A DNA stretch of 64,000 nucleotides. Origin: a phage. The notes under the pieces were generated by a model. That model was not told where the DNA came from and ran no database searches. It was given only the letters and a program-made list of their open reading frames with translations. Of the stretch, positions 1-64,000 are shown in pieces. The translations under genes and the position numbers were made by a program. How positions within the stretch are numbered: the first letter of the stretch is position 1; each line of letters begins with the position of its first letter. Where the stretch lies: the NCBI GenBank assembly GCA_020773975.1, contig GCA_020773975.1_3638.1; one strand, given 5' to 3'.

Positions 1-224
1 TGACAATCGGAGCATGGCCTGATCCACAGCAACCTTTCTCCGCTATGATTTATCTGACGCAGGATGCCACAGGTGGGCACAGTGTGACTCTGGATCCTAA
101 TTATGTTGTCCTTAACAGTGAAACTGTTAATACAACAGCAAATTCAGTCACCATCCTTCAATTAACCTTTAATGGTGTTGAAGGTGGGGTTATCGACACT
201 GTTATTGTCCGTAGACCACAATAA
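1..224 (+). CDS. 3' end of an upstream CDS (C-terminal fragment, function unknown, possibly structural)
   Basis: Frame 3 is open from the window edge to TAA at 222-224 (...NTTANSVTILQLTFNGVEGGVIDTVIVRRPQ*); a hairpin follows. Confidence 0.3.
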   Translation, partial: TIGAWPDPQQPFSAMIYLTQDATGGHSVTLDPNYVVLNSETVNTTANSVTILQLTFNGVEGGVIDTVIVRRPQ

Positions 225-227
225 TGT

Positions 228-255
228 AAAAGGCCACAGCAGTGGCCTTTGTTTT
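228..255 (+). terminator. putative rho-independent terminator
   Basis: GGCCAC-AGCA-GTGGCC stem-loop followed by TTTGTTTT. Confidence 0.4.
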
Positions 256-266
256 AGGAGGTTTAA

Positions 267-874
267 TGTATCCAATTCCTTGTTTCTATAATACAATTAT
301 TAACAAGATAGCGGCACAATCCATAACTTTACAACCTATAGGTATTGCATTAAAAGGTAGTTCTAAAAAGCTGGCGTATGCGGTTTCCCCCGAAGGGGCT
401 GATATATATGATATAACTTTTGAAGCTAATACGCCGGATTCGGTCTCTGTTAATAAAGATGGGGAAATATCCTTTATTTCAGAAGGTTACTTCAGTATAT
501 TAATGACAGCAAAGACAGTTGGAGATATAACTTTATCCGATGTTATAATTGGAAATGTAGAAGAGTTGAGATTGGACGTTGACCCTATAGGAAATAGACC
601 AATCGGGGACAGGTTCTGGTTTGTCTATAGAGGCGATCCTTCTTTTGATCCTGGCAACCCATCCCCTAATATGGTTGGTTTTGATGTATTCCCGCCAAAG
701 ATCATGGAAGAAGATGACTTCTTTGTCTATGGGTTTGCAGAAACACCTAACATCATAAGCATGGCTCCTAGCGGGATATTTACATGCATATCCTCTGGTG
801 AGGCACAATGTGGATTAAAAGGTACATACAAAGATGTTTCTGCCACCCACAAAGAAACAGTAACGGTGGTTTAA
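267..874 (+). CDS. Ig-like (Big_2-type) domain protein, function unknown
   Basis: ATG at 267 preceded by TAGGAGG; the ORF-track start at 242 is a GTG inside the upstream hairpin; beta-rich pattern reminiscent of bacterial Ig-like domains. Confidence 0.5.
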
Positions 875-1020
875 TAAAGCTCTTTTATAATTTTGTAGGA
901 CATCACTTATTTTTACAAGTAAATATTTATTACAAATAATCCACACTTTATAGGAGTATGTAATTATCATAAGATCGCCACTGTTGTATAAATCCCTAAT
1001 AAACACCTAGACTTTAATCA

Positions 1021-1052
1021 AAAAATGGAGGGGAGATCCCCTCCATTTTTAT
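1021..1052. terminator. bidirectional rho-independent terminator between convergent genes
   Basis: AAAAA-TGGAGGGGA-GA-TCCCCTCCA-TTTTT: perfect GC-rich stem flanked by an A-run and a T-run. Confidence 0.65.
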
Positions 1053-1059
1053 GAGGTAT

Positions 1060-2277
1060 TTACAGGATGTATACCCGATGTTTACCGTACTGTAGACCTA
1101 CAGGACTGAAAGGGATATCTTCATCATAGTCAAATTCAGGTGCTGGCGATTCCATATTCGGAATATCGCTATTGGAACTGTTCAAAGGTTCCTCAGCATG
1201 CTGTTTGTTCTTTTGTTGTGTCTTCCCATCACCTTTAGATAAGAACTCGTAAAACGGCTCTGATAGTGTTAGGTAAACATCTTTGGCGGCATTCAGAATA
1301 CTATCTTCTGTTATTTTATCGGTTTGATGATACAAAGCACAAGCCACTAAGATAGCATTACCCGCACTAGCGCCCACCGCATTAGATTCCACATCTTTTC
1401 CTGTTTTCTCTGCCACAAAAGCCTTCATAGCTACTGTAGCGTTGTGAACCATCTTCGCGGCAGAGAGACGATCCTCGATCTTAAAACCAGCTTTAATGAG
1501 TTCCTTCACACCGTTGATGCCGTGCCCACAAGCAACACCTAAAGCATCATAGCCGCCAGATGACTTCTTAGTCTGCCCAGCAGGACCATAGGCTTTAAAT
1601 CCACTTAAGACCGTACCATCACTTAGGTTAACAATCGCAGTGACACGACCACCTACTACAACTTGCGCCAATTGCTCATCTGTGAGGACAAGGTTTCCTT
1701 GACCATTCTTCTCATCATTAACTGTCACCACATTGCCAACGATTGCAGCAATCTCACCATAAATTTTAGTGCCTTTAACTTGGGCATTTGCAGGTGATTG
1801 GGTCGAAGATTGCTGGCGAGGAGCACTTTGACCAACTTTACTTTCATCGAGAATGCTGAAGGTCTTTCCGTTTAAAGTGCCGTTTGTATACGTTTTATCC
1901 CCACTCTTAGTAATTTTGAGAGGGAAAGAAACAACCATCCCCGCCACAATATCTTTGTATCCAGAATCAAATTTCACCTGAATTTTGTCTGCATGGCTTG
2001 GGTGAAGTTTTTTCTCACCCATAGAAATCCACTCACCTTGGCTCTGTGGGTCAATAACGTTGTTATTATCGTCAACCTCTTGCATCAGGAAACTGATTGA
2101 GTGCGTAGCCTCAATAACTTTAGCTGGTTGCCCGTTGCGAGCAGGGATATGGGTACGCCGGATACCATCTGCGTCAGCGTTTTTCACTGGACGAATATTA
2201 ACATACTTGATAAAACCTTTCGCAAAATAATCAACTTTTCCGTTGATTGGATTCTTAAATTCATTGATTACGCTCAT
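1060..2277 (-). CDS. hypothetical protein, possible ssDNA-binding protein (weak)
   Basis: 405 aa; C-proximal acidic motif FDYDEDIPF resembles the SSB C-terminal DDDIPF tail but is followed by 15 more residues. Confidence 0.4.
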   Translation of the reverse strand: MSVINEFKNPINGKVDYFAKGFIKYVNIRPVKNADADGIRRTHIPARNGQPAKVIEATHSISFLMQEVDDNNNVIDPQSQGEWISMGEKKLHPSHADKIQVKFDSGYKDIVAGMVVSFPLKITKSGDKTYTNGTLNGKTFSILDESKVGQSAPRQQSSTQSPANAQVKGTKIYGEIAAIVGNVVTVNDEKNGQGNLVLTDEQLAQVVVGGRVTAIVNLSDGTVLSGFKAYGPAGQTKKSSGGYDALGVACGHGINGVKELIKAGFKIEDRLSAAKMVHNATVAMKAFVAEKTGKDVESNAVGASAGNAILVACALYHQTDKITEDSILNAAKDVYLTLSEPFYEFLSKGDGKTQQKNKQHAEEPLNSSNSDIPNMESPAPEFDYDEDIPFSPVGLQYGKHRVYIL

Positions 2278-2291
2278 TCTCTCTCCTTTTA

Positions 2292-2633
2292 TTACTTAAC
2301 GCCTTCAGCAGTTTCGTTTCCAACGCTCAACATTTTATCTACCACTAAATCTTCAACTTGATTTAGCAGGTTCAATGCAAAAGTGGAAGCAGTATTTAAT
2401 TTCAACAAATTGTTGCGGTGTCCTCGGATCCATGAAATTGCATCCTCTACCGTTTTATAGTTACCACTTTGGATGAGCTTTAGCATCTCTTCTCGAATTT
2501 CTTTCGACCCGATTACTGTTCCCATCTGGTGACTGGCGCTGGACAAGTATACGATTGTTCCAAACTGCCCTTCATCAAGATCAAGAAAACGGATATCCTC
2601 TTTATTTTCAGGTGTTTGTTTTTCTTTAGGCAT
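2292..2633 (-). CDS. hypothetical protein
   Basis: ORF-track ORF in a tightly packed co-directional array; no recognisable motif. Confidence 0.5.
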   Translation of the reverse strand: MPKEKQTPENKEDIRFLDLDEGQFGTIVYLSSASHQMGTVIGSKEIREEMLKLIQSGNYKTVEDAISWIRGHRNNLLKLNTASTFALNLLNQVEDLVVDKMLSVGNETAEGVK

Positions 2634-2693
2634 GTCTATTCCTTACAAGGTTGTTGAGTATCACATCTTACACTATGCATGCATGCATGTATG

Positions 2694-2885
2694 TCAAGAT
2701 GATTTTTTGTCTTTTTCTTGGAGAAAAGACAGGACAAATGCTGTAACCGCTATAATCAAAGGGGGCATGACAACAATTGCCCATGGTAGGTATAGAGGGG
2801 CAAGAACTAACCACCAAGACCAGTCTATAATCTCACACAACTTCAACGCTATGAAGAGAATGCTTAACGCAGATAAAAATCTCAT
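2694..2885 (-). CDS. small membrane protein
   Basis: 63 aa with two hydrophobic segments (ILFIALKL..., WWLVLAPLYLPWAIVVMPPLIIAVTAFVL). Confidence 0.4.
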   Translation of the reverse strand: MRFLSALSILFIALKLCEIIDWSWWLVLAPLYLPWAIVVMPPLIIAVTAFVLSFLQEKDKKSS

Positions 2886-2892
2886 AAAAACC

Positions 2893-3174
2893 TCAAGAGA
2901 AAAACTCTTCTATAACTTCCCAAACCCTTTCCGAACCCCCTCCTGAAAGGATACTCCAAATAACCATATCTTGATAGCCTTTCTTACACACATCCACTTG
3001 TCGAAATGCTTTGTGGAAACCCTCTGGACAACCATATTCCACAGGGAGCATATCCACATTATCTTCGAAATATTTAAGTAGCAATTCCTCTTCCAAAGAG
3101 GGGTTGTTGCGAAGTTTCTCTTTGAGATTCTCAACAAGTTGTGCACCTGTTAACTTTTTGTTTGTCATGTCCAA
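2893..3174 (-). CDS. hypothetical protein
   Basis: ORF-track ORF in co-directional array. Confidence 0.5.
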   Translation of the reverse strand: MDMTNKKLTGAQLVENLKEKLRNNPSLEEELLLKYFEDNVDMLPVEYGCPEGFHKAFRQVDVCKKGYQDMVIWSILSGGGSERVWEVIEEFFS

Positions 3175-3521
3175 TCTCCATTTTTAATTTCCAGTATATC
3201 TACGCTCTCTGTTGGTACAAAGCCAACAACAGGCTTCATACATTTCTCTTTTACATTATCGAAGACATACATTTCATCCAATGCTTTTTGTGTTGTGCAC
3301 GATTCCCAGTTTTTTGTGTACTCTTTGTAGCCATCCTCGTAAAGGAGGAAGTAGTTAATAGTTGTTGCCCCAAGAATAACGAACATAACAAAAGAGACAA
3401 CAACGTGTTTCCATGTTCCTTTATACGATAAAATGAAAGCCCAAATAGAACACAACACATAAAACGATAAAGCAGGGAACCAGTTATTATGCACCTGTAC
3501 CCACTCTAAAAAAGACATCAT
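3165..3521 (-). CDS. membrane-anchored hypothetical protein
   Basis: N-terminal hydrophobic helices (FPALSFYVLCSIWAFILSY..., VVVSFVMFVILGATT). Confidence 0.5.
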   Translation of the reverse strand: MMSFLEWVQVHNNWFPALSFYVLCSIWAFILSYKGTWKHVVVSFVMFVILGATTINYFLLYEDGYKEYTKNWESCTTQKALDEMYVFDNVKEKCMKPVVGFVPTESVDILEIKNGDWT

Positions 3522-3525
3522 GTTT

Positions 3526-3819
3526 CTATCCTTTATTTATATATCTCTTCCAGTCAGAAACAATGTTAGATGCAAGCTGGTAAGTTCCGTTGGCATGTCC
3601 ATCAGTTTTTGCTGCCGCTTTTACATATGGTAGGGATTGTTCGAGAGCATCCACAATCAAGGGACACATTGCAATAGCCAAAGCTAGATTCCCGTTTTCA
3701 GCGGTACAGATTGGGGAGTAGCTCTCCATTCCGTTTCCGTATTTCTCAAGACTACCTTTAACAATAACTTGGTCTTCACCAAACAAATCCTCATGATGTT
3801 CCCACATTTCTTCGATCAT
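3526..3819 (-). CDS. hypothetical protein
   Basis: ORF-track ORF in co-directional array. Confidence 0.5.
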   Translation of the reverse strand: MIEEMWEHHEDLFGEDQVIVKGSLEKYGNGMESYSPICTAENGNLALAIAMCPLIVDALEQSLPYVKAAAKTDGHANGTYQLASNIVSDWKRYINKG

Positions 3820-4041
3820 CTAGTTGTTCCTCAATTTTGCCATTGCATTATTAAATATTTTTTCGAGTTTCCTGTATTTAATCTTTTGTTTTATGCTTAA
3901 CTTTTTTCTCTCTCCGGCAACCATTGCGCCATAATACTTAAATAAAACAACACGTCTATTGCTTACTTTTAATACTTGGGATTCCCTTTTCCTTGGCAGG
4001 AGAAGGATTTTAGCTTTGCGATTTTTCAACTTTACCTCCAA
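3820..4041 (-). CDS. small basic hypothetical protein
   Basis: 73 aa, Lys/Arg-rich. Confidence 0.4.
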   Translation of the reverse strand: MEVKLKNRKAKILLLPRKRESQVLKVSNRRVVLFKYYGAMVAGERKKLSIKQKIKYRKLEKIFNNAMAKLRNN

Positions 4042-4453
4042 TCATCTTATCCAGTTTTCGCCACATATCCCACACACCACCATTACCTATTGTGTTTTTC
4101 GATGGAGTCACACAGGCGATAAATTCCAGATCAGTGCCCTTATTCATAAGATATTCAGATACCAACCCTGAAGCGATCAGTTTTATATTTTCAAGGTCTT
4201 CTTCAAGCTCCTTAATACGAGCCTGTGCTTTTTCAATTTCTTCCTTATGTCTTTTGTATTCTTGAAAAGCGTGCCAAGATTGTCCTTTATGAACACTTTC
4301 ACAAATGGCCTCTACTTGCTCTTTTGAGAGCACAGTGAGTGGTTGAGATGGGAAAATCATTATTTGTCCACTATCCCAATCGAATCCTGCATGTATAGAT
4401 TGAACATCAACCGAAGGTGTTGCTCCAACAGTACCTGGGGAATGAATAACCAT
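4010..4453 (-). CDS. hypothetical protein (coiled-coil segment)
   Basis: 147 aa; heptad-like charged stretch EEIEKAQARIKELEEDLENIK. Confidence 0.5.
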   Translation of the reverse strand: MVIHSPGTVGATPSVDVQSIHAGFDWDSGQIMIFPSQPLTVLSKEQVEAICESVHKGQSWHAFQEYKRHKEEIEKAQARIKELEEDLENIKLIASGLVSEYLMNKGTDLEFIACVTPSKNTIGNGGVWDMWRKLDKMIGGKVEKSQS

Positions 4454-4634
4454 CGTTAATTTTAATCAAAGGGAAGTCAGTAATCAAGACATGATTTAAA
4501 CCAACGGCAGTAACAAGGTATTTCTGCTCTGGATCCCAAGACAATTTAGACTTGTACAAACAACCTTGTCTAATTTTAAAATCTTCCACACACCCACCCT
4601 TCACAGTTGTGATCACGACATCCTTCAAAATCAT
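4407..4634 (-). CDS. hypothetical protein
   Basis: 75-aa ORF; its 5' end overlaps the next gene so the start is uncertain. Confidence 0.35.
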   Translation of the reverse strand: MILKDVVITTVKGGCVEDFKIRQGCLYKSKLSWDPEQKYLVTAVGLNHVLITDFPLIKINDGYSFPRYCWSNTFG

Positions 4635-5262
4635 ATGGGCTGTACTGCCAGGTTATTTTTCCGCAGTGCGGACAATTCCAGCGCACTTTCCCGCTTCGTG
4701 ACCTCTTCCTTCTGTTCTGCTTTTTCAACCAATCAGGCATGACCAAACCTGCGCCCTGAACCATTGTTCTGCGGTTAAAGTTATTGATATTGAACGTCCG
4801 GCGCTTTGCTGCATCAGCAATGGAAAATGGCAACCAAACTATTCCTGGTTCGTTTTTGTTGGCGACGCTAAAGATGGTCGCTTTACTGAAGTCATCTGTT
4901 GGCAATCCACCGTGTTGAAGCCAGTAAACATCGTTGCCGTTCCAGCTACCTTTTTTGTAGGCCACATACGCAGTGCAATCTGACTCAATCAGGCTTTCTG
5001 TAGGGATGTACTGGCAATCAACGTGCCACACAGCCATTGCATCCACACTATCAGCGCAAACAGGTTGATCGATATCTCGACCACAATTCCAGGCTTTTTG
5101 GGCTTCTTCCAGCGTGTAAACATGAGCGCGATCGATATCATAACTGTAACCATTGCCGTTATGGCAATGGAATGAGGCGTTATTACCCACAGTTTCACGC
5201 AAGCACATCATGTAAAAACGGTTGCTCACTGGTTGCCTCCGTTGCGAAGCTGTTCCGCACAA
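4576..5262 (-). CDS. Cys/His-rich hypothetical protein
   Basis: 228 aa with CPHCG and HNCEGWVCG motifs near the C-terminus (possible Zn ribbon). Confidence 0.45.
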   Translation of the reverse strand: MCGTASQRRQPVSNRFYMMCLRETVGNNASFHCHNGNGYSYDIDRAHVYTLEEAQKAWNCGRDIDQPVCADSVDAMAVWHVDCQYIPTESLIESDCTAYVAYKKGSWNGNDVYWLQHGGLPTDDFSKATIFSVANKNEPGIVWLPFSIADAAKRRTFNINNFNRRTMVQGAGLVMPDWLKKQNRRKRSRSGKVRWNCPHCGKITWQYSPYDFEGCRDHNCEGWVCGRF

Positions 5263-5675
5263 TGCCGCAGGGCATCCGTAGCATCTTTAAGCGTAACCAT
5301 CTCGTCATCATCCAGTCCTGCTCCCCTCGCATCCATGACAAACGCTGCGCAAAGGTCGTTAAACACTTCAGCCCGTATTTCAGCCAGAAAAGCATCGGTG
5401 GCTGGGGTTTTGATATCATAAATTTCAGGAAGAATCTCTTCCCATGTGACGATATCACCATTCAAATGCCAATCGGCAATCCCACTGGAGTTATCAGCAA
5501 CATCGTGGACAGCTTTAATCGCTCTGTGCAGGGCTATATTCTCAGCAACCAATTCTGCACAACGAGTCTCCAGTTCTGAGATTTTCTTTTTATTATGGTA
5601 TCCCTTTTCTAAAAGAGTTGCGCATTTACTACCTAGGCGTTTGATTTCATTGGTGTACACTGATTTCTCAGTCAT
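5226..5675 (-). CDS. hypothetical protein
   Basis: ORF-track ORF in co-directional array. Confidence 0.5.
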   Translation of the reverse strand: MTEKSVYTNEIKRLGSKCATLLEKGYHNKKKISELETRCAELVAENIALHRAIKAVHDVADNSSGIADWHLNGDIVTWEEILPEIYDIKTPATDAFLAEIRAEVFNDLCAAFVMDARGAGLDDDEMVTLKDATDALRHCAEQLRNGGNQ

Positions 5676-5895
5676 GGTTGGCTACCCCTTTCTTCAACAA
5701 CTTGATGTTAGTTTTAAGTTCTGCAATTTGACACATAGCGTCAATATTTGTGTCTTCTAACTTCTTAATTTCATCAAGAAGTGTCAATACAACCTCCGGT
5801 GTTACCATACTACGATAATCCGTCACCTCTTGATAAGTACCGCCATCTCTTGCTATCTCTGCTAACTTACGTAATTCTTGGTAGTCAATTTTCAT
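5668..5895 (-). CDS. hypothetical protein
   Basis: ORF-track ORF in co-directional array. Confidence 0.5.
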   Translation of the reverse strand: MKIDYQELRKLAEIARDGGTYQEVTDYRSMVTPEVVLTLLDEIKKLEDTNIDAMCQIAELKTNIKLLKKGVANHD

Positions 5896-6289
5896 AACTT
5901 GATAAGTCCTGCGTTGTTTTATTTACTACATCATATGCCTCTTTGAGCACCCAGTCAACAGCATCTTTCCATGCTCCGGTTTCGACTGGTGGATTCTCAC
6001 GCTTAACCTGTTCATAGAAGCGCACTGCTTTAATCAATCCTTCTAAGGTTACAGGTGTGGTGTATAACGCCTGAATTTCGTAGTTTGGTCTGTCGTTACA
6101 ATCCTCTTTTGTCGGTACATATTTCCAGTCACCAACCCACGGCTCCCCCTGAGAGTCCGTAACGCCTTTTTTCACGTAGCGATATCGCCATGCAACTGGT
6201 TGTTGGGTTGCTGCTTTAAGGCTTGGTGACGAAGATGGAAGCGCAACATTAGTCATTTCCGAGATGACAGGTTGATAACCATTGCTCAT
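5885..6289 (-). CDS. hypothetical protein
   Basis: ORF-track ORF in co-directional array. Confidence 0.5.
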   Translation of the reverse strand: MSNGYQPVISEMTNVALPSSSPSLKAATQQPVAWRYRYVKKGVTDSQGEPWVGDWKYVPTKEDCNDRPNYEIQALYTTPVTLEGLIKAVRFYEQVKRENPPVETGAWKDAVDWVLKEAYDVVNKTTQDLSSYEN

Positions 6290-6464
6290 TTAAATCTCCT
6301 CCTGCCTCATATGCCACTTGTAACCAATACATAAATGTTTCAATAGAAACACAACCACAATCCACATCAATCTGGTCATGTTGTTGTTCCAACCACTGCT
6401 GAAAACGTGATTTTTGAGTATCATTCTCTGGTTGTTCTTTTATCATTATCACCCCCATCGGCAA
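6249..6464 (-). CDS. hypothetical protein
   Basis: ORF-track ORF in co-directional array. Confidence 0.45.
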   Translation of the reverse strand: MPMGVIMIKEQPENDTQKSRFQQWLEQQHDQIDVDCGCVSIETFMYWLQVAYEAGGDLNEQWLSTCHLGND

Positions 6465-6528
6465 ACTGAGTACACTGCAAAGGCTACAGCCATTACAACC
6501 CCTACCGTTGTGAATGCTTCAGGCCAAG

Positions 6529-7191
6529 TCATTGATTCATCCCCTTCTTTTTGAGCATAGCGGCACGACAGGCATTCCAGCCATCAACATAATCAAACGT
6601 ATTGCTATCGTCTGGCTCGATTTCATCTGGTACTGCCAATGTCGGCTGGGCGGCAGCATTGGCAAAGGCTGCACGCAACCCTGTCTTAATCTCCTCTACC
6701 TCATCAGCACCTAGCGATGAATCTGACAGTGCATGATGGAATGCGTATGCCATGTCGTCGTTTACTGTTATCGGTTCCACTTTCTTTACTGTAAGTGTTG
6801 GCGGTACATGATACAACGGGATTACACGACGCGGGTCTGTACCTTTACCTGGTGGGTACGGCATTATCCAGCCTAAACCAATCTGATCAACATCCCGCAA
6901 CTCCTCTTCGTCCGTCCATCCCACCGGTTCTGCTCTCAACTCCACCTGCGCATTAGGGGAGGTGTAGAGTGGGATTCCTTTCCTCCCACCAGAAAATTCA
7001 TTGCGAGCGTTATACTCACGACCATCTGCGTCCTCACACATCCATGCTACAGGCTCTGTTTCCAGCACTGCCAGAGCAATTCGAGCCAGTTCTTGCGCTT
7101 CTTCTGCTGGCAGTACAACGTTGCCACCAAGTCCGTATGTTTCGCGCCATTGCTTGATTGTCAGCAGACGTTCTTTGGTAATAGTGGTCAT
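6529..7191 (-). CDS. hypothetical protein
   Basis: 220 aa, acidic, no recognisable catalytic motif. Confidence 0.55.
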   Translation of the reverse strand: MTTITKERLLTIKQWRETYGLGGNVVLPAEEAQELARIALAVLETEPVAWMCEDADGREYNARNEFSGGRKGIPLYTSPNAQVELRAEPVGWTDEEELRDVDQIGLGWIMPYPPGKGTDPRRVIPLYHVPPTLTVKKVEPITVNDDMAYAFHHALSDSSLGADEVEEIKTGLRAAFANAAAQPTLAVPDEIEPDDSNTFDYVDGWNACRAAMLKKKGMNQ

Positions 7192-7193
7192 AA

Positions 7194-7454
7194 CTATTTC
7201 ACCTTAATCTCAACATTTCTCACATCTAGCTCTACGGGGAGTTCTGACTTTCCGGTCAGTGCTAATGCAAGATTTTCTGGGGTAACAAGGACAGTTATTG
7301 TTTTTCCTCTCTCCAGACGAATAGCCATTCTTATCTTGTCATCATCACCTGTGTTAGGTCGAGTAATTGATATTTGTCCGTTCATATATTTATCCTTTGT
7401 TATTAATATGCCAATCCTTAACAAATAGTTATGTGAATGAAAGAAAGCAACCAA
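7194..7454 (-). CDS. hypothetical protein
   Basis: ORF-track ORF in co-directional array. Confidence 0.45.
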   Translation of the reverse strand: MVAFFHSHNYLLRIGILITKDKYMNGQISITRPNTGDDDKIRMAIRLERGKTITVLVTPENLALALTGKSELPVELDVRNVEIKVK

Positions 7455-7785
7455 AGAATTGACTCAATAGCTGCCCAACCAATAACTGCACAAACAACAC
7501 CAAGAAACAAGAAAAAACCAGTACTGGGCAAATTATTGAACATCCTCACTCCCTTTTTTGTTATTAACACGCTGTTGGAGGTCTTTTAGATGGTCAATAT
7601 TAGAGCGAACATGCTTAAGTAGCTGCTCTTTTGTAAAGGTTTTCATGATTCCCCCTCATTGAACAGAATATCTCGTAATACAGGGACGCTTTTATCCATA
7701 CTTGCTTTAAATTGTTTACTGTTCGCACTTGCCCATGTATACACAACCATTTTAGCAGCGTCGCTCAAAGTTTCATACTTATTTC

Positions 7786-8127
7786 TTAAAGCTCCTTGAA
7801 CAAATCTATGTTGTCTTGTACCCATTGCAAGCGTTCTTTGTTCTCATGGCAAGCCTTTTTAAACATTTCTCTACTATAGGGACTTGTCTGGTTGAAAGGC
7901 AATCTTTTGTCTAGCCCCGCCTTTTCGAAATCATCATGCAGCATGTCTAGTAGGTCATCTCTGTAGCAGGACAAATGATTCACATTGCACCAATCAAATA
8001 AATTAGCGCACAAACCACAGTCACGAGAGAAAATATCAGAGTCTGGTGCTCCTCTTTTTACCCAAGCATCGTAAGAAAGGTAAAAACTTTGTAGTAAGAC
8101 ATGTAGCTTTGTAATATCAAAATTCAT
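7786..8127 (-). CDS. hypothetical protein
   Basis: ORF-track ORF in co-directional array. Confidence 0.5.
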   Translation of the reverse strand: MNFDITKLHVLLQSFYLSYDAWVKRGAPDSDIFSRDCGLCANLFDWCNVNHLSCYRDDLLDMLHDDFEKAGLDKRLPFNQTSPYSREMFKKACHENKERLQWVQDNIDLFKEL

Positions 8128-8585
8128 TGTTCGAAATCTCCATTACGAAGTTGTTCTGCATAAAGAAGGGCTTGCTTTCCCGCATAGATGATGCTTTCTT
8201 CTTGCTCCTGCTCTCCGATACGGATTGTGAGCATACCGTACATATGAACACCTTGAGCCATCATCTCTGTAGAAAACTTCTGTGTGGCTTCCAAACCAGG
8301 CATTAAAAGTGATTGATCTGCTGGGGTATATGCATCAGAGATATCAGATTGTTCCCCATCAAAAACATAACAACTCTCACGAATGAACTTCTTTAGGAGT
8401 GCATTTTCTGATGCTACGTCAATGAACATACCCTCCAGTTTCTTGTAGTCATCGTAAGAAACCATGTCTGTACAGAAGGAACTCCCTTGTACAGGGGGTG
8501 ATAAATAGTCACTTGGTATTGCATGTATCTTTACATTTCTCATAGAAATTCTCCACAAAGTGTCAGGTAGCGAAATGATACACAA
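8124..8585 (-). CDS. hypothetical protein
   Basis: ORF-track ORF; stop/start overlap with the downstream gene. Confidence 0.5.
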   Translation of the reverse strand: MCIISLPDTLWRISMRNVKIHAIPSDYLSPPVQGSSFCTDMVSYDDYKKLEGMFIDVASENALLKKFIRESCYVFDGEQSDISDAYTPADQSLLMPGLEATQKFSTEMMAQGVHMYGMLTIRIGEQEQEESIIYAGKQALLYAEQLRNGDFEQ

Positions 8586-8609
8586 ACAGATTGCCTATAG
8601 CAAGTGTTC

Positions 8610-8981
8610 TTAATTAGCCAATTCAGCATCCAACGACATTATATACTCAGGTAGCTTTCGGATGTTCTCATACAGCACAATCTCTCCGTGTGTCAATGGC
8701 CTGATTTCTTTATCCACACCAACATTATTATGGTAATCCCAATCGGCATCAACATGGACGAAGACCAGTGTTCCTCTATTGCCAGCCTTAGCGTCCTTTC
8801 TTACGATAATCTCTCCGTCTATTGAAGGTAGGCATCTTTTGAAGAATTTGTTTAAAAGTTTTTGTTGAATTGCTTCTGCCAAGATCATTTTGTCTTGGCT
8901 ATCTACGATTCTTTTGATTTCAGAGTCGTTTACTTCAACATCAATAAGTTGTGTTGTTGTCTGGGTTCCTTTTACTTTCAT
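8610..8981 (-). CDS. hypothetical protein
   Basis: ORF-track ORF in co-directional array. Confidence 0.5.
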   Translation of the reverse strand: MKVKGTQTTTQLIDVEVNDSEIKRIVDSQDKMILAEAIQQKLLNKFFKRCLPSIDGEIIVRKDAKAGNRGTLVFVHVDADWDYHNNVGVDKEIRPLTHGEIVLYENIRKLPEYIMSLDAELAN

Positions 8982-9026
8982 GCCACCTCTTCTTTTAAAA
9001 AGGTGCTTTTCAGCACCTTACCATTT

Positions 9027-9326
9027 TTAGTGAGAATCTGCCCATGTGTATCCACAAAGATATTCTCCTGTAATTAAAACTGGAAGCCCCATTATCTTAG
9101 ATGCTTTTTCTACACATTTTGTTGCAAGCTCTCCTACTGGGCAATGCAGTATCCTGTATTTCCCATACACATCAGGTTCAACAATAACTCTACCCGCTTT
9201 CACATAATGTCCGTCGAAACGATGACCTTTTTCAAGCATCATATCTACATAGCTTTGTGCCGCCTCTAAGTTAGAATGCTCCGTTATTGATTTAAATCTT
9301 TCCGGTACTTGTACCTGTATCTCATC
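9027..9326 (-). CDS. DNA polymerase, family A (T7 gp5-like), 3' exon carrying motif C
   Basis: Begins ...DEIQVQV (motif C, HDE of Pol A; T7 gp5 has WVHDEIQV as recalled) and ends ...YTWADSH, like the T7 polymerase C-terminus; ORF-track start 9329 includes the ATG whose G is proposed to be the intron 3' terminal G. Confidence 0.65.
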   Translation of the reverse strand, partial: DEIQVQVPERFKSITEHSNLEAAQSYVDMMLEKGHRFDGHYVKAGRVIVEPDVYGKYRILHCPVGELATKCVEKASKIMGLPVLITGEYLCGYTWADSH

Positions 9327-9644
9327 CATCAGTTCAGAGAGTTCGTTACGCTCTCCCGCACCATTACGTGCATAGCCACAAGATTTCTCCTGTGGGTCGG
9401 ACTATCTCATCCTCCTGATATTAAGGAGGCCTCCCGTTTCGACCGCACTTGCTGGCCTACTCTACTCGCTTTCACATTACTAGTGTGCTTTCGATAGTCT
9501 CTGAACGTTCATCCCATAGGGATGCTTCGCTGCGGATTAGCATATTGAACTTTTGCTACTTTTACGTATAAAAGCCAGCTTAGCCTTCCCGTCAATTAGA
9601 GAGGTTTTCGACATGCATTACTGCATGAAGCCACAATGTTATTT
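9327..9644 (-). ncRNA. putative self-splicing group I intron in the DNA polymerase gene (no ORF)
   Basis: 318 nt between codon His (9645-9647) and codon Asp (9324-9326); joining gives ...VIYYH|DEIQV in frame; 5' exon ends in U, insert ends in G; GUGG 11 nt into the insert can pair with exon CCAU giving a U-G wobble at the splice site. Confidence 0.5.
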
Positions 9645-12056
9645 ATGGTAGTAGATAACCCTCCTGACACCTTGGTCGTACCATCCCCATTTCACCAATT
9701 CCCAATGGAACAGGACTCCCATGAGGTCAAACAATGAAGCACCACCGTTTTGTTGGTAAGCATTCAGCAGAGAATGTTTAGAACGAGTCCAAATTTTACG
9801 CCCGTCCATGCCTGGAATATAGCGTCTCCCATTTGCCTCCCAGAATTTTTCCAACCACTCCCTACGCATTTTCAACCCGAAGTTACTATCCCAGAATGCA
9901 TCTATTACAGCCTGTGCTCTATTAAGGGGGATACCCAGCATTGCGGCTATCTTAGGAGCTTGTGCTCCATACATAATTCCATACGTAACCCCCTTTCCTC
10001 CAGAGCGTGTTACCTCCTTTCCTGCTGCTATTGTGTATGCTCTTGCGTTTCGTTCATGGGCATCCTCTTCCATCATGATACGTAAATACTCACCACCATC
10101 AAACTCAAAAGCCCCTGCCGCTGCAATCATACCTTCTAAGTTAGATCCATCACAACCCATCAGGTAGTAGCCTTCAGGGACTGTCCAAAGACCCCGCATT
10201 TCTTTTCCCAACAAAACCTTCGGATCAGGCTTGGGCATGTTTGCGCAAACAGTATGCTTGCACCTGCCCGTGTTAGTGATTCCAGAAAAACGTGCTGGAA
10301 GTTTTCCGTCAATGTCTAAACGAGGGTGATTTAATAACCCTGTATCCGTCTTATCCTCATCCATTGGGTCTAAAACAGATCGCCTGTTACGAAGTGATAG
10401 CCACTTAACAATCTGTTTTGCCATATGCACATCAATTTTCTCCAAATTTGGACACAGATGCCCAAAATTATCTTTTAATTGAGGAGATGTCGGTAACTGG
10501 CGTGCTTTACGCCGAAATTTCTTAAATATCTCTGAATAACCCCTTTCAGATGCATGGCGATGGTCAAACTTACGCTCTGAAATGTTGAATTTCTCATCTG
10601 AATCATTAAGGTAGTCAAGAATAAGAGATTTATACTCAGACTCTGCCAACTCTTCTATGTACTTCTTAACTAGTACATCAATTTCAGAATCTTCACGAGT
10701 CTTTTTAAATTGATCCTTAGTAACATCTTTTACGCGCCACAGTGTAGGTTTCCAACCAGCATCTTTGATCAAATATTTTTTAATATCATCCTGATTAGAG
10801 ATTTTCATTGGAACCATTAAATCTGGCATTTTTCTGTTTCGAAGGTCTTCTTTAGCCTTCTCTAGAAGATCCGGCGGTAAAGGTTCGAGTGTGTTCTCTT
10901 TGGTTCGCTGGGAACGAATGAAATCACCGTATAAAGCCGGATCTTCAATGCCATTCTGGATGCAATATCTCTCCCCTGCTGCACTTACATCCCCATTGCT
11001 CTTAAAAGCTGTTTTTGGTGGAGCTTTAAACTCCAGAGCTTCCCTGTTAACAGGATAGCCAAGTTTATATTCCAACCAATTCCACCCATGATGAGATATA
11101 TTACCCGCTGTGTCAAAAGGGTTAGCTGGGAATTTTGGTTGTTGAGATTTCGTCATCTCTTTTTTTGGAAGAAGTGGTTCTACCTCTTCTTCAATTTCTC
11201 GCATCATCTTATCTATGCGATCTCTTAATTTTTCTGCCTCCTCCCGATTAAAGTATACGCCTTGTATTTCTTGCTCTATCATCAAATAGTCTGTGAGCAT
11301 TCTCCTACGTAATGCATTTTTCCAATTAATCTGGTGCATCCCGTGAGGTTTATCAGTGTACATAAACTGCTTGTCATCAGGCCATCGCGTACCATTTGAC
11401 TCATCAATAAGAGCTTTCCACACAAGTTCGTTAATGATAACGTCTTCCCACACACGGTTTACATATTCCCACAATGGCTGATTACGCCAATCATCAATCT
11501 GCACTTTCTTGTTTGCTACACGATAACCCCATGCCAATAAGCCGTGTGGCCCAACCCTGTCACGTTTTCCTGTTACAGGGTTCAATACAGAATCTGGGCA
11601 GCCATTAGGCAATGGGCGATCTGGGTAAAGAACACGACTCATTGAAAGAGTGTCGTAAAGATTTACCTGTTTATTACCTATCGTCCCCATACATTTTAGG
11701 TCTTTGAACATGTCATATTCAATCCCAGAAAGTTTTTTCCACAGACGTAAATCATAGCCGAACAGGTTATGTATTGCTATCCCTCTTGGCTCGGTCTGCA
11801 ACCAAGAGTAAAAATCATCATAAGAAAGGATACGTAAATTAACACCTTCTTTGCTGCGTGCAAAATTAACTGCACTCTGGTATTCCTTGTGAGCAGGATC
11901 GAGAAACAACACCCAGTTATTTACAGCATATTCTTTAAAAAGTGTGCAGTGATATTTAGTTGCCTCTTCTAATAATCCGTCAGCTTCGTTATCTCCGACA
12001 AAAAGCCCTTTCATACTCCTCCTATTCAAGATGGGCTTGACTGTATCGTCGCCCAT
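9645..12056 (-). CDS. DNA polymerase, family A (T7 gp5-like), 5' exon
   Basis: N-terminal 3'-5' exo motif LFVGDNEADGLLEEATKYHC (T7 MIVSDIEANALLESVTKFHC as recalled); motif A GCDGSNLEGM; motif B RSGGKGVTYGIMYGA; ORF stops 2 codons after the expected motif-C His. Confidence 0.85.
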
Positions 12057-12209
12057 CTCTTAGTTGGTTATAGATTATGTGGAAAACTACCTATTTTTGA
12101 TTTATGTTTCTTTGCCAAAGGGCTTCTCTTGGCGGGAATGTACCCCTCAAGCCCCTTGGCAACACGAATAGCTAACTCATCATATTTTACATGTATCCTC
12201 TTTTTTCTC

Positions 12210-15182
12210 TCAAAATGGAGAATCGCTATCTAAATCTTCAGGTTGCTCAATCACAACAGCAGGTTCTTGTTGAGGAACAGAAACAGCAATTTTCCCCACA
12301 GGTGTTTCAAGTTCCAGACTTTGAATCATTGATTTAGGTCTTAGCATTACCTCCCCGTTGAGTTTAAACATATTGTCTTCCCACACCCATCCTGACGCAT
12401 CAGAAAACTGACCATTATCATCCATAATCAGGGTATCCGCTATGCCTAATTTTTTGTGTGGACGGTTTTTCAAAACAACACTACGAATACGCCCACGAGA
12501 TCGGTCAGGGAGTTCTTCAGGCTCGACACCTAAGACAACCCACGATAACTGTTCGAGTGCTGCACTATTTCCTGTGACAAAAATATGTCCGTTGCGGCGT
12601 GCCACCCACATACCGGATGGTAATGTAAAGCAATACTTGCGACCATCTGGGGAAGGTACACGTTTAATAGAAGATTTATTTTTCCCTCCTTTACGTATAT
12701 GCATATACTTTGTGGCACAAACTCTTACTACATACAGAGGTTTGTGATCATATTTACCATCAAACGCACCATTGCCATTTTTTACAACAGACACAGACGT
12801 TCTATGCCCACAAGCACTGTAAGCAAATTGTAGGAAATCTGCCTCAAATTTGTTAATGGTTGATACCCTGTTTCTGTTTACAGAATCACCATCCCAATAC
12901 ATGACTTCATCACAGATAATCTCCAACTCGTGCTGTTTAAGATTAAACCATTCCTTTGTCACCCCTTTATACCCACAAGGGGCTTTAAATTGGTACTCTG
13001 TTCTGCCTTCATGCTTCCCGTGCAAATCAAAACTCTTGTAAGGAGTGTTCGTCTTCTTCAGTAGCATCTCAAGGCGTTGTTTCTTACGTTCTTTTTTGAT
13101 GCGTACAGCTACCCTTCCCGTTGATTCAGTAAGAACCGTCCCATCAGCATTTACAGCTATCTGTAAACGTAGTTGATCATCAGTTAACCCTAATGAACCA
13201 TCACATCCAGTGGTGAATGTAGTAGGTATTTTACCACGCATACCTGATCGTTTATTGGTATGGTCATGAACAACCTCCTGCATAGTTTTCATACGAAAAA
13301 TATCAGGCGTTCGATCGTTTACATACACAACACGATGTTCATCGCTCAACATCATGTCTACAACATGGCTATTAGAAAGATGCCACATTTCATTACAAGG
13401 TAGATTAATGTACGCCTCGGGATTTACGAAGGTCATTACACCATTTTTATCGTGTTGTGCAACCAAATCTCCTTCTACGTATTCATCAATACGTTTCCAG
13501 CCTTGCGGGGTTAAGAACTCTGTGCTTGCATCAACACAACCACGGAGATCCTCTTTCCGCACAGGATACCAAAACGGTAACAAATTACCTTCTTTATCTT
13601 TCGGAATTTGTATATCAACACGCTTCATATGACTGATACTGAGGATAAACACGTCATATTTTTTGCAGAAGGCAGCCAATTCCGTCATGATGTTATCTAA
13701 ATCTCTTCGCTCGTTATCGGATTTTAATCCTGATATCACCATCGATAAGTGATCTAAGATAATCCATCTACACCCATCAAGGAAAACCATCTGTTTCAAT
13801 TTTTGTAGTAATTGGTCAGTTGGTATTGAACCAAAGTGATCGAAAATTTTAACCTTATCTTCGGCAATCCATCGTTGGTGTATAGCTAAGTGCTGCTCAT
13901 CGGTAAGGAATTGTTCTGGGTCTGCAACAAATGCTTTCGGGTCAATCTTTAGCTCCTCAGCATATAAACTGTTTACAGACTCCTCCTCATCCTCCTCTAG
14001 ACGAATAATTGCAATTTTCTCGTTCTCTTTCCAACCGTCTAATCGGGGAATATCCATGTTACGGAGGTACTCGATAATTGCATACTCAATCTTTCTTGAG
14101 AAAGTTGATTTCCCAGCTCCAGATGGGCCTGTCAGTGTCCACAATTCTCCTGTTCGTGGGCCTCTTGTTAGTTCATACAAACGAGGAAAGCACGGCAACG
14201 GAACGCCATCTTTTTTCTTTTTACGGAGATTTTCAATAGATATTCTCTCCAACCCAATCAATTTGTCTGGAACATATTTATCCTGCGCTTTAGCAAACAT
14301 ATTCCAGATATCCATCCATTTACCTTTTTTGTAAATATCCCGGATATCTTTAACACCATTTGGGTCATTGCGCTCATTTGGGTATCGTGCAACATAGATG
14401 TTGTCAGACAGTAAAAAACCTGCGACATCATCTGTGGCTTCCTTACCTTTCTTAATTCTGTGTTCTTTTTCCCTTGCTGTGGCTTCATCATTGTCTAAGC
14501 CAAGGACAATCTTTTCATATTCCCTGATAAACTTTTCGTTGTGGGCGAATGTATCCACAGCATTGGCTGTACCACAGTTCAACCCGATAAAAGGTAATGT
14601 CGGGCAATTAGAAACCTCTTCCCCATCCTGAATTGCTTTGATGCCTTTTAAAGCATTGTTTGCCCACTCACGTACTGAACGTGACGTGTTAGGATTGCTA
14701 TGAAGGAATTTAATATACTCAAACCCAGCTTGCCAGCCAGCCGTTACATCACCTTCCCCCTCAACAATAAAGATCTGTTTTTTACCAGATCCCATAGAGG
14801 CCTCATGTTGACCAAAAAATTGAGAGGAAGCCTTTACTGTGCCAACAACAGAGAAATGCCCCTTTTTCTCTTTCGGAACAGTCCAGTCTCGTTTTTTGTA
14901 CCCTGTCAATTTCCCATATTTGTCATAATATGGAAGATATGTTGCCACCACTGTAGTACCGTCTTTCAAATCTGTTGCAGATCTGATCTTGAAGTACTTA
15001 GCTGCATCTAAACTAATATCCATTTGGGGGACAGCCAAGATCCTTGTACTATCTAGGACAGACTCTACAGTTTCTTCTTCTTTTTTCTGATAATTCACTT
15101 TACCACCACTTTTTGTAGGTCGGAATGCTTTTGGGTTCTCACCTTCAAAGTATGCACCAGCCCCCCATTTTGTCATCTTCAT
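12210..15182 (-). CDS. bifunctional primase-helicase (T7 gp4-like) containing an intein
   Basis: Toprim motifs IFIVEGEGD and GLDNDEA; Walker A GPSGAGKST; helicase motif H4 split as DLRG|intein|SAALEQLSWVVLG (T7 gp4 LRGSGALRQLSDTIIAL as recalled); acidic C-terminal tail ending in F. Confidence 0.85.
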   Translation of the reverse strand: MKMTKWGAGAYFEGENPKAFRPTKSGGKVNYQKKEEETVESVLDSTRILAVPQMDISLDAAKYFKIRSATDLKDGTTVVATYLPYYDKYGKLTGYKKRDWTVPKEKKGHFSVVGTVKASSQFFGQHEASMGSGKKQIFIVEGEGDVTAGWQAGFEYIKFLHSNPNTSRSVREWANNALKGIKAIQDGEEVSNCPTLPFIGLNCGTANAVDTFAHNEKFIREYEKIVLGLDNDEATAREKEHRIKKGKEATDDVAGFLLSDNIYVARYPNERNDPNGVKDIRDIYKKGKWMDIWNMFAKAQDKYVPDKLIGLERISIENLRKKKKDGVPLPCFPRLYELTRGPRTGELWTLTGPSGAGKSTFSRKIEYAIIEYLRNMDIPRLDGWKENEKIAIIRLEEDEEESVNSLYAEELKIDPKAFVADPEQFLTDEQHLAIHQRWIAEDKVKIFDHFGSIPTDQLLQKLKQMVFLDGCRWIILDHLSMVISGLKSDNERRDLDNIMTELAAFCKKYDVFILSISHMKRVDIQIPKDKEGNLLPFWYPVRKEDLRGCVDASTEFLTPQGWKRIDEYVEGDLVAQHDKNGVMTFVNPEAYINLPCNEMWHLSNSHVVDMMLSDEHRVVYVNDRTPDIFRMKTMQEVVHDHTNKRSGMRGKIPTTFTTGCDGSLGLTDDQLRLQIAVNADGTVLTESTGRVAVRIKKERKKQRLEMLLKKTNTPYKSFDLHGKHEGRTEYQFKAPCGYKGVTKEWFNLKQHELEIICDEVMYWDGDSVNRNRVSTINKFEADFLQFAYSACGHRTSVSVVKNGNGAFDGKYDHKPLYVVRVCATKYMHIRKGGKNKSSIKRVPSPDGRKYCFTLPSGMWVARRNGHIFVTGNSAALEQLSWVVLGVEPEELPDRSRGRIRSVVLKNRPHKKLGIADTLIMDDNGQFSDASGWVWEDNMFKLNGEVMLRPKSMIQSLELETPVGKIAVSVPQQEPAVVIEQPEDLDSDSPF
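12567..13538 (-). mobile_element. intein (324 aa) inserted in helicase motif H4, probably with a LAGLIDADG-like endonuclease domain
   Basis: Starts CVDASTEF (block A), ends ...NGHIFVTGN with +1 Ser; flanking extein sequence reconstitutes DLRGSAALEQ; internal IAVNADGTV and MYWDGDSV resemble LAGLIDADG motifs. Confidence 0.6.
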
Positions 15183-15333
15183 CTCTTCTCCTTAGAAGGG
15201 TTTGCTAACTACAGCCATATACCAGCCATTACACACAGATATACCACCTGAAATACAGTAACCTTTTCTAAACCAAGTGTTTAGCTTTAATTCTAATTCT
15301 GAAATACTAGTTCCTGTGAGAATCTTGACATTT

Positions 15334-16056
15334 TTATCCACCAGCCCTCCTAAAATCATTATATAGGAATACAGCTTTGGCAAATCCTCTTGGGGTTAAC
15401 GATCTTATAACCTTTGTCTTTTTTGATTTACCACCCAATTTTAGGTGCTGCTCAGAATACCCGCTTACCACGGGAACAGGTAATTTCTCAGGCATCCTAA
15501 AACCATTGCCTGTCCACAAACAAGTCCTCTTAGGGTAGGCATCTCTGGGTTTTATGTATTCTGGAAAAAACGGATGAACATCATTCTCTGATAGATACCC
15601 GCCGTACTCATAAGGATGAAATGAATGATCTGGTTTACGCCACAGAGAAGATAGAACACTAACAGGATTTTCTATCATGTAAGGGCAGTCGTATTCATCT
15701 GCCAACCTTGCTGCCACCTTTGCTGTATTTACAGCCTTTATCTGGAATAAAGGGTCTTTTGCAGCTTTTCTTGCGAAATGCGCTGCACCACTAACAGCCA
15801 TGTCAGTACATGGTGGAGATGCGAATATAATACTTGGCTTACAGATCCCTATCTCTGTTGGGTTAAACTGGTCATCTATCCAAACATTAATGTATTCTAT
15901 ATTTTTATGTTTTACTCGGATACTTTCATAACCGCCGTGATCAGCGCCATCATAGTTAAGGCATATTACTTTGTACCCATTCTTTGCCCACTCATAACCC
16001 ATGATGCCTGATCCGTCAAACATGTACAAAACCGTATCACTCAATACACCTCCCAT
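15334..16056 (-). CDS. DNA (cytosine-5)-methyltransferase-like protein
   Basis: Motif I MFDGSGIMG (FxGxG), motif IV ASPPCTD (PC), motif VI MIENPV (ENV); compact 240 aa; 3' end overlaps a 63-aa ORF (15192-15383) so a C-terminal frameshift is possible. Confidence 0.5.
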   Translation of the reverse strand: MGGVLSDTVLYMFDGSGIMGYEWAKNGYKVICLNYDGADHGGYESIRVKHKNIEYINVWIDDQFNPTEIGICKPSIIFASPPCTDMAVSGAAHFARKAAKDPLFQIKAVNTAKVAARLADEYDCPYMIENPVSVLSSLWRKPDHSFHPYEYGGYLSENDVHPFFPEYIKPRDAYPKRTCLWTGNGFRMPEKLPVPVVSGYSEQHLKLGGKSKKTKVIRSLTPRGFAKAVFLYNDFRRAGG

Positions 16057-16102
16057 ACCAGAAAACAGGCCCGTAATGTGGGCCTTTTGAGTACACTAGA
16101 AA

Positions 16103-16324
16103 TCAATGCAATGCTGTATGGACAGGAGTTCCATCTGCACCGTATGGAATGTCTTGCACTTGGGAATGCTTTCTCACTAAAGTATACACCAGCCAACCTT
16201 CAGCTTCATGCTGTCCTGCAATGTCATAGCCATCATCAAGAAGTTCAGCCAGTTTGCTCTCTACTTCTTCTCTTTTTGTTTTGCTAATTTTGAACTCAAT
16301 GAGTTTAACAGTGTTTTTAACCAT
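16103..16324 (-). CDS. hypothetical protein
   Basis: ORF-track ORF in co-directional array. Confidence 0.4.
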   Translation of the reverse strand: MVKNTVKLIEFKISKTKREEVESKLAELLDDGYDIAGQHEAEGWLVYTLVRKHSQVQDIPYGADGTPVHTALH

Positions 16325-16328
16325 AATT

Positions 16329-16613
16329 CTAGAAACCTTCTTCTCTATTGTAACACCCGTTTATCTCTAGATCTCTTAGGTATTCTCTTAAATGATGGTA
16401 TAGCACATCATCTGGAATGTCAAGATAGATTTGCTTACCGTTTTTGAATACAGCGCAATATTCCAGTTCCTGAAAACCGTTGTAATCCCAGTCGCTTTCT
16501 TTACTGAAGAAGTCAGGTTTTTGAACAGAAAATAGAGCTTCGACAACCACCAATCCGCAATCCTCATGGTCGTATTCGAACTCAATGTCTACCATAGGGG
16601 ATTTGCTATTCAT
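16329..16613 (-). CDS. hypothetical protein
   Basis: ORF-track ORF in co-directional array. Confidence 0.45.
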   Translation of the reverse strand: MNSKSPMVDIEFEYDHEDCGLVVVEALFSVQKPDFFSKESDWDYNGFQELEYCAVFKNGKQIYLDIPDDVLYHHLREYLRDLEINGCYNREEGF

Positions 16614-17080
16614 ACTCCCCCCAACTCTTGTTTTAACTCAATATTTTCTTTTAACAGGGCATCCACAAAAGCTAATATGTGAACAAGAGAACTATGACAA
16701 CCATTAGCATATAGTTCGGCTTCTACACGCTTTTTCAATTCTGCGCCATAGCCGCCTAAGTTGTCGAGATGCTCTTTAATTTTATCATAAGCATCTCGTT
16801 TTCCTCTTAGCTCATTAATAATGTACAGAACATTATCTGGGCTTGCGGTGGCAATGTAACTGGCATCGTAGTCATTTTGCCAGTGAGATAAATTCCCGGT
16901 TCCCTCATGTCTCTTTGCCGGACCCATTTTAGGATCTGTGATGAAAACAGTTTCTATTTTATTATCATTTTGGAATGATACCATTGCATGTCCATGGCTA
17001 TCTATCCACCAGTGCCCTCTGGTGGCTTTCTTTGCCAGTTTCTCAATATCTCCGATTAAGATATCAGCTTTTGTCTGCAT
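16610..17080 (-). CDS. hypothetical protein
   Basis: 156 aa; overlapping stop/start with neighbours. Confidence 0.5.
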   Translation of the reverse strand: MQTKADILIGDIEKLAKKATRGHWWIDSHGHAMVSFQNDNKIETVFITDPKMGPAKRHEGTGNLSHWQNDYDASYIATASPDNVLYIINELRGKRDAYDKIKEHLDNLGGYGAELKKRVEAELYANGCHSSLVHILAFVDALLKENIELKQELGGV

Positions 17081-17390
17081 TGATATCCTCCTTCTTCAAG
17101 ACTAAACTTGCTCTTGAGATCTCAGAAGAAACATACTCTATGTGACTAATCACATATGTCGTTACTTCGCTTCCATCGCCAAAAATATTATCAAGATCTA
17201 CGATAACAAGATCACCATTCTCCGGTTTTTCTACATCCTCGGATAAGATGATAACAGCTTCTGCAACCTCACCAGATTGGTTGAGACGCAGTGTAATATC
17301 GTGACCATTACCCCTATACTTAGTAAAATCAAAAACTTTTTCTGCTTTTTGGTGTGGTGGGAAAAACCACTTAAAGAGCTTCTTCAACAT
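17064..17390 (-). CDS. hypothetical protein
   Basis: ORF-track ORF in co-directional array. Confidence 0.45.
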   Translation of the reverse strand: MLKKLFKWFFPPHQKAEKVFDFTKYRGNGHDITLRLNQSGEVAEAVIILSEDVEKPENGDLVIVDLDNIFGDGSEVTTYVISHIEYVSSEISRASLVLKKEDINADKS

Positions 17391-17545
17391 TCATTCGCTC
17401 CTTAATTTCATTTAGGATGTCTTCGTATCGCTGCCACGACTCTTCGGCAGACAACTTTGCTTCAAGAAAGTTGTCTCGTGCAACATCTCGTAATTTCAAC
17501 AATTTCTCAGTTGAAACTTGACTCAAATCTGTAAAGTCTTCGACT

Positions 17546-17917
17546 TTAAACATCTTTATTTTCCTTAAAGTAGTTAAACAGATCAGTGATCTTCTCTTCC
17601 ACACCTTTATAGAAGAGATACTTTGTGTCTGCCATACGAGAATTATATGCGTCTTGGCCTTTTTCTTGTAACCAAAAGAACGCCTGTGCAAACTCACCCT
17701 CTCTAAGGGTAGGGTCATATTCAAACCCTATTCGTTTACATGCTTGCAAACACTGAAAGATAAGAACATCCAATGAGTTTATTACATGTGCAGCTATCTC
17801 AACATCCCTTGCCATACGATGCTCTCCTTTTGCAGAGAGTTCTTTAGAAATCTCTATGAGTCTGCTGTAATTCTCTTCTGCCGCTGTCTTTGCTCTTTTG
17901 CTTGTAGATGTGCTCAT
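17546..17917 (-). CDS. hypothetical protein
   Basis: 123 aa; the overlapping ORF 17371-17724 most likely starts at an internal Met (MFKVEDF...) just downstream. Confidence 0.45.
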   Translation of the reverse strand: MSTSTSKRAKTAAEENYSRLIEISKELSAKGEHRMARDVEIAAHVINSLDVLIFQCLQACKRIGFEYDPTLREGEFAQAFFWLQEKGQDAYNSRMADTKYLFYKGVEEKITDLFNYFKENKDV

Positions 17918-17919
17918 AA

Positions 17920-18345
17920 TCAGTCCTCGAACTTAATCCAACGCTTCTGGGATTTGATCTGCCCTCGTTCACCTTTACCTTTCAAACGCTGGACAGCCAC
18001 CTGTTGTACAATTTTACTCCGTAAAGCAAAGCTGATAGCGTCAGGAGCTAAAACACGAGCTTTACAAACACAATTATTATGAAGTGACACAGCATCTTCA
18101 AAAGACAGGTTTAAAGGGTGTTTTTCAGAACCCCAAACACGATAATATCCAAAACGACCATCCTTAACATCTGGGTAGTTAGGTAGTAAACGAGGTGCAT
18201 ATCCTAATGCAGCCATCATTTCATCAACCGATGCCATCTGGATATGTGTGGTGTCTTTACCATGATGAGATTCTTTATTATCCCACCAACCCTTTAATTC
18301 AGCTTTAAATTTCTTCAAAAGTTCACTTTTTGAATATGAGGTCAT
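17920..18345 (-). CDS. hypothetical protein
   Basis: ORF-track ORF in co-directional array. Confidence 0.5.
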   Translation of the reverse strand: MTSYSKSELLKKFKAELKGWWDNKESHHGKDTTHIQMASVDEMMAALGYAPRLLPNYPDVKDGRFGYYRVWGSEKHPLNLSFEDAVSLHNNCVCKARVLAPDAISFALRSKIVQQVAVQRLKGKGERGQIKSQKRWIKFED

Positions 18346-18355
18346 CAGCTATCTC

Positions 18356-19660
18356 CTACTTACCAGGGAAAGTCTCTTCATAAAACTTAACAAGACGTTG
18401 ATCAACGATAATATCTTTATCCCTGATCCTACGTAATAACCTTAATCCTTTTGCACTTGTTGCTCTGCTAAAAGCCACGTATGCCATGCCTGGTGCAAAA
18501 GTCCCATTGCCAAAGTCAACATTAACTTCCGGTAATGTTAATCCTTGTGCTTTGTGTATTGTAACAGCCCACCCAAGACGAATCGGCAAAGCCCTGTACT
18601 CACCAATGATAATCTTCTCAATTTCTTCAGTTATTGTACCATCTGGGTTTTTCACCTTTATGGGGTTATACTCAACATTTTCCCACACATAAGGTTCTAC
18701 GTCAACAATATCACCATTCTCAAGGCGGACTTTAACACTGTATTTACGTAGTTCAACAATCTCCCCACGGGAACCATTCACATAACTTGGTTCATCCAGA
18801 CCTCTGGGGTCATTGACAGTAATCATCACCTGCGCCCCCTCTTTCAGATATAACTCTTCAGGTACAGGTGTCTGGTTAAATTGCCCTGTCTTTTTTGCCT
18901 TGTAAACTGTTGGGATTCCAGGTATTGCATCAAAACGTTTTTTGTTTATTTTGTCTGCTGCCGCGTTTGTTGAGGTTATTGTTATAGCATCCAAGGGTTT
19001 TCCCATGTTGTAGCAATAAGTATTCATAAACTCAACAATCTCTGGAATACGCTCTCCCTTGCGAAGGCAATTAAGAAGTGTTGAAAAATGAACACTACTT
19101 TGCCTGTATATTTTATCAAGAAATACAGGATATGGGTTCAATTCTTTCCATGTTTTAGAAAAGCAACAAAGTTCTGTGTCGTGGAACTGGTAGTAGATCT
19201 CTTTTTCTTCACCTTTCAAAACAGGTGGATTCTGTAAGAAATCCCCGAACATGCACACCTGCAAACCACCGAAAGGCTCTTTAGGTTTTTTACGTGCCAG
19301 ACGACATTTCATGTCCATTTCCCAAAGTTTGTCTGCCCTGAACATACTTATCTCTTCAATAATAAGAATCTTCAGTGCTTTACTTTTAAGCAACTTCTTA
19401 GCCTTTGCCTTTATCTCTTCTGCATCTTTTTTAGTGGACACGCCTAATGAAAGTCCGAAAGCTCTGTGTGCCGTCATACCATCCACATTAATGGCAGCAG
19501 CCCCTGTAGGGGCCACTGTCAAGACTGAACCTGCGTATAAGGATTGGATAGTTTTTATGGTATGGCTCTTTCCAGCACCTGCATAACCACTGATAAACAC
19601 ATTTTCACCGGACATTATAGCGCCAAGAGCTTCTTCAACGCCAACCCCGTATTGAGACAT
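18356..19660 (-). CDS. SF1B DNA helicase (Dda/RecD/Pif1-like)
   Basis: Walker A GYAGAGKSHT; C-terminal motif AVTIHKAQGLTLPEV and YVAFSRA typical of Dda/RecD-type helicases. Confidence 0.8.
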   Translation of the reverse strand: MSQYGVGVEEALGAIMSGENVFISGYAGAGKSHTIKTIQSLYAGSVLTVAPTGAAAINVDGMTAHRAFGLSLGVSTKKDAEEIKAKAKKLLKSKALKILIIEEISMFRADKLWEMDMKCRLARKKPKEPFGGLQVCMFGDFLQNPPVLKGEEKEIYYQFHDTELCCFSKTWKELNPYPVFLDKIYRQSSVHFSTLLNCLRKGERIPEIVEFMNTYCYNMGKPLDAITITSTNAAADKINKKRFDAIPGIPTVYKAKKTGQFNQTPVPEELYLKEGAQVMITVNDPRGLDEPSYVNGSRGEIVELRKYSVKVRLENGDIVDVEPYVWENVEYNPIKVKNPDGTITEEIEKIIIGEYRALPIRLGWAVTIHKAQGLTLPEVNVDFGNGTFAPGMAYVAFSRATSAKGLRLLRRIRDKDIIVDQRLVKFYEETFPGK

Positions 19661-20634
19661 CAGTCCTCCTTAGATTCTTGTAGATAAATCTCTTCAAGAA
19701 TTTTACCCTGTACACCAATGACAATAATATCTGGTGCACCTGCTGGTTTTGGTGTTCCTGTCAGAACTTCATAACGACAGCAACGGCATTTTTTCTGGTT
19801 ATAGTCATAAGGGACACTGACAATATCTGCCGGATCCACAGATACTTCTACAAGTGCCCTTGAAGTCTTCTCAAAGGTAGCGGCATAGTCAATAGATGCA
19901 ACATGCAAACCTTGGCTACATGTTCTATTGGGATTATCCTCAACCATATTACGTGGCATGGAAATCACTTGCCCTTTATAATTAGGAACTTTACCTGTAT
20001 GACAATCTCGTGGGCCATCTACAGTTATCTTAATTTTCTTGTATGCCTTAATATTTCCGTTTTCAAGGATCTCAAGATCATTATGTTTTACAAAATCATA
20101 AAGCATTTTAACAGAAGCATACGACGGGTTGTGTAGCAACTTCTGCATGAATTTGACATATCGTTCGTCAAAGCAATCATTCTCAATATCTTTAATGATT
20201 CGTTTAGCAATACTGCTTTCCTGTTTTTGACCGTGCCAATATAAAACGTTATCTATCAATACTAAATTATCACCAAAATCAATGGTCTTTTTCTTTTCTG
20301 CTTCTTTCTCTTCCAAAATACGTTGTACAGCAGCATCTATTCCTCCTGTCCAAAGGATAACACCAACTTCTTTGAAGATGGGGCTGCTACTATTTAGAGT
20401 ATATTGTTCACCATTTAACAAAGTGATATGGATATTGTCTTGGGTAACAAGGACAATTGGTTGTGCAAGAGTATGCACTGGCTTCATAATACCTACAGGA
20501 TCTTCCTTAGCCTTTTTGGTTGTCGGCATTCCTTTTTTGGGTGCAACTGTCCAGCGTTTAAGAACATTTAGACCACGATCAACAACCACCATATTATTTT
20601 TCTTAGCGTATTCACGAGCTTCACGACGTGACAT
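19660..20634 (-). CDS. rIIB: rIIB-like protein
   Basis: C-terminal region PRNMVEDNPNRTCSQGLHVAS...VSVPYDYNQKKCRCCRYEV matches the T4 rIIB C-terminus as recalled; lies directly downstream of the rIIA-like gene; first in-frame ATG at 20634 (ORF-track start 20673 is TTG). Confidence 0.7.
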   Translation of the reverse strand: MSRREAREYAKKNNMVVVDRGLNVLKRWTVAPKKGMPTTKKAKEDPVGIMKPVHTLAQPIVLVTQDNIHITLLNGEQYTLNSSSPIFKEVGVILWTGGIDAAVQRILEEKEAEKKKTIDFGDNLVLIDNVLYWHGQKQESSIAKRIIKDIENDCFDERYVKFMQKLLHNPSYASVKMLYDFVKHNDLEILENGNIKAYKKIKITVDGPRDCHTGKVPNYKGQVISMPRNMVEDNPNRTCSQGLHVASIDYAATFEKTSRALVEVSVDPADIVSVPYDYNQKKCRCCRYEVLTGTPKPAGAPDIIVIGVQGKILEEIYLQESKED

Positions 20635-20644
20635 GAATAAAGGA

Positions 20645-22657
20645 TTACTCACCTTTTTCTCCTTTGCTGTCAATAAATTTACGATACTCTAGCATCTCTG
20701 GAGTATTGAAATGCCTAATATTAATGTATTTTAACAATGGGTAACGATCTTTCTTAATCTGTAGTAGCTTTTTCCCAATTCTCTTCTTGGCCTCTATCAT
20801 CCTTAATGCTTTCTCACGACTATCTTCGTAGCCAGGAACTGACCAATAACTGGGTATGTTTACCTTCATCTCCCATTTTGGGAAACTAGCTACCATCACA
20901 CCAAAATAGCTAAGCTCTTTAACAATGTTATGATACTCATGATCTTTCCCCACTTCTTGATATAAATGATATTCAAGAAGGTTAGTTTTTGCAAGAGCAT
21001 GAATATCCTCCTCAGTTATAACCCGTGCCTCATCTGGCAGCCAACTTGATCTGTTTAAAGGCACAATATATAACTTACCAGCTACACCAAGATTCTTAAG
21101 AAATGTTGGTGGTTGCTTTCTCCAAGATGTTCTAAGATTTGTTCTAAGATTGGAAACGTATCCTAACGGGCATAATCCTTTCACCTGCCCACCCCAGTAG
21201 ACCATAGCCGCCTCAATATCTTCAAACTGAGCACGGGAAATGCGGGTTACATCTACGGAGCCATCTTGGTTGATTATCCAAACTTTATGACCCGGTTCGT
21301 AATAACCATAGCCACCATACTTTTTATCTGCTTTTTGCACTGGTCGTTTTTCAAGTTCAGATAACTTGAAAATCATCCCTTCAAAGAATTTATCACTGTA
21401 TAAGGACAGAGCGTAATCAGCATCGGTTATAAATGATCTCTTACCAAACTTCTCTGCGAGCCAGTTACATTTAGAGCGCACATACTTGTGATCATCATTG
21501 TAAACCAGTGGATGACCATTCATCAACTCTGCGTATGAATATCTCTCATCCTTACCACGGCGTGATCCTTCGCCACCATATGTTTCACAGTAATCTATGT
21601 AAGAACCATCAGTATAATTCTTGAACTTATTTGCAATAAAAGCAGCACCGTACTTTGTAGCGAAGTACCCGCCAATAAACTTCATATGATCAAGAACTGC
21701 TTTTAACGTTGGCAGATCGCTTAATTCTTTTGTGATTTCTTCTCCGCGAAGTCGGATAGCTTTCGTCACAAAACTTTCAAGTTTATCACGAAATCCCCCG
21801 TCATTCTTTCCTTCTACTGTCCACTCCCTGCCAGGATCTACATTACAATCCCCAATAGGGATAGATACCGTCATCATAGGCAGTTCTTTGCGAGTAGAGA
21901 GATAATCAGAGAGATATGGTTGTTGCCCCATGATGACAACACTATCAGCGTTTCTTGAAATGCTACTATACATCTCAAGAACCCAGCCAGTCTCCTCATC
22001 CTCATACCGATACTGAACAGGATAAGTGCGATCTTCAATCTGAGTTTTAACAAAAGGATCGTTAATAATATATGGGAATTTGGCATAACGAAGGCATTTT
22101 ACAATAGCCTGTCGATAAGCTCCTGTTTCCCAAGTGTTTACGTTAAATTTAACCTCTACACCATTCTCCTCTGTTGTTTCACAACAGAATAAAGGTACAA
22201 CCTCTGGTATTCCGCTGTTTTTGTGAACAGAGTATGTTGTTTTCACTCCATCTTTAACAGAAACAACTGTGAACATATCTGTTACTGCAAGAGGCGCTTT
22301 TGACCCAATACCTTTCGCGCCAATCAGATCATTACTGTTTCTTTTTGTGGACTTACCAATCATCATGAATGTACGTGTTACCATCTCATGATCCATACCT
22401 AACCCTGTATCCTTAACAGAATACCAAGGTTCCAAGTCTGTTGGTGAGTGGATGATGATGGGTTTATCAGAACACCCTGCCTCTGTATGAGCATCTACAG
22501 CGTTGAAGAGAGGCTCTCGTACTGCTGCCAAAGGTTTATCTTTATAAATTCCATCGATAAGAATACTGAAAGTCTCAGGATTCATTGCAATTGATGCTTG
22601 GTATCTTTCTACGTTCCCAGTTACCTGAACTTTGTTGTCAGATCTTTGAATAATCAT
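20645..22657 (-). CDS. rIIA: rIIA-like protein with N-terminal GHKL ATPase fold
   Basis: Bergerat-fold motifs FNAVDAH, VKDTGLGMD, IGAKGIGSKA in the N-terminal 130 aa; 670 aa; followed by rIIB-like gene. Confidence 0.7.
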   Translation of the reverse strand: MIIQRSDNKVQVTGNVERYQASIAMNPETFSILIDGIYKDKPLAAVREPLFNAVDAHTEAGCSDKPIIIHSPTDLEPWYSVKDTGLGMDHEMVTRTFMMIGKSTKRNSNDLIGAKGIGSKAPLAVTDMFTVVSVKDGVKTTYSVHKNSGIPEVVPLFCCETTEENGVEVKFNVNTWETGAYRQAIVKCLRYAKFPYIINDPFVKTQIEDRTYPVQYRYEDEETGWVLEMYSSISRNADSVVIMGQQPYLSDYLSTRKELPMMTVSIPIGDCNVDPGREWTVEGKNDGGFRDKLESFVTKAIRLRGEEITKELSDLPTLKAVLDHMKFIGGYFATKYGAAFIANKFKNYTDGSYIDYCETYGGEGSRRGKDERYSYAELMNGHPLVYNDDHKYVRSKCNWLAEKFGKRSFITDADYALSLYSDKFFEGMIFKLSELEKRPVQKADKKYGGYGYYEPGHKVWIINQDGSVDVTRISRAQFEDIEAAMVYWGGQVKGLCPLGYVSNLRTNLRTSWRKQPPTFLKNLGVAGKLYIVPLNRSSWLPDEARVITEEDIHALAKTNLLEYHLYQEVGKDHEYHNIVKELSYFGVMVASFPKWEMKVNIPSYWSVPGYEDSREKALRMIEAKKRIGKKLLQIKKDRYPLLKYINIRHFNTPEMLEYRKFIDSKGEKGE

Positions 22658-22677
22658 TCAATACCTCTATGAACTAA

Positions 22678-23223
22678 TTATGCGTCAGGATGCTTGTAAA
22701 AAATATGATTCCCAACCTTCACTGTTTTCACCATGACTTTTGCCCAAGATGGCCTAACAGTAGTTGCATGATAGTACGTTGCTGATTTTGTGTAGTCAAG
22801 AGCCTTGTATAAACTTTTGTGGTCTTTATGCAATCTCATCAAGATTTTAGCATAAAATTTAGCTCTTAACCACCTATCCTTTTCATAGACTTTAAAGGAT
22901 TGCCCACCGAATGTCCAAGAGAATTGCCCCGGCTGGTAAACTACTTTCTTGATAGTATGCGGGAAATTCTTGTCATCTTTTCTATTCAATGTGACAAAAG
23001 CGACACCCATCATTCCATAATCACCTTCTCCTCTTCCCTCTTTATACAAGTTACAGGCAAGAATATTAAGCTCTGTATCATTCTTCTTGCAAATGTGAAG
23101 AACTTGGGGCTTCTTTGCACTTTCTTTGGCTAGAACAGGGGTAATAGACAGAGAAAGTGCACAGCAAACTGCAAATAATAAAGATCTTATTTTCAAAACT
23201 AACTCCAGACAAATAAGCCCCAT
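22678..23223 (-). CDS. secreted cell-wall hydrolase (SleB/CwlJ-like)
   Basis: Signal peptide-like N-terminus (SLLFAVCCALSLSITPVLA) from the first ATG at 23223; motif NLYKEGRGEGDYGMMGVAFVTLNRK as in SleB-family hydrolases. Confidence 0.6.
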   Translation of the reverse strand: MGLICLELVLKIRSLLFAVCCALSLSITPVLAKESAKKPQVLHICKKNDTELNILACNLYKEGRGEGDYGMMGVAFVTLNRKDDKNFPHTIKKVVYQPGQFSWTFGGQSFKVYEKDRWLRAKFYAKILMRLHKDHKSLYKALDYTKSATYYHATTVRPSWAKVMVKTVKVGNHIFYKHPDA

Positions 23224-23237
23224 AAAGGGGCTTTCTG

Positions 23238-23579
23238 TTAACGATGGGTAATATCTCCAGATACTGTGTTTACACTTCCATGGATTGTATTTGCGCAAAC
23301 ATCGCCAGACACCGAAGACACATTGCCTAAGATATCTTTTTCAACATTAATATCCCCAGATGTTGAGATCACACCATTAGAGACATTTCCATAGACATTG
23401 ATACCACCTGATGTTGTACGTACCTCTTTAGCATCACCTTTGATAATAACTGTGATGTTTTTATCGTTTGTGGTATGAACTAAATCACCATTGATATAGA
23501 CATTATCACCCTTAGTGGTGATAGAGATACTACCATTGGTATAGTTTCCAGAAATTGTATTACCATTAATCGTAATCAT
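23238..23579 (-). CDS. beta-helical repeat protein, bactofilin-like (tentative)
   Basis: From ATG 23579: repeated G-N/D-V/I units (ITINGNTISGN...INGDLV...GINVYGNVSNGVISTSGDINV...GNVSSVSGDV...GSVNTVSGDI). Confidence 0.35.
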   Translation of the reverse strand: MITINGNTISGNYTNGSISITTKGDNVYINGDLVHTTNDKNITVIIKGDAKEVRTTSGGINVYGNVSNGVISTSGDINVEKDILGNVSSVSGDVCANTIHGSVNTVSGDITHR

Positions 23580-23754
23580 TGTTTTGTTTCTCTTTAACAA
23601 TAGGTGCTTTCTGAACAGAGTATACAAATGTTTTATTGTCTTCAATAAACTTTCTGCCCTGTTCTTCATCTTCAAAAATAATTGTGTCACACTTTGCCTT
23701 TAACATACCACGTTCTACAGTTGTGTGTGTCGTAGAAACAATTAAAGCCATCAA
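23566..23754 (-). CDS. hypothetical protein
   Basis: 62 aa, translationally coupled to neighbours. Confidence 0.35.
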   Translation of the reverse strand: MMALIVSTTHTTVERGMLKAKCDTIIFEDEEQGRKFIEDNKTFVYSVQKAPIVKEKQNNDYD

Positions 23755-24785
23755 GACACCTCGTTAAGTTGTTCCATGTACCAACTACGGGCTTTATTTG
23801 TTGTAAATTTTGCCACGTCTTTCATAGAAAGAGAATTGGCTTCTAACACATCTGCTTCTTCTTTGTTGATATCGCGGTTAACCCATGCGATAAATGCCCC
23901 CAGAGATGCGATGTCCAATCCAATTTCTTGCAACCCTTGTCGTAAACGGTTCTCAGTAACTGCATACTCCACAAAATCTTTGATAGATTGCAGTTTCACA
24001 GGATCAACAGCAGCCAGGGTTTTCACTTTAGAAACAGAATGTTTTTGCCCTTTCACTTTAAACCAAAGTGCAGAAACATGTGCCAAGTGGCGATCTTTAG
24101 GTGTCCATACCACACCCTCACCAACACCAGATACGCCAAAATATTTACCTACTGGACACTCTTTTTCCACACCTTCGGTAATCTGTGCAATTTCTGATTG
24201 CACTGTCTCTGGCATGTTAAAAGGAATATCCAGTTCCCACTTACCAAAAGTTAAAATATTATAAATACGTTGTTCTGGTAATCCAATGCCAAGAATATCG
24301 TTTAAAGCTAACCATTTCCGATGGTCATTCTCTTTTCCTACTGCCACACGGAAAATAGTAAAGAAAGGCATGATTTCAGATACCGCAACACCTTTCTGGA
24401 TACCTTTCCCTGCAAATTCCCCAGCGATTTCTACTGGGAACTTAAATTCAATACCACGATCTTCGCAGATCTGTTTGACTTGCTCCAACAGGCCTTTAGG
24501 GTCTTTTTCAACCATAAAGGCCATAAACCCATAATTATCTTCTTCCAGAGACAAAACGCGTTCTTTGGACTGGTATACAACCTCATTTTCAGAATTAAAG
24601 ACTACACGGCAATTAGTCCCGTGAATTTTAACTGTTCCTACATAAGGAATGAGATATTGGTCTGGAGAGGCAACCTTACGCTTTATATTGCCATTCTCAT
24701 CACGACCATCATAAGTCAGACGGTCATTAACCGCTCGGATAACATTGCGAAATTGACTAGTGCTTGGGTACTTAGTTGCTTGCAT
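23751..24785 (-). CDS. RNA ligase 2 family (T4 Rnl2-like)
   Basis: Nucleotidyltransferase lysine motif VKIHGTN (KxHGxN) near the N-terminus; 344 aa, same size class as T4 Rnl2. Confidence 0.7.
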   Translation of the reverse strand: MQATKYPSTSQFRNVIRAVNDRLTYDGRDENGNIKRKVASPDQYLIPYVGTVKIHGTNCRVVFNSENEVVYQSKERVLSLEEDNYGFMAFMVEKDPKGLLEQVKQICEDRGIEFKFPVEIAGEFAGKGIQKGVAVSEIMPFFTIFRVAVGKENDHRKWLALNDILGIGLPEQRIYNILTFGKWELDIPFNMPETVQSEIAQITEGVEKECPVGKYFGVSGVGEGVVWTPKDRHLAHVSALWFKVKGQKHSVSKVKTLAAVDPVKLQSIKDFVEYAVTENRLRQGLQEIGLDIASLGAFIAWVNRDINKEEADVLEANSLSMKDVAKFTTNKARSWYMEQLNEVS

Positions 24786-25158
24786 TACTATCTTCCTTAT
24801 TAATAAAAGTCACACCAAGAGTTGCCTGGGCAAGAAGTTTCGTGATCTCCTGGCTCCATACAGGACTGGAGATAAAATGTTGTAATTGGAGGCTACCTAA
24901 GCGATAGGCGCTGTTCATCGTAATAGCATAGATCTCCCCATCGTGCATAATCAGACTTTCGACAACAGAAGTCCTGATATTAGAACCACTAAATCCACGC
25001 TTTTTGAGGTCATCTGCTAAGTATCCGCAGATACAACGCACATCTTTTGTATCACCAAAACCGAAATAGGGTTCAGCACCAAACAGGATACCAGCGTATC
25101 TCTTCCCACAGACATAAGTATCTTTAGATACGCCTGTTACAGATTTACTTTCCATCAT
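24772..25158 (-). CDS. hypothetical protein
   Basis: ORF-track ORF in co-directional array. Confidence 0.5.
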   Translation of the reverse strand: MMESKSVTGVSKDTYVCGKRYAGILFGAEPYFGFGDTKDVRCICGYLADDLKKRGFSGSNIRTSVVESLIMHDGEIYAITMNSAYRLGSLQLQHFISSPVWSQEITKLLAQATLGVTFINKEDSNASN

Positions 25159-25340
25159 TGTCCCTCCACATCGTCAATATCTTCCATACCATCTTGCCAC
25201 AGAACTTCATAGCAAGCGTCATAAATTGCGCTCATAGCATCTTTACGATCTAACACATCTACAATTTTTGGATCAATACTTTTAATTGCTTCCGCAATTT
25301 TATCGTAAGCAATATCAGGATGCATGTTCTCTTTTGCCAT
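25155..25340 (-). CDS. hypothetical protein
   Basis: 61 aa acidic ORF. Confidence 0.4.
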   Translation of the reverse strand: MAKENMHPDIAYDKIAEAIKSIDPKIVDVLDRKDAMSAIYDACYEVLWQDGMEDIDDVEGQ

Positions 25341-25836
25341 CTGGGATCTCCTCTTCGTTTAAGACATAAATTGTCACATCACAATCATGGAGAACAGATT
25401 CTATCATAGTTTCTATGATTTTCCAATCCCCACCTGCTAGTCCAGCACCTATTTTTGGCAGCCCGATCTTATAATCAGACATAAAGCCATCTGTGTGCCT
25501 TTGCAAACAATCTCGCATTGCTGCTAAAGAATCGTAAAGGGCGTTATAATTCAGATCCCTCACACCCATTCTACGCCCATTATATCCGTATTGTGTGTAC
25601 AGATTAAAACCCGCCAGCTTACCTTCGTTCATGACAGCCCAAGTATAACTGCCCAGTTTTGTTCGATCACCTTTCTCTGTCTTTAAATCTTCAGCATACA
25701 TTTTTGGGAATGTATTCTTTATTTCTTTAGCAATTCCAGACCCCATGGTGCAAAATGTATTACAACCATGAGCTATCACATTAACATCCCTTTTAAGTGC
25801 TGCCTCTATTAAGCAACCAACTTTATACTTAAGCAT
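25315..25836 (-). CDS. macro-domain protein (ADP-ribose binding / ADP-ribosyl hydrolase-like)
   Basis: DVNVIAHGCNTFCTMGSGIA (cf. IVNAAN...GGGV) and GLPKIGAGLAGGDW (cf. P.IGTG.GG); start taken at the ATG at 25836 so that it abuts the upstream stop. Confidence 0.65.
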   Translation of the reverse strand: MLKYKVGCLIEAALKRDVNVIAHGCNTFCTMGSGIAKEIKNTFPKMYAEDLKTEKGDRTKLGSYTWAVMNEGKLAGFNLYTQYGYNGRRMGVRDLNYNALYDSLAAMRDCLQRHTDGFMSDYKIGLPKIGAGLAGGDWKIIETMIESVLHDCDVTIYVLNEEEIPDGKREHAS

Positions 25837-26011
25837 TGTCTGATACCTCTTCGCATTCGTATGGATAGATATCCAGTCTTTTCCCATTCCATTCGCAAGA
25901 GTAACACTCAAGAAAACTACCATTAAATATTTCTTCTCTTACTTCAAGAATATCTCCTGTTTTTGGATATCCATCAACATCCGAAAAATCAGAAATCATT
26001 TTAACCTTCAT
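25829..26011 (-). CDS. hypothetical protein
   Basis: 60 aa; part of a chain of translationally coupled small ORFs. Confidence 0.4.
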   Translation of the reverse strand: MKVKMISDFSDVDGYPKTGDILEVREEIFNGSFLECYSCEWNGKRLDIYPYECEEVSDNA

Positions 26012-26183
26012 TCACAACTCCTTTCAAGGAAGGCATTCATACTTTCCAATGCCTCGCTTTTATTTTTAGCACAAACAACAAACACACGCTTATTTTTATA
26101 GGTGTATCCTGCCATGACCATATCGGATCTTTCAACCCACCATTTCTCATGTAGCTGGTCTTTCTTAAATTTATGTTTTGCCA

Positions 26184-26600
26184 TCAACGATTATACCATA
26201 CCACATGTGTGGCCCAGTCTGGCTTTTTATCCCATACTGAAACGTCAGATTCATAGCTATCGTTAGGACACCAGTATCCATTCCCATCTTCAGGGCTAAA
26301 AATCGCCGCTTGGACACCGAAATTCCAATCATCAAGATCCATCACCTTAGCTCCAGCGGTCTTAAAATTAGCATCTGTTTTAAAATGCTCTTTCAGAAGA
26401 TTACTGACAGATGGTATAGGCATATAAGCAATGACAGGTTCACAATCAAAGTAGAAAGACCCATTGATGACATGAGCAATACAGTTATTGCCTTGATAGG
26501 ATTCACAAATGCCAATCTCACCATCTGCCAAGACTACAAGCCATCTACCAACATCAAGATCTTTAACACCATTTGGTGTTTTTATCCACATATCATTCAT
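26184..26600 (-). CDS. hypothetical protein
   Basis: ORF-track ORF in co-directional array. Confidence 0.5.
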   Translation of the reverse strand: MNDMWIKTPNGVKDLDVGRWLVVLADGEIGICESYQGNNCIAHVINGSFYFDCEPVIAYMPIPSVSNLLKEHFKTDANFKTAGAKVMDLDDWNFGVQAAIFSPEDGNGYWCPNDSYESDVSVWDKKPDWATHVVWYNR

Positions 26601-26640
26601 TCAGGTATTCCTGGGAAAAGCAGCCATTAGGCTGCTGTTA

Positions 26641-27849
26641 TTAATTTAAAATTGCATCTACATCTTTTGCAAAGTTCTTGTGATATTCAGTAATAATCTG
26701 CATGACAACAGGATACTTCTTAAGTAACTTCGCTGGCAGTCTGTCACGAAGGCCATCTAACAAAATACCCTTCCCTGTAGAACTGTCATTAATAAACATC
26801 ATGAAGACAGATGATACAAAATCACGGTTGGAATGAGCATCATCTTTACCAAAGTTATCATACAGATATTGCAAGAAATTGGCTGAGAAGTCAATAATCT
26901 GATCATCTGTGTAGTTGGTATTCTTCATAGCCTTACGTAGCCAGATGCAACCTTGTGATCCTAGCGTCCACAATACATCAGAGCTATCAGAGCCAGTGTG
27001 TTCCTTAATTGAACCATCCATTACTTTCTCAATGGGGACCATATCAGCAACGCGAGTATGGTAATACCATAACTCTTTCATTAACGGCCCACCAATACAC
27101 CCTTGCAAAGCAGCCATTGCAAGACGGGAAGTAAGATCACCATCCTCATACGCATACAGAATATCACTTGCAGTAACCCAAGTTCGTGGTGTGGCATATG
27201 CAGGACTGTTAATCTCATACATGGCCTCGAAGTTTTCCAGTTTATCGGGATTGGCCTGGATAAAACCAATTACTGATGGATGCACATTTTTACGCAACGC
27301 ATAATCCTGCATCCACACAGAGGCATCGTAATCAAGTTCCACAACAATAAAACGGTTAGCCAAAGGAGCTTCCATCATGGTCACTGCCGTACCATCACCA
27401 GGACGGTTCCCTGCCGCTGCAAAAACTGCACCTTTTGGAAAGGTGTACTTACCAATTTTATGATCCAAAACAATCTGGAAAGCTACTTTCTGTAAGTAGT
27501 TATCAGCATGTAAAAGTTCGTCAAGGAAAATAATACCTTCCCAATCTGGGTCTTCTGGCCAGAAATCTGGTAGCGCATAGACTGTACGTGTTTTTCCATT
27601 ATCGTCTGTTACAGGAATCTGTACACCTACTACGTCTGTCGGATCTTTATCCGCAAGACGAAAATCAACGAGATTATCATCTCGTTCACCAAACATCTCA
27701 TTGGCAACTTGCTTCATGACTTGACTCTTACCAAGCCCAGCACCACCAAACATCATAAGTGCTTTGTTTGCCTTCTTACAAAATTTCATGAGGCTTGGAA
27801 TATCACGGAGTGTAACACGATGATCTTCAAAAATATTTCTACTAGACAT
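26641..27849 (-). CDS. AAA+ ATPase, MoxR/CbbQ/CobS-like
   Basis: Walker A MMFGGAGLGKSQV, Walker B IIFLDELLHAD; 402 aa. Confidence 0.75.
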   Translation of the reverse strand: MSSRNIFEDHRVTLRDIPSLMKFCKKANKALMMFGGAGLGKSQVMKQVANEMFGERDDNLVDFRLADKDPTDVVGVQIPVTDDNGKTRTVYALPDFWPEDPDWEGIIFLDELLHADNYLQKVAFQIVLDHKIGKYTFPKGAVFAAAGNRPGDGTAVTMMEAPLANRFIVVELDYDASVWMQDYALRKNVHPSVIGFIQANPDKLENFEAMYEINSPAYATPRTWVTASDILYAYEDGDLTSRLAMAALQGCIGGPLMKELWYYHTRVADMVPIEKVMDGSIKEHTGSDSSDVLWTLGSQGCIWLRKAMKNTNYTDDQIIDFSANFLQYLYDNFGKDDAHSNRDFVSSVFMMFINDSSTGKGILLDGLRDRLPAKLLKKYPVVMQIITEYHKNFAKDVDAILN

Positions 27850-28084
27850 TCGTCTCGTTCCTTAAATCGTTCTTCTGCTCAAGATAACTTTCAATGATAC
27901 TGTCTATATCTGCTGATTCAATATCAGCATACAGATTCATAATGCTTGATGCAAGGTCTTTGGCAGAAAAATTGTCTACTCTTTCTGCACCAAAAACTAA
28001 AAACCATTGTCGTCGTGTCATCCTCGCTCTAACAACGGTTTTTAAATACTCCGCTCTCTCTGAAAAATCAAGAGGTTTTACCAC
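27842..28084 (-). CDS. hypothetical protein
   Basis: ORF-track ORF in co-directional array. Confidence 0.45.
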   Translation of the reverse strand: MVKPLDFSERAEYLKTVVRARMTRRQWFLVFGAERVDNFSAKDLASSIMNLYADIESADIDSIIESYLEQKNDLRNETNV

Positions 28085-28434
28085 TTATCCACCCAAACTC
28101 TGTTCTCATCACACCAGTCGTAGAACTCGTTCAAAGCTAGATTGAACTGCTGTAGAGGACTCACGATAAGGTTGGGGTTATCTTCTTTGCTACAGATTTC
28201 CAAGTATTCTTCATATGTGAGAATATGCTGCATTTCTTCAAGAATATCATACAACCACCCATCGAAGTCAGCATTCTCTTCATCAGTTTGCTTTGGTAAA
28301 AGTCGTTTTACTCTTTTTACAAGCATGTCCACAAACAGGTGAATATTATCATCTGCCCAAGGCTCTACCTTACCTTCTACGGGATTACCTTTCCAGATAT
28401 CACGTAAATCAAGTCGATGTTTCCACTGTGCCAT
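28078..28434 (-). CDS. hypothetical protein
   Basis: ORF-track ORF in co-directional array. Confidence 0.5.
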   Translation of the reverse strand: MAQWKHRLDLRDIWKGNPVEGKVEPWADDNIHLFVDMLVKRVKRLLPKQTDEENADFDGWLYDILEEMQHILTYEEYLEICSKEDNPNLIVSPLQQFNLALNEFYDWCDENRVWVDKW

Positions 28435-28435
28435 T

Positions 28436-28630
28436 TTATAACTCCTTAACAGATTCTAAATCAAGATATTCATCACCACCCACTCGTTTACCGTCTTTCT
28501 TACGGTATTTTGCCTTGCTTTCAAATGCTACCCAATAAGCACCTTCATCTTTTAACTTGTCTTCCCATACCCAACCGAACTGCTTTTTCCTAATGGTTCC
28601 TTTGTGGGTATATTGTTGTTTACAATACAT
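28436..28630 (-). CDS. hypothetical protein
   Basis: ORF-track ORF in co-directional array. Confidence 0.4.
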   Translation of the reverse strand: MYCKQQYTHKGTIRKKQFGWVWEDKLKDEGAYWVAFESKAKYRKKDGKRVGGDEYLDLESVKEL

Positions 28631-28631
28631 C

Positions 28632-28847
28632 CTAATCCTCCCATTTTATCCATAAAGGGTATTCTGCAACATGCACTTTCTTACCCTTTTTGTTAATAAA
28701 AGTATACTCAACAAACTTTGCTATGTAAAACCTATTGTAATCCTCTGTACCTTTAACAGGACAGTCTGTTTTCCTTCTCTCCACCCATTCTCTGTGGATC
28801 ACCGCTTTGTTCTTTGGATCAAATGGATGTGGTTGATAAACATTCAT
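28632..28847 (-). CDS. hypothetical protein
   Basis: ORF-track ORF in co-directional array. Confidence 0.4.
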   Translation of the reverse strand: MNVYQPHPFDPKNKAVIHREWVERRKTDCPVKGTEDYNRFYIAKFVEYTFINKKGKKVHVAEYPLWIKWED

Positions 28848-29344
28848 TATTTCCCCTCGAATCTTTTTCTTGCATCAGCAAGTTTAAGATGCATTTCATG
28901 GTATTTCTTTAACCTTGCCAAATCCTTATCAGATAAGGATTTAAGACGTTTTACGTCCATATTGTCTTTTAAATCAGCGAGTTTTACACGAATCGCATCA
29001 TAATTAGTACAGATGCCCTCAATGTACTCTTCTTCAGTCAGGCTCTGTTTCTTTGTTAGCAGAAGAACTGCATCTTTTACTCTGTTAGTGAACCCTAACA
29101 TTACCAAATCGTAAGCTGTAACTTTAGTATCCTCAAGGATATCGTGAAGGACACCGATTGCCATTAGCTGTAAGTCATCATTACCAAGTTCATGCATCAC
29201 CCTTAATGGGTGAAGAATGTATGGCATTCCACCACGATCTTTCTGCTTAAGATGGTTTTCAGAGGCCAACTTTACAGCTAAAGCCAACTCCTGATGGGGT
29301 CTTAAATCTTGCATATTACTGGGGACAGACTTCGATTGTACCAT
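28847..29344 (-). CDS. HD-domain (p)ppGpp hydrolase-like protein (small alarmone hydrolase, SpoT/MESH1-type)
   Basis: GGMPYILHPLRV ... AIGVLHDILEDT, matching the RelA/SpoT hydrolase HD motif (H.L.VA ... LLHD..EDT); 165 aa. Confidence 0.65.
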   Translation of the reverse strand: MVQSKSVPSNMQDLRPHQELALAVKLASENHLKQKDRGGMPYILHPLRVMHELGNDDLQLMAIGVLHDILEDTKVTAYDLVMLGFTNRVKDAVLLLTKKQSLTEEEYIEGICTNYDAIRVKLADLKDNMDVKRLKSLSDKDLARLKKYHEMHLKLADARKRFEGK

Positions 29345-30162
29345 TTATATGTCTCTTCCATGTTAAAGGGTTTTATACCGATATTATCAAAATCTACAAG
29401 AGAATCAAGAAAAAATTCTCCTTTGTACCCAGCCATTTCTATCATTGAGCGTTCCTCTTGGGTAGGGATCTCCCCCAAGATAAGCTCTTTTAGCTCCTTT
29501 TCTACAACACGATGGTACATTACTTCTTGGGTATTACACACCAAGTAGTAGTGCGATTTCTTATTCTCTACGTTTGGCGTGTTGGCTATCTTAATTGCAG
29601 CATGACCTACATAATCATACATCTTTGTTTGGTAAAACATTCCATAACAACCCGCCAGAGAAAAGGATCCAAAACTGGAGTTAATCTCCCTGATGTGGAG
29701 AATATCTGGGTTTGTTCTGACATAGGAAGCCTTTATGGAAAACATATTACCATCCCAATGCCCCAATTGGGACAAAACAGACAGGAATTTTTGTGTTCGT
29801 GCAGACAACGATCCTGCTAAACACATTCCATAATTAAAGCCTTGGAAAGAAATTGTTATTTGCCCACAAGTAATATCATAGCTTGAAAACTCATGCGTTA
29901 AGTTTACGCTTGCCATGTAAGCACGCTCGTCAGCTTCAACATAATATTTCCAGTAACATTTCCTATCCCGAGTATCAAAACACATAAGCACAGCATGTTT
30001 TATGAGTTCTATTAAAGGGTTTGGTTCATGGTGGCGACTTTCAACTTCCCTTATAATGGCTTCACGGAATACATTAAAATCTATTTTCATAGATTTTGTG
30101 TGATACAGGTAGGCATCAAAGTAAGAAGAAATGTTTTCGTCAGGTATCTTTGTCATGGTCAA
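29302..30162 (-). CDS. hypothetical protein
   Basis: 286 aa; first gene of the minus-strand block next to the divergent region. Confidence 0.5.
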   Translation of the reverse strand: MTMTKIPDENISSYFDAYLYHTKSMKIDFNVFREAIIREVESRHHEPNPLIELIKHAVLMCFDTRDRKCYWKYYVEADERAYMASVNLTHEFSSYDITCGQITISFQGFNYGMCLAGSLSARTQKFLSVLSQLGHWDGNMFSIKASYVRTNPDILHIREINSSFGSFSLAGCYGMFYQTKMYDYVGHAAIKIANTPNVENKKSHYYLVCNTQEVMYHRVVEKELKELILGEIPTQEERSMIEMAGYKGEFFLDSLVDFDNIGIKPFNMEETYKWYNRSLSPVICKI

Positions 30163-30267
30163 ACTCCAAAAATATTTTCATTGGTTATGAGGAATGTACA
30201 GAACTAAAAAATCAAAGTCAACGCTTGACAAACTGGAAATTTGTGAGATACTACGAACACAAGTTAA
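30163..30267. promoter_or_regulatory. divergent promoter region between the minus- and plus-strand blocks
   Basis: TTGACA at 30225-30230 followed at 15-17 nt by GATACT/TACTAC; AT-rich. Confidence 0.35.
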
Positions 30268-31083
30268 GTGACAGAGATATTCTGTATGAACTGGAATGAA
30301 GAGTTTACAACCAAAGAGATAAGGTATCTCAAAACACGACTCTTTTTCAAAAAGAGGAATACCAAAGCGAGAGGTATAGAGTTTAATCTGACAGAAGATG
30401 ACTGGTTTATGATGGGCAACGGATTACTTGGGAAAGGTGTTTGTGATTACACAGGCCTACCTTTTTCTGCAACACCTAATGACCCCCTCTACCCGTCTGT
30501 TGAACGAATAGATGACAAAAAAGGGTATGTTCGTGGAAACGTTTGTGTAGTCGGTAAGAGAGCAAACCAGTTAAAAGATTTTCTTGTAGACAAAAAGAAA
30601 GCTCTAACGATTGTAGATCCACTCGACATGGATATCGTCCAAGGAATGATGTTAAATATGTCAAAGGATCACTTGGAAAAGTTAAAACTTAAATACATAC
30701 CTACGGAAACAGATATGAAAGAGACAGAGAACGTAATTATTGATGAGCAGGTTGAAGAGATGAAAGAAAAATCTCTTCCTGACGATGTTGAAATTGCACT
30801 TGCATACGCAAACTACTGTAAAACATTTGCGGAAGCAGGTATGAATGTTAGCGTTACTTATGCACAATTTAAAGCTAAATATTCAAGAAACACCTGTTCT
30901 CTAACAGGGGAGAAGTTAACAAAAACACCAAAACCTATTCTCATTATGGATTTAGATCTTGGGTTCGCAAAAGACAACTTTATTATTGTTTCTGAAAAGA
31001 TGGAAACAGCATTAACACAACTCATGATCAATACGAAAATGAGTTTACCAAAAATTACAGCTATGCTGAACAAGGTGGTTTAA
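30268..31083 (+). CDS. hypothetical protein with two repeated domains, possible HNH-like endonuclease (tentative)
   Basis: ORF-track start is GTG; first ATG at 30286; motif PSVERIDDKKGYVRGNVCVVGKRAN recalls endonuclease/DNA-binding modules. Confidence 0.35.
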   Translation: MTEIFCMNWNEEFTTKEIRYLKTRLFFKKRNTKARGIEFNLTEDDWFMMGNGLLGKGVCDYTGLPFSATPNDPLYPSVERIDDKKGYVRGNVCVVGKRANQLKDFLVDKKKALTIVDPLDMDIVQGMMLNMSKDHLEKLKLKYIPTETDMKETENVIIDEQVEEMKEKSLPDDVEIALAYANYCKTFAEAGMNVSVTYAQFKAKYSRNTCSLTGEKLTKTPKPILIMDLDLGFAKDNFIIVSEKMETALTQLMINTKMSLPKITAMLNKVV

Positions 31084-31271
31084 TGAAAGATTCTCTACCA
31101 AAACCGTGTCCGTTTTGTAAAAATGATGCACTTCTGCTTAAACAATCACGCTCTGGTCAAACAATATTTCACTACATTTACTGCCAGAAATGTGGAACAT
31201 CTGGGCCACAGGCTCTGAGTGAGCCTACTGCTGTAAGTTGGTGGAATGTCGGTAATAAAGAGGTAAAATAA
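31083..31271 (+). CDS. Lar-family restriction alleviation protein (Zn ribbon)
   Basis: 62 aa; KPCPFC ... CQKCGTSGP ... AVSWWN matches the Lar-family pattern CPFCG...C..CG..GP...A...WN. Confidence 0.55.
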   Translation: MKDSLPKPCPFCKNDALLLKQSRSGQTIFHYIYCQKCGTSGPQALSEPTAVSWWNVGNKEVK

Positions 31272-31272
31272 T

Positions 31273-31536
31273 ATGTTTGAAGAGATTCTTGGAAGGCCAG
31301 CTACCGATCAAGAAGCCCAGATGATTGAATCTGGAAAGAAACCAAATTTTAAAGTTGGTGATAGGGTTCGTTATAAAAATGCCAGAAACGTTATAACTTC
31401 TGTAGAGGCTATAGTATTATTTATGTTCCCACACCAACCAACTGGAGGACAAGTTCCGGTATGGGGAGCCAGATTAACTGGCGGTAATAATTTTATGCCG
31501 CTTGATACCATAGAATTATTTACAAGTAAAAAATAA
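31273..31536 (+). CDS. hypothetical protein
   Basis: ORF-track ORF in co-directional array. Confidence 0.45.
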   Translation: MFEEILGRPATDQEAQMIESGKKPNFKVGDRVRYKNARNVITSVEAIVLFMFPHQPTGGQVPVWGARLTGGNNFMPLDTIELFTSKK

Positions 31537-31544
31537 CAAGTATA

Positions 31545-31573
31545 ATAGGCTGTCGAAAGATAGCCTATTTTTG
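31545..31573 (+). terminator. possible rho-independent terminator
   Basis: ATAGGCT-(10 nt loop)-AGCCTAT followed by TTTTTG. Confidence 0.4.
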
Positions 31574-31587
31574 TATGGAGCATAATT

Positions 31588-33024
31588 ATGCAAAAAGACG
31601 AACATGAAATGATTGCCAAGTTAGAGAAGGATGCTGTAAAAGTTATCCAATCGGCACGAATAGCTCTTTTAAAGTACAGACCATTTTACGGGACTTTGTT
31701 AAGTTCTCTACCCTTAGTTGCTAACTGGAAATGGTTGCCAACAGCAGCGACTGATCACAAAAACCTCTACTTCAACCCTGAGTTTATTATGGGTATGCCT
31801 GAAGAAAGGAAGAAGAAGGTTTTTGAGCGTGTGGATAATCACCCCACAATGACACAACAAGAAAAAGATGACTATAAAGACTATGTGAACGTATTTTATC
31901 GTAAGAAAACACCCAAAGAGGTTGTTGTTATTCTTATGCACGAGCTACGTCATATTACTAACGATCATTTATCCCGTGGAAAAGCATTTGATTCTAAAAC
32001 CTACAACACAGCAGCAGATCATTATATTAACACGGATTTAGTGGTGTCTGATCTTGGGCCACGCTCCAGCCAGATGTGTTTCTTCCCAATGGGGAAACAG
32101 ACAACCTTTGACAAAGGTAAAGAGTTTGGGTTTATGGCTTATTGCTACTGTGATTTTAATTTCCACGGTAAGACAGCGGAGGAGATTTACAGTCTCATAA
32201 ACAAAGGCCAACCGTCTGTTGGTAAACCTATGGGCACACACATAGGTGATTATGATCAAGACAGCAATATCCTAGGATATGAAGATCCTCACCCAGTGCC
32301 AAGCCAAGCAGAAAAAGATGATAATATGTCGTGGTCATCTGGTCTTATCGAGGCCGCGATGGAAGCAGCGGGAGGAGAGGGGCCGAAAGAGGTGCGTGAC
32401 GTTATTGCAAGAATGCGTAAACCACACATAAATTATCTTCAGATAATCAAACAGCGTATGCTTTCTCGGATCAAGTCTAACCTGACATACAGGAAACCAT
32501 CTCGTAGGTCTGGATCTATGACACAGGCACTTCGGCAGTATGGAGCTATTGGAAAAAAACAGCATATTGTTTTACCAGGAAGGGAGTACGATAATACTAT
32601 AGATATAGTTATTGGCTTCGATGTGTCTGGATCAATTTCGAAGGCGAATTTAGACAAAATCTTCGGAGAAATTGTAGGATTATGCCAGCTTTACCGCGTT
32701 TTTCGCGTGACATTGTTCTGTTGGTCAACAAAAGTCGGAGAGGTTAAAGTTTATACACATGATAATATCAAGGAAATGCTTGATTATAAAGTAAATTCTA
32801 CGGGTGGGACACTTGCAGCATCGGCTTTTGAGTATATTGAAAATAACATTTTTGATGCAAAAGACGTTATTATTTTTACAGACGGATATATAGAGGATTT
32901 AAGACACAAGAAAAAAGATTGGGGACGCAAATGGGATATTCTTTGGGTTATTTGTGGTCGCGGAAATAATAAATTTGTACCACCTTTCGGAAGGGCTGTA
33001 AATTTAGATGAACACGCAAAATAA
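31588..33024 (+). CDS. vWA-domain protein with N-terminal putative metallopeptidase-like domain
   Basis: HExxH-type motif LMHELRHI; MIDAS motif IVIGFDVSGSIS and FTDGY; 478 aa; candidate partner of the MoxR-like ATPase. Confidence 0.65.
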   Translation: MQKDEHEMIAKLEKDAVKVIQSARIALLKYRPFYGTLLSSLPLVANWKWLPTAATDHKNLYFNPEFIMGMPEERKKKVFERVDNHPTMTQQEKDDYKDYVNVFYRKKTPKEVVVILMHELRHITNDHLSRGKAFDSKTYNTAADHYINTDLVVSDLGPRSSQMCFFPMGKQTTFDKGKEFGFMAYCYCDFNFHGKTAEEIYSLINKGQPSVGKPMGTHIGDYDQDSNILGYEDPHPVPSQAEKDDNMSWSSGLIEAAMEAAGGEGPKEVRDVIARMRKPHINYLQIIKQRMLSRIKSNLTYRKPSRRSGSMTQALRQYGAIGKKQHIVLPGREYDNTIDIVIGFDVSGSISKANLDKIFGEIVGLCQLYRVFRVTLFCWSTKVGEVKVYTHDNIKEMLDYKVNSTGGTLAASAFEYIENNIFDAKDVIIFTDGYIEDLRHKKKDWGRKWDILWVICGRGNNKFVPPFGRAVNLDEHAK

Positions 33025-33442
33025 ATTAAAAGTTTTCGACATGTTAGTGGATATTCACTTCCTGTCTCTAGGGTGTGCCATAGATATATCATGGAAGAGT
33101 TGGAACGGTGGTAAATTTATTTTTGGGTCGCTTAGACAAGATACCACAAAATATTTTGTAAGTTGCACAAGGAAATCTCTTGAAATACAGAAATTTTTTG
33201 GGTCTGGTTGGAAAACATTAATTGATCCCAGCATGACACTTGACCCACAAAATATATCAGAGAGTGAAAAACTCTTGGTAAATATTCTCCCAGGACTCAC
33301 AGATTTTGAGAGGGAACTCTACGAAGTGGCTGGGAATGTGGCTAAAATGTGGGCAGATGACCACACACAAGAAACGGATGCAAGGGAGTACGTGAGGAAG
33401 TTTCTCCATAGTCATCTCGATTGGGATACACCAGAAGAGTAA
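33008..33442 (+). CDS. hypothetical protein
   Basis: ORF-track ORF in co-directional array. Confidence 0.45.
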   Translation: MNTQNKLKVFDMLVDIHFLSLGCAIDISWKSWNGGKFIFGSLRQDTTKYFVSCTRKSLEIQKFFGSGWKTLIDPSMTLDPQNISESEKLLVNILPGLTDFERELYEVAGNVAKMWADDHTQETDAREYVRKFLHSHLDWDTPEE

Positions 33443-33479
33443 AATTTAACCACACAGGGAGGCTAACGCACGTAGTCTC

Positions 33480-33535
33480 CCATATGTCCCCATTTCAGGG
33501 ACATGGGTATGTCCCTGTTTTGGGGACACAATACT
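33480..33535. promoter_or_regulatory. cluster of GTCCC/GGGAC palindromes
   Basis: ATGTCCCCATTTCAGGGACATGGGTATGTCCCTGTTTTGGGGACAC: four half-sites forming two palindromes. Confidence 0.45.
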
Positions 33536-33539
33536 AACT

Positions 33540-33740
33540 GATCAAATTAAACTAACTTATAAGATCTATTAAATATAATACTACGTATTATAATACTATG
33601 ATCTATTTAATATAATATATTATACTACGTATAATATAATTTAATATGATCTAATATAATATAATATAAATTATATAATATAATTTAATATAATACTACG
33701 TATTATATATTATAATATATATATTATATAAAATTTATTT
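33540..33740. repeat. AT-rich iteron region (candidate origin of replication)
   Basis: About 200 bp of roughly 90 percent A+T with three copies of GATCTA(T)TTAATATAATA and three copies of ACTACGTAT. Confidence 0.6.
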
Positions 33741-33750
33741 AAAATACACT

Positions 33751-33895
33751 AAGTCTTGAAGAATGTCAAGACTTGATTTTAAATATTTTTGTTGATATGA
33801 TTCGATTGAGTCGAATCGTATGGTTCGATGATTTCGAATCATAGAGTTCATAGTGTTTTGCCTGAAAGTGTGAGTCGATGAGACTCTTCAGGCAA
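33751..33895. promoter_or_regulatory. series of perfect palindromes/hairpins
   Basis: AAGTCTTGA-AGAATG-TCAAGACTT (33751-33774), GATTCGA-TTGAG-TCGAATC, TTCGAATC repeats, GCCTGAA...GAGTC-GATGA-GACTC...TTCAGGC. Confidence 0.5.
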
Positions 33896-34183
33896 TACGT
33901 GAGTGTGTAAGATGCTCACTGCGCTGATAGCTTGTGACCATCTAACCCTCATGAGCCATTCTGAGATAAACCCACATCAACAAACCCTACAGGTTTGTCT
34001 CTGTGTGTTGATCTCAATCATGGATTCGGGTTGTCACAGGTCACTATGTGACTCTGTGTGTGGGGGATTTTGAATGTGTACCGGAGCATGGCGCACAGGA
34101 CTGGTTCATCTGTCTGTCTCAACTGGGGCGCGGCGGGTGTCAAGGTTTAGTTTTACGTTTGTTTGGGTGTGGAGGAGAGTTTT

Positions 34184-34501
34184 ATGGCCTACGATGAAAA
34201 TTCTATCCGTGTGCTGTCACCTGAGGATATCAAACAACGATTTGACTGGGTACGCATCGGGGATTTGGTTCACGAATATAACTTACCTGTGGATTGGGTC
34301 AGACGTGGTTTTGAAGCGTGCTGGAGGTTAGACATCGATCCTGATTATTTTATCAACAAGTACATCCTCAAGCAGGATGTTGATCCTGTACCTGATTTTG
34401 AGGCTGTTTTTAAGGAGATTGTTATGGAGTCTCGATTCAAGGATCAGGTATGCACTCGGCAGTCTCAAAAACGCACCTACGAATCAGATTTGCAAATGTA
34501 G
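34184..34501 (+). CDS. hypothetical protein
   Basis: ATG at 34184 preceded by GGAGGAGAG; the ORF-track start at 34163 is TTG. Confidence 0.5.
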   Translation: MAYDENSIRVLSPEDIKQRFDWVRIGDLVHEYNLPVDWVRRGFEACWRLDIDPDYFINKYILKQDVDPVPDFEAVFKEIVMESRFKDQVCTRQSQKRTYESDLQM

Positions 34502-34580
34502 CCTACGGATAGGTAAAAACATCAACGAAAATCGATTCTCCGCTGGATCTACAGAGTAAATTTTCAATTTTCGGAGAAAA

Positions 34581-34955
34581 ATGATGAAACGTACCATGAC
34601 AGATAAAGAGCGCGAAATTGCCCTCCAGTTAGCAAGAGAAAAAAGAGAGCAACAAAAGCGAGAATGGACTGCGCTGGCAGAAGCGGGAAAAATACGCCAA
34701 CATTTCGCTGACGCTAATCACTGGACAAGGCTTCGTAGCAAGTATAGGATTTCGTCTCCGTACAAATTAGCTCCCGCAGAAAGTGAGCATGGAATGAAAA
34801 TTCTTAGACGAACGATCAGACTGACCGGAGGATTCGAGTGGTTCAATGAGTCTTTCGGTATGGACATCAAGCAGTTTGTCAGAATGAACCATACGTGGCC
34901 TGCATACGCCATTCAGGGGATCATCCTTGAAGAGTGGGATGATTATCAGAATTGA
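34581..34955 (+). CDS. hypothetical protein
   Basis: ATG preceded by GGAGA. Confidence 0.5.
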   Translation: MMKRTMTDKEREIALQLAREKREQQKREWTALAEAGKIRQHFADANHWTRLRSKYRISSPYKLAPAESEHGMKILRRTIRLTGGFEWFNESFGMDIKQFVRMNHTWPAYAIQGIILEEWDDYQN

Positions 34956-35048
34956 TTTTTGTTGTATTTCTGGTAGCCAACTGGTATGTTTATTACAGGG
35001 AGTGATAAACACCCCTGTGTTACTTGTTTTATACAGGAGAGTTGATAT

Positions 35049-35663
35049 ATGTCTTGGCCTTTTTTGATTTATCTTATTGATGTTCTTAGTACGGATGGGA
35101 AGTATGATGGCTGGGGATTCTTGTTGTTTCTGTGTGTTATTGTATACATGCTGATGCGTATTCTTCCAAAGATCCTCGAAAAACCTAAGCTGGATATCTA
35201 TCCAGGACAAAACCTTGTTTTAGCACAAGACTGGTCACGATTTAAAGCCGGAGATGTTCTTGTTGTGAAGGATACTGCGGGTGGTGATGTTCTTCTTCGC
35301 CACGGGGAGGAATCACTTGGTTATTGGGTGGGTAAGAGCATTTTACGAAAAGTGTGCAAACTTGATGAAAAACAAGAATATATCCCACAGCAAGATGCGA
35401 TGGAAACACCGCGAAAGTTAACTGTTATTGCTATGGTTGTCTGTGTAATAGGTATTCTATATGCCAACTTCATGCCGCAGAAAGAGACTTCTTACAAGAT
35501 GCTTGCTGCGTATGTAGGTCAAAACATTGTAGAATCTCCAAGGACTCAACAACTTGCAGACAGCACAATCAAGTATCTGGATGCCCAAATCAAGAAGTAC
35601 ACCCAAGAATTGGGTGACGAGGGGAGTAAGGAGTCTAAGCCTGGTGAGAAGGTGAAAGAATGA
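35049..35663 (+). CDS. membrane protein
   Basis: N-terminal TM (WGFLLFLCVIVYMLM) and a second TM (LTVIAMVVCVIGILYA); AGGAGAG SD. Confidence 0.5.
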   Translation: MSWPFLIYLIDVLSTDGKYDGWGFLLFLCVIVYMLMRILPKILEKPKLDIYPGQNLVLAQDWSRFKAGDVLVVKDTAGGDVLLRHGEESLGYWVGKSILRKVCKLDEKQEYIPQQDAMETPRKLTVIAMVVCVIGILYANFMPQKETSYKMLAAYVGQNIVESPRTQQLADSTIKYLDAQIKKYTQELGDEGSKESKPGEKVKE

Positions 35664-36025
35664 TGGGAAAGCCATTTGAAATAAAACGAATAGCGTTGGA
35701 CTTTGATGATACTTTCACGCTAGATACTGAGAGATGGTCACAATTTGTTGCTATATTCGCAGCAAAAGATTCAGGTTGGTGTGTTAAATTTGTTACTTAT
35801 CGATTCGACTCAGATGATAACTCTGATATCCAGTTTTGGGCTGAAAAACTAGGTATCGAAATAATTTATTGCAATGGTATCCAGAAAGCACAAGTTTGTG
35901 CAGAACTTGGTTGGATCCCAGATGTGTGGATAGACGATTTTCCTGTTCTCATTCCTGTGAAACAACAACTACAGGGTATGCTTTTAGGAATAGAAAATAA
36001 CGAAGAAAAACACAATGTTAAGTAG
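35660..36025 (+). CDS. hypothetical protein
   Basis: ATGATG start overlapping the upstream stop. Confidence 0.5.
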   Translation: MMGKPFEIKRIALDFDDTFTLDTERWSQFVAIFAAKDSGWCVKFVTYRFDSDDNSDIQFWAEKLGIEIIYCNGIQKAQVCAELGWIPDVWIDDFPVLIPVKQQLQGMLLGIENNEEKHNVK

Positions 36026-36262
36026 TTTAAGGGGGAGTGTTGAGAAGCGTTGCGTATTACAAATTCAAATGTTGGGAGAAACTCTATGATTTGAGCTACC
36101 TTATTTTTGGGAATCTCCCTGTCACTGAAGACATTAAACACAAAATGTATCTTGCATACATGAAATACCGTCTCCACGAAAGAAAGAGTGGTTGATGAGA
36201 ATGTTATGATGCCCTGTAGATACTCTCTACAGGGCTTGAATGCTTAATCACAGGACTTACCA

Positions 36263-37087
36263 ATGACAAGTATTTTACACACGACAGGTATTTTACCACA
36301 CTATCAGAAGGACTATTCTTTCCCTGATTTCTCTGGGGATATGTTGCAAATATACGACAAAGTGCAAGGCGAAGTGTCGGAGCTACAGTTTAGTTCAGAC
36401 CCTGATGATGAGCAAGAGTTTGATAAACAGATTTGTCGTGTAGAAAACGAGCTTATAGAGCTACAATCATTAGCCAAATCAACAGATATCGAAGACTTAA
36501 GGCGATACGTCGAGAATCTTGAAAATTTAGTGTTCGGGCTTTCGCAAGCTATTATAAACATTGGTGAAATTGCTAAAATTGCCTCTGACAAGTTGCCAGA
36601 CAACGCAGAAGATATTGAAGAAGCGTTGCAGAATATCTGCTATGAAGGAAGTTCTGCTCTCGGTTGTGAATGTAATCTAGGAAATGCTCTTGAAGAACGT
36701 GGGTGGAGCCTAGCCCAAAAAACTTTTGTTTATCTTGTTATTGGTGGTGAGTTCCCACGACTTTTACAACTTAATGCCCTTTTTGGAAACAGTCAGAGCG
36801 ATAATATTGCATTAGGTATTGATGGTTGGTTCTGCTTAAGAGGTAAAGAATTAACATTTTGTCGTGGCGATGATGTGTTAATTCTCAATGCTTCTAAACC
36901 TGGTGTTGGAATAACAGTAAGACTTAATGGTAAGTCCACTAATTTCCACACCACAGAATTGACAGATATTTTTATGGACATATTCGATCCTACAGAAGAC
37001 GAAATTCTTATGTATGAAATGACCAGTGGAAAAAGGTATGATATTTTGTTGTGGAGAAATATTTTCGGTAAGAAGAAAAGTTTATAG
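36263..37087 (+). CDS. hypothetical protein
   Basis: 274-aa acidic ORF. Confidence 0.5.
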   Translation: MTSILHTTGILPHYQKDYSFPDFSGDMLQIYDKVQGEVSELQFSSDPDDEQEFDKQICRVENELIELQSLAKSTDIEDLRRYVENLENLVFGLSQAIINIGEIAKIASDKLPDNAEDIEEALQNICYEGSSALGCECNLGNALEERGWSLAQKTFVYLVIGGEFPRLLQLNALFGNSQSDNIALGIDGWFCLRGKELTFCRGDDVLILNASKPGVGITVRLNGKSTNFHTTELTDIFMDIFDPTEDEILMYEMTSGKRYDILLWRNIFGKKKSL

Positions 37088-37114
37088 TATGATATTTTAT
37101 CGCTGATATTTGTT

Positions 37115-37142
37115 TTCCCTGTGATATTTTTGTCACAGGGAA
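37115..37142 (+). other. perfect 10-bp hairpin
   Basis: TTCCCTGTGA-TATTTTTG-TCACAGGGAA directly after the preceding stop; no U-tract. Confidence 0.4.
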
Positions 37143-37359
37143 AGTTTCAACAACAGATATTTTCTTGATACTTTAAAACTCTACCAGAATTTAAAATTCT
37201 GTAAATTTAGAAAACTATTACTTATAAGCGTTTCGACACAATTTTGTTATGAAAGCCTTGTTTTTATATAAAAACCTGTTTTAGCATGAGTGGTAGGATC
37301 ACACTCCATACTACCTTTATTCCTACAGATGAGCACCTCCATGTCCGAAAACTCGGTTC

Positions 37360-37560
37360 TCGATCGAAAATTCATTTTCCAGATCGTATTTGCTCCTTAC
37401 GGAGAAAATTTTTTAGGGCTACAAATTTCAGTTCTCGATCAGTTTTTCGATTTCAAAATCGTATTTGTTTTTTCTTGCGAAAAATTTCGCACGCTCAGTT
37501 CTCGATCGAGTTTTCAAAATCGAAATCGTATTTGCTCTATAGCGCGAAAAAATTTTTATG
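37360..37560. repeat. three imperfect direct repeats of about 65 bp (GTTCTCGATC ... ATCGTATTTG ... GMGAAAAATTTTT)
   Basis: GTTCTCGATC begins at 37366, 37431 and 37498; each unit also contains ATCGTATTTG and an A-run/T-run; a fourth diverged copy is at 45983. Confidence 0.6.
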
Positions 37561-37909
37561 GGTATCATAATTCTATCACACACTTAAACGCAAAGCAACA
37601 TAAAAATTTTTGTTGAATGATAATCATTCTTATTTGCATAATGACAGGCAGGAGCGGTGTCTTATCCTCCCCCGTTGACCATCGTCGCCGTAGTTTGAAG
37701 TTTATAGCCGTTCTCGGCTTATATCTTTGTTAGATATAGATTAGCATAATTGATAAAGAAAGCAAGTTTTAGGCATAATCTTTACGTTTCTTTACAAATT
37801 TATTTTTGACGAGTTACCGGCGATCGACCTTCCAACCAGCGCCCTGATATGTTAGCCCCGCCTTTACGCCGTGGGGATGGCGTTTCCTCTTCTGTATGTG
37901 AAACATTAT

Positions 37910-37932
37910 AAGCCCGACCCCCGGGCTTGTCA
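37910..37932 (-). terminator. hairpin downstream of the minus-strand HTH gene
   Basis: AAGCCCG-GGGGT-CGGGCTT on the minus strand followed by a partly T-rich tract. Confidence 0.4.
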
Positions 37933-37939
37933 AACATTT

Positions 37940-38206
37940 TTATTGTTTATTTTCTTGCCAGGTTAGGACACCTAGCCAGAAATGGCAATCACCTTTCGCC
38001 CATTGTGGTATATTGCTTTCTTTCCCACCTTCCCGCGCCCAGGAATAACCGCCCGTGTAACTTTGCAATTGATAACTATCCTCGACCTTATAATCTGACA
38101 GGCTGAGAACTGTTTCTACCTTTAAGCCCGTTGCGCTCGCTACCTGGTGGATAGTTCCCCCTTGCCAGCCTAACGCGTGCATAAGGTGCAATGTGGTAGT
38201 GGTCAT
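37940..38206 (-). CDS. small HTH-containing protein, candidate transcriptional regulator
   Basis: 88 aa; GGTIHQVASATGLKVETVLSL resembles a helix-turn-helix; GAGGAA SD 9 nt upstream of ATG; the only minus-strand gene inside the plus block, divergent from the small-ORF cassette. Confidence 0.45.
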   Translation of the reverse strand: MTTTTLHLMHALGWQGGTIHQVASATGLKVETVLSLSDYKVEDSYQLQSYTGGYSWAREGGKESNIPQWAKGDCHFWLGVLTWQENKQ

Positions 38207-38235
38207 TTTTTCTATTCCTCTGTTAGTTGGCTAGT

Positions 38236-38285
38236 TGTTAAAATTATATCTATAACCAGCCAGGTTAGCAAGGCAAATAAAAGAG
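38236..38285 (-). promoter_or_regulatory. putative sigma70 promoter for the HTH gene
   Basis: Minus strand TTGCTA-17 nt-TATAAT. Confidence 0.4.
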
Positions 38286-38340
38286 AAAAATTTTTTAAAA
38301 ATAGTATTGACAGCGGGGGTAGTATAGATCTACTATGTGC
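38286..38340 (+). promoter_or_regulatory. sigma70-like promoter with AT-rich UP element (copy 1 of a duplicated 27-bp module)
   Basis: AAAAATTTTTTAAAAATAGTATTGACA (38286-38312), then TACTAT at 38331-38336 (18-nt spacer). Confidence 0.5.
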
Positions 38341-38391
38341 ACATCAAGGCGATACACCGCCACCAACCAACCTAAAAAGGGGTGAATTAAT

Positions 38392-38739
38392 ATGAAAACC
38401 ATCGTTAACGCTGAGAATGTATCTTTTGATAAGTTGAGCGACGCACAAAAAGAAAAAGCCATTGATCTTATTCGTGAGCGTGAAAGAGAAAGTAATAATG
38501 ATTTCTTTGCTGATAGTGTCATTGAAGACTATAAGAATGACATTTTGCCAGAGTACGGGATCGATGACGCGGTTATCTATTGGTCAGGATTCTGGTCGCA
38601 AGGCGACGGCGCATCAATCAGCACTGACCGCGTGGATATTGAAAAATTTTTAAGAAAAGTTAAATCTTTAACAAAATTCAGAGGGATCCGCAAACTATTT
38701 GATATTGATGAAGATGGAAAAGTTTACGCTATCGCTTAA
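38392..38739 (+). CDS. hypothetical protein
   Basis: AGGGGTGA SD; 115 aa acidic. Confidence 0.55.
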   Translation: MKTIVNAENVSFDKLSDAQKEKAIDLIRERERESNNDFFADSVIEDYKNDILPEYGIDDAVIYWSGFWSQGDGASISTDRVDIEKFLRKVKSLTKFRGIRKLFDIDEDGKVYAIA

Positions 38740-38779
38740 AAGTGCTTGCATTCAGTTTTAAAATAGGAGGTAAATAAAA

Positions 38780-39136
38780 ATGGCAATCAAGGCAATCATG
38801 TTAGAACTTACAGACTTCCGTAATACTGTAAAAAATTTAACCAAAAAACAGGTTGATAATATTATCAACGGATACCGTAGCAAGATTAAAGATCTTCCGC
38901 TTAAACGCGATCAACATGCGGCTAATATGATGCTTGACGCTATGATCAAAAAGATGATTCAGTGCGATCTTACTCTGGCTTATGAATACGCTGGCGATCT
39001 CTTTGTAACGTATAATAAGCCAGTGCCAGGCATGTGCACCACGGAAGAATTGCACGCCCTGAATCTAAAACAAGATGCATGGGATAATATGCGCCGCGTT
39101 ATGGTGTGGGCAGAAAGCGGTAAAATTTATCAATAA
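38780..39136 (+). CDS. hypothetical protein
   Basis: AGGAGGT SD. Confidence 0.55.
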   Translation: MAIKAIMLELTDFRNTVKNLTKKQVDNIINGYRSKIKDLPLKRDQHAANMMLDAMIKKMIQCDLTLAYEYAGDLFVTYNKPVPGMCTTEELHALNLKQDAWDNMRRVMVWAESGKIYQ

Positions 39137-39142
39137 AGATAG

Positions 39143-39189
39143 TTGTCTTTTAGTTATGCCGTGGTAGAATACACGGCATAGATAAGAGA
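39143..39189 (+). promoter_or_regulatory. promoter-palindrome module (type B, copy 1)
   Basis: -35 TTGTCT (39143-39148), 16-nt spacer, -10 TAGAAT (39165-39170); inverted repeat TATGCCGTG (39155-39163) / CACGGCATA (39172-39180) brackets the -10; followed by GATAAGAGA. Confidence 0.5.
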
Positions 39190-39212
39190 AACTACTTATC
39201 AGAGTTTAAAAG

Positions 39213-39431
39213 ATGAAAAATATTACGGGTAAAACCGAGCTATTAAAGGCGCTTTCTGTCGGTGAGTCAGCTTTATGGGTATGTGAAAAAGATCGCCTAC
39301 CGTCGCGTGAGATGGCCTTGTTTAAGGCTTTATCTTTGAAGCTGAAAATTAAATTATCCCAAAAATTAGCGGTTGTTGCCGCACCTGGGGAAACTGCTTT
39401 CAGTATCGTAATGGTTAAAAGGTTGGAGTAG
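39213..39431 (+). CDS. hypothetical protein
   Basis: 72-aa ORF downstream of the promoter module. Confidence 0.45.
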   Translation: MKNITGKTELLKALSVGESALWVCEKDRLPSREMALFKALSLKLKIKLSQKLAVVAAPGETAFSIVMVKRLE

Positions 39432-39449
39432 AAAAAATTAAAAATTATA

Positions 39450-39478
39450 TTGACAAGCAAAACAGCAAAAATTAAACT
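39450..39478 (+). promoter_or_regulatory. sigma70-like promoter
   Basis: TTGACA-17 nt-TAAACT with an A-rich upstream tract. Confidence 0.4.
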
Positions 39479-39516
39479 TACACACAGTTAAATAAACAAT
39501 ATTAACGAGGTAAATC

Positions 39517-39888
39517 ATGAAACAGTTAACCGCTTCCCAAAAAGCAATGATCCGTGAGTATGTTTTAAACTCTCTTTCTTTCGATATTGAATCGGGTAGC
39601 GAGCAAGAGCAGATCAAAGAATTAAAAAACCGATTTGAATCTGAATACTGGTACGATAGCAACAAGAAACGCTATCAAAATGATAAAGTACAAGGCCTCA
39701 AAAATTGGTTGCAAGGCTTGCCGAGTGGTGTTAATATCGATTTCACTTATTACGATATTGAGCAACGCCTTAAAGATCTTGGAATCATTACCGAGACGAC
39801 CAGAGAAAGCACTATTGAAAAATATATATCTGAGTGGTGGGATCTGGTAGCGCCGTTTTATGCTGGGCTAATCGTCAACTTAAAATAA
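39517..39888 (+). CDS. hypothetical protein
   Basis: GAGG SD; 123 aa. Confidence 0.55.
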   Translation: MKQLTASQKAMIREYVLNSLSFDIESGSEQEQIKELKNRFESEYWYDSNKKRYQNDKVQGLKNWLQGLPSGVNIDFTYYDIEQRLKDLGIITETTRESTIEKYISEWWDLVAPFYAGLIVNLK

Positions 39889-39923
39889 TTATTGCAAACT
39901 ATCTAAAACTGGTTTAAATTAAA

Positions 39924-39945
39924 GGGAGTGAGTTTAATCACTCCC
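39924..39945 (+). other. perfect 8-bp hairpin upstream of the next start codon
   Basis: GGGAGTGA-GTTTAA-TCACTCCC; the ORF-track GTG start at 39928 lies inside it. Confidence 0.45.
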
Positions 39946-39966
39946 AACATGAAAGAGGTTAATCAA

Positions 39967-40278
39967 ATGAATACTTATTTTTCTACTCGTTCACTTGCAC
40001 GCATTGCAGCGAAAGAAACAGGCGGTAAAGTTTTAGATAATGGCAAAGATGCGCCGATCGGTAAACGTTGGCAAGTTATCCCTGGCTATGTTATTGAAGC
40101 CGTCCAGGATACAGCAAAACAACGCGCTGAGATGGAAAATAAACCAGTAGTCACCTTGTCCATTGGTAAGCGTAGCAATGTAGCGAATCAAGCCCGTAAG
40201 GCGCTTTATTACGCCATCAATTACGCAAGAAATAATAAAACTGTTCCGCTTTATCATAAGCGTTCATTTAAGAAATAA
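39967..40278 (+). CDS. hypothetical protein
   Basis: ATG at 39967 preceded by AAGAGG. Confidence 0.5.
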   Translation: MNTYFSTRSLARIAAKETGGKVLDNGKDAPIGKRWQVIPGYVIEAVQDTAKQRAEMENKPVVTLSIGKRSNVANQARKALYYAINYARNNKTVPLYHKRSFKK

Positions 40279-40347
40279 TTTTTAATTAGATAAAAAGCGC
40301 CCTAAGAAATGGGCGCTAAACAAAAACACTTAAAGAGGTAAATTATT

Positions 40348-40698
40348 ATGGCTAGCATTGTAGAAATTTTCAAAAAAGCTGTTGAAAATAAAAACGCTGA
40401 GTTGTCTTTAACGTCTTTGAATTTTACTGATGCTTACGGTAATACTTATTTTGTTTATGAGCTTGGTTTTACTTGTCCTGAGTTAAAAACATGGGAAACG
40501 TTGCATAAATCTCGCGATCTGCAATATGGATATGGTGATCACGTTTTAACTGTTGCAATGAAAGACCTTTCAACTATTACCGGGGTAAAATCTGAGGCCG
40601 CATATATTACCCGTTGGGCGCATGACAACGGCTTAAAAATTAGTGTCAACAAGCGCACCAATTGCCGGAAAAAAGATTTAAAACAGTTTATCGCTTGA
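40348..40698 (+). CDS. hypothetical protein
   Basis: AAGAGG SD; preceded by hairpin AGCGCCC...GGGCGCT. Confidence 0.55.
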
Positions 40699-40723
40699 TC
40701 CTGTTAATCATCTTGGTGGTTGT

Positions 40724-41074
40724 ATGATCCAGTTTTATATAATCATCGCGGCGCTTGCAATTTACTTAGGATTGCACCAAAAAGTATTCAGGGTAATTCT
40801 TTGGTTTTATTACGAGTACAGGATCAGAATGGGTTATCACTATATCGAATACTCTTTCCACGGCGAGAGATACCACACAAGGAGATCCGGCCCATTAAAT
40901 GATCTTGAGGGAAACGGTTTAATCTGTGAGGTCAAAAAGCGGGGCGGGAAAATTCTTTACCACAAAGAGGGCACTTTTGATTATATTGATGAGGTGATTA
41001 ATTTTAGGCAACAAGCCGTAAAAGATCACGCCAGCAAAATAATCAACGGCAGCTATAAACGCAAAGCGGGGTAA
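40724..41074 (+). CDS. membrane-anchored hypothetical protein
   Basis: N-terminal TM (FYIIIAALAIYLGL). Confidence 0.5.
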   Translation: MIQFYIIIAALAIYLGLHQKVFRVILWFYYEYRIRMGYHYIEYSFHGERYHTRRSGPLNDLEGNGLICEVKKRGGKILYHKEGTFDYIDEVINFRQQAVKDHASKIINGSYKRKAG

Positions 41075-41075
41075 T

Positions 41076-41258
41076 ATGCGGAATTTTGAAAAAATTGTTA
41101 AAGCTAATCGCCTGGAATACGGGGAAACAGACGAAAAACGGGAACGGGTAGGCAAACGCCATAAACCTAAAAAGGTTCCTAAATTGTGGTGTCCTGATAA
41201 ATACGATCACAAATTAAAACAGCGTATCGCTGAGAAACAGCGATTAAACGCAAGATAA
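41076..41258 (+). CDS. small basic hypothetical protein
   Basis: 60 aa, Lys/Arg-rich. Confidence 0.4.
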   Translation: MRNFEKIVKANRLEYGETDEKRERVGKRHKPKKVPKLWCPDKYDHKLKQRIAEKQRLNAR

Positions 41259-41264
41259 CAGACA

Positions 41265-41290
41265 AGGCCGGAACTATCCGGCCTTTTTAA
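41265..41290 (+). terminator. rho-independent terminator
   Basis: AGGCCGGA-ACTA-TCCGGCCT followed by TTTTTAA. Confidence 0.7.
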
Positions 41291-41371
41291 TGCCTGGTGG
41301 CGTTCAGAACGATTAAAACTATTAAAGATGGTCCGATGTACCACAAAATAAAATAGCTCGTTAGAGAGTGT

Positions 41372-41394
41372 TTTAGAGGCCTTAAAATCGATCC
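41372..41394 (+). promoter_or_regulatory. conserved 23-nt motif (copy 1) downstream of a terminator
   Basis: TTTAGAGGCCTTAAAATCGATCC; second copy TTTAGGCCGCTTAAAATCGATCC at 44842-44864. Confidence 0.45.
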
Positions 41395-41415
41395 TAAAAA
41401 TATCTATAAAAATGC

Positions 41416-41444
41416 TTGCAATGCTTTCCCGCTATCGTTATAGT
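41416..41444 (+). promoter_or_regulatory. sigma70-like promoter
   Basis: TTGCAA-17 nt-TATAGT. Confidence 0.45.
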
Positions 41445-41653
41445 GTTCCCAACAAGCAAGCAAACGAGGTTAACGGCAATGATTGAGATTCTTAAAAATC
41501 CTATTTTGTGTGGTATGGTTGTTTCTGTGTCACTTCCGATCGTGCTGTTAGTCGTTAGCGAAATAGATGATTTTATCTTTAATAAAAGACTTGCCAACAA
41601 GTCAAAAACAAATTAATATAGTATCAGCATACTAACTAGCGAGGTGATTTAAT

Positions 41654-41872
41654 ATGTTTGGTTTTATTGTTCTATCTTGTTCTCTTCCTGTCACTGCTGC
41701 AAAGGTAGAATGTAACTACACTGTAAAAGAGACTTTTAATGATGAAAAGTCTTGCAATGTATACGAAAATAATTATAAACTAGGAGACGGGGAGCAGTTC
41801 GGGATCTGTGATGAATTAAAGGACGGTATGAAGAAAGGCGATAAGCGCCCGATCCTGGTCCTGAAAAAATAA
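41654..41872 (+). CDS. small secreted protein
   Basis: Signal peptide-like MFGFIVLSCSLPVTAAK; GAGGTGA SD. Confidence 0.5.
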   Translation: MFGFIVLSCSLPVTAAKVECNYTVKETFNDEKSCNVYENNYKLGDGEQFGICDELKDGMKKGDKRPILVLKK

Positions 41873-41913
41873 TTTTTCTAATCATGTTGATCAATTCTTA
41901 AGAGGTGAATAAA

Positions 41914-42201
41914 ATGTTTGAAGTTTTCGCGGGTATGTGTTTTTATACAGCTTTGGCAGTTCGCCAATGTGATGATTATATCGTTGAATCATACGATGAT
42001 CAGTTGACTTGCGAAATAGTCGCTAATGACTACGGCAAAAAAGATCGCTGGATTAATCCGGCTTGCATACCATCCCCAGAGGTAGAAGCCATGCCGGAAG
42101 GGGAAGAGGTATCAAATCCAGTTGTAGCAGTATCCTCCTTTTTCGTTGACAACCTGGACGCCCAAGAATTGATCAACATGTATGTAAAAAATCAAAAATA
42201 A
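41914..42201 (+). CDS. hypothetical protein
   Basis: ATG at 41914 preceded by AAGAGGTGA; the ORF-track start at 41905 is GTG. Confidence 0.5.
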   Translation: MFEVFAGMCFYTALAVRQCDDYIVESYDDQLTCEIVANDYGKKDRWINPACIPSPEVEAMPEGEEVSNPVVAVSSFFVDNLDAQELINMYVKNQK

Positions 42202-42204
42202 CGC

Positions 42205-42240
42205 TTGACGTTGATTTGTGCCACCTTATAATAGGTGGCA
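42205..42240 (+). promoter_or_regulatory. promoter-palindrome module (type C)
   Basis: -35 TTGACG (42205-42210), -10 TATAAT (42227-42232) sitting exactly between the arms TGCCACCT (42219-42226) and AGGTGGCA (42233-42240). Confidence 0.5.
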
Positions 42241-42291
42241 TAGGTAAGCGAAAGCGGATCTAAGTCTTAAACAAGGTAAGAGAGGTAAATC

Positions 42292-42612
42292 ATGGAACAA
42301 GCTAATAAATTTTTCTTCCTGGCTGGGATCGTGGATAATGTGAAATGTGATTTCAAGCGTGAAAATGATAAGACGTTACTCACTTTCTGCGATATGCTTG
42401 ATCATGAGAATGCCGACAAGTTACGAATCGAGATCCGCACGATAACCAATATCGACAATTCAAGCCGTTTAATTTATAAATCTCATTCGATAGCTTACAG
42501 CTTGGAAACATCAACAAGCTGCATACAACAAGGTGAGAGCTTGCCCATTCTAAATAGTGCCGATGTATTTGGCGCGGTTGTTGCAATTGTAAATGATGTT
42601 TTTTCTCGTTGA
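42292..42612 (+). CDS. hypothetical protein
   Basis: AGAGAGG SD. Confidence 0.5.
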   Translation: MEQANKFFFLAGIVDNVKCDFKRENDKTLLTFCDMLDHENADKLRIEIRTITNIDNSSRLIYKSHSIAYSLETSTSCIQQGESLPILNSADVFGAVVAIVNDVFSR

Positions 42613-42729
42613 TTGGTGTTAATATTATGTTAGAGAATATCGTGTTTTGGTGTGGTGTCGTTATCGCTGTTATGGTTGGCATCCTGGCGACGATGGCGAA
42701 CATTGTGATCTCAAACAACCTGGCAGGGT

Positions 42730-42778
42730 AAAAATTTTTTAAAAATAGTATTGACATACTGGCGGCATATGGTATCAT
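42730..42778 (+). promoter_or_regulatory. sigma70-like promoter with AT-rich UP element (copy 2 of the duplicated 27-bp module)
   Basis: AAAAATTTTTTAAAAATAGTATTGACA (42730-42756), identical to 38286-38312, then TATCAT. Confidence 0.5.
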
Positions 42779-42910
42779 TTACCACATGAAGGGGCGAGAT
42801 TGACTTGCCTCACTAACGAAAGGTAAATAATGATGAACATTTCTAAAACTACTTTTAACTTTGCTAAAAAGCGTGGAATTTAGCTTGAGCTAGTCGAAGC
42901 AGATGATCGC

Positions 42911-43099
42911 TTGCTCCTGGCTTTTTATGAAGCTAAAAACGAATGTGAGTGGATGTTCTCTTATAATGTTAATCATGATTGCCTAACCTGGCGCGGAAAT
43001 ATCTATCTTTCAAACGAAGTGAAAGAGGAATTACCCGCCACGATCACGACTGAGAAAAAACTACGTGAGGTTATTGACTTCATCTCTAAAAGTATCTAA
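42911..43099 (+). CDS. hypothetical protein
   Basis: 62-aa ORF. Confidence 0.4.
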   Translation: MLLAFYEAKNECEWMFSYNVNHDCLTWRGNIYLSNEVKEELPATITTEKKLREVIDFISKSI

Positions 43100-43145
43100 G
43101 ATTACAGGGAAAGGGGCAAAAGCCCCCTACCGCAGAAGGTATAAA

Positions 43146-43370
43146 ATGGATAAATTAACAAAGATTGAACATGAAGTTATGGATCTTGCAAGGGCTAATA
43201 GGCCATTTGACAAGATTTTCTCTAAGGAGAATAAAGAGATCTTGAAAGATCTAACGCAAGGTCAAAAAGACGGCTTGCGCCGCTTATATCGTGAGGCGTA
43301 TGACTATTTTCGCTGGTGGGAAATAGAAGAGGCTAACGCGAAAATAGAAGGCCTAGAAAATTTAGTATAA
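43146..43370 (+). CDS. hypothetical protein
   Basis: ATG at 43146 preceded by GAAGGT; the ORF-track ORF 43065-43370 starts further upstream. Confidence 0.45.
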   Translation: MDKLTKIEHEVMDLARANRPFDKIFSKENKEILKDLTQGQKDGLRRLYREAYDYFRWWEIEEANAKIEGLENLV

Positions 43371-43376
43371 AAGTAG

Positions 43377-43423
43377 TTGACTTTTACTTATGCCGTGATA
43401 GAATGCACGGCATAGATAAGAGA
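43377..43423 (+). promoter_or_regulatory. promoter-palindrome module (type B, copy 2)
   Basis: -35 TTGACT (43377-43382), 16-nt spacer, -10 TAGAAT (43399-43404); arms TATGCCGTG (43389-43397) / CACGGCATA (43406-43414); followed by GATAAGAGA as in copy 1. Confidence 0.5.
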
Positions 43424-43465
43424 GACGGCACAAGCCATTGATTAAACTTAAAGAGGTAAATTATC

Positions 43466-43867
43466 ATGAATACTTACAAAACTGTTTTTAATTTCGACAA
43501 CTTCAAAGCTATCTGTGACGATCAGATCGGTAAGTGCCGTAAAGAAAAAGGATTCTATAAATCTTATAAATTGATTGCGGTTGTTGATGAAGAGATCACC
43601 GAAGTGGCAACGCTCAACCTGTACCACACCAACGCTACTAATTACGCTTGCCTGTGGATGCACTGGACCAATATTAAAGGTTGGGATCATGGCTATGTTG
43701 GCGGGAAAGCAAGCGGATACGGTTACGACAGGGAGGAGGCCGCGATCCATGTCGTAGCTAATAAGCTCGGTATTACTGGCAACTGGTTTAAAGGTGAGCA
43801 ATTGCTAGATGCGATGGCACGCCATTTTGATATGAAAGGCGCAAAGGTTATAACTTGCAACGCGTGA
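43466..43867 (+). CDS. hypothetical protein
   Basis: AAGAGG SD; 133 aa. Confidence 0.55.
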   Translation: MNTYKTVFNFDNFKAICDDQIGKCRKEKGFYKSYKLIAVVDEEITEVATLNLYHTNATNYACLWMHWTNIKGWDHGYVGGKASGYGYDREEAAIHVVANKLGITGNWFKGEQLLDAMARHFDMKGAKVITCNA

Positions 43868-43914
43868 TCATTCAATAGCGGGGAATATTCCCCGCTTATA
43901 GATAGGGCATAATC

Positions 43915-44166
43915 ATGATTTACGATCTTAAATATTACGACGAATTGAGCATTACAGCACAATTAACCGCCCGTGTCAATATTATAGCAGACCTTGAGAA
44001 TCACCACAGAAAGCGCATAGTCCAGACTATCGCAAGTTTTAAAAATAATCCTCATAAAGTGATTAATGACACGAAGCACATTCAACGCCTCAGAAACGGC
44101 GCAAAGGCGCTTTATAGTGTACAAGTTTTAACGAGATCGCCCCGCGTTTTGACTGGTCGAGCTTAA
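43915..44166 (+). CDS. hypothetical protein
   Basis: 83-aa ORF. Confidence 0.45.
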   Translation: MIYDLKYYDELSITAQLTARVNIIADLENHHRKRIVQTIASFKNNPHKVINDTKHIQRLRNGAKALYSVQVLTRSPRVLTGRA

Positions 44167-44241
44167 AAACAATAGTTTAAAATTAATTTAGTTATTGATA
44201 AAATCTTATATAAAACTTTAATCTAAAAGGGGTGAATTAAT

Positions 44242-44442
44242 ATGAAACGTTTTACCTATGGTGTTGTTGGTGGTTATGTTTCAAACCGGTTTTACAATAC
44301 CGAGCGTGGTGCTAAAAATGCGGCTACCCGTGGATATGGCAATAGTGCAAATTTACAAGTTGGCTACATTAGCAAAATTAGCGGTATGTTTATTCCGGTT
44401 GCTCAACGCGGCATGTATTGCATAAACTGGATGCCAATGTAA
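44242..44442 (+). CDS. hypothetical protein
   Basis: AAGGGGTGA SD. Confidence 0.45.
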   Translation: MKRFTYGVVGGYVSNRFYNTERGAKNAATRGYGNSANLQVGYISKISGMFIPVAQRGMYCINWMPM

Positions 44443-44457
44443 AAAGGAGTAATAAAA

Positions 44458-44649
44458 ATGGATGTATCACAAGTTAGAAAGGTATTAGCAGCGTTACGCT
44501 ATCACAATTATAGCAAGGTGAAGAATGATCCTGATTATGTTGATTCCAGCTTGGAGGAAGACACCTTGCAAGCTATAAGCCATATGCAGGAATTGCTTAA
44601 GCGTATGACAGAGAAGAACAGATCTGATTATATAGGTGAAGAGATTTAA
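44458..44649 (+). CDS. hypothetical protein
   Basis: AAGGAG SD; last ORF of the cassette. Confidence 0.45.
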   Translation: MDVSQVRKVLAALRYHNYSKVKNDPDYVDSSLEEDTLQAISHMQELLKRMTEKNRSDYIGEEI

Positions 44650-44682
44650 TCTCTTACAACCGCACAAAGTAAAATTGTACAA

Positions 44683-44709
44683 GGGGCGCATTAAGCGCCC
44701 TTTATTTTT
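44683..44709 (+). terminator. rho-independent terminator closing the small-ORF cassette
   Basis: GGGCGC-ATTAA-GCGCCC followed by TTTATTTTT. Confidence 0.7.
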
Positions 44710-44911
44710 GCCCTAACAAGCATGATAAGTTTTATCTATCAAAACACCACACAGAAAAAAGTGAATAAAACGCGGTATCGAGCTAAACGAGGGTAGGCAG
44801 TACAACGGCAAGGGTAAACAATTAAGGCCGTTATAACGCGATTTAGGCCGCTTAAAATCGATCCCCATCACGAACAACCCCCATAATCTGACCAAAACGA
44901 CACAACATGAC

Positions 44912-45000
44912 TTAAATGATAACCATTCTCAACAACATAAGAATTTTTATGCAATTTTAGTGAATATCTATTTAAATGATAATGACTCTCAACAACAAAA
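44912..45000. repeat. two direct repeats of about 29 bp
   Basis: TTAAATGATAACCATTCTCAACAACATAA (44912-44940) and TTTAAATGATAATGACTCTCAACAACAAAA (44971-45000). Confidence 0.55.
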
Positions 45001-45092
45001 TAACACGACCGAAGCGATTTAATCGCCTATCACAAAACAAATCAATTGTAAAGAACAATTTAAAAGCTGCGTAAGTGGCGCGACCGTAGGGA

Positions 45093-45320
45093 GCGACACA
45101 ATAACGCAGTAGTAACCCCTCCCCCTCACTCCTTACAGTCGCCCGGTATCGGGATAGCGTTATTATGTCGCTACGCGCCAACGCGTTAACAATTTTGCAA
45201 AGAAGCCTGCTTTGCAGGTTAAGCGCATTGCGCTTAATCGCGTAGCGACTATGTGAAATTATAACAGTTAAATTATTAATAAAATCTTGCAAAATTGTTA
45301 ACCTACTGCGTTATTGTGTC
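45093..45320. repeat. nested inverted-repeat element (18-bp perfect terminal inverted repeats around about 190 bp)
   Basis: GACACAATAACGCAGTAG (45095-45112) is the exact reverse complement of CTACTGCGTTATTGTGTC (45303-45320); inside, GTCGCTACGCG / CGCGTAGCGAC plus the palindromes ACGCGT, GTTAAC, CCTGC...GCAGG, AAGCGCATTGCGCTT. Confidence 0.6.
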
Positions 45321-45433
45321 CTGTATATAATTCGTTAAATTAACCAAATTAATCCCCGATTATTACGCAGTAAATCACCTGCTTTTAACCCTGTTAATGT
45401 GCCACGTAGTGATCTGCTATCTTGCCCAGGGAT

Positions 45434-45452
45434 AACCGCATGGCATGCGGTT
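45434..45452. repeat. perfect 9-bp-arm palindrome
   Basis: AACCGCATG-G-CATGCGGTT. Confidence 0.55.
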
Positions 45453-45530
45453 AAATGCTGTTAAGTGCTTGAAATGCCAGATCAATTTGGTCACTGCGTG
45501 ATTATGATTGCGACAATAATTTGCTATTTA

Positions 45531-45560
45531 TTTGTTATAATTTGTTATAATTTGTTAAAC
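45531..45560. repeat. tandem 10-mer repeat (3 copies)
   Basis: TTTGTTATAA TTTGTTATAA TTTGTTAAAC. Confidence 0.6.
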
Positions 45561-45659
45561 ACTCTTTTATCTTTTCTCTTACATTTTCGTTATATTTGAT
45601 TTGTTATCGTTTTCCCTCATTTCGCTTCGTTATTGAAAACAAGAATTATTATCATTGAT

Positions 45660-45960
45660 ACGCCTTAACAGGCTGGCGGGTCTGTTAGTGGTCTGGCTCT
45701 CTGTGTGGTCATGTTGTTATTGGTTGTGATAGCTTGGTTTTATTGTCTGGCCTGTTATTGTTAGCTTGCTTATTGTTGTGTGGTGTATGTATTAGTTAGC
45801 TAGTACATTAGCTGGTGCGCATAACGTGTATTATGTTAAATCAGGTGGCCCACAAGTAAGGTGGCTTGTCAATAACAATAAGTGCTATGTGCGGTAGTCT
45901 GGCCCATCAGTGTGCCCCTTTGTTGTGTGGTGCTCTCAGTGTGTGACCTGTCTGCTGTGT
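45660..45960 (+). other. strand-biased G+T-rich non-coding tract
   Basis: Top strand almost devoid of A and C runs; recurring TGTGTGG/CTCTGTGTGG; ends with a diverged fourth copy of the GTTCTCGATC repeat at 45983. Confidence 0.5.
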
Positions 45961-46190
45961 GCGCTGCGCCAAATCTCGAGCGGTTCTCGATCACAATAGC
46001 TGTAGGATATTTTCAAAACATCCGAATTTCCATCGACACCCCCAGCTCATCTGCCTGTCACCTCTGAGATAAAGCTGTAGATATTTTCACTCCTCACATC
46101 ATGCACAAGTTAATACATGCAAGTCTTTACAGACAGGGGTGGGTGGTGTAAAATACCTGTGCCAACAGTACAAAACACAGAGGAGGTTTA

Positions 46191-47651
46191 GTGGCAAAAC
46201 AGTTCTTTGACAAACATTACATGGAAACGCATTTTGTAGAGAAACCTCTGCATCGCCTGAACTTTACAGATTTAGAAGGAATGAGGTTTGGCAAGATAAC
46301 GGTGCACAAACTTAACAGAAGAGAGGATAAGTCTTTTGTGTGGTGGTGTACGTGTGATTGTAACCCATCCAGATATTTTATGGTTGTGCCTTACTCACTT
46401 AAAACAGGGGTGACAACATCTTGTGGTTGCAATTATAAAACTAATGGAGGGAATATACATGAAACACTCCAAGAGTTTCAAAAGAAAGTTGGTGGTGATT
46501 GGGAGATTATCTCATACCAAGGTAGAAAGCACGATTGTGTTGCCAAATGTACTATGTGTGGGAGTATTGTCACCAAACAAGGTGGCTCATTTATCTGCGG
46601 TGTGACGTGCCATTGCACTGATAAAAGAATAAAGAGGCGTGATGATATTTTGCATCTTGCGGGGTACAGTCTGATCAAAGAAGAGAAAGTTCAACAGCAG
46701 AATGGTGAATATATAATGCACTTGCGCTGTAAATCTTGTGGTGTTAAGAAACTGACGCGAAACACGGAGTTAAGGGATTTAAAGCCATGCCTGTGTAGAG
46801 GCGACCACACCAACAATGGGAAACCTTGCGCCATTTACCTGCTTTCACATAAAGATGGTAAGTATTGTAAGATTGGTAGGTCTTATAGCCCCTCCTCAAG
46901 ATTACGTATGATTAATGGTTCTGGTGGCGACTTTATATTGGAGCATGTTTGGTGGACACCTAACTATCACTACGCATCTGTGCTGGAGACAACACTCCAC
47001 AGGGAATTTTCTGAGCATCGCTTTGACGCTGGTGGTTTCGATGGGAGCACAGAGTGTTTCTACATAAAGCCTGACAAATTGGCAAAAGGAATATCTGAGA
47101 TAGTCGCCAAGTTGGTTGGGGATTACAAACCTGAAGATGGGGTGTTGACAAAAGATGTGAAGATAAGGAATAACTACAAGAACAGCGGTATGATTGTGAA
47201 GTCTAGGAGTTATCACTTCAAAGAGTCAGATGTGTGTTTGTGGATACCTTATAAAGGGTATCTCAGAAAGAAGAGATCCCCATTCTCCTCTTGGGAGATG
47301 GCAGAAGAGTGTCACTATTTAGCTGCAAATGTGCAGCCTTCCAAAAACTTAGATAGGTTTAAAATTTATGATGTGGATGGGGTTACTGACTCCATAGCAG
47401 GTTGGTCAAGGAGAACTGGAATCCCTGCTCAGACACTTACGTGGAGAATGCAACGCACAGGCATGACAATGAAAGAGGCGATTAATTATTGCAGACCAGA
47501 CACTGTTATTTGGTGTGGCGGGAAAATGGTTAAGAAGAGAGATCTTAAAAGCATTATCGGTGTTTCTTGGGAGTCGGTTTATACAGCATCCAGAAAAAGC
47601 AAGAAGTCCCCAGAACATATTATAGAAGAAATACTGAAAAGGGCCACTTAA
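46191..47651 (+). CDS. T5orf172 (GIY-YIG superfamily)-like protein with N-terminal Cys-rich Zn-finger repeats and C-terminal HTH-like module
   Basis: GTG start 4 nt after AGGAGG; core AIYLLSHKDGKYCKIGRSYSPSSRLRMING ... EHVWW ... ETTLHREF ... GSTECFYI; several CxxC/CxC clusters upstream; C-terminal GVTDSIAGWSRRTGIPAQTLTWRMQRTGMTMKEAI. Confidence 0.55.
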   Translation: MAKQFFDKHYMETHFVEKPLHRLNFTDLEGMRFGKITVHKLNRREDKSFVWWCTCDCNPSRYFMVVPYSLKTGVTTSCGCNYKTNGGNIHETLQEFQKKVGGDWEIISYQGRKHDCVAKCTMCGSIVTKQGGSFICGVTCHCTDKRIKRRDDILHLAGYSLIKEEKVQQQNGEYIMHLRCKSCGVKKLTRNTELRDLKPCLCRGDHTNNGKPCAIYLLSHKDGKYCKIGRSYSPSSRLRMINGSGGDFILEHVWWTPNYHYASVLETTLHREFSEHRFDAGGFDGSTECFYIKPDKLAKGISEIVAKLVGDYKPEDGVLTKDVKIRNNYKNSGMIVKSRSYHFKESDVCLWIPYKGYLRKKRSPFSSWEMAEECHYLAANVQPSKNLDRFKIYDVDGVTDSIAGWSRRTGIPAQTLTWRMQRTGMTMKEAINYCRPDTVIWCGGKMVKKRDLKSIIGVSWESVYTASRKSKKSPEHIIEEILKRAT

Positions 47652-48336
47652 GGCCCGTTGTGTTGTTGGTATGGGACACCCGACTTACCATTGACCAGGT
47701 AAACCAATATCAAGGCCAAATTCGTGACACTCATCCCAGTCAAGACTTTGATTCCAGTTTGTAACTGTCCTCTCTGTGTGGTGGGTGTATGATGCTCTCC
47801 GTGACTGCTTTGGCATCTTTTTTGTCTGAGATTTCCCGAAAAGAGGTGTGTTGTCATTGAGTCTTCCGGCAGCCTTTTCACCCTTTTTGACTTGTCTCCC
47901 ACGGGCATTCCACTGCTCCAGTGTCCTGTAACACATAAAATCATTCTCCTGTAATATCTGGTGTGGGGATAATGACAGATTGTACCAGAGGTGTCAAGTC
48001 TGTTGACCAGAGTGTGTGGGAGGGGTGTCGCTATAAAAAATTTTTGGAGAGCTTTCTATGGTTTATTCTGTAGCTTCAGACAGGCCATAAACCCAGATGT
48101 GACGGGGCTTTCAGCTATGTTGTGTGTTGATCGCAAATAAGGATAAAATAATCAATATAAATGCAGATAAATGTTGTTTTATTGTGTTTGTGTAACTGGG
48201 GTGTCATGTCTTGATAGGTTATGACCTGTACATATTTTGTACAGAAGTGTGGTGTGCAGAGTGGAGGTGGCAATTCCCCAGACGGGGGTGGGGGTAGGTC
48301 ATGGTGGAGAGCAGGGGCATGGTTAGCCCCATATGA

Positions 48337-48660
48337 TCAGGGTTGTGCGTCTGTTTGTTTGAACTGGTCTTTTGAACGTATTACATAACCACAACCATAT
48401 TTTCTCAGCCAGACCAGTTCCCATGGACTATCACTCAGGTTATTCCTGTTTATCTCTTTTAGCTGGGCAACCGCATCGTCCCATGATGTGACTTCGAGAT
48501 AACCGATAAGACTGTCCTCTCCAAAATCTCCATAATCAAATGTACATTTGACCTTGGCGATGAACTCTGTCTGTGGGTTTGTTGGTTTTACAAAAACCCA
48601 GTGGAAGATTTGTTCTGTGCAGTGCTCATTCACCCATCTGATTTGTGTGGTCATAATCAC
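48337..48660 (-). CDS. hypothetical protein
   Basis: 107-aa ORF. Confidence 0.5.
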   Translation of the reverse strand: MIMTTQIRWVNEHCTEQIFHWVFVKPTNPQTEFIAKVKCTFDYGDFGEDSLIGYLEVTSWDDAVAQLKEINRNNLSDSPWELVWLRKYGCGYVIRSKDQFKQTDAQP

Positions 48661-48663
48661 CTC

Positions 48664-49287
48664 TCATCGTATAATCTCGCCTCGAAAAACTGGCGCTTTC
48701 TCCTGGGGTTGCTTTGCCATGTAGTCTTTAATCCGATCATCAACCCATTTAATACGTTCTGGGTTGGTGTGACATTTATCATTGAGGCTTTCCAACCAGT
48801 AAGCCGCTTGGTCAGCGGTGAATGGAAAATTCAATGGGCGACCCGCAGCTACGAATTGTGCTTGCATCTCCCGAAGTAAGTTATCCCTTTCTCGCCATGA
48901 CCAGCGCCATTCTGCATAAGCCTTCAGATTGTTTTTCAGACCTGTCTGTTTTGAAAACTTATATCCTAGATATTCGTCAGGGTCATTAAGCCATTTCTGG
49001 TAAGCCGTGTAAAACTCATATAGTTTTTCACTTGAAACTTTTATCTTTGTTGTCTGCATTGGTGGCAGAGGCAGATATGCCCAGTGTGTTGGTTCACACA
49101 CAATACGTGTATCATCGTGGTAAGCATACTGGAATACACCTTGCCCAATATGAGCACCAACAAACATTTCTTTAGTGTCTGAACAAAACACCAACACATC
49201 TACAAAATCTGGTGGTAACTTATCGGAGCACATTACCCATGTATCTGTGTGATGGGTTTTTAATTCCGCAAAAAATTTATTGTTCAT
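48664..49287 (-). CDS. hypothetical protein (possibly DUF551-like N-terminal domain)
   Basis: ATG at 49287 preceded by AAGGGTG; motif PTHWAYLPLPP. Confidence 0.5.
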   Translation of the reverse strand: MNNKFFAELKTHHTDTWVMCSDKLPPDFVDVLVFCSDTKEMFVGAHIGQGVFQYAYHDDTRIVCEPTHWAYLPLPPMQTTKIKVSSEKLYEFYTAYQKWLNDPDEYLGYKFSKQTGLKNNLKAYAEWRWSWRERDNLLREMQAQFVAAGRPLNFPFTADQAAYWLESLNDKCHTNPERIKWVDDRIKDYMAKQPQEKAPVFRGEIIR

Positions 49288-49480
49288 ACTTACACCCTTA
49301 AAAATAAGGAAAACAGACAGGCGACCCCAGCAAATACACTGACACAACTTAGAAGAATACTCCACAATCTTTTCCAGCCTTTAACAGCAGCACTTTCCGA
49401 GAATCCGCAGAGTGCCAATATGAAATTGGAAATTCCAAGAAAGGCCAGTAGTAAATTTAATAGTATATCTATCATCGGCA

Positions 49481-49837
49481 TCACCCAAACCACATTACTA
49501 TCCCTAATACTACGAAAAGAAACCCAAGTAGGCAAAAGGAGGTTATTCTCTCTTTCTTTTTAAACTCTTTTGTTGGGTTGTAATTTTCCTGTTTTAATAC
49601 AAGGTTCTCATCATACCAAGTAATCCGTTGCCCGTTCAGGTTATGATACCGCTTATGAAGCTGCACAGCTTTTTTGGCAATATCTCCTGTTGGGTATGGG
49701 TTTGAGTACATGGCCTCGCCATCATCTGAAACTACTGTTTGGTTTATCGCATTACCATCGTAGTACACTTCCCAGCAGGATTTAGTTATAACCCCATCAA
49801 CCATGTCTTCTATGTGGTATATATTGTACTTGCTCAT
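49481..49837 (-). CDS. C-terminally membrane-anchored hypothetical protein
   Basis: C-terminal TM SFCLLGFLFVVLGIVMWFG. Confidence 0.45.
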   Translation of the reverse strand: MSKYNIYHIEDMVDGVITKSCWEVYYDGNAINQTVVSDDGEAMYSNPYPTGDIAKKAVQLHKRYHNLNGQRITWYDENLVLKQENYNPTKEFKKKERITSFCLLGFLFVVLGIVMWFG

Positions 49838-50205
49838 GCGTACTCTTTTATCTCCTGGATTGCATCTTTCGATAGCCAGCTATCAACAGGAATACTACTG
49901 AAATCTTTGTGCCACCGATGGGGCTTGTGCCCCTCCCTATGGTCAAGGGGGCATATATCCTCTGGCACTTTAAAATGAATGCCTTCGATATCGTAATAGT
50001 TTCCGTCTATAAGGGTATAGACGTGCCCTTGTATCCTGCTATAGCATATCTGTGCTTGTGGGAAAATGTGTTTAAGTACTAATGCCACTTGGTAGCACTT
50101 CCCATTCTGACCAATCCACACACTATCTACTTGTGGTGGGAAAATATCCCTGATTTTTCTTATCAGGGATGTTATATGGTTTTCTACACAACCTGCCATA
50201 CTCAT
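49834..50205 (-). CDS. hypothetical protein
   Basis: 123-aa ORF, overlapping stop/start. Confidence 0.5.
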   Translation of the reverse strand: MSMAGCVENHITSLIRKIRDIFPPQVDSVWIGQNGKCYQVALVLKHIFPQAQICYSRIQGHVYTLIDGNYYDIEGIHFKVPEDICPLDHREGHKPHRWHKDFSSIPVDSWLSKDAIQEIKEYA

Positions 50206-50477
50206 CGCCTTGCTTTTAGCAGTGCCTTGAAAAATTTTCTCGCTGCTTTTTCTGCCTGTCCTTTACGAGAAAACTCGTTCTCTCTGAATCTCCATTTTCC
50301 CGTATCTTCATCCTTCCAGACTTCTGCGTTAAGGAAATCAAGAATATTATCTGGAATCAATTCAATATCCTCATCTGTAAACCAATATTTTATAGCCCCG
50401 CTATAGACTTCCCGGAGGTACTCTCTACAGTCATTACCAGAAATCATACTTTTCCCTGATAGCTGCTCCCAGTCCAA
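50202..50477 (-). CDS. hypothetical protein
   Basis: 91-aa ORF. Confidence 0.45.
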   Translation of the reverse strand: MDWEQLSGKSMISGNDCREYLREVYSGAIKYWFTDEDIELIPDNILDFLNAEVWKDEDTGKWRFRENEFSRKGQAEKAARKFFKALLKARR

Positions 50478-50619
50478 TACCGATAACTAATAATATTGCC
50501 ACAGTGATCAACCAAAAGAGATAGGCATTGCCAAAAAAGGTTATTGGAAACACAACAATAAACAAAGCAAGCAGTACGACAGGAACCCCGATACACAAAT
50601 TCTTTAACACTTCCTTCAT
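50434..50619 (-). CDS. small membrane protein
   Basis: 61 aa, two TM helices. Confidence 0.35.
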   Translation of the reverse strand: MKEVLKNLCIGVPVVLLALFIVVFPITFFGNAYLFWLITVAILLVIGIGLGAAIREKYDFW

Positions 50620-50621
50620 AA

Positions 50622-50807
50622 TTACAAACTACCTTTTTTCTTTGGTAATGGCTTGAAACATGGGGGTAATTCACCACCTAACGACCAACGCAGCAGATTG
50701 TTATATCCAGGAAGTCTTTTTCTACCACCTTCTCCTTTATACACCCACGGAACATGCGTAGTTTCAAACTTTCTCTCACCTGTCTTTGATTCGTACAATA
50801 GCCACAT
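50622..50807 (-). CDS. hypothetical protein
   Basis: 61-aa ORF. Confidence 0.3.
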   Translation of the reverse strand: MWLLYESKTGERKFETTHVPWVYKGEGGRKRLPGYNNLLRWSLGGELPPCFKPLPKKKGSL

Positions 50808-51069
50808 ACCTAATGTGAGGGTTTCTGTGTCTGTCCAGTTTATCTGCTACTCAGATGTGCCTATTAATTCGAAATTGTCTTTTTCTTTCTTTTTCTTAAA
50901 CCATCCGAACATTATTCAATCCTCACTGATACATATCGCCATGTTCTTTTGTAGTATTCTACGGTTTCCACCAATTTGTCAAGAGGTACTCTTGTTTTCA
51001 ATATCCACCAGCTACCAAGATACTCTGTAGAACATGCACTCATCCTGCCACATATGGTATACGTTGCCA

Positions 51070-51270
51070 CTACATCCTCCACGTTAGTTTCTGAGCGATC
51101 TCTAACAAAGCATCTATCTTGTGTATATACTCTTTCCTTTTCTCACTGCCAGGAGGGAATTGGTCTCTCGTTTGCATCAAGGTTTTTATCTCTTCAGACA
51201 GATGATTAAGGATTTCAACGCGCTCACGTTTTCGACCTAGTTGTTCAATTTCTTTATCACTACAATTCAT
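51070..51270 (-). CDS. hypothetical protein
   Basis: 66-aa ORF. Confidence 0.4.
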   Translation of the reverse strand: MNCSDKEIEQLGRKRERVEILNHLSEEIKTLMQTRDQFPPGSEKRKEYIHKIDALLEIAQKLTWRM

Positions 51271-51283
51271 AACACACCCTACA

Positions 51284-51631
51284 GTGTTGTCAAACTATGA
51301 GAGTATGATAATATATGGTGCAACAACTTACAATAGCAGGAGACAATTTATGACTGTGAAAATACCTAAAGGCGGCAGACCAGATAGAAATGCATGTGAC
51401 ATGCGTGTAAGGGTAGGGAGAATGTGTCTAATTTATGGAATAACTTATCCACCAATGGTGCGACTTAATGGTAAAATATGTAAGGTCATCGACATACCAA
51501 AAGATAGAACAACACGCTTCTTGTGCAAGGTCAAAGGTGAAGAGAAGGTTTTTAACATCTCACACAAAAACCTAACAGTTTTGGATCTTAATGACAACAT
51601 TGTTATCTCCAAATACCGTTGTATAAACTAA
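51284..51631 (+). CDS. hypothetical protein (lone plus-strand ORF)
   Basis: Ends immediately before the bidirectional terminator; likely starts at the internal ATG (MTVKIPKGGRP...). Confidence 0.35.
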   Translation: MLSNYESMIIYGATTYNSRRQFMTVKIPKGGRPDRNACDMRVRVGRMCLIYGITYPPMVRLNGKICKVIDIPKDRTTRFLCKVKGEEKVFNISHKNLTVLDLNDNIVISKYRCIN

Positions 51632-51632
51632 A

Positions 51633-51665
51633 ATAAAAGCCCCGCATGGGGCTTTTATTTTTATT
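51633..51665. terminator. bidirectional rho-independent terminator
   Basis: AAATAAAAGCCCCGCATGGGGCTTTTATTTTTATT: GC stem flanked by an A-run and a T-run, between convergent ORFs. Confidence 0.7.
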
Positions 51666-52401
51666 CAAAATCATCAACACCGCTATCGGTAAGGTTTTCT
51701 CTGCTCGAAGGTTTTGTCGAAAGAACTTGCTCAAGCAGAGAGGAAAATTTCTGCAAATTACTTACAGAAGAAGTCCCTGCTGCCATGGCAAGCATATCCA
51801 CTTCTTTTTCGGTAGGTTGCGTCCAGTCTAGAAACATCTCTTTCATGTACAACGTTGATATCCCTATTGGTGTGGCGTGGTCAACCCTATCAGTACGGAC
51901 CCAGAAAAGAACTTCTTTCTCTATACATACACACAAAGCAGCACCCAACGAGTATCCTGTAACGATGGATGGATAACTTGCAACGAGGATCTCGACATTC
52001 AGGTCATCCCAGTGAAATACAACACCCAAACACTTCATATCCACAATGTCTTCCACTGCGGGTCTTAGCTCCTCATGGGAAGAAAGGGAGTCATAGTTAA
52101 TATTCTTTATGAATTTAAGAACGTCTTGGCGGTTGTAGGCACAATCGTTATTACCTTGCTTCCAGTAGCCCCAAAATGAAGTCGATAAATTCAACCAAAA
52201 ACTTGCAGTTGTCCCTAATGTCTCAGCCAGTTTTTCAGCCACATCTTCTGATACTTCTTCCATGTTATATAGGATAGTTCTTAACTTATTTACAGGTATA
52301 CCAGATCTGTCGGCAAGATCATCCACACACCAACCTAATGGATCCAGATATTCGTGGATAATAACCTCCCCTGGTGACACTGGTGCTCTTTCTTTCTGCA
52401 T
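51661..52401 (-). CDS. HigA/XRE-family HTH protein fused to a C-terminal domain of unknown function
   Basis: From ATG 52401 (AAGGAG SD): PGEVIIHEYLDPLGWCVDDLADRSGIPVNKLRTILYNMEEVSEDVAEKLAETLGTTASFWLNL matches the HigA antitoxin HTH pattern; about 170 further residues with no recognisable motif. Confidence 0.6.
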   Translation of the reverse strand: MQKERAPVSPGEVIIHEYLDPLGWCVDDLADRSGIPVNKLRTILYNMEEVSEDVAEKLAETLGTTASFWLNLSTSFWGYWKQGNNDCAYNRQDVLKFIKNINYDSLSSHEELRPAVEDIVDMKCLGVVFHWDDLNVEILVASYPSIVTGYSLGAALCVCIEKEVLFWVRTDRVDHATPIGISTLYMKEMFLDWTQPTEKEVDMLAMAAGTSSVSNLQKFSSLLEQVLSTKPSSRENLTDSGVDDFE

Positions 52402-52421
52402 TCTCTCTCCTTTCTCTCTAC

Positions 52422-52448
52422 CAGAAAACCCTGCAAAGCAGGGTTTTG
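52422..52448 (-). promoter_or_regulatory. hairpin just upstream of the HigA-like gene (terminator/attenuator-like)
   Basis: Minus strand AACCCTGC-TTTG-CAGGGTT followed by TTCTGG; sits between the upstream stop and the SD. Confidence 0.4.
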
Positions 52449-52454
52449 TTACTA

Positions 52455-52658
52455 TCAGCATTTAGGCGAGCATTTATCGCACGGGCATGAAATTCCGTGG
52501 AAACACAAACCTGTTCCGTCTTTCTTGACCCCTGTTCCACCACATTGGGGACAACTATCGTGTAAGCATTTTGTTTTTGTTGTCTCCTCTTTATCTTTAT
52601 TAAAGAGGTTTTTCATAATCATTTTCTGTTGCTCAATCGTAAACATTTTCGTCCCCAA
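52455..52658 (-). CDS. small Cys-rich (Zn-ribbon-like) protein
   Basis: CLHDSCPQCGG ... CFHGISCPCDKCSPKC. Confidence 0.45.
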   Translation of the reverse strand: MGTKMFTIEQQKMIMKNLFNKDKEETTKTKCLHDSCPQCGGTGVKKDGTGLCFHGISCPCDKCSPKC

Positions 52659-52827
52659 AATCTTTCAAGTGCTTCTACCTCTCCCATGTTTGGGAAGATA
52701 CCACAGAGACTTTTATAGCCTCTTTAATACTTTTATCCCACTGATGCGCCATTTACAGGCTTTTAAGTACCCACTACTATTGTAAAAGCCTACTCTCCGA
52801 AAGATACTGGTGAGGAACTTTTTATTT

Positions 52828-53133
52828 TTACGAATAATCTTCTTTTTCACTCAAAAACCTCGTTTCTTCAAACTGCTCTGGTGTCAATAAACTTGTTCCT
52901 ACACGACTGCCATTACCACACATAATGGGCACGGCAATCATGTGGCTATCCTTTTCTGCATTAGCTGTATCAAGGTACTGCCCATAACGTTTGATAAGTC
53001 GGATACTCATTTTTGAATTAGCTAAAGCCCTTGTATTATAGAGATAATCCTCAATGTACAAACGCAATGCGTTTGCGGATTTTAAGGATTTCGATAAGAA
53101 TAATTTATTACGCCGTACCAGTTTTTTCTTCAT
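52828..53133 (-). CDS. hypothetical protein
   Basis: 101-aa ORF. Confidence 0.45.
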   Translation of the reverse strand: MKKKLVRRNKLFLSKSLKSANALRLYIEDYLYNTRALANSKMSIRLIKRYGQYLDTANAEKDSHMIAVPIMCGNGSRVGTSLLTPEQFEETRFLSEKEDYS

Positions 53134-53326
53134 GCAACCCTCGCTTGTGCCTGTACATTGCTAGGGGCCATACAGAACTCACTATAAAGCATTTCCATGC
53201 CCAACCCCATGCAGTTTTTGGTGCATATACCTGCTCAAGTATTTTACTATTCTCCATCTCTGCGGTATGTACAAACCATACAGCAATATACAATGTAACT
53301 ATAATGTAGATAAAGCCATTAATCAT
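53108..53326 (-). CDS. small membrane protein
   Basis: 72 aa, two hydrophobic segments. Confidence 0.35.
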   Translation of the reverse strand: MINGFIYIIVTLYIAVWFVHTAEMENSKILEQVYAPKTAWGWAWKCFIVSSVWPLAMYRHKRGLHEEKTGTA

Positions 53327-54380
53327 TCATCTTATCCCAACACATTTGTTGTGCTGTCATCAAAACATCGGCAGCAAAGTTAAGATCTGTTGTTTTCGGT
53401 AAATGCGTGTTCTTGTACAGAGTGTTACGAATATAATCATCCTTCTCTTCTGCCCAAGCCAAGAGCTTCTCCAAAGACCATGCGCCATTCCTGATTGCAA
53501 GAAGCTCCTGAGCATCAGGTCTTTTTACTAAGACTTTCCCTTCCGTCAGGATTTCTTCCGCTTGACGCATCAGCCTAACCAAGTGCATACCATGCTTTGA
53601 ATCGAAGCCATACTTTTCTTCTAACTCATGACGTGCTGGGTTTCTGTTTTCAACCCATGTCCAGTAGTTCTTATGCTTTTCCTTTGCTTGTTTATGCTCA
53701 TCTGCCAGATATTTAACGATTAAAATTGGCTTACGTTTCTTATCTTCGTCAGAGAACTGCTCGTATGGAACTTTACGAATAGAACCATCAGAGTTAAACA
53801 AACCAGCATTGTCGCGTGTTCCGATTACACCATAGATATTATCACCCATGGGTAAAAAGACACACAACTTGTTAAGATCATCCAACATTTTCTGGAAGTC
53901 TTTGTGTTTTGTAAGATTATCATCCATCCACGAGTGTGTCAAGCGCATGAACTCTTTTTGTGTTGGTTGCTCTTTAGGCTGCGGGTTATTAATCCATTTA
54001 TTATGGCCTTTGATACGCTTCAGTTGCGCCATCGCATACCCAGAAAAAGTAAAAGCAACTTTACTGGATAGGAGTTTTGGCGCTTGCTCGCGTAGGTACT
54101 CGTAAACATCTGAAGTTTGCAGAATGTCACTTCTATCAACAAACATAAGCTCGATGATGTTTGGGTTCATATCAACGAACAACTTCATGTAGTTTGTTAG
54201 CTCATACAGCTTACCATCCTCTTCATCAATAAGAGTCATTTCTCTGTCAACGAAAAACGGGGTAAGAATGCTTTTAGGCTCTGCACAATAAATTCCGCGA
54301 ATATCCACATCGGATGTTGGTAAGTTAGTTCCATAGGCAATGCTACCACTGTAGCAGCGCATTAGTTCTAGTTTCTTCAT
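53319..54380 (-). CDS. nucleotidyltransferase-fold protein (Pol-beta-like NTase superfamily)
   Basis: GSIAYGTNLPTSDVDIRGIY = GS...G...SDxD signature of the minimal nucleotidyltransferase fold; 353 aa. Confidence 0.55.
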   Translation of the reverse strand: MKKLELMRCYSGSIAYGTNLPTSDVDIRGIYCAEPKSILTPFFVDREMTLIDEEDGKLYELTNYMKLFVDMNPNIIELMFVDRSDILQTSDVYEYLREQAPKLLSSKVAFTFSGYAMAQLKRIKGHNKWINNPQPKEQPTQKEFMRLTHSWMDDNLTKHKDFQKMLDDLNKLCVFLPMGDNIYGVIGTRDNAGLFNSDGSIRKVPYEQFSDEDKKRKPILIVKYLADEHKQAKEKHKNYWTWVENRNPARHELEEKYGFDSKHGMHLVRLMRQAEEILTEGKVLVKRPDAQELLAIRNGAWSLEKLLAWAEEKDDYIRNTLYKNTHLPKTTDLNFAADVLMTAQQMCWDKMND

Positions 54381-54757
54381 TCTTGTACCTTTGTGCTTTT
54401 TCTTACATTATCCCAAAAATCAAGGATATTTTGGTAACGGATTTTGTCTTCCATATATTCAGCTTCATCCCGAAGATCGCACACATGTTCTATTAAGGCA
54501 CACACTTCATTGTGGTATGTTGTATCACTTGTGATGTGCTTAATCATACAAGATCCTGCTTTCCACTTTGAAAGTGAGTATCTCAGATTATCATCTTTCT
54601 CTGTTGGAAAAGCATCAACTAGCACCTTTGCCCTATTCCCTTGTATCGTTTGTATTGTTCCTTGGCGCAACTCGTTTCCACCCCAATAGATAAACACAGT
54701 ATCACCAACAAATAATCTAGTTCCACTTGCGTCTCTCATTTTATGCCTCCAACCCAA
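54377..54757 (-). CDS. hypothetical protein
   Basis: 126-aa ORF, ATGA overlap with the downstream gene. Confidence 0.45.
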   Translation of the reverse strand: MGWRHKMRDASGTRLFVGDTVFIYWGGNELRQGTIQTIQGNRAKVLVDAFPTEKDDNLRYSLSKWKAGSCMIKHITSDTTYHNEVCALIEHVCDLRDEAEYMEDKIRYQNILDFWDNVRKSTKVQE

Positions 54758-55085
54758 AGAAATAATAAATTGTTACCGCTGCAAAGTAAAGTGTTTTGGA
54801 AATCAGCCGTAACCAACAATCTCTGTTTGTATACACTTTTCCTGCTAAGATATTACTACCTGTTACGATATGTCCCCACACCCACACACCAAACAGGAAT
54901 CCTCCTAGCAAACCCCCTGTTGGTGGTGTTAATGTGGTAATCATTGCAATACCTTCTAGGATGGTGAATATGAAGAAATATGAGAATGCCTCTCTTACAC
55001 ATTTTATTCCTTTGCCAGTAACGCAGGTATTGACTAAACCTATAAGACAAAAGATCGTCCAAAGTACATACAATGTATAAACCAT
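54741..55085 (-). CDS. integral membrane protein
   Basis: Four predicted TM helices. Confidence 0.45.
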   Translation of the reverse strand: MVYTLYVLWTIFCLIGLVNTCVTGKGIKCVREAFSYFFIFTILEGIAMITTLTPPTGGLLGGFLFGVWVWGHIVTGSNILAGKVYTNRDCWLRLISKTLYFAAVTIYYFFGLEA

Positions 55086-55150
55086 AAACCACTTAACCCC
55101 GAGAATGTTAACCTCTCCAACCCTATCAGAGAGGTTTCAGAAATGATCTG

Positions 55151-55561
55151 TTACTCACCTTTCAGCTTAAAACTTTTCAATGTTTTGATAAAGTTTTTCT
55201 CTGCTGGTGTGTAAGTGTGAACGAAACCTGTTTCTTCACAGGTGTAGGTATCATTAACCTCCATTGCGTGTGGAGGGATAAATGCACCATCAGGAACAGA
55301 CTTATATTCCGGGTTGTAGATAAATTCCGGCAGTACAACAGCTACAGCAGTCATTGCTCCGTTCAAGGCTTTCTTTTCTTCACGCCACCACGCTACTGGG
55401 TAAGTCTCTAAAGACATTGCCTGGGTAAGAAAATCTTCAAGCACGGACTGATAACCGCCATTCAAAACAATAATGGTCTTATCTTCTTCTTTCCAGCATT
55501 TCAGCCAATGGTGTGCAGTGATCTGCTCTGGTGTATATGCTTCACCACTATGCAAAACCAT
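55151..55561 (-). CDS. hypothetical protein, possibly PTH2 (peptidyl-tRNA hydrolase 2)-like; 5' end uncertain
   Basis: The 27 in-frame codons upstream of the ATG encode ...YISGIHAGIQSAHAIAEL (cf. the PTH2 motif GK.AAQC.HAA) with no ATG/GTG/TTG; downstream WLKCWKEEDKTIIVLN also recalls PTH2; weak. Confidence 0.4.
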   Translation of the reverse strand: MVLHSGEAYTPEQITAHHWLKCWKEEDKTIIVLNGGYQSVLEDFLTQAMSLETYPVAWWREEKKALNGAMTAVAVVLPEFIYNPEYKSVPDGAFIPPHAMEVNDTYTCEETGFVHTYTPAEKNFIKTLKSFKLKGE

Positions 55562-55639
55562 AAGCTCTGCAATGGCGTGTGCTGATTGGATACCCGCATG
55601 GATACCGGAGATATATTGATTAACAATACATTCTTGTTT

Positions 55640-55858
55640 TCATTTTTGTTTTTTCCTCAGAATTATTCTATCTTCACTAAAAATTTCCTGTAACCCAGCA
55701 GCAATCAGAGCAAATATTGCTACCCACCATACAACTAACAGGAGTGCCCCAACAAGCAAATCTCTACCTGTGATCTGTTGCTCAATCCTGTAGGTAAAAA
55801 TAAAGAAAGCTACGGATACTAAAGCACCAACAAAGAAGTAGATAAACACTTCAGTCAT
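55640..55858 (-). CDS. small membrane protein
   Basis: 72 aa, two TM helices; in frame with 55151-55561 across a single TGA. Confidence 0.4.
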   Translation of the reverse strand: MTEVFIYFFVGALVSVAFFIFTYRIEQQITGRDLLVGALLLVVWWVAIFALIAAGLQEIFSEDRIILRKKQK

Positions 55859-56186
55859 TATCTCTTTTCTCCAAATCCCGTTTCTCCAAGTATCCTTTTA
55901 CCATAAGTGCTACAGCGTAAATCCCCACAAGACAAATACAAAATGTGAAAATAATAGGTAAAACCATTACCGCAAACATCATAAATAGCGGTCCTGCAAC
56001 AGTAATGAATGCTTCTCCAAGCAACAGCAAAAATACTACATATTTATTTGCCGTCTCATCCACCTTCTTAAGATACACACCTAAACACACAGAAGACAAC
56101 AGGAATGACAGAATGGACAGCAATAGATACCAATTATCAATAAAGATGATAATTGGACCAGCAACATTTTCTAACCACCACATCAT
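55851..56186 (-). CDS. integral membrane protein
   Basis: 111 aa, three TM helices. Confidence 0.45.
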   Translation of the reverse strand: MMWWLENVAGPIIIFIDNWYLLLSILSFLLSSVCLGVYLKKVDETANKYVVFLLLLGEAFITVAGPLFMMFAVMVLPIIFTFCICLVGIYAVALMVKGYLEKRDLEKRDND

Positions 56187-56200
56187 ATATACTTACCTCT

Positions 56201-57445
56201 TTAGAATAACATATCTCTGCTGATTGCTTTACGAATAGCATCAATACGGGCTACTCGCACAGCTTCACCAATCTCTTTACCCTTCTTACCCTTTTCCAGA
56301 AGGGGTTTTGTTATAGCTTTAGAATCAACTTTTGTCATAGCGTCGTAGGCTTCCAACAAAAAATGACCTTGAAGATAAGGTTTATGTCTAAAATCACCAC
56401 CTCTTCCTTTAGCATCACAATAACACGCATCTGCAAGTGTGTAAACCTTCATTTTCTGGTCAGCTTGTCCAGCAGCTTCAAATATTTTCATGATGCTTTT
56501 TGGTTTCAAACCGTTGTTACCATCTCTGGGAGAGATGGTGTGCACTTTTGTGTGATTTTCTGCAACATATTTTGCCGTGTCACGATAGATATTATAAATC
56601 TTCAACCTTTCACACAAGGATTGGATAACATCTACCCCAGCTTTCTCATGACCATGAAGATTACCATTGTCCTTGTAAGTTATAGCTTTGCCAAAATCAT
56701 GGCACAGCACAGCAAACTTGGTCAGTGGATCAGCTTCTAATTCATCAGCAACCCGTAACGCTAGAATTGTATGGGTGTAAGCATCCCCCTCTGGGTGATG
56801 TTCTTTAGGTTGTTGCACACGACGTAGGGCTTCCAGTTCAGGAAGTTCGCCAATACGTCCCATATTGACAGCAAAAGACCTGAAATAACCACTCTTTAAG
56901 GCTTTCAACATTTCCTTCCATTTACGATAGGCGCTTATTTCTGCCAAAGAGTGTCGGTTGTCATAAGCCAGTTTAAAAGTTTCTGGATGGATATGCCATT
57001 CTTCCCCAAGCTGGGCTTTAAATCTAAACAGGCGTAGAATACGTAATGGATCTTCAATAAACGCCTCCGATGTATGACGTAATGTTTTAAGTCCTAAGTC
57101 AACCTGACCACCAAAAGGATCAATAATCTCACCACTGTCAACATCCATCGCCATGGAGTTGATGGTAAGATCTCTACGTGCCAAATCCTCTTCCAGAGTT
57201 ACATCTGGACTAAAGCATACCTCAAATCCTTTATGGCCTTCGCCTGTTTTTCTTTCTGTGCGTGCAAGAGCGTACTCTTCTTTTGTTTCTGGGTGAAGAT
57301 AAACTGGAAAAGATGCGCCAACTTGTGTGAACCCTCTTTTCAGCATCTCTTCATGCGTAGCACCAACAACCACATAATCACGGTCTGATATTTCACGACC
57401 TAACAATTTATCTCTTACTGCGCCACCTACCAAGTATACCTTCAT
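56201..57445 (-). CDS. cca: tRNA nucleotidyltransferase (CCA-adding enzyme) with HD domain
   Basis: From ATG 57445: MKVYLVGGAVRDKLLG...DRDYVVVG (class II CCA motif, cf. E. coli Cca MKIYLVGGAVRD as recalled), RRDLTINSMA, HD motif VLCHDFGK; about 415 aa. Confidence 0.8.
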   Translation of the reverse strand: MKVYLVGGAVRDKLLGREISDRDYVVVGATHEEMLKRGFTQVGASFPVYLHPETKEEYALARTERKTGEGHKGFEVCFSPDVTLEEDLARRDLTINSMAMDVDSGEIIDPFGGQVDLGLKTLRHTSEAFIEDPLRILRLFRFKAQLGEEWHIHPETFKLAYDNRHSLAEISAYRKWKEMLKALKSGYFRSFAVNMGRIGELPELEALRRVQQPKEHHPEGDAYTHTILALRVADELEADPLTKFAVLCHDFGKAITYKDNGNLHGHEKAGVDVIQSLCERLKIYNIYRDTAKYVAENHTKVHTISPRDGNNGLKPKSIMKIFEAAGQADQKMKVYTLADACYCDAKGRGGDFRHKPYLQGHFLLEAYDAMTKVDSKAITKPLLEKGKKGKEIGEAVRVARIDAIRKAISRDMLF

Positions 57446-57768
57446 TTCTTCGCCCACGTATTCATATAATTAACAATATCTTTTACGGTTCTCTTTCCGT
57501 CCAGTGGATAAACCATGTCATCGCTCATCCCACCGTGTTTTAGCATTGCTACCAGTCTAGTATATACCTCTTTTGGTCTTTTGCAAGTTCTTTTCTTCCA
57601 TTTATGACCGTCTGGGAAGTACTCCTTATCTTCAAGAGAGATATGAAGGATGTCCCCTATAAACTCTTTAGCCTGTGTGCTGTAAAGTGGACGGTGGAAT
57701 ATGTAGAATTTCATTGCTTGCTCCTTTGTTGTAATAACAATATCAGTGCAAGCCACCTGTGTCAACAC
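57442..57768 (-). CDS. hypothetical protein
   Basis: ATGA overlap with cca. Confidence 0.4.
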   Translation of the reverse strand: MLTQVACTDIVITTKEQAMKFYIFHRPLYSTQAKEFIGDILHISLEDKEYFPDGHKWKKRTCKRPKEVYTRLVAMLKHGGMSDDMVYPLDGKRTVKDIVNYMNTWAKK

Positions 57769-57803
57769 ATAAAGAAAAACCCGCTAAAAAGCGGGTTAAT
57801 CTC

Positions 57804-58085
57804 TTACCATGTTACAAATATGTTTATAGATGTGCCTTGTTTTGTTGGTCGATAGCTAATAATATCTACCGTGAAGCCACCACCACGAAGATCGCCAACA
57901 ATATGAGGCAGGTAATCACCCATTTCCTCCGGGAACTGTAGTGACATACCCATTCCAAATAGACCTTTCTTTGCACATTGGCTGATCCCGTTTACTATCT
58001 GGTCGTACAGTTCCACCAGAGATTTTGGGGTATCCTTTTTCGACTTGTTCGCTATCTCTCTCATTTTGCTGGCGACATTTGCCAT
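57804..58085 (-). CDS. hypothetical protein
   Basis: 93-aa ORF; overlaps the 3' 170 nt of the MTase ORF in another frame. Confidence 0.35.
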   Translation of the reverse strand: MANVASKMREIANKSKKDTPKSLVELYDQIVNGISQCAKKGLFGMGMSLQFPEEMGDYLPHIVGDLRGGGFTVDIISYRPTKQGTSINIFVTW

Positions 58086-58596
58086 CTTTACCTCTTAAAA
58101 AATAGAAAGGCTTCAAATTAAGGGTGTTCTTTTTGTCCCACACATACCATGCATACCCGCTCCCATCGGTTTTACCATCCTCTGTAAAAGATGGTCTTTG
58201 AGAAAGTACAAGCAGAGATGTTGGGGGATTATCTTGCCACCACTCCCACCTTTTCATACTTTCAAGAAAACCAAGACGTAGAAGCATGATAACGACATCA
58301 GCATCACGTAGAGCTTTCTCAACAAATTCTTGAGCCAGTGAGTATGGGGGGTTAGAGATTATGATGTCTGTGTGATTATACTCTGTTGTCAGATAATCAA
58401 CACCTTGACGTATTTCTCCCCAAGCACTTCCAATAGGTAGAAAATTGTAGATCCTACCAGAAGCCCTGCAAGGCTCCATATATTTCTTTTTCATATCTAT
58501 AGGGATAACTTCCAACAGGGCTTCAACAGCCCACACTGGTGTTTCATATGTGTCGTATTCTCTTCGCTCACCCTTCTTTTTCAGCGGAGCTGCCAT
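57916..58596 (-). CDS. DNA N6-adenine methyltransferase
   Basis: Motif I-like EPCRASGRI and motif IV DIIISNPPY; first ATG at 58596; the low-complexity C-terminal tail past about 58085 may not be real. Confidence 0.6.
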   Translation of the reverse strand: MAAPLKKKGERREYDTYETPVWAVEALLEVIPIDMKKKYMEPCRASGRIYNFLPIGSAWGEIRQGVDYLTTEYNHTDIIISNPPYSLAQEFVEKALRDADVVIMLLRLGFLESMKRWEWWQDNPPTSLLVLSQRPSFTEDGKTDGSGYAWYVWDKKNTLNLKPFYFLRGKDGKCRQQNERDSEQVEKGYPKISGGTVRPDSKRDQPMCKERSIWNGYVTTVPGGNG

Positions 58597-59522
58597 CAAT
58601 TACCAACCTTTTCGACAGTTTCTTTCAGAATACCTTCGGAAACACTAAGAATTTGATTCAATAGAATATCTCTTTTGTGTGGTATTACTCTAGTTTCATT
58701 CTCCCCATATTGCAGATTGTTTAGTTGTGCAAGAATTTCTTTTAACTCGTCAACATTAAAACCATCAAAATCACGTTCGTTCAGAGTTGACATATTGAAA
58801 CTAAAATTCTCACCACCAACCGAGATGTTCATAAGCATTTCTTGCACCTCACCTTTAGGAACAGCACCTATGTTTTGTGGTGTGACATTCTTGACCACTG
58901 TTGTTTTTGTGGTTTTGGGGCCAGTTACATACCGCAACCCTTGCTGTTCTCTTCGGATATTCTCTTTATCCAGTAAAGCTGCGTCTGTGCGTACCAAAAT
59001 ATCTTCTTCTGTCAGCCACACTTCCCCACCACCTTTAATGGTTTCCATTTCTTCAGGTGTCAGTACATCTTTATAGAAATGGTCGAAGACACGATCAAAG
59101 TAGTCTTTTTGGAACACAGCCTGACGATAGATATTGGAACCATCACCACCTATCCAACCCTGATAATTATGGAACATAAAAATTGTCAGTGGTGAAACAG
59201 TTCGACGCTCACATGCCAACCATAATACTGTCCCTGCTGAACACACTTGGCCTTCTGCATGAACAATAACCATGGCCTGACTTTCTCGGATAGCACTAAC
59301 GTATGCCATTGCTATGGCAACATCACCACCCAATGTGTTTATAATAATTCTTACTGTGTCCTCTGGATTGGCTGCACGAATTGTTTGTAACCGCTCTTGG
59401 TGGTCTTCCAACCAATGCATCTCGTTAACATATATGACATGATTATTGGCATGAGCACGATATGTAAAAACATTAGCAGTCTCTACACGGTTAACATTAA
59501 AACCGTTATTCAGTTTTTGCAT
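58596..59522 (-). CDS. ClpP-family serine peptidase with C-terminal extension
   Basis: IIINTLGGDVAIAMAYVSAIRES and VHAEGQVCSAGTVLWLA (ClpP active-site Ser region), His in TIFMFHN; about 130 extra C-terminal residues. Confidence 0.6.
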   Translation of the reverse strand: MQKLNNGFNVNRVETANVFTYRAHANNHVIYVNEMHWLEDHQERLQTIRAANPEDTVRIIINTLGGDVAIAMAYVSAIRESQAMVIVHAEGQVCSAGTVLWLACERRTVSPLTIFMFHNYQGWIGGDGSNIYRQAVFQKDYFDRVFDHFYKDVLTPEEMETIKGGGEVWLTEEDILVRTDAALLDKENIRREQQGLRYVTGPKTTKTTVVKNVTPQNIGAVPKGEVQEMLMNISVGGENFSFNMSTLNERDFDGFNVDELKEILAQLNNLQYGENETRVIPHKRDILLNQILSVSEGILKETVEKVGN

Positions 59523-60003
59523 CACAACCCTCTCCGTTTTTAATGAGAATATCTCTCAAAATATGGCTATTACTCAAAAGCCAATCTATATTTATGCCAC
59601 ACTCTTCATCAACAATAACTTTATCACTATATCTAGAGCATCGAAGGACTCTCTTGGCATACTCAGCCGCTATCGTTGCTTGGTGTATGATTGTAAATTT
59701 GTCAAGATCATCTTTAGTAAGACAAATGAACTTAGATTTACCATTCATACAGATGAGATGCTCTAGCAACTCAATTCTGTTAGAGAACATCAATTCGGCA
59801 TCCTTCTTAGCAGCACTTTCAGAATAAAACATACTAGCTAAGAAGCCTTTATTAACAATTCTTAAAGAATTAGCTACTGTGGTCATATATCTAGTATAAA
59901 GCTCAGTAGCCATCTCTTCGAACACGTCAGGCTCTACAACACCGCAATTCTGTAACTTTACCAAGGTATCGTTTGTTAAGACACTGTAGACAGTACTTTT
60001 CAT
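59506..60003 (-). CDS. hypothetical protein
   Basis: 165-aa ORF. Confidence 0.45.
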   Translation of the reverse strand: MKSTVYSVLTNDTLVKLQNCGVVEPDVFEEMATELYTRYMTTVANSLRIVNKGFLASMFYSESAAKKDAELMFSNRIELLEHLICMNGKSKFICLTKDDLDKFTIIHQATIAAEYAKRVLRCSRYSDKVIVDEECGINIDWLLSNSHILRDILIKNGEGCDAKTE

Positions 60004-60009
60004 TGTCCC

Positions 60010-60318
60010 CTACCTAGCAATTAGATATCGTATCTTTCCGTCATCTTCCTGATACCCAACATCCACAACATAGTATTCTCCAACATCAGGAATCAACAAC
60101 TTATCCCCAACCTCGTACTCTTTTGGGGTATGGTATACCATTGATTCTGTAAAATATTTGTACTTATCCGTATCGTTAATGTTGCATGAAATTTCCATTT
60201 CTCCGTTGTTGTTGGGTATGAGAATATCCTCACCATTCTTTTTCCCAACCACATAACCACCTACCAATGTTTTAACTAAGCACAGTGTTTTATTGAGTTT
60301 GTCTTGGAACTTTGGCAA
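60010..60318 (-). CDS. hypothetical protein
   Basis: 102-aa ORF. Confidence 0.45.
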   Translation of the reverse strand: MPKFQDKLNKTLCLVKTLVGGYVVGKKNGEDILIPNNNGEMEISCNINDTDKYKYFTESMVYHTPKEYEVGDKLLIPDVGEYYVVDVGYQEDDGKIRYLIAR

Positions 60319-60934
60319 AAGAATCCTCCATTTTGTCCAGGAATGTTTCCAGGATTTTTATTCTTTCTGGTGTGTTAAGATTAAGAGTTTTAATCCCTTT
60401 CATTTTAGCCAGATTGACAGCAGTGGCTGTACCTCCTTTCGGGTTTCCGTTCTTATCTTCTTTTGCAAAGTAAAGCACAAAGGAAGATGGTTTTGGGTTG
60501 TTAATATCCACTCCCAACACTTGATGCACATTCCTGGAATGTAAAGCAAATGCTGCTCTGTTTCTCAGTAATGCTTGTGGGTTGGGATGCACCTTTTGCA
60601 CCAATTCATCTCGGTGCTCTATTTGTTCGGTATACAGATGGTTAATATATTGTAAGCCATAATCCCAGTTATCGTACAAATCCGCTTCTTTATCACCAAA
60701 ACCTTTCCATGGTATGTAAATTTCTGCGAGTCTGTTACCATACAACATTTTTGTTTTATCGTCAAGGCTATCGAAATATCGCTGCATCCCTCTCTGGAAC
60801 GCCGTATCAGCCCCTTCTGCCTTGCCACTCCGCAATGTAAACCCTAAACCAGCCAACCGGAAAGCAGCGTCCTCCATGACGCTGATAACCTCTGGGGGTG
60901 TTTCACGGGAACCCACCCCAGTATAATAACGCAT
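60290..60934 (-). CDS. DprA/SLOG-family Rossmann-fold protein
   Basis: YTGVGSRETPPEV ... LRSGKAEGADTAFQRG resembles the DprA/Smf motif GSR...SGxAxGxD. Confidence 0.45.
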   Translation of the reverse strand: MRYYTGVGSRETPPEVISVMEDAAFRLAGLGFTLRSGKAEGADTAFQRGMQRYFDSLDDKTKMLYGNRLAEIYIPWKGFGDKEADLYDNWDYGLQYINHLYTEQIEHRDELVQKVHPNPQALLRNRAAFALHSRNVHQVLGVDINNPKPSSFVLYFAKEDKNGNPKGGTATAVNLAKMKGIKTLNLNTPERIKILETFLDKMEDSFAKVPRQTQ

Positions 60935-60942
60935 AAACCCCC

Positions 60943-61728
60943 TTATGATGCCATTGGTGTGTAAATACCTTTATCTCTGTCTTTCAACAATCCCTTGGCG
61001 ATCTCCTTGACAACACCACCACGGACTACATCCTGTAGTTGATTAAATTGAACAATACCTACACCAGAAATATTATGTCTGTGGAGAAAATCTTCAACCC
61101 ATTCCAAACCAGAGACACCACGTATATCTTTTTGACTTTCATCTCCCATGATGACAAGAGTGCAATTATCTGAAATACGAGTTACAATACTCAGCATTTC
61201 TTCTGGAGTGCTTTGTTGTGCCTCGTCAATCAGTAGAAAGCTGTTTTCATCAAACGACCTTCCTCTAATACTCTCCAACTCTTGCACCTCGATACGTCCA
61301 TGCAGTCCATCTTTCAATGAATTATAATACGCCCCATCACCCATTCTTTTACGAATTGTATCGAGCATATTCCTTACGTAAGGATATAGTTTCTCCAGAG
61401 TAGAACCAGGTTTGAAGCCCGATGTCTTTCCCGTTTGCACATATGGCCTTGCCACAATGATTTTATCTATCTCGTTTTTCCTGAGAAGATCTGCTGCATA
61501 TGCAGAGGCGAGATATGTTTTTCCTGTTCCAAAAATCCCTTTGGCTATAATGATGTTACATGTCTTAAGTTTTTGGAGATAATCTTGTTGTTTTTTATTC
61601 ATAGCAACAAGTGCTGGGGCGCTGTTTCTATCTTCCTCAAACTTAGGGTTGTATTTCATCTTTCTTTCAGCACGTTCTTTCTTCCTTGCTGCAAGTTTTA
61701 AAGCACGCGTCTCTTTGCTTCTTCCCAT
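60943..61728 (-). CDS. phoH: PhoH-like ATPase
   Basis: Walker A GIFGTGKTYLA, ARPYVQTGKTSGFKPGS, Walker B LIDEAQQSTPEEM, VIMGDESQ; AAGGAGA SD. Confidence 0.8.
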   Translation of the reverse strand: MGRSKETRALKLAARKKERAERKMKYNPKFEEDRNSAPALVAMNKKQQDYLQKLKTCNIIIAKGIFGTGKTYLASAYAADLLRKNEIDKIIVARPYVQTGKTSGFKPGSTLEKLYPYVRNMLDTIRKRMGDGAYYNSLKDGLHGRIEVQELESIRGRSFDENSFLLIDEAQQSTPEEMLSIVTRISDNCTLVIMGDESQKDIRGVSGLEWVEDFLHRHNISGVGIVQFNQLQDVVRGGVVKEIAKGLLKDRDKGIYTPMAS

Positions 61729-61740
61729 CAGGGGTTCTCC

Positions 61741-62445
61741 TTAAGAGTTCAGGACAGATTTAGCTTTATTATAGTATGCAGTTCTTTCAGACAGGTGATT
61801 TGTCCCACCATTCACAAGTTTTGTTATTTTGACAATATCATCAGCATCACAAGCTGCATTAATATCCCGAGATTGCCAGTACCACCCAGCACTTAATACA
61901 GCGTATTCCGGCTGCTCAAGAAGCTCTGGGTGATTAATCAAATCTATACCTAGAGCTTTGCCACAATCTCTATAATTAGCATAACCTGTAATCTGGATAA
62001 GACCTCTTCCTTTATACTTTGCCCCATCACCATCTTTTTCCGGTGTGTTGCCGAGTTTTTTTGCTAGGCTACCTGTATCATACTTATCAAAGTATGCGTC
62101 ATTACCAAGTTCCCTAACATATTTAAACTCAGCGGATTCAACACCTATCTGGGATAAGAAACCAGCTATCCTGTTTGGGGTGTTAATATCTGTTTTCAAG
62201 AAAAGATTGTTTAGAGGCCCAAGAAATTTAGAATTTCTGTTTGCTTTTGCTCCGATAGGAAAGATCTTGTCCAATTGTGTTTGTGTTAGTAGTGTATTTC
62301 CCCCGTTTGTCGAGTTAGCTTTCTGTATGCATTTTTCCAATGCGGATTTAGTGGCGGGGCCATAGATGCCATCAGCCCCTGACTTTCCTACACTAAAACC
62401 ACCATTAATCAGCATACGTTGAATTTCGGCTATCGCAGAGTTCAT
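61741..62445 (-). CDS. endolysin: N-terminal peptidoglycan-binding domain plus GH19 (chitinase-like) catalytic domain
   Basis: DGIYGPATKSALEKCIQ (PG_binding_1-like); KGRGLIQITGYANYRDCGKALGIDLINHPELL ... AGWYW (GH19 signature). Confidence 0.8.
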   Translation of the reverse strand: MNSAIAEIQRMLINGGFSVGKSGADGIYGPATKSALEKCIQKANSTNGGNTLLTQTQLDKIFPIGAKANRNSKFLGPLNNLFLKTDINTPNRIAGFLSQIGVESAEFKYVRELGNDAYFDKYDTGSLAKKLGNTPEKDGDGAKYKGRGLIQITGYANYRDCGKALGIDLINHPELLEQPEYAVLSAGWYWQSRDINAACDADDIVKITKLVNGGTNHLSERTAYYNKAKSVLNS

Positions 62446-62918
62446 TTTTCCTCTTCTGTGTTAGCCCTCTCCAATGCCTCATTAAAAACTGTTGGAAAAC
62501 TGGAAGCGACCCCAGTAAGTTTAATCGTAATTCTTTCTTGATAAATTGCATACGCTAGCTCATCTGGTGAAAGAGCTTCTTTCAGATGGTCAGCCATTAC
62601 ACCCATTACTTTCTCAAGTGTATCTTCAGATAGCATCTTCTTGAGCCGTTTCTGGGCTGTATCCAACTCTTTCTCAAGAGTTGGGTTAGAGTCTTTCTTA
62701 GCTTGCGCTTTCATCCTCTTCATGGAATCAATCATTAACTGAGTGTCCTCAGTCACCTGATTAATCAGTCTTGGGAAGATCAATTCTGCGAAGATATAGG
62801 CCAACTCTTCATGAGTTTTAAGAAGTAGGCTATCAATCGCTAATTTTGGTGCGTACAAGTTTTCTTCATTAATGATATCTGTCATAATATTATCCTCTAC
62901 GGGTTGCTCGTGCTGCAT
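62442..62918 (-). CDS. hypothetical protein
   Basis: 158-aa acidic ORF. Confidence 0.45.
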   Translation of the reverse strand: MQHEQPVEDNIMTDIINEENLYAPKLAIDSLLLKTHEELAYIFAELIFPRLINQVTEDTQLMIDSMKRMKAQAKKDSNPTLEKELDTAQKRLKKMLSEDTLEKVMGVMADHLKEALSPDELAYAIYQERITIKLTGVASSFPTVFNEALERANTEEEK

Positions 62919-63036
62919 TATCTGCCATTACCTGAAACAATTCCTCTTCGGTAATTTTTCTTTTCTTGCGTTTTCCACTACGCAGTGCCAGCGCAAGCTC
63001 TTTTTCATATGCTTTTCGTAGAGTTTTCTTACTCAT

Positions 63037-63510
63037 CTAAATCCCCTCTTTCCACAAACCATCTTTTTTAACCCACATTTTTTGGTTATCAGAACCCCTG
63101 AACCTTTTGGTTGTAGGCTTAGACATATCATACTTACCATCTATAACAATGTCAACAAGATTTTTAATCCTTTCAGGTATTTCGTCAAATAAATATCCTG
63201 TCCATAGCCAAATGTCTTTATCATCTCCGTAAACTGAACGTACCTTTAAAATAATCTTTATAACACCATCAATATTTTGCGGGTCAAGTGGTTCTCCCCC
63301 TAAAATTGAGAGTCCTTTTATTTGCTTACGTGCCAAATCCTTTATAATTCTATCTAAGTGTTCATCTGTAAACATTTCTCCGTAATTATATGACCAAGCT
63401 CTTTGATTAAAGCAGCCACGGCAACCATGACTGCAACCGCTTACCCAGAGGGAGCATCGCACTCCCTCTCCGTTGATCATATCTGTTGGTTCATAACCGC
63501 AGAAATTCAT
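63037..63510 (-). CDS. nrdG: anaerobic ribonucleotide reductase activating protein (radical SAM)
   Basis: GEGVRCSLWVSGCSHGCRGCFN (CxxxCxxC radical-SAM cluster in the NrdG arrangement); 157 aa. Confidence 0.8.
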   Translation of the reverse strand: MNFCGYEPTDMINGEGVRCSLWVSGCSHGCRGCFNQRAWSYNYGEMFTDEHLDRIIKDLARKQIKGLSILGGEPLDPQNIDGVIKIILKVRSVYGDDKDIWLWTGYLFDEIPERIKNLVDIVIDGKYDMSKPTTKRFRGSDNQKMWVKKDGLWKEGI

Positions 63511-64000
63511 GTATGTTTCACTCTCTCCACAACTTCTTGCATCTTACCCTTGTTATAAGGACGGCTGTTTGGGGCAGACAAATAGCCAGACACACGTCTG
63601 ATAACACTTATTGTTTCTTCATTGTGATTTCCACAAGAAGGACACTCAAATCCCTTAGCTGTGGCCTTAAACTCACCGGAAAAACCGCACTCATAGCATC
63701 TATCACAAGCACTGTTTATACCAAAATAAGGGATGTTTTCATATCCATAATCCACTAAGGCTTCCAATGCTTGCATGTTGTTTTTTAGATTAGGAACTTC
63801 CACATAACCTATGTTACCACCATTACTTATCTCAGCAAACCCACATTCATAATCCCATTTGGAGAATGGATCAGACTTTTTCCACACTGGTTGGTGAAAC
63901 GAGTTTGTCAGGTAATCTCTTTCAATTAGCCCAGGGTATGCTTCTTTAAGTTTTGTAGCAAATTTATAACACAGAGATTCTGCCGATGTACCGCTGCTTT
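63507..64000 (-). CDS. nrdD: anaerobic ribonucleoside-triphosphate reductase, 3' part (5' end beyond the window)
   Basis: Frame stays open upstream of the ORF-track GTG to the window edge (...GTSAESLCYKFATKLKEAYPGLIERDYL...); C-terminal CDRCYECGF ... CPSCGN ... RRVSGYL glycyl-radical region; ATGA overlap with nrdG. Confidence 0.75.
   Translation of the reverse strand, partial: SSGTSAESLCYKFATKLKEAYPGLIERDYLTNSFHQPVWKKSDPFSKWDYECGFAEISNGGNIGYVEVPNLKNNMQALEALVDYGYENIPYFGINSACDRCYECGFSGEFKATAKGFECPSCGNHNEETISVIRRVSGYLSAPNSRPYNKGKMQEVVERVKHT

Follow-up and report, generated by a model that had tools for sequence, protein, structure and literature searches.

The window analysed here is a 64,000-nucleotide stretch of phage DNA that is 96% identical to the Avunavirus phages 18-1-2, TH18 and Av-05 (Vequintavirinae, rV5-like), and its minus strand carries a DNA polymerase gene of family A (T7 gp5-like) that is interrupted at 9644..9327. 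Does this locus hold two genes, or one gene whose parts are rejoined at the RNA level, and, in the second case, what kind of element divides it? The first-pass annotation had proposed a putative group I intron, and this reading is borne out by the Rfam score of the insert, by the exactness of the junction, by a covarying P1–P10 fold, by a site shared with other phages and by a homologue, in phage CB7, that is known to be spliced. We consider it very nearly certain that 9644..9327(-) is a 318-nt group I intron, IA2-like and endonuclease-free, within motif C of the polymerase of an Avunavirus (rV5-like) coliphage.

The interrupted polymerase gene

The ORF upstream of the insert (9639..12056, minus strand; 805 aa) ends in ...GVRRVIYYHK*, that is, in the His, one Lys codon and a stop, the polymerase frame closing two codons past VIYYH, as had been noticed at the outset. 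The downstream ORF (9027..9329, minus strand) encodes 100 aa, beginning MDEIQVQVP... and ending ...YTWADSH, which also agrees with the earlier description. On the basis of the ORF list and of a match to Pfam DNA_pol_A, exon 1 is assigned to 9645..12056(-), with 804 codons up to ...VIYYH; exon 2, at 9027..9326(-), has 99 codons (DEIQV...YTWADSH) plus the stop, and supplies both the C-terminal His and the catalytic Asp-Glu pair of motif C. Deletion of exactly 318 nt (9327..9644) joins ...TAC TAC CAT to GAT GAG ATA in frame and gives a product of 903 aa reading ...VIYYH|DEIQV..., which confirms the restoration of the frame claimed before. The predicted junction of the spliced exons is ...TACTACCAT|GATGAGATA... 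at the RNA level, and the junction-spanning peptide predicted for the spliced polymerase is VIYYHDEIQVQVPER. Exon 1 shows 97% DNA identity to Avunavirus phages; translation of the polymerase may start at a Met 14 codons downstream, at 12014, a position that matches the start annotated in relatives.

Alignment to an intron-less polymerase had been suggested as a check on the junction. In Salmonella phage KE23 (Seunavirus) the polymerase gene is uninterrupted and encodes 918 aa, and the spliced product is collinear with this protein, with 80% identity and no gap at the junction (RRVIYYHDEIQVQVP versus RRLIYYHDEYQLQVP). The best PDB match of the spliced product is T7 gp5 (E 2.8e-13), where the alignment is again gapless, ...wvHDEIQV standing against ...yyHDEIQV, and the same structure search gives motif C as His784-Asp785-Glu786 in Taq coordinates. 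The T7 and Taq alignments thus put HDE in motif C, so that the gene is split between the His and the catalytic Asp-Glu. Taken separately, exon 2 (9027..9326) is 42% identical to KE23, with a 13-residue deletion, and the final 62 residues of exon 1 show 85% identity; the much greater divergence of exon 2 between genera might be due to an insertion of variable sequence past motif C, or else to recombination at the edge of the intron.

The AUG that opens the 100-aa ORF (9329) consists of the last three bases of the intron. Since relatives carry GUG or UUG in its place, the 'M' of this ORF is best seen as an artefact of the ORF caller and not as a real start codon. Moreover, when the sequence upstream of AUG 9329 was searched for a Shine-Dalgarno sequence at a usable distance, none was found. 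Separate translation of exon 2 is therefore unlikely.

Structure and covariation of the intron

The search with Rfam covariance models that had also been proposed identifies the insert as a group I catalytic intron. RF00028 (Intron_gpI), whose gathering score is 50, matches at 9654..9379(-) over the full model (1-253) with 81.2 bits and an E of 4.6e-19. A permissive Rfam scan of the 64-kb window returned no other RNA family at E<0.1, and ARAGORN found nothing else there. The P1–P9.2 structure was drawn by hand on the window sequence; intron position i corresponds to window position 9645-i, and all helices given below are on the minus strand. The stretch said earlier to resemble the conserved core, CAGAGACUA at intron nt 142-150, is aligned with the Rfam consensus UUCAaAGACUA.

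P1 (9631..9648) is formed by exon CCAU (9648..9645) and intron AA (9644..9643) paired with the guide UUGUGG (9636..9631), around the loop AUAACA. The 5' exon ends in U (9645) and the insert in G (9327), and GUGG at intron nt 11-14 pairs with the exon CCAU so that the last exon base enters the U(9645)·G(9634) wobble at the splice site, all of which had been anticipated. P1 is also present in the MFE fold, and 6/6 of its pairs are invariant in 10 homologues. At the other end, the omega-G of the 3' splice site (9327) is fixed by the protein junction and is invariant in all 10 homologues. A predicted P10 (9323..9326) would pair exon-2 GAUG with intron CAUU (9638..9635) over 4 bp, adjoining the P1 wobble pair, and 3–4 bp appear to be retained in the homologues. 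We also considered G315 of the intron as an alternative 3' splice site: its use keeps the frame and adds a Met (YYH-M-DE), a residue that is missing from the homologues, and P10 is lost, so this candidate was rejected.

P2 (9612..9627) is the hairpin CAUGCA-GUAA-UGCAUG, with a GNRA loop. The 5' strand of P3 (CCUCUC, 9599..9604) pairs with its 3' strand (GGGAGG, 9430..9435) at 9435..9430. The P4/P5/P5a domain (9531..9594) is placed by the Rfam alignment and the pair counts, with P4 (9594..9588 with 9536..9531) around P5 and a variable P5a (9584..9540); the P5a extension, a hairpin with a UACG loop, is drawn from the window sequence and the MFE fold. P6 (GCG/CGU) and the 15-nt P6a hairpin CAUCCC-UAU-GGGAUG occupy 9505..9530. 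The 5' strand of P7 (GACUA, 9495..9499) follows J6/7 (UCAGA) and pairs with the 3' strand UAGUC (9404..9400; feature 9400..9404), making a pseudoknot with P3. The stretch that separates P7 from the second strand of P3 (9441..9494) contains P7.1 (9494..9466), taken from the MFE fold, an invariant GUA linker (9460..9458) and P7.2 (9457..9441), which shows covariation. P8 (9411..9429) is CCUCCU-UAAUAUC-AGGAGG, and the segment 9336..9395 contains P9 (9395..9376, GAAA loop), P9.1 (9371..9358) and P9.2 (9356..9336). By the criterion quoted in PMC3428280, introns of subgroup IA2 have at this place, before the 3' strand of P3, the helices P7.1 and P7.2 joined by G-U-A. The window's intron has this arrangement, an assignment judged by the peripheral helices; the compact Vibrio copies lack P7.1.

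The fold was evaluated on alignment A1, made with MAFFT from 10 homologous introns (the window's and nine others, described below) after removal of their ORFs. P6a and P7.1 were excluded from the pair count and P5 was counted as a 2-bp core; MAFFT partly misaligned the columns of the 4-bp P5 and of P6a for the GEC, CR9, V5 and Vibrio copies. Standard pairs fill 99.2% of the 635 pair cells, versus 33–42% after a shift of the partners by 1–3 columns, and compensatory double changes are found in 26 of the 64 pairs, versus 1–5 after such a shift; none of 500 shuffles reached the observed values of pairing or covariation. P3, P4, P6, P7 and P8 are paired at 97–100%, with compensatory changes in P3 (two pairs; 100% paired), P4, P7 and P8. 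Such changes are especially many in P2 (6/6 pairs), P8 (4/6 pairs), P9 and P9.2 (9/18 pairs over P9, P9.1 and P9.2). Covariation thus supports the P3–P8 core and its P3/P7 pseudoknot, the support for P7 being thin: this helix of 5–7 bp is 100% paired and for the most part does not vary, a single pair showing a compensatory change (U-A to C-G) and another a change on one side. The P5a and P7.1 extensions have no covariation support, owing to their poor alignability.

Run on A1 without an input structure, RNAalifold recovered P1, P2, P3, P4, P5, P7.2, P8, P9, P9.1 and P9.2, and did not recover P6 or the pseudoknotted P7. When the intron sequence is folded by itself, its MFE structure surpasses those of shuffled sequences by no more than a modest margin (z -2.9) and mispairs the P7 region, as is to be expected of a pseudoknotted ribozyme. 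RNAalifold also pairs GUCCG (9398..9402, intron nt 243–247) with UG|GAU (9324..9328), across the 3' splice site. This 5-bp pairing is invariant, with zero covariation, and competes with P7, whose 3' strand it overlaps; it may be spurious, or else represent an alternative contact or one like P9.0.

Relatives of the intron and its mobility

Blastn matches the window's intron to 178 phage records, the nearest being 86% identical; a search of IMG/VR for the exact window variant, made with a 30-mer from P8/J8/7, gave no exact match. Introns were extracted from nine of the 178 matching records, and in 9/9 the interruption falls exactly between the motif C His and the Asp-Glu (DNA TACCAT|GATGA), the junction residues being YYH|DE in Vequintavirinae and SYH|DE in two Vibrio phages. 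There is no HNH ORF in P6a of the introns of 18-1-2 (317 nt), JEP1 (328 nt), V5 (E. coli O157 typing phage 5; 276 nt, at 601..876 of the extracted record L007, with 64.7 bits on Rfam), Vibrio K412 (254 nt) and Vibrio qdvp001 (253 nt). The introns of Av-05 (843 nt), FV3 (842 nt), GEC_vB_MG (771 nt) and CR9 (772 nt) carry in P6a an HNH gene of ~500 nt, with Pfam HNH_3 matches. With CB7 added to the nine, ten same-site copies all score on Rfam, and 6/10 reach the gathering cut-off. The first-pass annotation had held that a conserved spacer lacking group I structure would speak against an intron; the opposite is seen.

In Pectobacterium phage vB_PatM_CB7 (Certrevirus, Vequintavirinae), RT-PCR and Sanger sequencing on infected cells demonstrated that the CB7_51/CB7_49 intron is spliced (PMC7344957). 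This intron and the window's belong to a common family and occupy the identical site (...IIYYH|DEYQL), the CB7 flanks reading ttaccat|AAGTAACATTGTGGC... and ...AAACTTTTG|gatgaa (intron 3' end CTTTTG), and it scores 46.6 bits on Rfam although it is split by its ORF. It differs from the window's intron in having an HNH gene (CB7_50) in P6a and no long P7.1, and the cores are ~70% identical, a value taken from the near-identical CR9 copy. By analogy, the window's copy is expected to be catalytically active and spliced as well.

The intron core at 9456..9545 (nt 100-189, P4'–P6–P7) also gives short blastn matches, at 79–88% identity, elsewhere in other phages, among them the region of the terminase large-subunit gene of rV5-like phages and unannotated spots in Salmonella/Escherichia phages of ~85–89 kb; to judge from their sequence, these are presumably other group I introns with the common conserved core. 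About 20 unannotated MG0656xx 'Campylobacter phage' records (135–143 kb) match the rV5-like polymerase and intron at ~80%, and their host label looks doubtful; a few shorter 'Campylobacter phage' records (59–71 kb) give short core matches only. A tblastn search with the HNH protein of the Av-05 intron matched 1146 records. T7-like carriers were sought through this protein, and the two Autographiviridae matches examined, Koot and JG068, proved to be free-standing HNH genes, with no polymerase introns.

We take Asp882 and Glu883 of Pol I to be the catalytic residues, so that site 881 would be the motif C His, that is, the site of the window's intron. The introns of the T7-like phages phiI and W31 are reported at polymerase site 881 (E. 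coli numbering), as IA2 introns with an HNH gene in P6a (PMC3428280). By this description, they are like the window's intron in interrupting a T7 gp5-type family A polymerase at the equivalent site and in being IA2 with P7.1/P7.2, and their HNH gene in P6a recalls the ORF-bearing relatives of the window's intron. They (AY769989, AY769990) differ in that the window copy is endonuclease-free and resides in a ~130-kb rV5-like myovirus, not in a podovirus. The same account places other phage introns of family A polymerases at site 674, in the fingers subdomain (PMC3428280). These resemble the window's presumed self-splicing IA-type intron in ribozyme type and in their conserved catalytic region, and are often accompanied by HNH nicking endonucleases; in contrast, they lie in the fingers rather than in motif C, and no detectable sequence relationship to the window's intron was seen. 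The td, nrdB and nrdD (sunY) introns of T4 are IA2 introns, in ORF-less and ORF-bearing versions, in essential nucleotide- and DNA-metabolism genes of a virulent coliphage. In this textbook comparison the likeness to the window's intron lies in the ribozyme class and subgroup, and the difference in the genes that they interrupt and in the families of their endonucleases (GIY-YIG, HNH).

Is the window's intron mobile? There is no ORF in its 318 nt, and without an endonuclease gene it would not home autonomously. The HNH_3-type ORFs of Av-05, FV3, GEC_vB_MG, CR9 and CB7 nonetheless indicate that the family is mobile, even if the window copy is not so on its own. Most likely, the window copy is an HNH-bearing mobile form after loss of the endonuclease gene, or else a core-only relative. 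At the one conserved site the intron is present in some members of the subfamily and absent from others: within one genus, GEC_vB_MG has it and KE23 is without it. The relationships among the introns also disagree with those of the host gene. Between the window and 18-1-2, the intron is 86% identical and the exons 96–98%; between the window and Vibrio K412, the intron is 78% identical and the flanking exon protein 14–22%. These contrasts between intron and exon identity, together with the patchy presence within a genus, are what marks horizontal spread by homing. Where the window's intron departs from that of 18-1-2, the changes cluster in P5a, P8 and P9.2, with pairing kept. A fuller history can be offered tentatively, as a possibility that we would not expect to hold in all its parts: one mobile intron family may have spread horizontally into the motif C His|Asp site of unrelated phages (Vequintavirinae, Vibrio K412/qdvp001 and perhaps phiI/W31), the window copy may persist as site protection against the HNH endonucleases of co-infecting relatives, and P5a, P8 and P9.2 may have been reshuffled by recombination between variants.

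The polymerase genes of 18-1-2 and Av-05, the window's nearest relatives, hold a second group I intron, of 735 nt and with an HNH ORF, in motif B (...GKGITYG|IMYGAQ; 3623..4357 in the extracted records L001/L002). This intron scores 47.5 bits on Rfam (E 1e-9), and CB7 carries one at the same site. The window is without it, being contiguous at 9978|9979(-), and its motif B codons are GGA ATT versus GGT|ATC in the intron-bearing alleles, a synonymous difference that makes the last 'exon 1' base an A and not the U required by P1. Directly after the polymerase stop, Av-05 has in addition a free-standing HNH gene (~620 nt, L002 5805..6443), which is absent from 18-1-2 and from the window (8981..9029). 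In all, four HNH-related insertions are found at the Av-05 polymerase locus, and the window retains only the ORF-less intron core.

Proposed splicing, alternative readings and annotation

According to the mechanism that we propose, the ribozyme would fold into P1–P9.2 within the pre-mRNA, and its internal guide UUGUGG would pair with exon CCAU and intron AA. An external guanosine would then attack after the wobble-paired U, the 3' splice site would be aligned by the terminal G together with P10, in which exon-2 GAUG pairs with CAUU of the intron, and ligation of the exons would produce an mRNA for a single polymerase of 903 aa (...YYHDEIQV...). On unspliced RNA, translation would terminate two codons into the intron (AAA UAA), giving a polymerase without the catalytic Asp-Glu.

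Could the gene instead be truly split, with the spacer retained and the 805-aa and 100-aa polypeptides assembling, as for NrdA of Aeromonas phage Aeh1, which is split by mobE? The ORF caller does give two ORFs, the second with an ATG start, relatives have separate CDSs named 'DNA polymerase' in their GenBank records, and the CB7 paper mentions the existence of split genes that do not splice (PMC7344957). However, the spacer has the high score and the covariation of a group I ribozyme, the His and the catalytic Asp-Glu would fall on different chains, in relatives the 'ATG' is replaced by GUG or UUG, no ribosome-binding site lies close to it, and the homologous CB7 intron is spliced (PMC7344957). 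We therefore regard a split polymerase as very improbable. An unlikely reading of another kind is that of a decayed group I intron, self-splicing inefficiently and either in need of a protein cofactor from host or phage or limiting the expression of the polymerase. In its favour are the absence of the endonuclease gene, which belongs to the late part of a homing element's life cycle, and a difference of 14% from the nearest relative in the intron versus 2–4% in the exons. Yet these differences are located in the peripheral helices P5a, P8 and P9.2 and are compensatory, every strand of the core agrees with the Rfam consensus at high posterior probability, and the polymerase is presumably essential, its exons being 96–98% identical to those of the closest relatives.

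Practically no weight is given to a chance resemblance, to an assembly artefact (a foreign insertion or a chimera) or to another kind of element (an intein or a group II intron). An E of 4.6e-19 and the recurrence of the insertion in many independently sequenced genomes, the 178 matching phage records, speak against the former two; as to the latter, only the group I model scores at E<0.1 in Rfam, and an intein is ruled out by the in-frame stops directly past the 5' splice site.

The consequences are in large part ones of annotation. The rV5 genome paper describes a DNA polymerase of 775 aa and mentions introns only for the terminase gene (PMC3606486). Since V5-type phages carry the 276-nt ORF-less copy of the intron, the published 775-aa polymerase of rV5 comprises exon 1 alone. 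Several records name exon 2 a 'hypothetical protein', and that of 18-1-2 gives it no annotation; we found no published description of this intron in Avunavirus or Vequintavirus. The window's intron is an ordinary member of a known family, common in related phages, at a known type of site and usually unannotated in databases; its value is mainly for annotation, and it holds nothing unexpected for the field. In the window phage, the polymerase is to be described as one protein of 903 aa made from a presumably spliced mRNA, not as a protein of 805 aa plus a 'hypothetical' one of 100 aa. Many rV5-like genomes call for the same correction, several GenBank records either splitting the gene or omitting exon 2. 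The locus also follows a wider rule, by which homing introns come to lie in those catalytic codons of essential phage genes that are conserved most strongly, and its relatives form a natural series for the intron life cycle: empty site, ORF-less intron, HNH intron, motif B intron and free-standing HNH gene.

Follow-up and report, generated by a model that had tools for sequence, protein, structure and literature searches.

The stretch of DNA that we analysed (hereafter the window; 64,000 nt of phage contig GCA_020773975.1_3638.1) encodes on its minus strand a gp4-like primase-helicase of 990 amino acids that is interrupted by an in-frame insert (Table 1). T7 gp4 structures are homologous to the 990-aa protein (E 1e-24), and Pfam DnaB_C/AAA_25 matches its residues 332-521, ending ahead of the insert. 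The segment preceding the insert (N-extein) contains a primase/Toprim region, a Walker A motif (GPSGAGKS) and the first part of helicase motif H4, and the segment following it (C-extein) contains the remainder of motif H4 and a C-terminal tail. The insert comprises 972 nt, or 324 stop-free codons. It opens with TGT GTT GAT GCA (start of Cys-Val-Asp-Ala-Ser-Thr) and closes with ACA GGA AAT (Thr-Gly-Asn), followed by AGT for Ser+1, in agreement with a preliminary description of this DNA that had proposed a 324-aa intein with these ends at 12567-13538. Because the reading frame is continuous, we rejected the alternatives of an intron and of a free-standing endonuclease gene. We found no foreign base composition (GC about 0.40 in intein and flanks alike), and no second copy of the intein family turned up when the window was searched over its full length in all six frames.

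Table 1. Features of the helicase gene and its insert (residue numbers in block and motif rows are those of the intein)
Feature	Position	Strand	Remarks and basis
Precursor ORF, gp4-like primase-helicase plus intein	12210..15182	-	990 aa plus stop; ORF list, Pfam, T7 gp4 homology
N-extein, aa 1-548	13539..15182	-	ends ...VRKEDLRG; alignment with intein-less Av-05 and T7 gp4
37 nt directly upstream of insertion point	13539..13575	-	13 differences from empty Av-05 allele
Intein, 324 aa, Cys1 to Asn324	12567..13538	-	precursor residues 549-872
HINT splicing domain, N-terminal lobe, intein aa 1-105	13224..13538	-	model secondary structure; AceL NrdHF profile match
Block A, Cys1 and TEFLTPQGW	Cys1 codon 13536..13538	-	
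Block B, Ser65-x-x-His68-Arg69-Val70	His68 codon 13335..13337	-	
LAGLIDADG homing endonuclease domain, intein aa about 106-285	12684..13223	-	
Endonuclease motif 1, LQIAVNADG	Asp132 codon 13143..13145	-	
Endonuclease block D, Lys152	within 12684..13223	-	
Endonuclease motif 2, EVMYWDG	Asp216 codon 12891..12893	-	
Splicing domain, C-terminal lobe, intein aa 286-324	12567..12683	-	
Block F, KYCF with Cys303	codon 12630..12632	-	YCF aligned with YDL (Asp F:4) of a class 1 intein
Block G, FVTGN, Thr322-Gly323-Asn324	12567..12575	-	
C-extein, aa 873-990 plus stop, SAALEQLSWVVLG	12210..12566	-	begins at Ser+1 (12564..12566); alignments with Av-05 and T7 gp4

The corresponding gene of Escherichia phage Av-05 lacks exactly these 972 nt. 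It encodes a 666-aa protein that reads LRG/SAALEQLS (the slash marks the insertion point) with the same junction residue, and its exteins are 97% identical in nucleotide sequence to those of the window. Removal of the insert from the window sequence likewise yields ...KEDLRG/SAALEQLS... and a protein of 666 aa, an agreement that greatly exceeds what chance could produce. The junction aligned with DLRG/SGALRQLS of T7 gp4 (DLRGSGALRQLS), which is motif H4, and the insertion point between Gly548 and Ser873 lies next to a predicted arginine finger (DLR-G/S). Motif H4 of DnaB is a known hot spot for inteins (PMC4760082). The claim of the preliminary description that deletion restores this motif was borne out by Av-05 and T7 gp4.

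When the insert alone served as query, neither Pfam nor NCBIfam nor a single-sequence search of the PDB gave a match, and the insert was identified through family profiles and its predicted structure. Exhaustive HMMER searching with the intein module yielded 3,323 representative proteins at a threshold of E<=1e-3, with 586 matches at E<=1e-30; among the best 150 matches, nearly all were full-length. A word-indexed search of proteins recovered 20 relatives only, even when a profile was used, and the size of the family became apparent only by exhaustive HMMER. Among 172 family copies, Cys1, His68 and Cys303 are invariant (172/172 each) and the +1 residue is always Ser, Cys or Thr (172/172), while Asn324 is kept in 171, Gly323 in 165 and Thr322 in 160 copies. 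Position B:7, which is Ser65 in the window, is always Ser, Thr or Cys. The splicing domain has a predicted Hedgehog/intein fold, and the predicted fold of the insert resembles those of solved endonuclease-containing inteins. The invariant block-F cysteine had been overlooked in the preliminary description.

Numerous unrelated proteins harbour the module, most commonly in the Walker A loop. This bears on the reading that the insert is a permanent, non-splicing accessory domain and that the 990-aa protein is the working enzyme. That no curated domain model identifies the insert as an intein would fit such a reading, but the insert separates two residues of motif H4 that are neighbours in T7 gp4, it is absent from a phage of 97% identity, the splice-site residues are invariant, and distant relatives (the Bethlehem RDF intein and AceL NrdHF) have been shown to splice. 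Moreover, a permanent insert on the 36-kDa scale would not be tolerable in a Walker A loop. We consider a fixed accessory domain highly improbable and rejected it because an allele with an empty site exists and because relatives are inserted at Walker A. Taken together, we regard 12567..13538 as a functional, mobile, LAGLIDADG-bearing intein in a T7 gp4-like primase-helicase, with a probability of roughly 0.88.

The middle domain has an I-DmoI-like predicted structure, an alpha-beta-beta-alpha-beta-beta-alpha double domain with the two LAGLIDADG helices at the interface. An endonuclease of this type had been suspected from the stretches IAVNADGTV and MYWDGDSV; both are present and supply the acidic catalytic residues ending the two motifs, Asp132 (..NADG) and Asp216 (..YWDG). 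Each aspartate is kept in 168 of the 172 family members and Lys152 in 171. P0022 and P0027 contain a second copy of the family, whose equivalent region is matched by Pfam LAGLIDADG_3, again in line with the suspected domain.

Several comparisons point to mobility. The intein recurs at the identical position in a divergent phage contig with 87% amino acid identity, while the exteins of that contig are just 55-63% identical to those of the window. Similarity between the window and L004 was far higher in the intein than in the host gene, and this contrast implies that the intein was transferred fairly recently. The dN/dS ratio was 0.06 for the intein overall and 0.04 for the endonuclease domain, indicating purifying selection. 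Along with the signature of horizontal transfer, the value for the endonuclease domain lends indirect support to site-specific cleavage of intein-less alleles. Because a same-site intein is that similar in spite of divergent exteins and dN/dS is low, the intein is probably still mobile. Near-identical phages carry a second intein (B) at the same site, which is 31% identical to the window intein (A) and implies ongoing turnover at this position.

The empty allele of Av-05, the only one in the collections that we searched, differs from the window in the left flank, nearly always by synonymous codon swaps, and the divergence (13/37) far exceeded the background of 43/1607 (binomial P = 7e-12). The intein-bearing 18-1-2 allele has the left flank of the window with 1 difference. 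With its flank altered to this extent, the empty site of Av-05 may not be a substrate for the endonuclease of the window. When IMG/VR was scanned for joined exteins (any codons for the last few N-extein residues), the sole match was Av-05 itself, and the scan revealed no natural empty site with the window's own flanks. These two observations would suit an intein that splices but whose endonuclease is inactive on any available target, having reached a late stage of the homing cycle with vertical inheritance. However, Asp132, Asp216 and Lys152 of the endonuclease are all retained, the endonuclease domain has the low dN/dS given above, the L004 comparison implies fairly recent transfer, and the different intein that near-identical phages carry at this position speaks for ongoing turnover. 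We therefore think it improbable that the endonuclease is idle and favour a mobile intein.

We infer splicing and DNA cleavage by the window intein as follows. The gene would be translated as a 990-aa precursor, in which the two splicing lobes (intein aa 1-105 and 286-324) would fold together, excise the intein and join the exteins to the 666-aa helicase. Most likely, the invariant Cys1 would start the reaction by an N-S acyl shift, after which the N-extein would pass to Ser+1, Asn324 would cyclise and an O-N shift would come last. [quoted passage not shown] During co-infection, the endonuclease of the released intein or of the precursor would cut intein-less helicase alleles, and repair copying the intein-bearing allele would then spread the element (homing).

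The preliminary description had treated the penultimate Gly as an oddity that might threaten splicing, and on this point our results differ. Gly-to-His substitution slows splicing in the Bethlehem RDF intein (G316H; PMC5050341) and abolishes it in AceL NrdHF (PMC7891396). Since Gly is the family norm (165/172) and supports efficient splicing in two tested relatives, Gly323 is not a threat to splicing.

Assignment to a splicing class is less simple. The invariant Cys1 provides the N-terminal nucleophile of a class 1 intein, while the positions F:4 and G:6 are occupied by Cys303 and Gly323, family-wide, instead of Asp and His. Asp F:4 and His G:6 are common in class 1, yet not obligatory, and G:6 is Gly, Lys or Ser in some class 1 phage inteins (PMC5050341). 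Class 3 inteins use a Cys-His-Thr triad at F:4, B:10 and G:5 (PMC7664689), the positions of Cys303, His68 and Thr322 here. The spacing of 21 residues from Cys303 to the terminal Asn equals that in three inteins of class 3, namely MP-Be DnaB (C320/N341), Msm DnaB-1 (C118/N139) and Mle DnaB (C124/N145). On the other hand, the Trp at B:12 of class 3 inteins is Val70 in the window and Val, Ile, Phe, Met or Leu but never Trp among the 172 copies, and the N-terminal nucleophile, absent or dispensable in class 3, is invariant. The resemblance of Cys F:4 and Thr G:5 to class 3 makes the first step ambiguous because both Cys1 and Cys F:4 are present, and the first nucleophile is not readable from the sequence.

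If splicing followed a class 3-type route, His68 and Thr322 would position Cys303, which would be the first to attack the N-terminal junction, and Ser+1 would take over the block-F branched thioester, leaving Cys1 dispensable or with a relay or redox function. The conservation of these three residues and the 21-residue spacing are consistent with such a route, as is the fact that the closest solved relative by sequence and structure, AceL NrdHF, is experimentally class 3. A disulfide-bonded precursor form has been seen in a mutant of the related RDF intein. Class 3 inteins reportedly do not need an N-terminal nucleophile, and three Trp-Cys-Thr inteins that start with Ser or Cys are said to have been flagged for testing. 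We regard this route as possible but unlikely and retain Cys1 as the more probable first nucleophile.

Comparison with known systems places the window intein closest to two tested relatives. The gp51 RDF/phosphoesterase intein of mycobacteriophage Bethlehem (Kelley et al. 2016, PMC5050341) has the same architecture, is collinear end to end (317 versus 324 aa) and shares Cys1, the block-B His, the block-F Cys (VWC versus KYC), the L/V-T-G-N end and a LAGLIDADG-type middle domain; the family profile recovered its Corvo homologue at E 5e-76. It splices completely, and its endonuclease is toxic in E. coli (PMC5050341). It differs from the window intein in being only about 19-20% identical and in residing in another host protein (site GNHD/SRAR) of an actinobacteriophage. 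AceL NrdHF (PDB 6ZGQ; Hoffmann et al. 2020, PMC7891396), the nearest solved relative, matched the N-terminal lobe of the window intein by profile (E 1.3e-10) and has S65/H68/R69/M70, an obligate C124 and T144-G145-N146/S. Unlike the window intein, it has Ala1 instead of Cys1 and is a proven class 3 intein, although Met70 stands in place of Trp B:12. It resides in a ribonucleotide reductase gene and is naturally split over two genes separated by a free-standing GIY-YIG endonuclease, whereas the window intein is contiguous and contains a LAGLIDADG domain.

Inteins at DnaB sites a and c, such as Ssp DnaB, share with the window a host of the DnaB/gp4 superfamily and insertion in motif H4. We take the Ssp DnaB junction to be ...ESG/SIEQD, the same G/S position. 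They nevertheless belong to another lineage with Asp F:4 and a His-Asn end (profile matches of NpuDnaB and SspDnaB reached only E 0.15-0.8), and the host in the window is a phage primase-helicase fusion rather than a cellular DnaB. PI-SceI, PI-PfuI, PI-PkoII (PI-TkoII) and TliVMA, from archaea or yeast, are 9-15% identical to the window intein and larger, with extra DNA-recognition regions, a His-Asn end and Asp F:4. The Trp-Cys-Thr class 3 inteins (MP-Be DnaB, Msm/Mch DnaB-1) have Cys F:4, Thr G:5 and His B:10 like the window intein and, like its family, are phage-associated and prefer helicase/ATPase P-loops. The window family differs from them by its invariant Cys1 and in lacking Trp B:12 and the penultimate His, and structural similarity of the window intein to MchDnaB1 was no higher than to class 1 inteins.

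The very large, uncurated phage family to which the window intein belongs combines an invariant Cys1 with an invariant class 3-type Cys-His-Thr centre and a Thr-Gly-Asn end. It is conceivable, if rather speculative, that the family forms a mechanistic bridge between classes 1 and 3, with both cysteines acting in turn (a thioester at Cys1, next a branched thioester at Cys303, finally Ser+1) or Cys303 acting first. In that case AceL NrdHF would have arisen by loss of Cys1, and such a bridge would be relevant to the proposed convergent origin of class 3 inteins, as opposed to descent from class 1 (PMC7664689). The family may also be suited as a test bed for relating the two mechanisms. It is a reasonable source of candidate inteins for protein engineering because it is very abundant, has strictly conserved Cys1 and Cys F:4 and a Thr-Gly-Asn end, and has a closest solved relative that is a fast and clean-splicing class 3 intein; neither Pfam nor NCBIfam recognised it in our searches.

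Relatives of the gene are presently labelled just 'DNA primase/helicase' or 'hypothetical protein'. In the annotation, the helicase would become a 666-aa protein from a 990-aa precursor and the insert a 324-aa intein with a LAGLIDADG endonuclease. As inteins commonly parasitise phage replication genes, the present case is in itself fairly ordinary. The site illustrates the homing cycle cleanly in nature: among near-identical phages it is seen in three states, empty or occupied by intein A or by intein B, and relative to the divergent phage the similarity jumps sharply at the intein borders. It lies beside the neighbouring polymerase gene, for which the preliminary description had also reported an intron; Rfam identified a group I intron there at 9379..9654 (-) with 81 bits.

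The 324-aa insert interrupts the gp4-like primase-helicase precursor at a position that was reproduced exactly by translation of the ORF, as were the length, end residues and internal motifs reported in the preliminary description. Its coding sequence begins TGT GTT GAT GCA (Cys-Val-Asp-Ala) and ends ACA GGA AAT (Thr-Gly-Asn); the next codon is AGT (Ser). Pfam places DnaB_C and AAA_25 at precursor residues 332-521, and the DnaB_C match stops at profile position 180 of 255. The intein-less protein matched T7 gp4 structures (E about 1e-24), with 'pvrkeSLRGSAALEQLS' opposite T7 'pvsitDLRGSGALRQLS'; the insertion point is therefore Gly/Ser of helicase motif H4, where it had originally been placed. 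This point adjoins the arginine finger of gp4 (Arg522). Two of the three intein sites of DnaB, a and c, are reported to be located in motif H4 (Novikova et al., PMC4760082).

Coordinates of the features discussed (window unless another record is named)
Feature	Position	Strand	Details
Precursor ORF	12210..15182	minus	990 aa; ORF list
Intein	12567..13538	minus	precursor residues 549-872, 972 nt; translation
Substitution cluster, directly upstream of insertion point	13539..13575		13 of 37 nt differ from Av-05
PolA-type DNA polymerase gene	9027..12056	minus	split inside motif C
Polymerase exon 1 ORF	9639..12056	minus	805 aa; ends ...VIYYHK, stop
Group I intron	9379..9654	minus	Rfam RF00028; 81.2 bits (gathering score 50), E 7e-21
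Polymerase exon 2 ORF	9027..9329	minus	begins MDEIQVQV
Phage 18-1-2 helicase locus	L002 (OK136180) 4001..6928		
Divergent primase-helicase with intein	L004 (IMGVR_UViG_3300045988_163358) 1354..4320		136-kb IMG/VR viral contig

Megablast placed the helicase gene in the Avunavirus group of the Vequintavirinae. The preliminary description had proposed a comparison with intein-less homologues, and Escherichia phage Av-05 provided one: its 2001-nt gene for a 666-aa primase/helicase is an empty site lacking exactly the 972 nt of the insert, reads ...KESLRG-SAALEQLS... at the junction (hyphens mark junctions) and shows 96.6% and 97.5% nucleotide identity to the two exteins. In phages 18-1-2, 19-1-2, 24-2-1 and TH18 (vB_EcoM_TH18), whose helicase exteins are about 95% identical to those of the window at the nucleotide level, a 975-aa protein carries another insert at the identical position. 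This 308-aa insert (Cys...FVTGN-Ser) is about 31% identical to the window intein and is a different member of the same family. The site is therefore known in three states, empty, with the window intein and with the 308-aa intein, in near-identical genes. Records of the 18-1-2 group gave two to three family matches each, and other genes may hold further copies.

The cluster of differences from Av-05 next to the junction departs from the background rate of the gene (P = 7e-12). Nearly all swaps are synonymous (CGG/AGA, CTC/TTA, CGT/AGG), with one Asp/Ser change, and the first 134 nt downstream of the junction show no differences between window and Av-05. The version present in the window also occurs in the intein-bearing allele of 18-1-2. 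The cluster is either a flank co-converted with an intein or a cleavage-resistant empty site in Av-05.

Searched alone, the insert matched nothing in Pfam, NCBIfam or PDB sequences. A translated search of phage genomes returned 316 matching records (289 covering at least 80%); the annotated host genes include those for primase/helicases (Pseudomonas KIL phages, 42%), PhoH, RtcB and RecD-like helicases. The HMM search suggested at the outset was run exhaustively with HMMER against 1.84 billion representatives and found 3,323 proteins at E<=1e-3, 586 of them at E<=1e-30. Among the 150 best matches, almost every one spans residues 1-324, and the host proteins, 439-1394 aa long, carry the element at differing positions. 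For a structure model from a 19-sequence alignment (mean pLDDT 92.5, pTM 0.90), the best Foldseek matches in the PDB were TliVMA, PhoVMA, PI-SceI, PI-PfuI and PI-TkoII, then I-DmoI for the middle domain, and BFVD relatives include entries called 'DOD-type homing endonuclease domain-containing'. The insert is predicted to fold as an intein with an endonuclease domain. Recurrence in unrelated proteins and this predicted fold identify the insert despite the lack of a curated-model match and, together with the exact empty site, bear out the original intein claim. The proposed LAGLIDADG assignment likewise agrees with the predicted I-DmoI-like middle domain and with retention of the endonuclease residues Asp132, Asp216 and Lys152 (168, 168 and 171 of 172 aligned copies).

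The family amounts to thousands of representative clusters, and annotations of its host proteins seldom mention an intein. When ten host proteins were scanned with Pfam, no significant match fell over the family copies except LAGLIDADG_3, which covers the motif 1 equivalent in the second copy of the metagenomic primase-helicases P0022 and P0027. The family profile delimits two full-length copies in each (P0022, 148-450 and 605-928; P0027, 189-499 and 668-994); single-sequence search matched two stretches in P0022, two in P0027 and three in P0028, a third such protein.

LAGLIDADG inteins are documented in phage replication, packaging and nucleotide-metabolism genes, including those of the related Vequintavirinae phage CB7 (PMC7344957), and in actinobacteriophages (PMC5050341; bioRxiv 10.1101/2025.01.02.630785). 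The window element is a further example of this well-documented kind; its interest lies in the three-state homing site, the large family missed here by curated domain libraries and the role of an invariant block-F Cys.

Conservation was assessed by aligning 172 full-length copies, taken from 165 representative proteins, to the family profile. Cys1, His68 (B:10) and Cys303 (F:4) are present in all 172, and position 65 (B:7, Ser in the window) is always Ser, Thr or Cys. Thr322 (G:5) is kept in 160, the penultimate Gly323 (G:6) in 165 and the terminal Asn324 (G:7) in 171. The -1 residue is Gly in 141 copies, and the +1 residue, Ser in the window, is Ser in 88, Cys in 65 and Thr in 19. Insertion is most frequent in the Walker A loop, G-[S/C/T]GK[S/T].

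The early concern that a penultimate Gly might affect splicing was not upheld: Gly is the family rule, two experimentally studied relatives with Gly splice, and Gly-to-His impairs them. The Bethlehem RDF intein, collinear with the window intein from Cys1 through TGN, splices completely, whereas its G316H variant needs >5 h for about 50%; its endonuclease is toxic to E. coli (PMC5050341). Among PDB sequences, the family profile has a single significant match, AceL NrdHF (E 7.6e-6; 1.3e-10 without endonuclease columns). This intein has Ser65, His68, Arg69 and Met70, Thr144-Gly145-Asn146-Ser, and at F:4 an obligate Cys124; G145H abolishes activity, and Arg69 touches the C-terminal scissile carbonyl, partly substituting for the missing His (PMC7891396). 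The window intein shares Ser65, His68, Arg69 and TGN-S.

Cys303 was assigned to F:4 because 'YCF' falls opposite 'YDL' when the profile is aligned with a class 1 intein. A Cys-His-Thr centre characterizes class 3 inteins (PMC7664689, PMC2807308); the family has this centre but not the class 3 Trp at B:12, and its invariant Cys1 is a class 1 feature. Judged by these residues, the family combines the class 1 Cys1 with the class 3 centre. A class 3-type or relay mechanism via Cys303 would suit the invariance of this residue and the Cys-His-Thr centre, but is the less likely route. A class 1 start at Cys1 is preferred, since this residue is kept in all 172 diverged copies.

The divergent L004 primase-helicase carries an intein at the identical site (NLRG-C...ITGN-SAAIEQLS). 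This intein and that of the window share 87% aa and 82.5% nt identity, compared with 63% and 55% (aa) and 65-67% (nt) for the exteins, and the similarity step coincides with the intein borders. Synonymous divergence approaches saturation in the exteins, with pS about 0.8, against 0.58 in the intein. Over the full intein dN/dS is 0.064, with values of 0.04 within the endonuclease domain and 0.04-0.14 within the splicing lobes. This pattern is consistent with horizontal transfer and subsequent purifying selection on the splicing and endonuclease activities. It is the clearest horizontal-transfer signature found.

The polymerase intron mentioned in passing in the preliminary description proved to be a complete group I intron at motif C of the adjacent DNA polymerase gene, with no endonuclease ORF inside it. 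The Av-05 annotation (L001, KM190144, 55..3805) divides the polymerase into two CDSs, of 2040 nt and 354 nt, separated by a hypothetical ORF of 456 nt, so the interruption pattern differs between close relatives. An HNH homing endonuclease gene is located downstream of the Av-05 polymerase.

Follow-up and report, generated by a model that had tools for sequence, protein, structure and literature searches.

Phage K42 Dcm, the product of a 711-bp gene, makes 5mC at CCWGG and triggers retron Ec86; a quadruple mutant (C82A/E128A/K175A/K176A), named Dcm-mut, was the control when its toxicity and 5mC formation were assayed (bioRxiv 10.1101/2023.08.16.553469). A small N6-adenine methyltransferase of phage Bas51 (WalterGehring) writes m6A at GATC, as seen by nanopore sequencing. 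D69, D79 and T83 are its published loss-of-function positions, with a T83P mutant losing GATC m6A, and the enzyme triggers retrons Asa1 and Squ1 and is toxic when expressed (PMC12548924). Triggering of retron defences is the documented consequence of both of these characterised methylase types. Rac Lar dampens type I (EcoKI-family) restriction, according to King & Murray 1995 as cited in PMC4041452. Because Rac RalR has also been described as a non-specific DNase toxin (PMC4041452), the function of the Lar family is itself ambiguous.

Here we analyse a stretch of 64,000 nucleotides (the window) from an Avunavirus (Vequintavirinae) phage with ~95% nucleotide identity to Escherichia phage Av-05. 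An earlier note on this DNA had proposed that two methyltransferases and a Lar-family protein form layered anti-restriction equipment. Each of the three open reading frames was found where the note had placed it, and its family assignments were correct: two orphan DNA methyltransferases and a Lar-family protein are a reasonable description. Strands, which it had not given, are minus for both methylase genes and plus for the Lar-like gene. Methyltransferase catalytic motifs were confined to the two methylase ORFs in a scan of all ORFs of 60 aa or more, 247 in the window.

The three-gene observation is already known, both from RefSeq annotation of the nearest relative, Av-05, where two genes are named "DNA methyltransferase" and one "Lar-like restriction alleviation protein", and from experimental characterisation of family members. 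In the Av-05 record (NC_025830), Av05_00139, Av05_0071 and the Lar-like gene (100398-100583) are direct orthologs, with 95%, 97% and 81% amino-acid identity, and the Lar-like gene lies ~60 kb from the N6-adenine methylase gene compared to 27.5 kb in the window. A Dcm-like gene and a small N6-adenine methylase gene occur together in each of the Vequintavirus phages Bas48, Bas51 and Bas58. The three genes of the window are unexceptional accessory genes for a phage of the Vequintavirinae type.

The compact C5 cytosine methyltransferase

The gene at 15334-16056 (minus strand) encodes a compact, Dcm-like C5 cytosine DNA methyltransferase of 240 aa, whereas M.HhaI and M.HaeIII have ~330 aa. The gene is part of the replication module, placed directly upstream of a primase/helicase gene and with a helicase gene on its other side, and as no nuclease gene adjoins it, it is an orphan. 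The neighbouring primase/helicase carries a 324-aa insertion in the window that Av-05 does not have. The compact C5 family comprises more than 4,600 phage proteins, each of ~230 aa, and is found in more than 1,500 records of the phage collection; phrog_757 matches the window protein with an E value of 3e-85.

Searches of the curated libraries were less informative. Pfam gave no match to the C5 protein at E<=1, so the PF00145 gathering score was not reached, and NCBIfam gave no match either; precomputed PF00145 matches exist for a few members of the family. Sequence searches of PDB chains with the C5, N6-adenine and Lar-like proteins returned nothing significant. Because neither methylase rises above Pfam or NCBIfam cut-offs, we based the family assignment of both on PHROGs, homolog alignments, predicted folds and orthology.

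The alignments bore out the C5 motifs that had been read from the sequence. Motif I (FDGSG, residues 13-17) is nearly invariant among 53 homologs, and motifs IV (PPC, 81-83) and VI (ENP, 129-131) are invariant among them. The very short target-recognition region was confirmed as well: there is no separate target-recognition domain (TRD), and only ~26 residues (187-212) lie between motifs VIII and IX. The protein has the C5-methyltransferase fold, and structurally it comes closest to DNA C5 methylases.

For comparison with the K42 dcm product we used a near-identical protein in its place, the 236-aa bas06_0055 of Bas06 (KarlJaspers), which is 53% identical to the 240-aa window protein over 229 residues. 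In this alignment K42 residues C82, E128, K175 and K176 correspond to window residues C83, E129, K176 and R177. FDGSG, PPC, ENP, the K/R pair and a C-terminal block (LGGKS..TK.IRSLTPRGFA) are identical in the two proteins. The Bas06 gene is likewise an orphan in a lytic coliphage, although Bas06 is a Drexlerviridae siphovirus and the window phage a Vequintavirinae myovirus.

The earlier note had doubted that so compact an enzyme is a conventional DNA methylase, a doubt that the identity to Bas06 and the aligned K42 residues speak against. A stronger form of it would be that the C5-like protein of this lineage is not a 5mC DNA methylase at all, acting instead on RNA or ssDNA or transferring a different group. 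The empty Pfam, NCBIfam and PDB sequence searches could be read that way, as could the lack of any relation between its TRD-equivalent segment and the one in the characterised K42/Bas06 enzyme. However, this reading seems highly improbable to us given that more than half of the aligned residues are shared with a proven maker of DNA 5mC, that every catalytic motif is kept, as is the K/R pair, that the nearest folds are those of DNA C5 methylases and that the gene sits in a DNA replication module. By analogy with the K42 enzyme, we predict a functional Dcm-like DNA methylase that produces 5-methylcytosine and whose target-recognition segment is minimal, at 26 residues.

The sequence that it methylates is probably CCWGG, as for K42 Dcm. 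This specificity is perhaps not transferable from K42, because in the segment at the TRD position (window ~187-203) only 1 of 17 aligned residues is identical to the K42/Bas06 type, that is, the two are unrelated. The window version, VSGYSxQH, is common to the Vequintavirus phages Bas51 and Bas58. Since a single family member has been characterised and its segment is unrelated, the Vequintavirinae-type enzyme could recognise a sequence or substrate other than CCWGG duplex DNA, or transfer another group, which we regard as rather doubtful. If it were true, the C5 enzyme would be a natural minimal scaffold in which the swap of a tiny loop re-programmes a C5 methyltransferase, and a mini-TRD variant with new specificity would make the family of interest for engineering small methyltransferases.

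The N6-adenine methyltransferase and its C-terminal extension

The second methylase gene (57916-58596, minus strand) encodes a small N6-adenine DNA methyltransferase of 226 aa that matches phrog_799, 'DNA methyltransferase' (E 4e-81), and whose family is found in more than 560 records of the phage collection. The NPPY motif on which the earlier identification depended, catalytic motif IV, lies at residues 82-85, with N-P-P invariant. A SAM-binding motif I comes before it, and EPCRASG (41-47) and YETP (17-20) are present. The catalytic core, residues 1-167 (58096-58596, minus strand), is kept in 45 homologs with R11, D15, Y17, T19, N82, P83, P84, R116 and R134 invariant. In the predicted structure (AF2), pLDDT is mostly 87-98 across residues 21-170 of the core, and the fold is that of class I SAM-methyltransferases. 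Foldseek placed it next to gamma-type adenine methylases, matching type I HsdM subunits, M.BseCI, CamA and PacII at E values of 1e-5 to 4e-4, with rRNA adenine dimethylases scoring similarly to the DNA adenine methylases. Curated cut-offs were not reached by PF05869 Dam (15.4 bits against 28.1), PF13651 (15.4 against 26.4) or NCBIfam TIGR01712 (13.4 against 97).

Orthology is more telling than these profiles. The 167-residue core is 59% identical to Bas48 bas48_0176, which is near-identical to Bas51 bas51_0176, and the window shares with Bas48 and Bas51 the gene order ClpP-like protease, methylase, ~94-aa ORF. We take bas51_0176 to be the published GATC enzyme because D69, D79 and T83 are present in it. 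A larger annotated adenine methylase of Bas51 was rejected as the GATC writer, since its residues 69, 79 and 83 are C, G and E rather than D, D and T; it has no counterpart in the window. D69 and D79 of bas51_0176 are kept as window D67 and D77, and T83 corresponds to S81, immediately before NPPY. The NPPY-type N6-adenine methyltransferase of the earlier note is therefore the syntenic ortholog of the Bas51 enzyme. From this we infer that the window enzyme is Dam-like and that, in infected cells, it would place m6A at the GATC sites of both phage and host DNA.

The window enzyme differs from its Bas51 counterpart in size, 226 aa with a disordered tail against 177 aa; this extra tail, and an identity of no more than 59%, weigh against the assignment. 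The C-terminal extension of ~59 residues (57916-58095, minus strand, stop codon included) has pLDDT below 50 and runs, in another frame, over the beginning of the next gene downstream. That gene (57804-58085, minus strand), a conserved 93-aa gene of unknown function, has its first 56 codons under the methylase tail. It matches phrog_12158 (E 9e-19, residues 6-93) and phrog_15143 (E 7e-33) and is 40% identical to Bas48 bas48_0175, whose overlap with the methylase gene is 4 nt only. The tail is present in Avunavirus, Seunavirus, Mydovirus and Salmonella phage R7 and absent in Vequintavirus, where the enzyme has 177 aa. Between genera it is 30-50% identical, whereas the core is 81-83% identical. 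We also considered that the tail could be a chance read-through. We rejected this, since on synonymous recoding of the overlapped gene the tail frame stayed free of stops in only 0.04-0.1% of cases, in each of three genera.

The Lar-like protein

The gene at 31083-31271 (plus strand) encodes a 62-aa zinc-ribbon protein of the Lar family, packed tightly between an HNH/Srd-like gene (30268-31083) on one side and an 87-aa gene on the other. It matches PF14354 Lar_restr_allev with 36.1 bits, above the gathering score of 28.6 and covering profile positions 4-57 of 58, as well as phrog_599 (E 2.7e-11), and it shows the CxxC...CxxC spacing and a C-terminal WWN. Its homologs form one cluster and come from only 6 Avunavirus records by tblastn, at 81-84% identity. 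It resembles Rac Lar/RalR in length (62 against 64 aa), in the KPCPFC...CxxC zinc-ribbon spacing and in the C-terminal W-N, and is 27% identical to what we take to be the Rac sequence.

The Lar-family assignment of the earlier note thus stands at the level of the domain. It does not extend to finer families: TIGR03655 scored 37.1 bits, under its cut-off of 39.6, and the RalR equivalog NF007260 scored 13.4 bits against 113, so the protein is not a RalR ortholog. Judged by domain similarity alone, it may, like Rac Lar, reduce restriction by type I enzymes of the EcoKI family.

Restriction sites and the role of the methylases

Nineteen of the 64 palindromic hexamers are missing from the window. 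This palindrome avoidance, which the earlier note overlooked, is the window's strongest signal of restriction evasion. Sites for EcoRI, HindIII and PstI, kept in Vequintavirus Bas48, are among those lost. GATC and hexamers containing it are not avoided (O/E 0.75-1.2, with 0.8-1.0 for GATC itself), which is consistent with m6A at GATC, short of proof. CCWGG occurs 54 times compared to 9 for GGWCC, which has the same composition, but it is not clearly 'protected' because its O/E by a Markov estimate is 0.53. Among 30 further ORFs, a PHROGs scan found no known anti-restriction families.

Given these site counts and the characterised relatives, the account we consider likely as a whole is that the phage carries two ordinary orphan methylases making Dam and Dcm marks, with narrow shielding, loss of hexamer sites and a Lar-like accessory protein. 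Both methylases would reproduce the host's Dam and Dcm marks regardless of host genotype or the speed of phage replication. Shielding of the genome would then be limited to nucleases that these marks block, for example DpnII/MboI-type and EcoRII-type enzymes, and to overlapping sites. Against other specificities the methylases would be useless, and there the lineage would rely on its loss of palindromic hexamer sites. Any restriction protection that we infer for the window methylases would be narrow because the marks made by the characterised orthologs, at GATC and CCWGG, are those of host Dam and Dcm.

The broader reading, in which the three genes are layers of one broadly effective arsenal, with many sites masked by the methylases and type I systems disabled by the Lar-like protein, seems quite unlikely to us. 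It is true that all three families are conventionally tied to restriction evasion, that the missing hexamers speak for strong selection by restriction enzymes, and that families of this abundance in phage records imply a selective benefit. However, the characterised orthologs have single specificities of 4-5 bp, identical to those of host Dam and Dcm, and the Lar-like protein falls below the RalR equivalog and TIGR03655 cut-offs. In the BASEL study, Vequintavirinae, including phages that carry both methylases, were described as 'exceptionally susceptible' to R-M systems, and methyltransferase genes showed no pattern with restriction resistance in Drexlerviridae (PMC8594841). We apply the BASEL sensitivity to the window phage with caution, as Bas48 has the EcoRI, HindIII and PstI sites that the window lost. 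'Layered anti-restriction equipment' was thus an overstatement, both for the kind of mark made and for the sensitivity of the Vequintavirus phages with both enzymes. Literature searches turned up neither methylomes nor restriction data on Av-05 or rV5.

Because relatives with two methylases are highly sensitive to R-M systems, an anti-restriction benefit is unproven, and evasion of mismatch repair, packaging or regulation are possible roles. Dam has established roles in phage P1 packaging and in strand discrimination by MutH. The methylases could in this way be mainly non-defensive, with rapid and complete GATC methylation sparing hemimethylated, replicating DNA from MutH/mismatch-repair nicking, or timing packaging or expression as other phage Dam enzymes do, and the Dcm-like mark regulatory or neutral. 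This would fit their duplication of marks that the usual host already makes, the position of the C5 gene between helicase and primase/helicase genes in the replication module, and the failure to find a restriction phenotype in relatives (PMC8594841). Yet both enzymes carry a fitness cost, through retron triggering and, for the Bas51 enzyme, toxicity, so their persistence needs a benefit, and protection on dam-/dcm- hosts, or on hosts with cognate restriction, is the simplest one. We regard mainly non-defensive methylases as possible, though on the unlikely side, and favour the narrow protection described above.

Overall, the earlier interpretation is partly supported. As a discovery the finding matters little, since the genes are annotated in RefSeq and close family members are characterised. 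Its value is corrective. At 240 aa and nearly devoid of a TRD, the C5 enzyme belongs to a family of working DNA methylases; enzymes that mimic Dam and Dcm protect narrowly at most, and are liabilities since retrons sense them; and restriction pressure on this lineage shows far more strongly in the sites that it has lost than in its methylases.

Three annotated genes of an Avunavirus genome

By megablast, the window belongs to the Avunavirus clade of the Vequintavirinae, with 92-95% nucleotide identity to Escherichia phage Av-05 (NC_025830) and four further phages, namely 18-1-2, 19-1-2, 24-2-1 and TH18. Our ORF calls recovered the three genes in which an earlier note had seen layered anti-restriction equipment: a compact C5-cytosine methyltransferase-like gene (15334-16056), an NPPY-type N6-adenine methyltransferase gene (57916-58596) and a Lar-like gene (31083-31271). 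That interpretation stands in part: the genes are present as described, whereas the doubt it cast on the C5 enzyme and the layering itself fare less well. Methyltransferase catalytic motifs were found by motif scan only in the C5-like and NPPY genes among the 247 ORFs of at least 60 aa in the window. All three genes were already known and annotated. In RefSeq, the Av-05 methylase orthologs (Av05_00139 and Av05_0071) are each named 'DNA methyltransferase' and the third ortholog 'Lar-like restriction alleviation protein'.

The distance between the Lar-like and N6-adenine genes is 27.5 kb in the window, whereas in the Av-05 record it is about 60 kb, measured around the circle. When both contigs of phage 18-1-2 are joined, their gene order agrees with that of the window, and their combined length equals that of TH18 (133,882 bp) exactly. 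This indicates that the public records differ in assembly or by rearrangement.

The Lar-like protein (62 aa, plus strand) matches PF14354 at 36.1 bits against a threshold of 28.6. It falls below the TIGR03655 cut-off, and it scores 13 bits with the RalR equivalog model, for which the cut-off is 113. Identity to Rac Lar/RalR is 27%, and the occurrence of the protein is limited to six Avunavirus records and a single metagenomic cluster. The founding member is described as a restriction alleviator (King & Murray 1995, as cited in PMC4041452) and also, under the name RalR, as a DNase toxin (PMC4041452). Any function assigned to the window protein would be a guess at the level of the domain. The gene directly upstream (30268-31083, plus), which overlaps it by one base, has no Pfam match. 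It matches phrog_3118 'HNH endonuclease' (E 4e-94) as well as PHROGs labelled 'decoy of host sigma70' and 'Srd anti-sigma factor', and public records name it inconsistently as an anti-termination protein, anti-sigma factor or HNH endonuclease.

A compact Dcm-like cytosine methyltransferase

The C5 protein (240 aa, minus strand) matches phrog_757 'DNA methyltransferase' (E 3e-85) and nothing in Pfam, NCBIfam or PDB sequences. A homolog search returned 4,630 proteins. Because the 120 matches listed are 219-259 aa long, its short length is the family norm rather than a truncation. An alignment of 53 sequences shows little or no variation in FDGSG, PPC, ENP and a C-terminal LGGKS..TK.IRSL.PR block. 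By tblastn, the family is present in 1,510 phage records, its carriers including Drexlerviridae, Dhillonvirus, RB49-like phages, Vequintavirus, Phapecoctavirus and Certrevirus; the BASEL collection labels it 'Dcm-like C5 cytosine methyltransferase'.

A characterised relative comes from work on retron Ec86, in which escape mutants of K42, a phage of the KarlJaspers/Bas06 type, were isolated and a 711-bp dcm gene was disrupted in all of them (10.1101/2023.08.16.553469). For this gene, 5mC formation and methylation at a CCWGG site in msDNA were demonstrated, and a C82A/E128A/K175A/K176A mutant (Dcm-mut) served as the control in toxicity and 5mC assays (10.1101/2023.08.16.553469). The Bas06 gene that we used as its stand-in, bas06_0055, is likewise 711 bp, and its product shares 53% identity with the window protein, C82, E128, K175 and K176 aligning to C83, E129, K176 and R177. 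Given this identity and the alignment of the four mutated residues, the suggestion that the enzyme might not be a conventional DNA methylase finds no support.

For the window enzyme, CCWGG specificity is inferred rather than demonstrated, since the segment at its target-recognition position (residues 187-203) is unrelated to that of Bas06, sharing 1 of 17 residues; the version found here, VSGYSxQH, is common to the vequintaviruses Bas51 and Bas58. CCWGG occurs 54 times in the window versus 9 times for GGWCC, which has the same composition, but this count says little about specificity because the Markov O/E of CCWGG is only 0.53.

Near the C5 gene, the primase/helicase ORF (12210-15182) carries a clean 324-aa insertion (residues 549-872; 12567-13538, minus) that its Av-05 ortholog, 99% identical, lacks. 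The junctions read LRG|C at the start and FVTGN|S at the end, so that its first residue is Cys and its last is Asn, followed by Ser. The insertion has no Pfam or PDB sequence match. It does match stretches within phrog_32482 (PhoH-like, E 3e-60) and within phrog_12229 (ribonucleotide reductase), so the same element resides in other host proteins. On these sequence features, it is probably an intein.

A small adenine methyltransferase related to a GATC enzyme

The NPPY protein (226 aa, minus strand) matches phrog_799 (E 4e-81), while every Pfam and NCBIfam match is below threshold. It shares with its homologs, most of which are 166-180 aa long, a core of about 167 residues in which R11, D15, Y17, T19, N82-P83-P84, R116 and R134 do not vary. 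The core is confident in the predicted model, which resembles type I HsdM subunits, PacII, M.BseCI and CamA.

In Bas51 (WalterGehring, MZ501111), m6A is present at GATC and lost in a T83P mutant, with D69G and D79G as further escape mutations in the methylase (PMC12548924). Bas51 has two annotated adenine methylases, bas51_0176 (177 aa) and bas51_0070 (441 aa, DPPF). Since only the former has D69, D79 and T83, the characterised enzyme is the small one; the C, G and E at these positions in bas51_0070 rule it out. The window protein, in which D67, D77 and S81 are the equivalent residues, has 59% identity to a Bas48 protein near-identical to bas51_0176, and the window and Bas48 show the same order of ClpP-like gene, methylase and ~94-aa ORF. 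In the window, neither GATC (O/E 0.8-1.0) nor hexamers containing it (0.75-1.2) are depleted, which fits GATC as a protected site.

The 441-aa DPPF-type gene, a third methylase, lies between the helicase and Dcm-like genes in Bas48 (L011, 4234-5559) and Bas51 (L019, 3457-4782). It is absent from Bas58 and from the window (compared region 16100-18350). The retron study also quantified m6A at GTAC in Bas51 (PMC12548924), which might be the mark of this enzyme.

The window's N6-adenine ORF extends about 59 residues beyond the conserved core (tail 57916-58095, minus) and overlaps a conserved 93-aa gene (57804-58085, minus) by 170 nt, covering its first 56 codons in another frame. This arrangement is common to Avunavirus, Seunavirus, Mydovirus and Salmonella phage R7, but not Vequintavirus. 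The model predicts disorder in the tail, whose conservation is low (30-50% identity versus 81-83% for the core). Yet when the overlapped gene was recoded synonymously, the tail frame stayed open in just 0.04-0.1% of trials, which suggests an overprinted extension kept by selection. Adjoining the methylase region is a gene for a CCA-adding tRNA nucleotidyltransferase (56201-57457, minus); ARAGORN found no tRNA gene in the entire 64-kb window.

Restriction footprint and a possible narrow role for the methylases

Palindrome avoidance is a much stronger restriction footprint in the window than the methylases. Nineteen of the 64 palindromic hexamers are entirely missing from its 64 kb, as against 6 of the 1,988 non-palindromic hexamer pairs expected 12 times or more. 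The missing sites include those of EcoRI (GAATTC), HindIII (AAGCTT), PstI (CTGCAG), KpnI (GGTACC), SacI (GAGCTC), SalI (GTCGAC), PvuII (CAGCTG) and AatII, each expected 4-21 times. Bas48, in contrast, retains 6 EcoRI, 21 HindIII and 31 PstI sites in 50 kb; the avoidance is therefore lineage-specific, and BASEL phenotypes do not transfer site for site.

Layered anti-restriction as the earlier note described it draws weak support. The two characterised relatives have the same specificities as host Dam and Dcm. Bas48, Bas51 and Bas58 each carry both a Dcm-like and a small N6-adenine methylase gene, and the BASEL study found the Vequintavirinae 'exceptionally susceptible' to R-M systems; the same study could not explain the restriction resistance of Drexlerviridae by methyltransferase genes (PMC8594841). 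What has been demonstrated for both enzymes in relatives is retron activation (Asa1/Squ1, PMC12548924; Ec86, 10.1101/2023.08.16.553469) and, for the Bas51 enzyme, toxicity (PMC12548924). The most economical explanation for the persistence of the methylases is a putative narrow benefit, which would be felt on hosts lacking dam or dcm, or where methylation-sensitive nucleases target GATC or CCWGG.

Follow-up and report, generated by a model that had tools for sequence, protein, structure and literature searches.

A Predicted Exported SleB/CwlJ-Type Hydrolase and a Neighboring Beta-Helix Repeat Protein in an Av-05-like Phage

Two adjacent genes of a phage closely related to Av-05, coding for a SleB/CwlJ-type cell wall hydrolase with a predicted signal peptide and for a small repeat protein, are conserved, annotated and already known features of rV5/PVP-SE1/Av-05-type coliphages and are, as such, largely ordinary. 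Both open reading frames lie on the minus strand, within positions 22,678–23,579 of the window, by which we mean the whole stretch of 64,000 nucleotides that was analyzed; the hydrolase follows directly downstream of the repeat protein, just as a sequence-only reading of this DNA had proposed. The explanation we favor holds that the hydrolase is synthesized at a low dose, exported and used as an accessory in lysis, and that it and the beta-helix protein are two independent conserved early/middle genes. Taken as a whole, we find this explanation reasonably probable, with more confidence in the identity and export of the enzyme and less in its role.

The Locus and Its Relatives

Escherichia phage Av-05 (Vequintavirinae) shares about 96% identity with the window; for nucleotides 22,000–24,800, identity is 96% to Av-05 as well as to four relatives (Vequintavirinae, Avunavirus). 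Between 19.6 and 26 kb, the window is occupied by a run of minus-strand genes in the following order: a macro-domain protein, a small methyltransferase-like protein, RNA ligase 2 (23,751–24,785), a 62-aa protein (phrog_9816), the 113-aa repeat protein, the hydrolase, an rIIA homologue (20,645–22,657; phrog_612 at 1.7e-125) and rIIB (19,660–20,673). Together with a helicase, RNA ligase 2, the macro-domain protein, rIIA and rIIB make the surroundings of both genes a nucleic-acid-metabolism block. The rIIA homologue starts only 20 nt downstream of the hydrolase, and the order of SleB followed by rIIA is kept in rV5, GAP31, Mydo and Av-05. Unlike several of its relatives, the window phage has no small hydrophobic ORF between SleB and rIIA. 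In CB7, such an ORF follows the hydrolase and is a holin candidate.

Homologues of the hydrolase were found with tblastn in 1,259 phage records (351 from Escherichia phages, 292 from Salmonella, 192 from Pseudomonas, 122 from Klebsiella phages and the rest from others), which span Vequintavirinae, Stephanstirmvirinae, T5-like phages and Pakpunavirus; most of them carry an N-terminal export signal. Av05_00150 of Av-05, PVP-SE1 gp243, the SleB protein of rV5, CB7_83 of a Pectobacterium phage and CR3_087 of a Cronobacter phage are orthologues of the window hydrolase, sharing with it a single Hydrolase_2 domain, an N-terminal signal peptide and, mostly, rIIA downstream. Av05_00150 and its counterparts in records of the Av-05 group already bear the annotation "cell wall hydrolase SleB" or "endolysin". 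Moreover, a SleB-like protein with a signal peptide has been described in all Vequintavirinae genera beside another lysin; its CB7 homologue was reported as toxic when expressed in E. coli ("data not shown"), and CR3_087 was cited as being involved in lysis (PMC7344957). Genome papers routinely report "two lytic proteins" in these phages. Since near-identical records annotate the hydrolase and the literature describes a second, signal-peptide-bearing SleB-like lysin, the exported second wall hydrolase is a known, conserved feature of rV5/PVP-SE1/Av-05-type coliphages, and the idea that its presence was unexpected has to be given up. Enzymatic, localization or genetic data on the hydrolase or its close homologues were absent from the literature searched.

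Phages bearing the hydrolase also carry a conventional endolysin. In the window, a GH19-type modular protein is encoded on the minus strand at 61,741–62,445, about 39 kb away from the hydrolase, where a separate endolysin had indeed been anticipated: it matched Glyco_hydro_19 at 1.6e-9, while its score against PG_binding_1 stayed below threshold (20.2 bits, cut-off 23). No export signal was found in this protein, which is the candidate for the canonical endolysin of the phage.

Family and Putative Catalytic Residue of the Hydrolase

The hydrolase gene most likely occupies positions 22,678–23,196 of the minus strand, the start being set by homologue alignments and a conserved Shine–Dalgarno sequence with a TTG; its longest possible form is 22,678–23,298. 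Counted from TTG 23,196, the protein has 172 aa, with the stop codon at 22,678–22,680. Its assignment to the SleB/CwlJ type, suspected before, is borne out by a match to Pfam PF07486 Hydrolase_2 covering profile positions 1–100 of 100 (E 4e-21; 76 bits against a cut-off of 27), by a match to phrog_938 "endolysin" (1.2e-26) and by matches to the solved catalytic domains of SleB (PDB 4f55, E 3.7e-9; 4fet, E 2.9e-8). Identity amounts to 97% with the protein of the Av-05 group, 59% with that of PVP-SE1 and 50% with that of rV5. No meaningful family emerged for either the hydrolase or the repeat protein from NCBIfam and PADLOC.

The similarity to Bacillus SleB (4F55, 4FET) extends across the whole catalytic domain and preserves the Y-x-E-x-R-G-E motif, the phage L-Y-K-E-G-R-G-E being aligned on V-Y-G-E-S-R-G-E of SleB. 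Herein, Glu53 of the phage protein (Glu62 when numbered from the annotated ATG), encoded in the motif Y-K-E-G-R-G-E by the GAG codon at 23,038–23,040 of the minus strand, corresponds to the first Glu of YGESRGE in the alignments to both structures and stands opposite residue 26 of 4f55_A. As this chain has 128 residues and would end at 259, chain arithmetic makes residue 26 what we take to be E157 of SleB, presumably the catalytic glutamate (E157 in B. cereus, E151 in B. anthracis). Tyr51, Glu53 and Arg55 are invariant in seven phage homologues from four phage groups. Thus, judging by these alignments, the hydrolase retains the putative catalytic glutamate of SleB. SleB is a lytic transglycosylase that depends on an essential catalytic glutamate (PMC12331253), and the phage enzyme is most likely a lytic transglycosylase using Glu53 as well. 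Some papers call these phage proteins "N-acetylmuramyl-L-alanine amidases"; this name carries on an old database description and is at variance with the structural literature on SleB, which describes a lytic transglycosylase.

Nevertheless, the phage hydrolase is not SleB proper. In contrast to the two-domain Bacillus protein, it has no N-terminal PG_binding_1 domain (no match at E ≤ 0.1), and the mature form has only about 30 residues ahead of the catalytic domain; the resulting single-domain architecture resembles that of CwlJ. It also differs from Bacillus SleB by having no YpeB-type partner, by an additional stretch at the N-terminus that contains a conserved pair of Cys residues and by its predicted export to a Gram-negative periplasm, where the host peptidoglycan is devoid of muramic-delta-lactam. 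SleB and CwlJ act on cortex peptidoglycan containing muramic-delta-lactam, which E. coli lacks, so that activity of the phage enzyme on ordinary peptidoglycan is an assumption.

Start Codon and Signal Peptide

The public annotation of Av-05 starts the hydrolase at an ATG equivalent to position 23,223 of the window. We believe that the real start is most likely TTG 23,196, nine codons downstream, since alignments of homologues begin there and since both the TTG and a Shine–Dalgarno sequence before it are conserved. The latter, read from the sequence as GGAG at 23,203–23,206 of the minus strand, lies 6 nt upstream of the TTG. The GGAG motif was present upstream of the start in 6/6 aligned phages, with the copy of pEa55 shifted by one base; PVP-SE1, GAP31, Klebsiella phage Iguana, Proteus phage Mydo and Erwinia phage pEa_SNUABM_55 combine it with a TTG start, too. 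The corresponding start codon is GTG in rV5 and TTG in phAPEC8.

Read from the TTG, the N-terminus of the hydrolase is MKIRSLLFAVCCALSLSITPVLA|KESAKK, in which the first 23 codons (23,128–23,196, minus strand) encode a predicted cleavable Sec signal peptide cut by signal peptidase I (SPase I) before KE. Called manually by n/h/c-region and −3/−1 rules, it comprises the positively charged n-region MKIR, the 14-residue hydrophobic core SLLFAVCCALSLSI and the c-region TPVLA|KE, with Pro at −4 and V-x-A at −3/−1. This is the only strongly hydrophobic stretch of the protein (KD19 maximum of 2.13, at the N-terminus). Equivalent signal peptides occur in the homologues from rV5 (ending in LSLPVVA|AP), PVP-SE1 (TTPVLA|KE), phAPEC8 and muut (both FTPVVA|K/Q) and T5-like phages (MKAALLLIAALTYSFNSHA|T), while a Pakpunavirus homologue begins with a hydrophobic anchor in place of a cleavable signal. 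The signal peptide that had been noticed from the sequence is therefore canonical in its regions and conserved among homologues, and the hydrolase is predicted to be exported by Sec and cleaved by SPase I after VLA23. In the annotation of Klebsiella phage Iguana, the hydrolase is split, and the signal peptide is lost.

Other types of N-terminal signal were considered as well. A lipoprotein signal for signal peptidase II was rejected, as Cys11 is preceded by Val and Cys12 by Cys and no lipobox is formed; the "LATAC" of relatives does not qualify as a lipobox either, its Cys at position 12 being too near the N-terminus. Likewise, a signal-anchor-release (SAR) sequence was dismissed because the short h-region leads into a canonical P-V-L-A motif for cleavage (P-V-V-A in homologues).

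The mature protein would thus comprise residues 24–172 (149 aa, ~17.4 kDa, pI 9.8). Its two Cys residues, 35 and 48, are conserved in the homologues from Vequintavirinae and Stephanstirmvirinae, and they might possibly form a disulfide in the periplasm.

A Terminator-like Hairpin Ahead of the Hydrolase Gene

A terminator scan, local folding and conservation point to a terminator-like hairpin, AAGCCCC-TTTAT-GGGGCTT, at 23,215–23,233 of the minus strand. Its G+C-rich stem of 7 bp is placed between the stop codon of the repeat-protein gene and the Shine–Dalgarno sequence of the hydrolase, and the annotated ATG 23,223 falls inside its loop. The same stem, with varied loops and a clear T-rich tail (TTTTTAATTT), is found in PVP-SE1, GAP31, Iguana, Mydo and pEa55, and the arrangement of hairpin and T-tail directly before the Shine–Dalgarno sequence and TTG start was present in 6/6 aligned phages; in the window itself, the T-tail is degraded (ATTTGT). 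At the same place, rV5 has another hairpin, CCCCGC-TTCG-GCGGGG, followed by ATTTTCTATTT and a GTG start, and in phAPEC8 the hairpin is followed by a promoter-like TTGCAA-17-TATACT and then by a Shine–Dalgarno sequence and TTG. Overall, a terminator-like hairpin and a TTG or GTG start precede the gene in all seven phages of Vequintavirinae and Stephanstirmvirinae that were examined. The case for the hairpin is one of positional conservation, since its stem, being invariant, offers no covariation, and the z-score obtained by folding the intergenic RNA (z −1.35) is not significant alone.

Such a conserved combination of hairpin and TTG/GTG start suggests that expression of the hydrolase may be held deliberately low by terminator read-through and a non-ATG start, as would befit a toxic exported wall enzyme. 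Literature searches on transcription timing in Vequintavirinae returned nothing relevant; the one proteomics paper among the results does not mention SleB or a cell wall hydrolase. The conservation of the TTG behind the conserved hairpin also leads us to judge that several public annotations are wrong, provided that the TTG start holds: the Av-05 gene would begin nine codons too early, and the Iguana gene would have been split.

The Beta-Helix Repeat Protein

The neighboring gene (23,238–23,579, minus strand) encodes a protein of 113 aa that matched phrog_3163 in practically its full length (E 5e-28; residues 2–113 on profile positions 16–120 of 121), while no family match was obtained in Pfam and NCBIfam. 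Gly, Asn and Ile each account for 13% of its residues. The motif [ST][STV]SG[GD][IV] recurs at residues 55, 72, 89 and 105, that is, with a period of 16–17, within a repeat core of four coils (residues ~42–113; 23,241–23,456, minus strand), which includes the most conserved columns and reaches pLDDT values of 87–91. The structure prediction suggested in the sequence-only reading has now been run: the AlphaFold2 model, built with 84 sequences, is all-beta with a pLDDT of 84, and the protein is predicted to be a single-chain right-handed beta-helix. It has no hydrophobic segment and hence is presumably cytoplasmic. The protein probably works via protein–protein contacts or self-association.

Of the former label "bactofilin-like beta-helix", only the second word can be kept without reservation. 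The best-scoring fold match was an autotransporter passenger (10.0), followed by an antifreeze protein (9.8), Bacteroidales "putative adhesin/pectinase" proteins of the Toastrack type (9.0, 7.8 and 7.4), the CAP C-terminal domain (8.3), bactofilin (8.2 and 6.6) and MinC (7.3). With bactofilin (PF04519; PDB 6RIA, 2N3D) being one of several equally good matches, with other beta-helices scoring as well or better, and with the window protein giving no match to PF04519 at E ≤ 0.1, membership in that family is not established. Bactofilins are characterized by a right-handed beta-helical core of about six windings, by polymerization that needs no nucleotide and by association with membranes. Foldseek returned nothing significant from the PDB; among viral models, it retrieved family members and one protein named "Bactofilin" (E 2.9e-4). 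Searching PDB sequences with the profile of the repeat family gave nothing significant and no bactofilin. Weak Pfam matches do occur among the 84 family members, namely, to Bactofilin in 7/84 (best 2.5e-5), to DUF4097 (Toastrack) in 6/84 and to FapA in 3/84. As for Toastrack proteins (DUF4097/DUF2807/LiaG; PDB 4YGU, 3JX8, 3LYC, 7MUC) and the MinC/CAP C-terminal and FapA beta-solenoids, sequence matches are far below the curated thresholds, and, in distinction from these, the phage protein stands alone with 113 aa and without a transmembrane or partner domain; Toastrack family membership was rejected accordingly. Nothing relevant on phage bactofilins or phage Toastrack proteins was found in the literature. 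"Bactofilin-like" is, in our opinion, acceptable solely as a description of the fold class. The label "baseplate hub subunit and tail lysozyme", given to homologues by some pipelines, was rejected as well, as the family profile reached only E 1.3 against T4 gp5.

An exhaustive HMMER search recovered 746 cluster representatives of the repeat family at E ≤ 1e-3, as opposed to only 6 homologues from a word-indexed search. The protein is present in 159 phage records, 10 of which belong to Escherichia phages. Among its carriers are PVP-SE1-like phages, Klebsiella, Erwinia and Proteus relatives, Acinetobacter phages, jumbo phages (GAP32, CBB, fHe-Yen9) and the KVP40-like vibriophages nt-1 and ValKK3. 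It is also encoded on ~105-kb non-mobilizable Acinetobacter plasmids, which are probably phage-plasmids. The family is thus widespread, stays outside Pfam and NCBIfam and is often mislabeled.

Do the Two Genes Form a Unit?

The order of RNA ligase 2, small ORFs, repeat protein, hairpin, hydrolase, in some cases the small hydrophobic ORF, and rIIA is kept in Avunavirus, Seunavirus, Mydovirus, Henunavirus and Klebsiella relatives. Keeping in mind that bactofilins organize cell wall enzymes, one might suppose that these neighbors of the same orientation are a functional pair, in which the beta-helix protein would act as a chaperone or inhibitor of a toxic precursor or as a bactofilin-like scaffold that positions wall hydrolysis. 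We consider such a pair very improbable, as the conserved terminator-like hairpin parts the two genes, and their products would finish in different compartments. In addition, the gene upstream of the hydrolase in rV5 codes for an unrelated protein, the repeat protein does not adjoin the hydrolase in phAPEC8, muut, T5-like phages and Pakpunavirus, where the latter has other neighbors, and in GAP32, nt-1, Bestia and KP13-16 the repeat protein has no hydrolase beside it. The Escherichia records, 10 with the repeat protein versus 351 with the hydrolase, are just as uneven. With counter-examples in both directions, an obligate gene pair was rejected, and the pairing, as far as gene order can tell, is subfamily synteny across a terminator-like hairpin.

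Discussion

Phages are familiar with muralytic enzymes that take the Sec route: secretory and SAR endolysins, such as Lys44 of the Oenococcus phage fOg44, Lyz of P1 and R21 of phage 21, reach the wall without a holin and need some other restraint on their activity. The window hydrolase differs from them in its catalytic fold and in being a second enzyme beside a conventional cytoplasmic endolysin; moreover, where a SAR anchor is weakly hydrophobic and remains uncleaved, the signal of the hydrolase looks normally cleavable by SPase I. In the scenario we prefer, translation of the hydrolase would begin at a weak TTG, on transcripts that have to read through the terminator-like hairpin. Sec would export the protein, signal peptidase I would cut it after VLA23, and the mature product would be a soluble, basic periplasmic enzyme (~17 kDa, pI 9.8) acting on the host sacculus. 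There, it might provide an accessory, holin-independent muralytic activity, pre-weakening or degrading peptidoglycan alongside the cytoplasmic GH19 endolysin, while its toxicity would be curbed by low expression.

The lysis role is a less certain part of this scenario, although lysis or lysis control, both raised in the sequence-only reading, is plausible. The gene sits in an early/middle-looking block by rIIA and rIIB, away from late and lysis genes, and the small hydrophobic ORF considered a holin candidate in CB7 is missing here; given this location, an early non-lytic role is equally compatible with the data. The main rival explanation, unlikely in our judgment, sees the exported hydrolase not as a lysis factor at all but as an early periplasmic remodeling factor expressed together with rIIA/rIIB. 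It would trim or loosen peptidoglycan for the sake of infection physiology (cell enlargement, envelope changes) or against superinfecting phages or envelope-associated defenses. A position immediately upstream of rIIA/rIIB in a nucleic-acid-metabolism block and far from the GH19 endolysin speaks for it, as do the preservation of the SleB-(small ORF)-rIIA order in several genera and the sequence signals for deliberately low expression. However, no mechanism is known to us for the exclusion of other phages by a peptidoglycan glycosidase, and related Hydrolase_2 proteins are labeled "endolysin" in other phages. A T5-like homologue located in an early-gene region (PMC3326045) fits early remodeling, but the genes of phAPEC8, T5-like phages and Pakpunavirus have other neighbors, which reduces the rII link to subfamily synteny.

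Entry had also been put forward as a possible function, the hydrolase then being carried by the virion and digesting peptidoglycan as the DNA enters. Many large myoviruses do have a virion lysin, the beta-helix homologues are labeled as tail lysozyme components by some pipelines, and a weak phrog_430 match (E 0.0035) points the same way. Yet a conserved cleavable Sec signal would take the protein out of the cytoplasm, the site of virion assembly, and into the periplasm, so that an entry or virion role is unlikely for an exported hydrolase. The gene is outside the structural module, the similarity of the beta-helix family profile to T4 gp5 is not significant, and Vequintavirinae already possess a gp25-like candidate for a baseplate lysin (PMC7344957). 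We give almost no credence to this possibility.

Overall, we return to the accessory, exported and weakly expressed hydrolase as our preferred interpretation. What makes it worth attention is that over 1,200 phage genomes encode an exported, toxic wall enzyme in addition to a normal endolysin, and no experimental role for it was found in the literature searched. It is tempting to go further and to read the exported SleB-type enzymes as an unrecognized class of early periplasmic wall-remodeling factors and, at the same time, phrog_3163 as a phage-encoded bactofilin/Toastrack-like element that acts on the envelope or division apparatus of the host; we rate this joint reading as quite improbable. 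If it were true, deliberately under-expressed enzymes would act before, and independently of, holin–endolysin lysis, for example in rII-linked envelope conditioning or in exclusion, across large virulent phages of Gram-negative bacteria, namely, rV5-, PVP-SE1-, phAPEC8-, T5- and PAK_P-like ones.

Genes surrounding the SleB-like hydrolase

On the minus strand of the window, upstream of the gene for the predicted beta-helix protein (the repeat gene), there is an ORF of 62 aa (23566-23754) that shares 14 nt with the beginning of the repeat gene. Its product is a member of phrog_9816 (E 3.3e-30), a conserved family of unassigned function, and in related phages the ORF accompanies both the repeat gene and RNA ligase 2. 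Within the beta-helix family, some proteins carry short N-terminal extensions, such as MSWFKRLFG or MNIFNKIF (Acinetobacter phage Bestia, L009 2333-2803; family members P0003 and P0005), while the protein from the window lacks one. These extensions look like amphipathic membrane-targeting helices, which have been described for bactofilins. Beta-helix homologues are inconsistently named in public records from phages (MW006477.1, NC_048807.1, OY978784.1) and a plasmid (CP081146.1), appearing as 'ADP-ribosyltransferase', 'baseplate hub subunit and tail lysozyme', 'tail fiber protein' or 'FapA family protein'; our searches gave no support to any of the four labels.

On the other side of the SleB-like gene, a hydrophobic ORF of 51-76 aa separates it from rIIA in relatives (L003 4060-4215, L012 2123-2296, L013 2131-2361, L014 2120-2275). 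Its product probably has one or two transmembrane segments and is reminiscent of the holin candidate proposed beside CB7_83, the SleB-like protein of Pectobacterium phage CB7. The copy in PVP-SE1 looks degenerate, and in the window no such ORF lies between the hydrolase gene and rIIA, which are separated by a gap of only 20 nt (22658-22677).

Signal peptide, start codon and expression of the hydrolase

The signal peptide encoded in the window (23128-23196) contains a CC pair (Cys11/Cys12) inside its hydrophobic core, where PVP-SE1, Klebsiella phage Iguana and Mydo have one cysteine; the cores of rV5 and phAPEC8 are free of cysteine. There is a loose resemblance to the P1 endolysin Lyz, whose SAR domain contains a thiol. 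However, the catalytic residue of the hydrolase is Glu and its predicted signal looks cleavable, so that the likeness is probably without meaning.

A terminator-like hairpin lies directly upstream of the hydrolase SD, the hairpin, SD and start together occupying 23194-23233 (minus strand); equivalent regions were found in relatives (L006 2850-2890, L003 3488-3530, L002 3488-3530, L004 3395-3478). The start codon is TTG, but GTG in rV5. Public annotations of the gene look wrong. In Av-05 (L001 6679-7224), the start was placed nine codons early (window 23223 instead of 23196), at an ATG falling within the hairpin loop. The Iguana record (L003 3497-3643 and 3672-4055) holds a spurious overlapping ORF and a truncated hydrolase CDS, begun at an internal ATG and thus deprived of its signal peptide; an in-frame TTG at L003 3525 gives the full-length protein.

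In phAPEC8, a good sigma-70-like promoter (TTGCAA, 17 nt, TATACT; L004 3410-3440) sits between the hairpin and the SleB-like gene, which may therefore form its own transcription unit, whereas Vequintavirinae have no room for a promoter there. Overall, the hairpin and the non-ATG start are both kept across Vequintavirinae and Stephanstirmvirinae, and such conservation suggests that low expression of a toxic exported hydrolase has been selected for.
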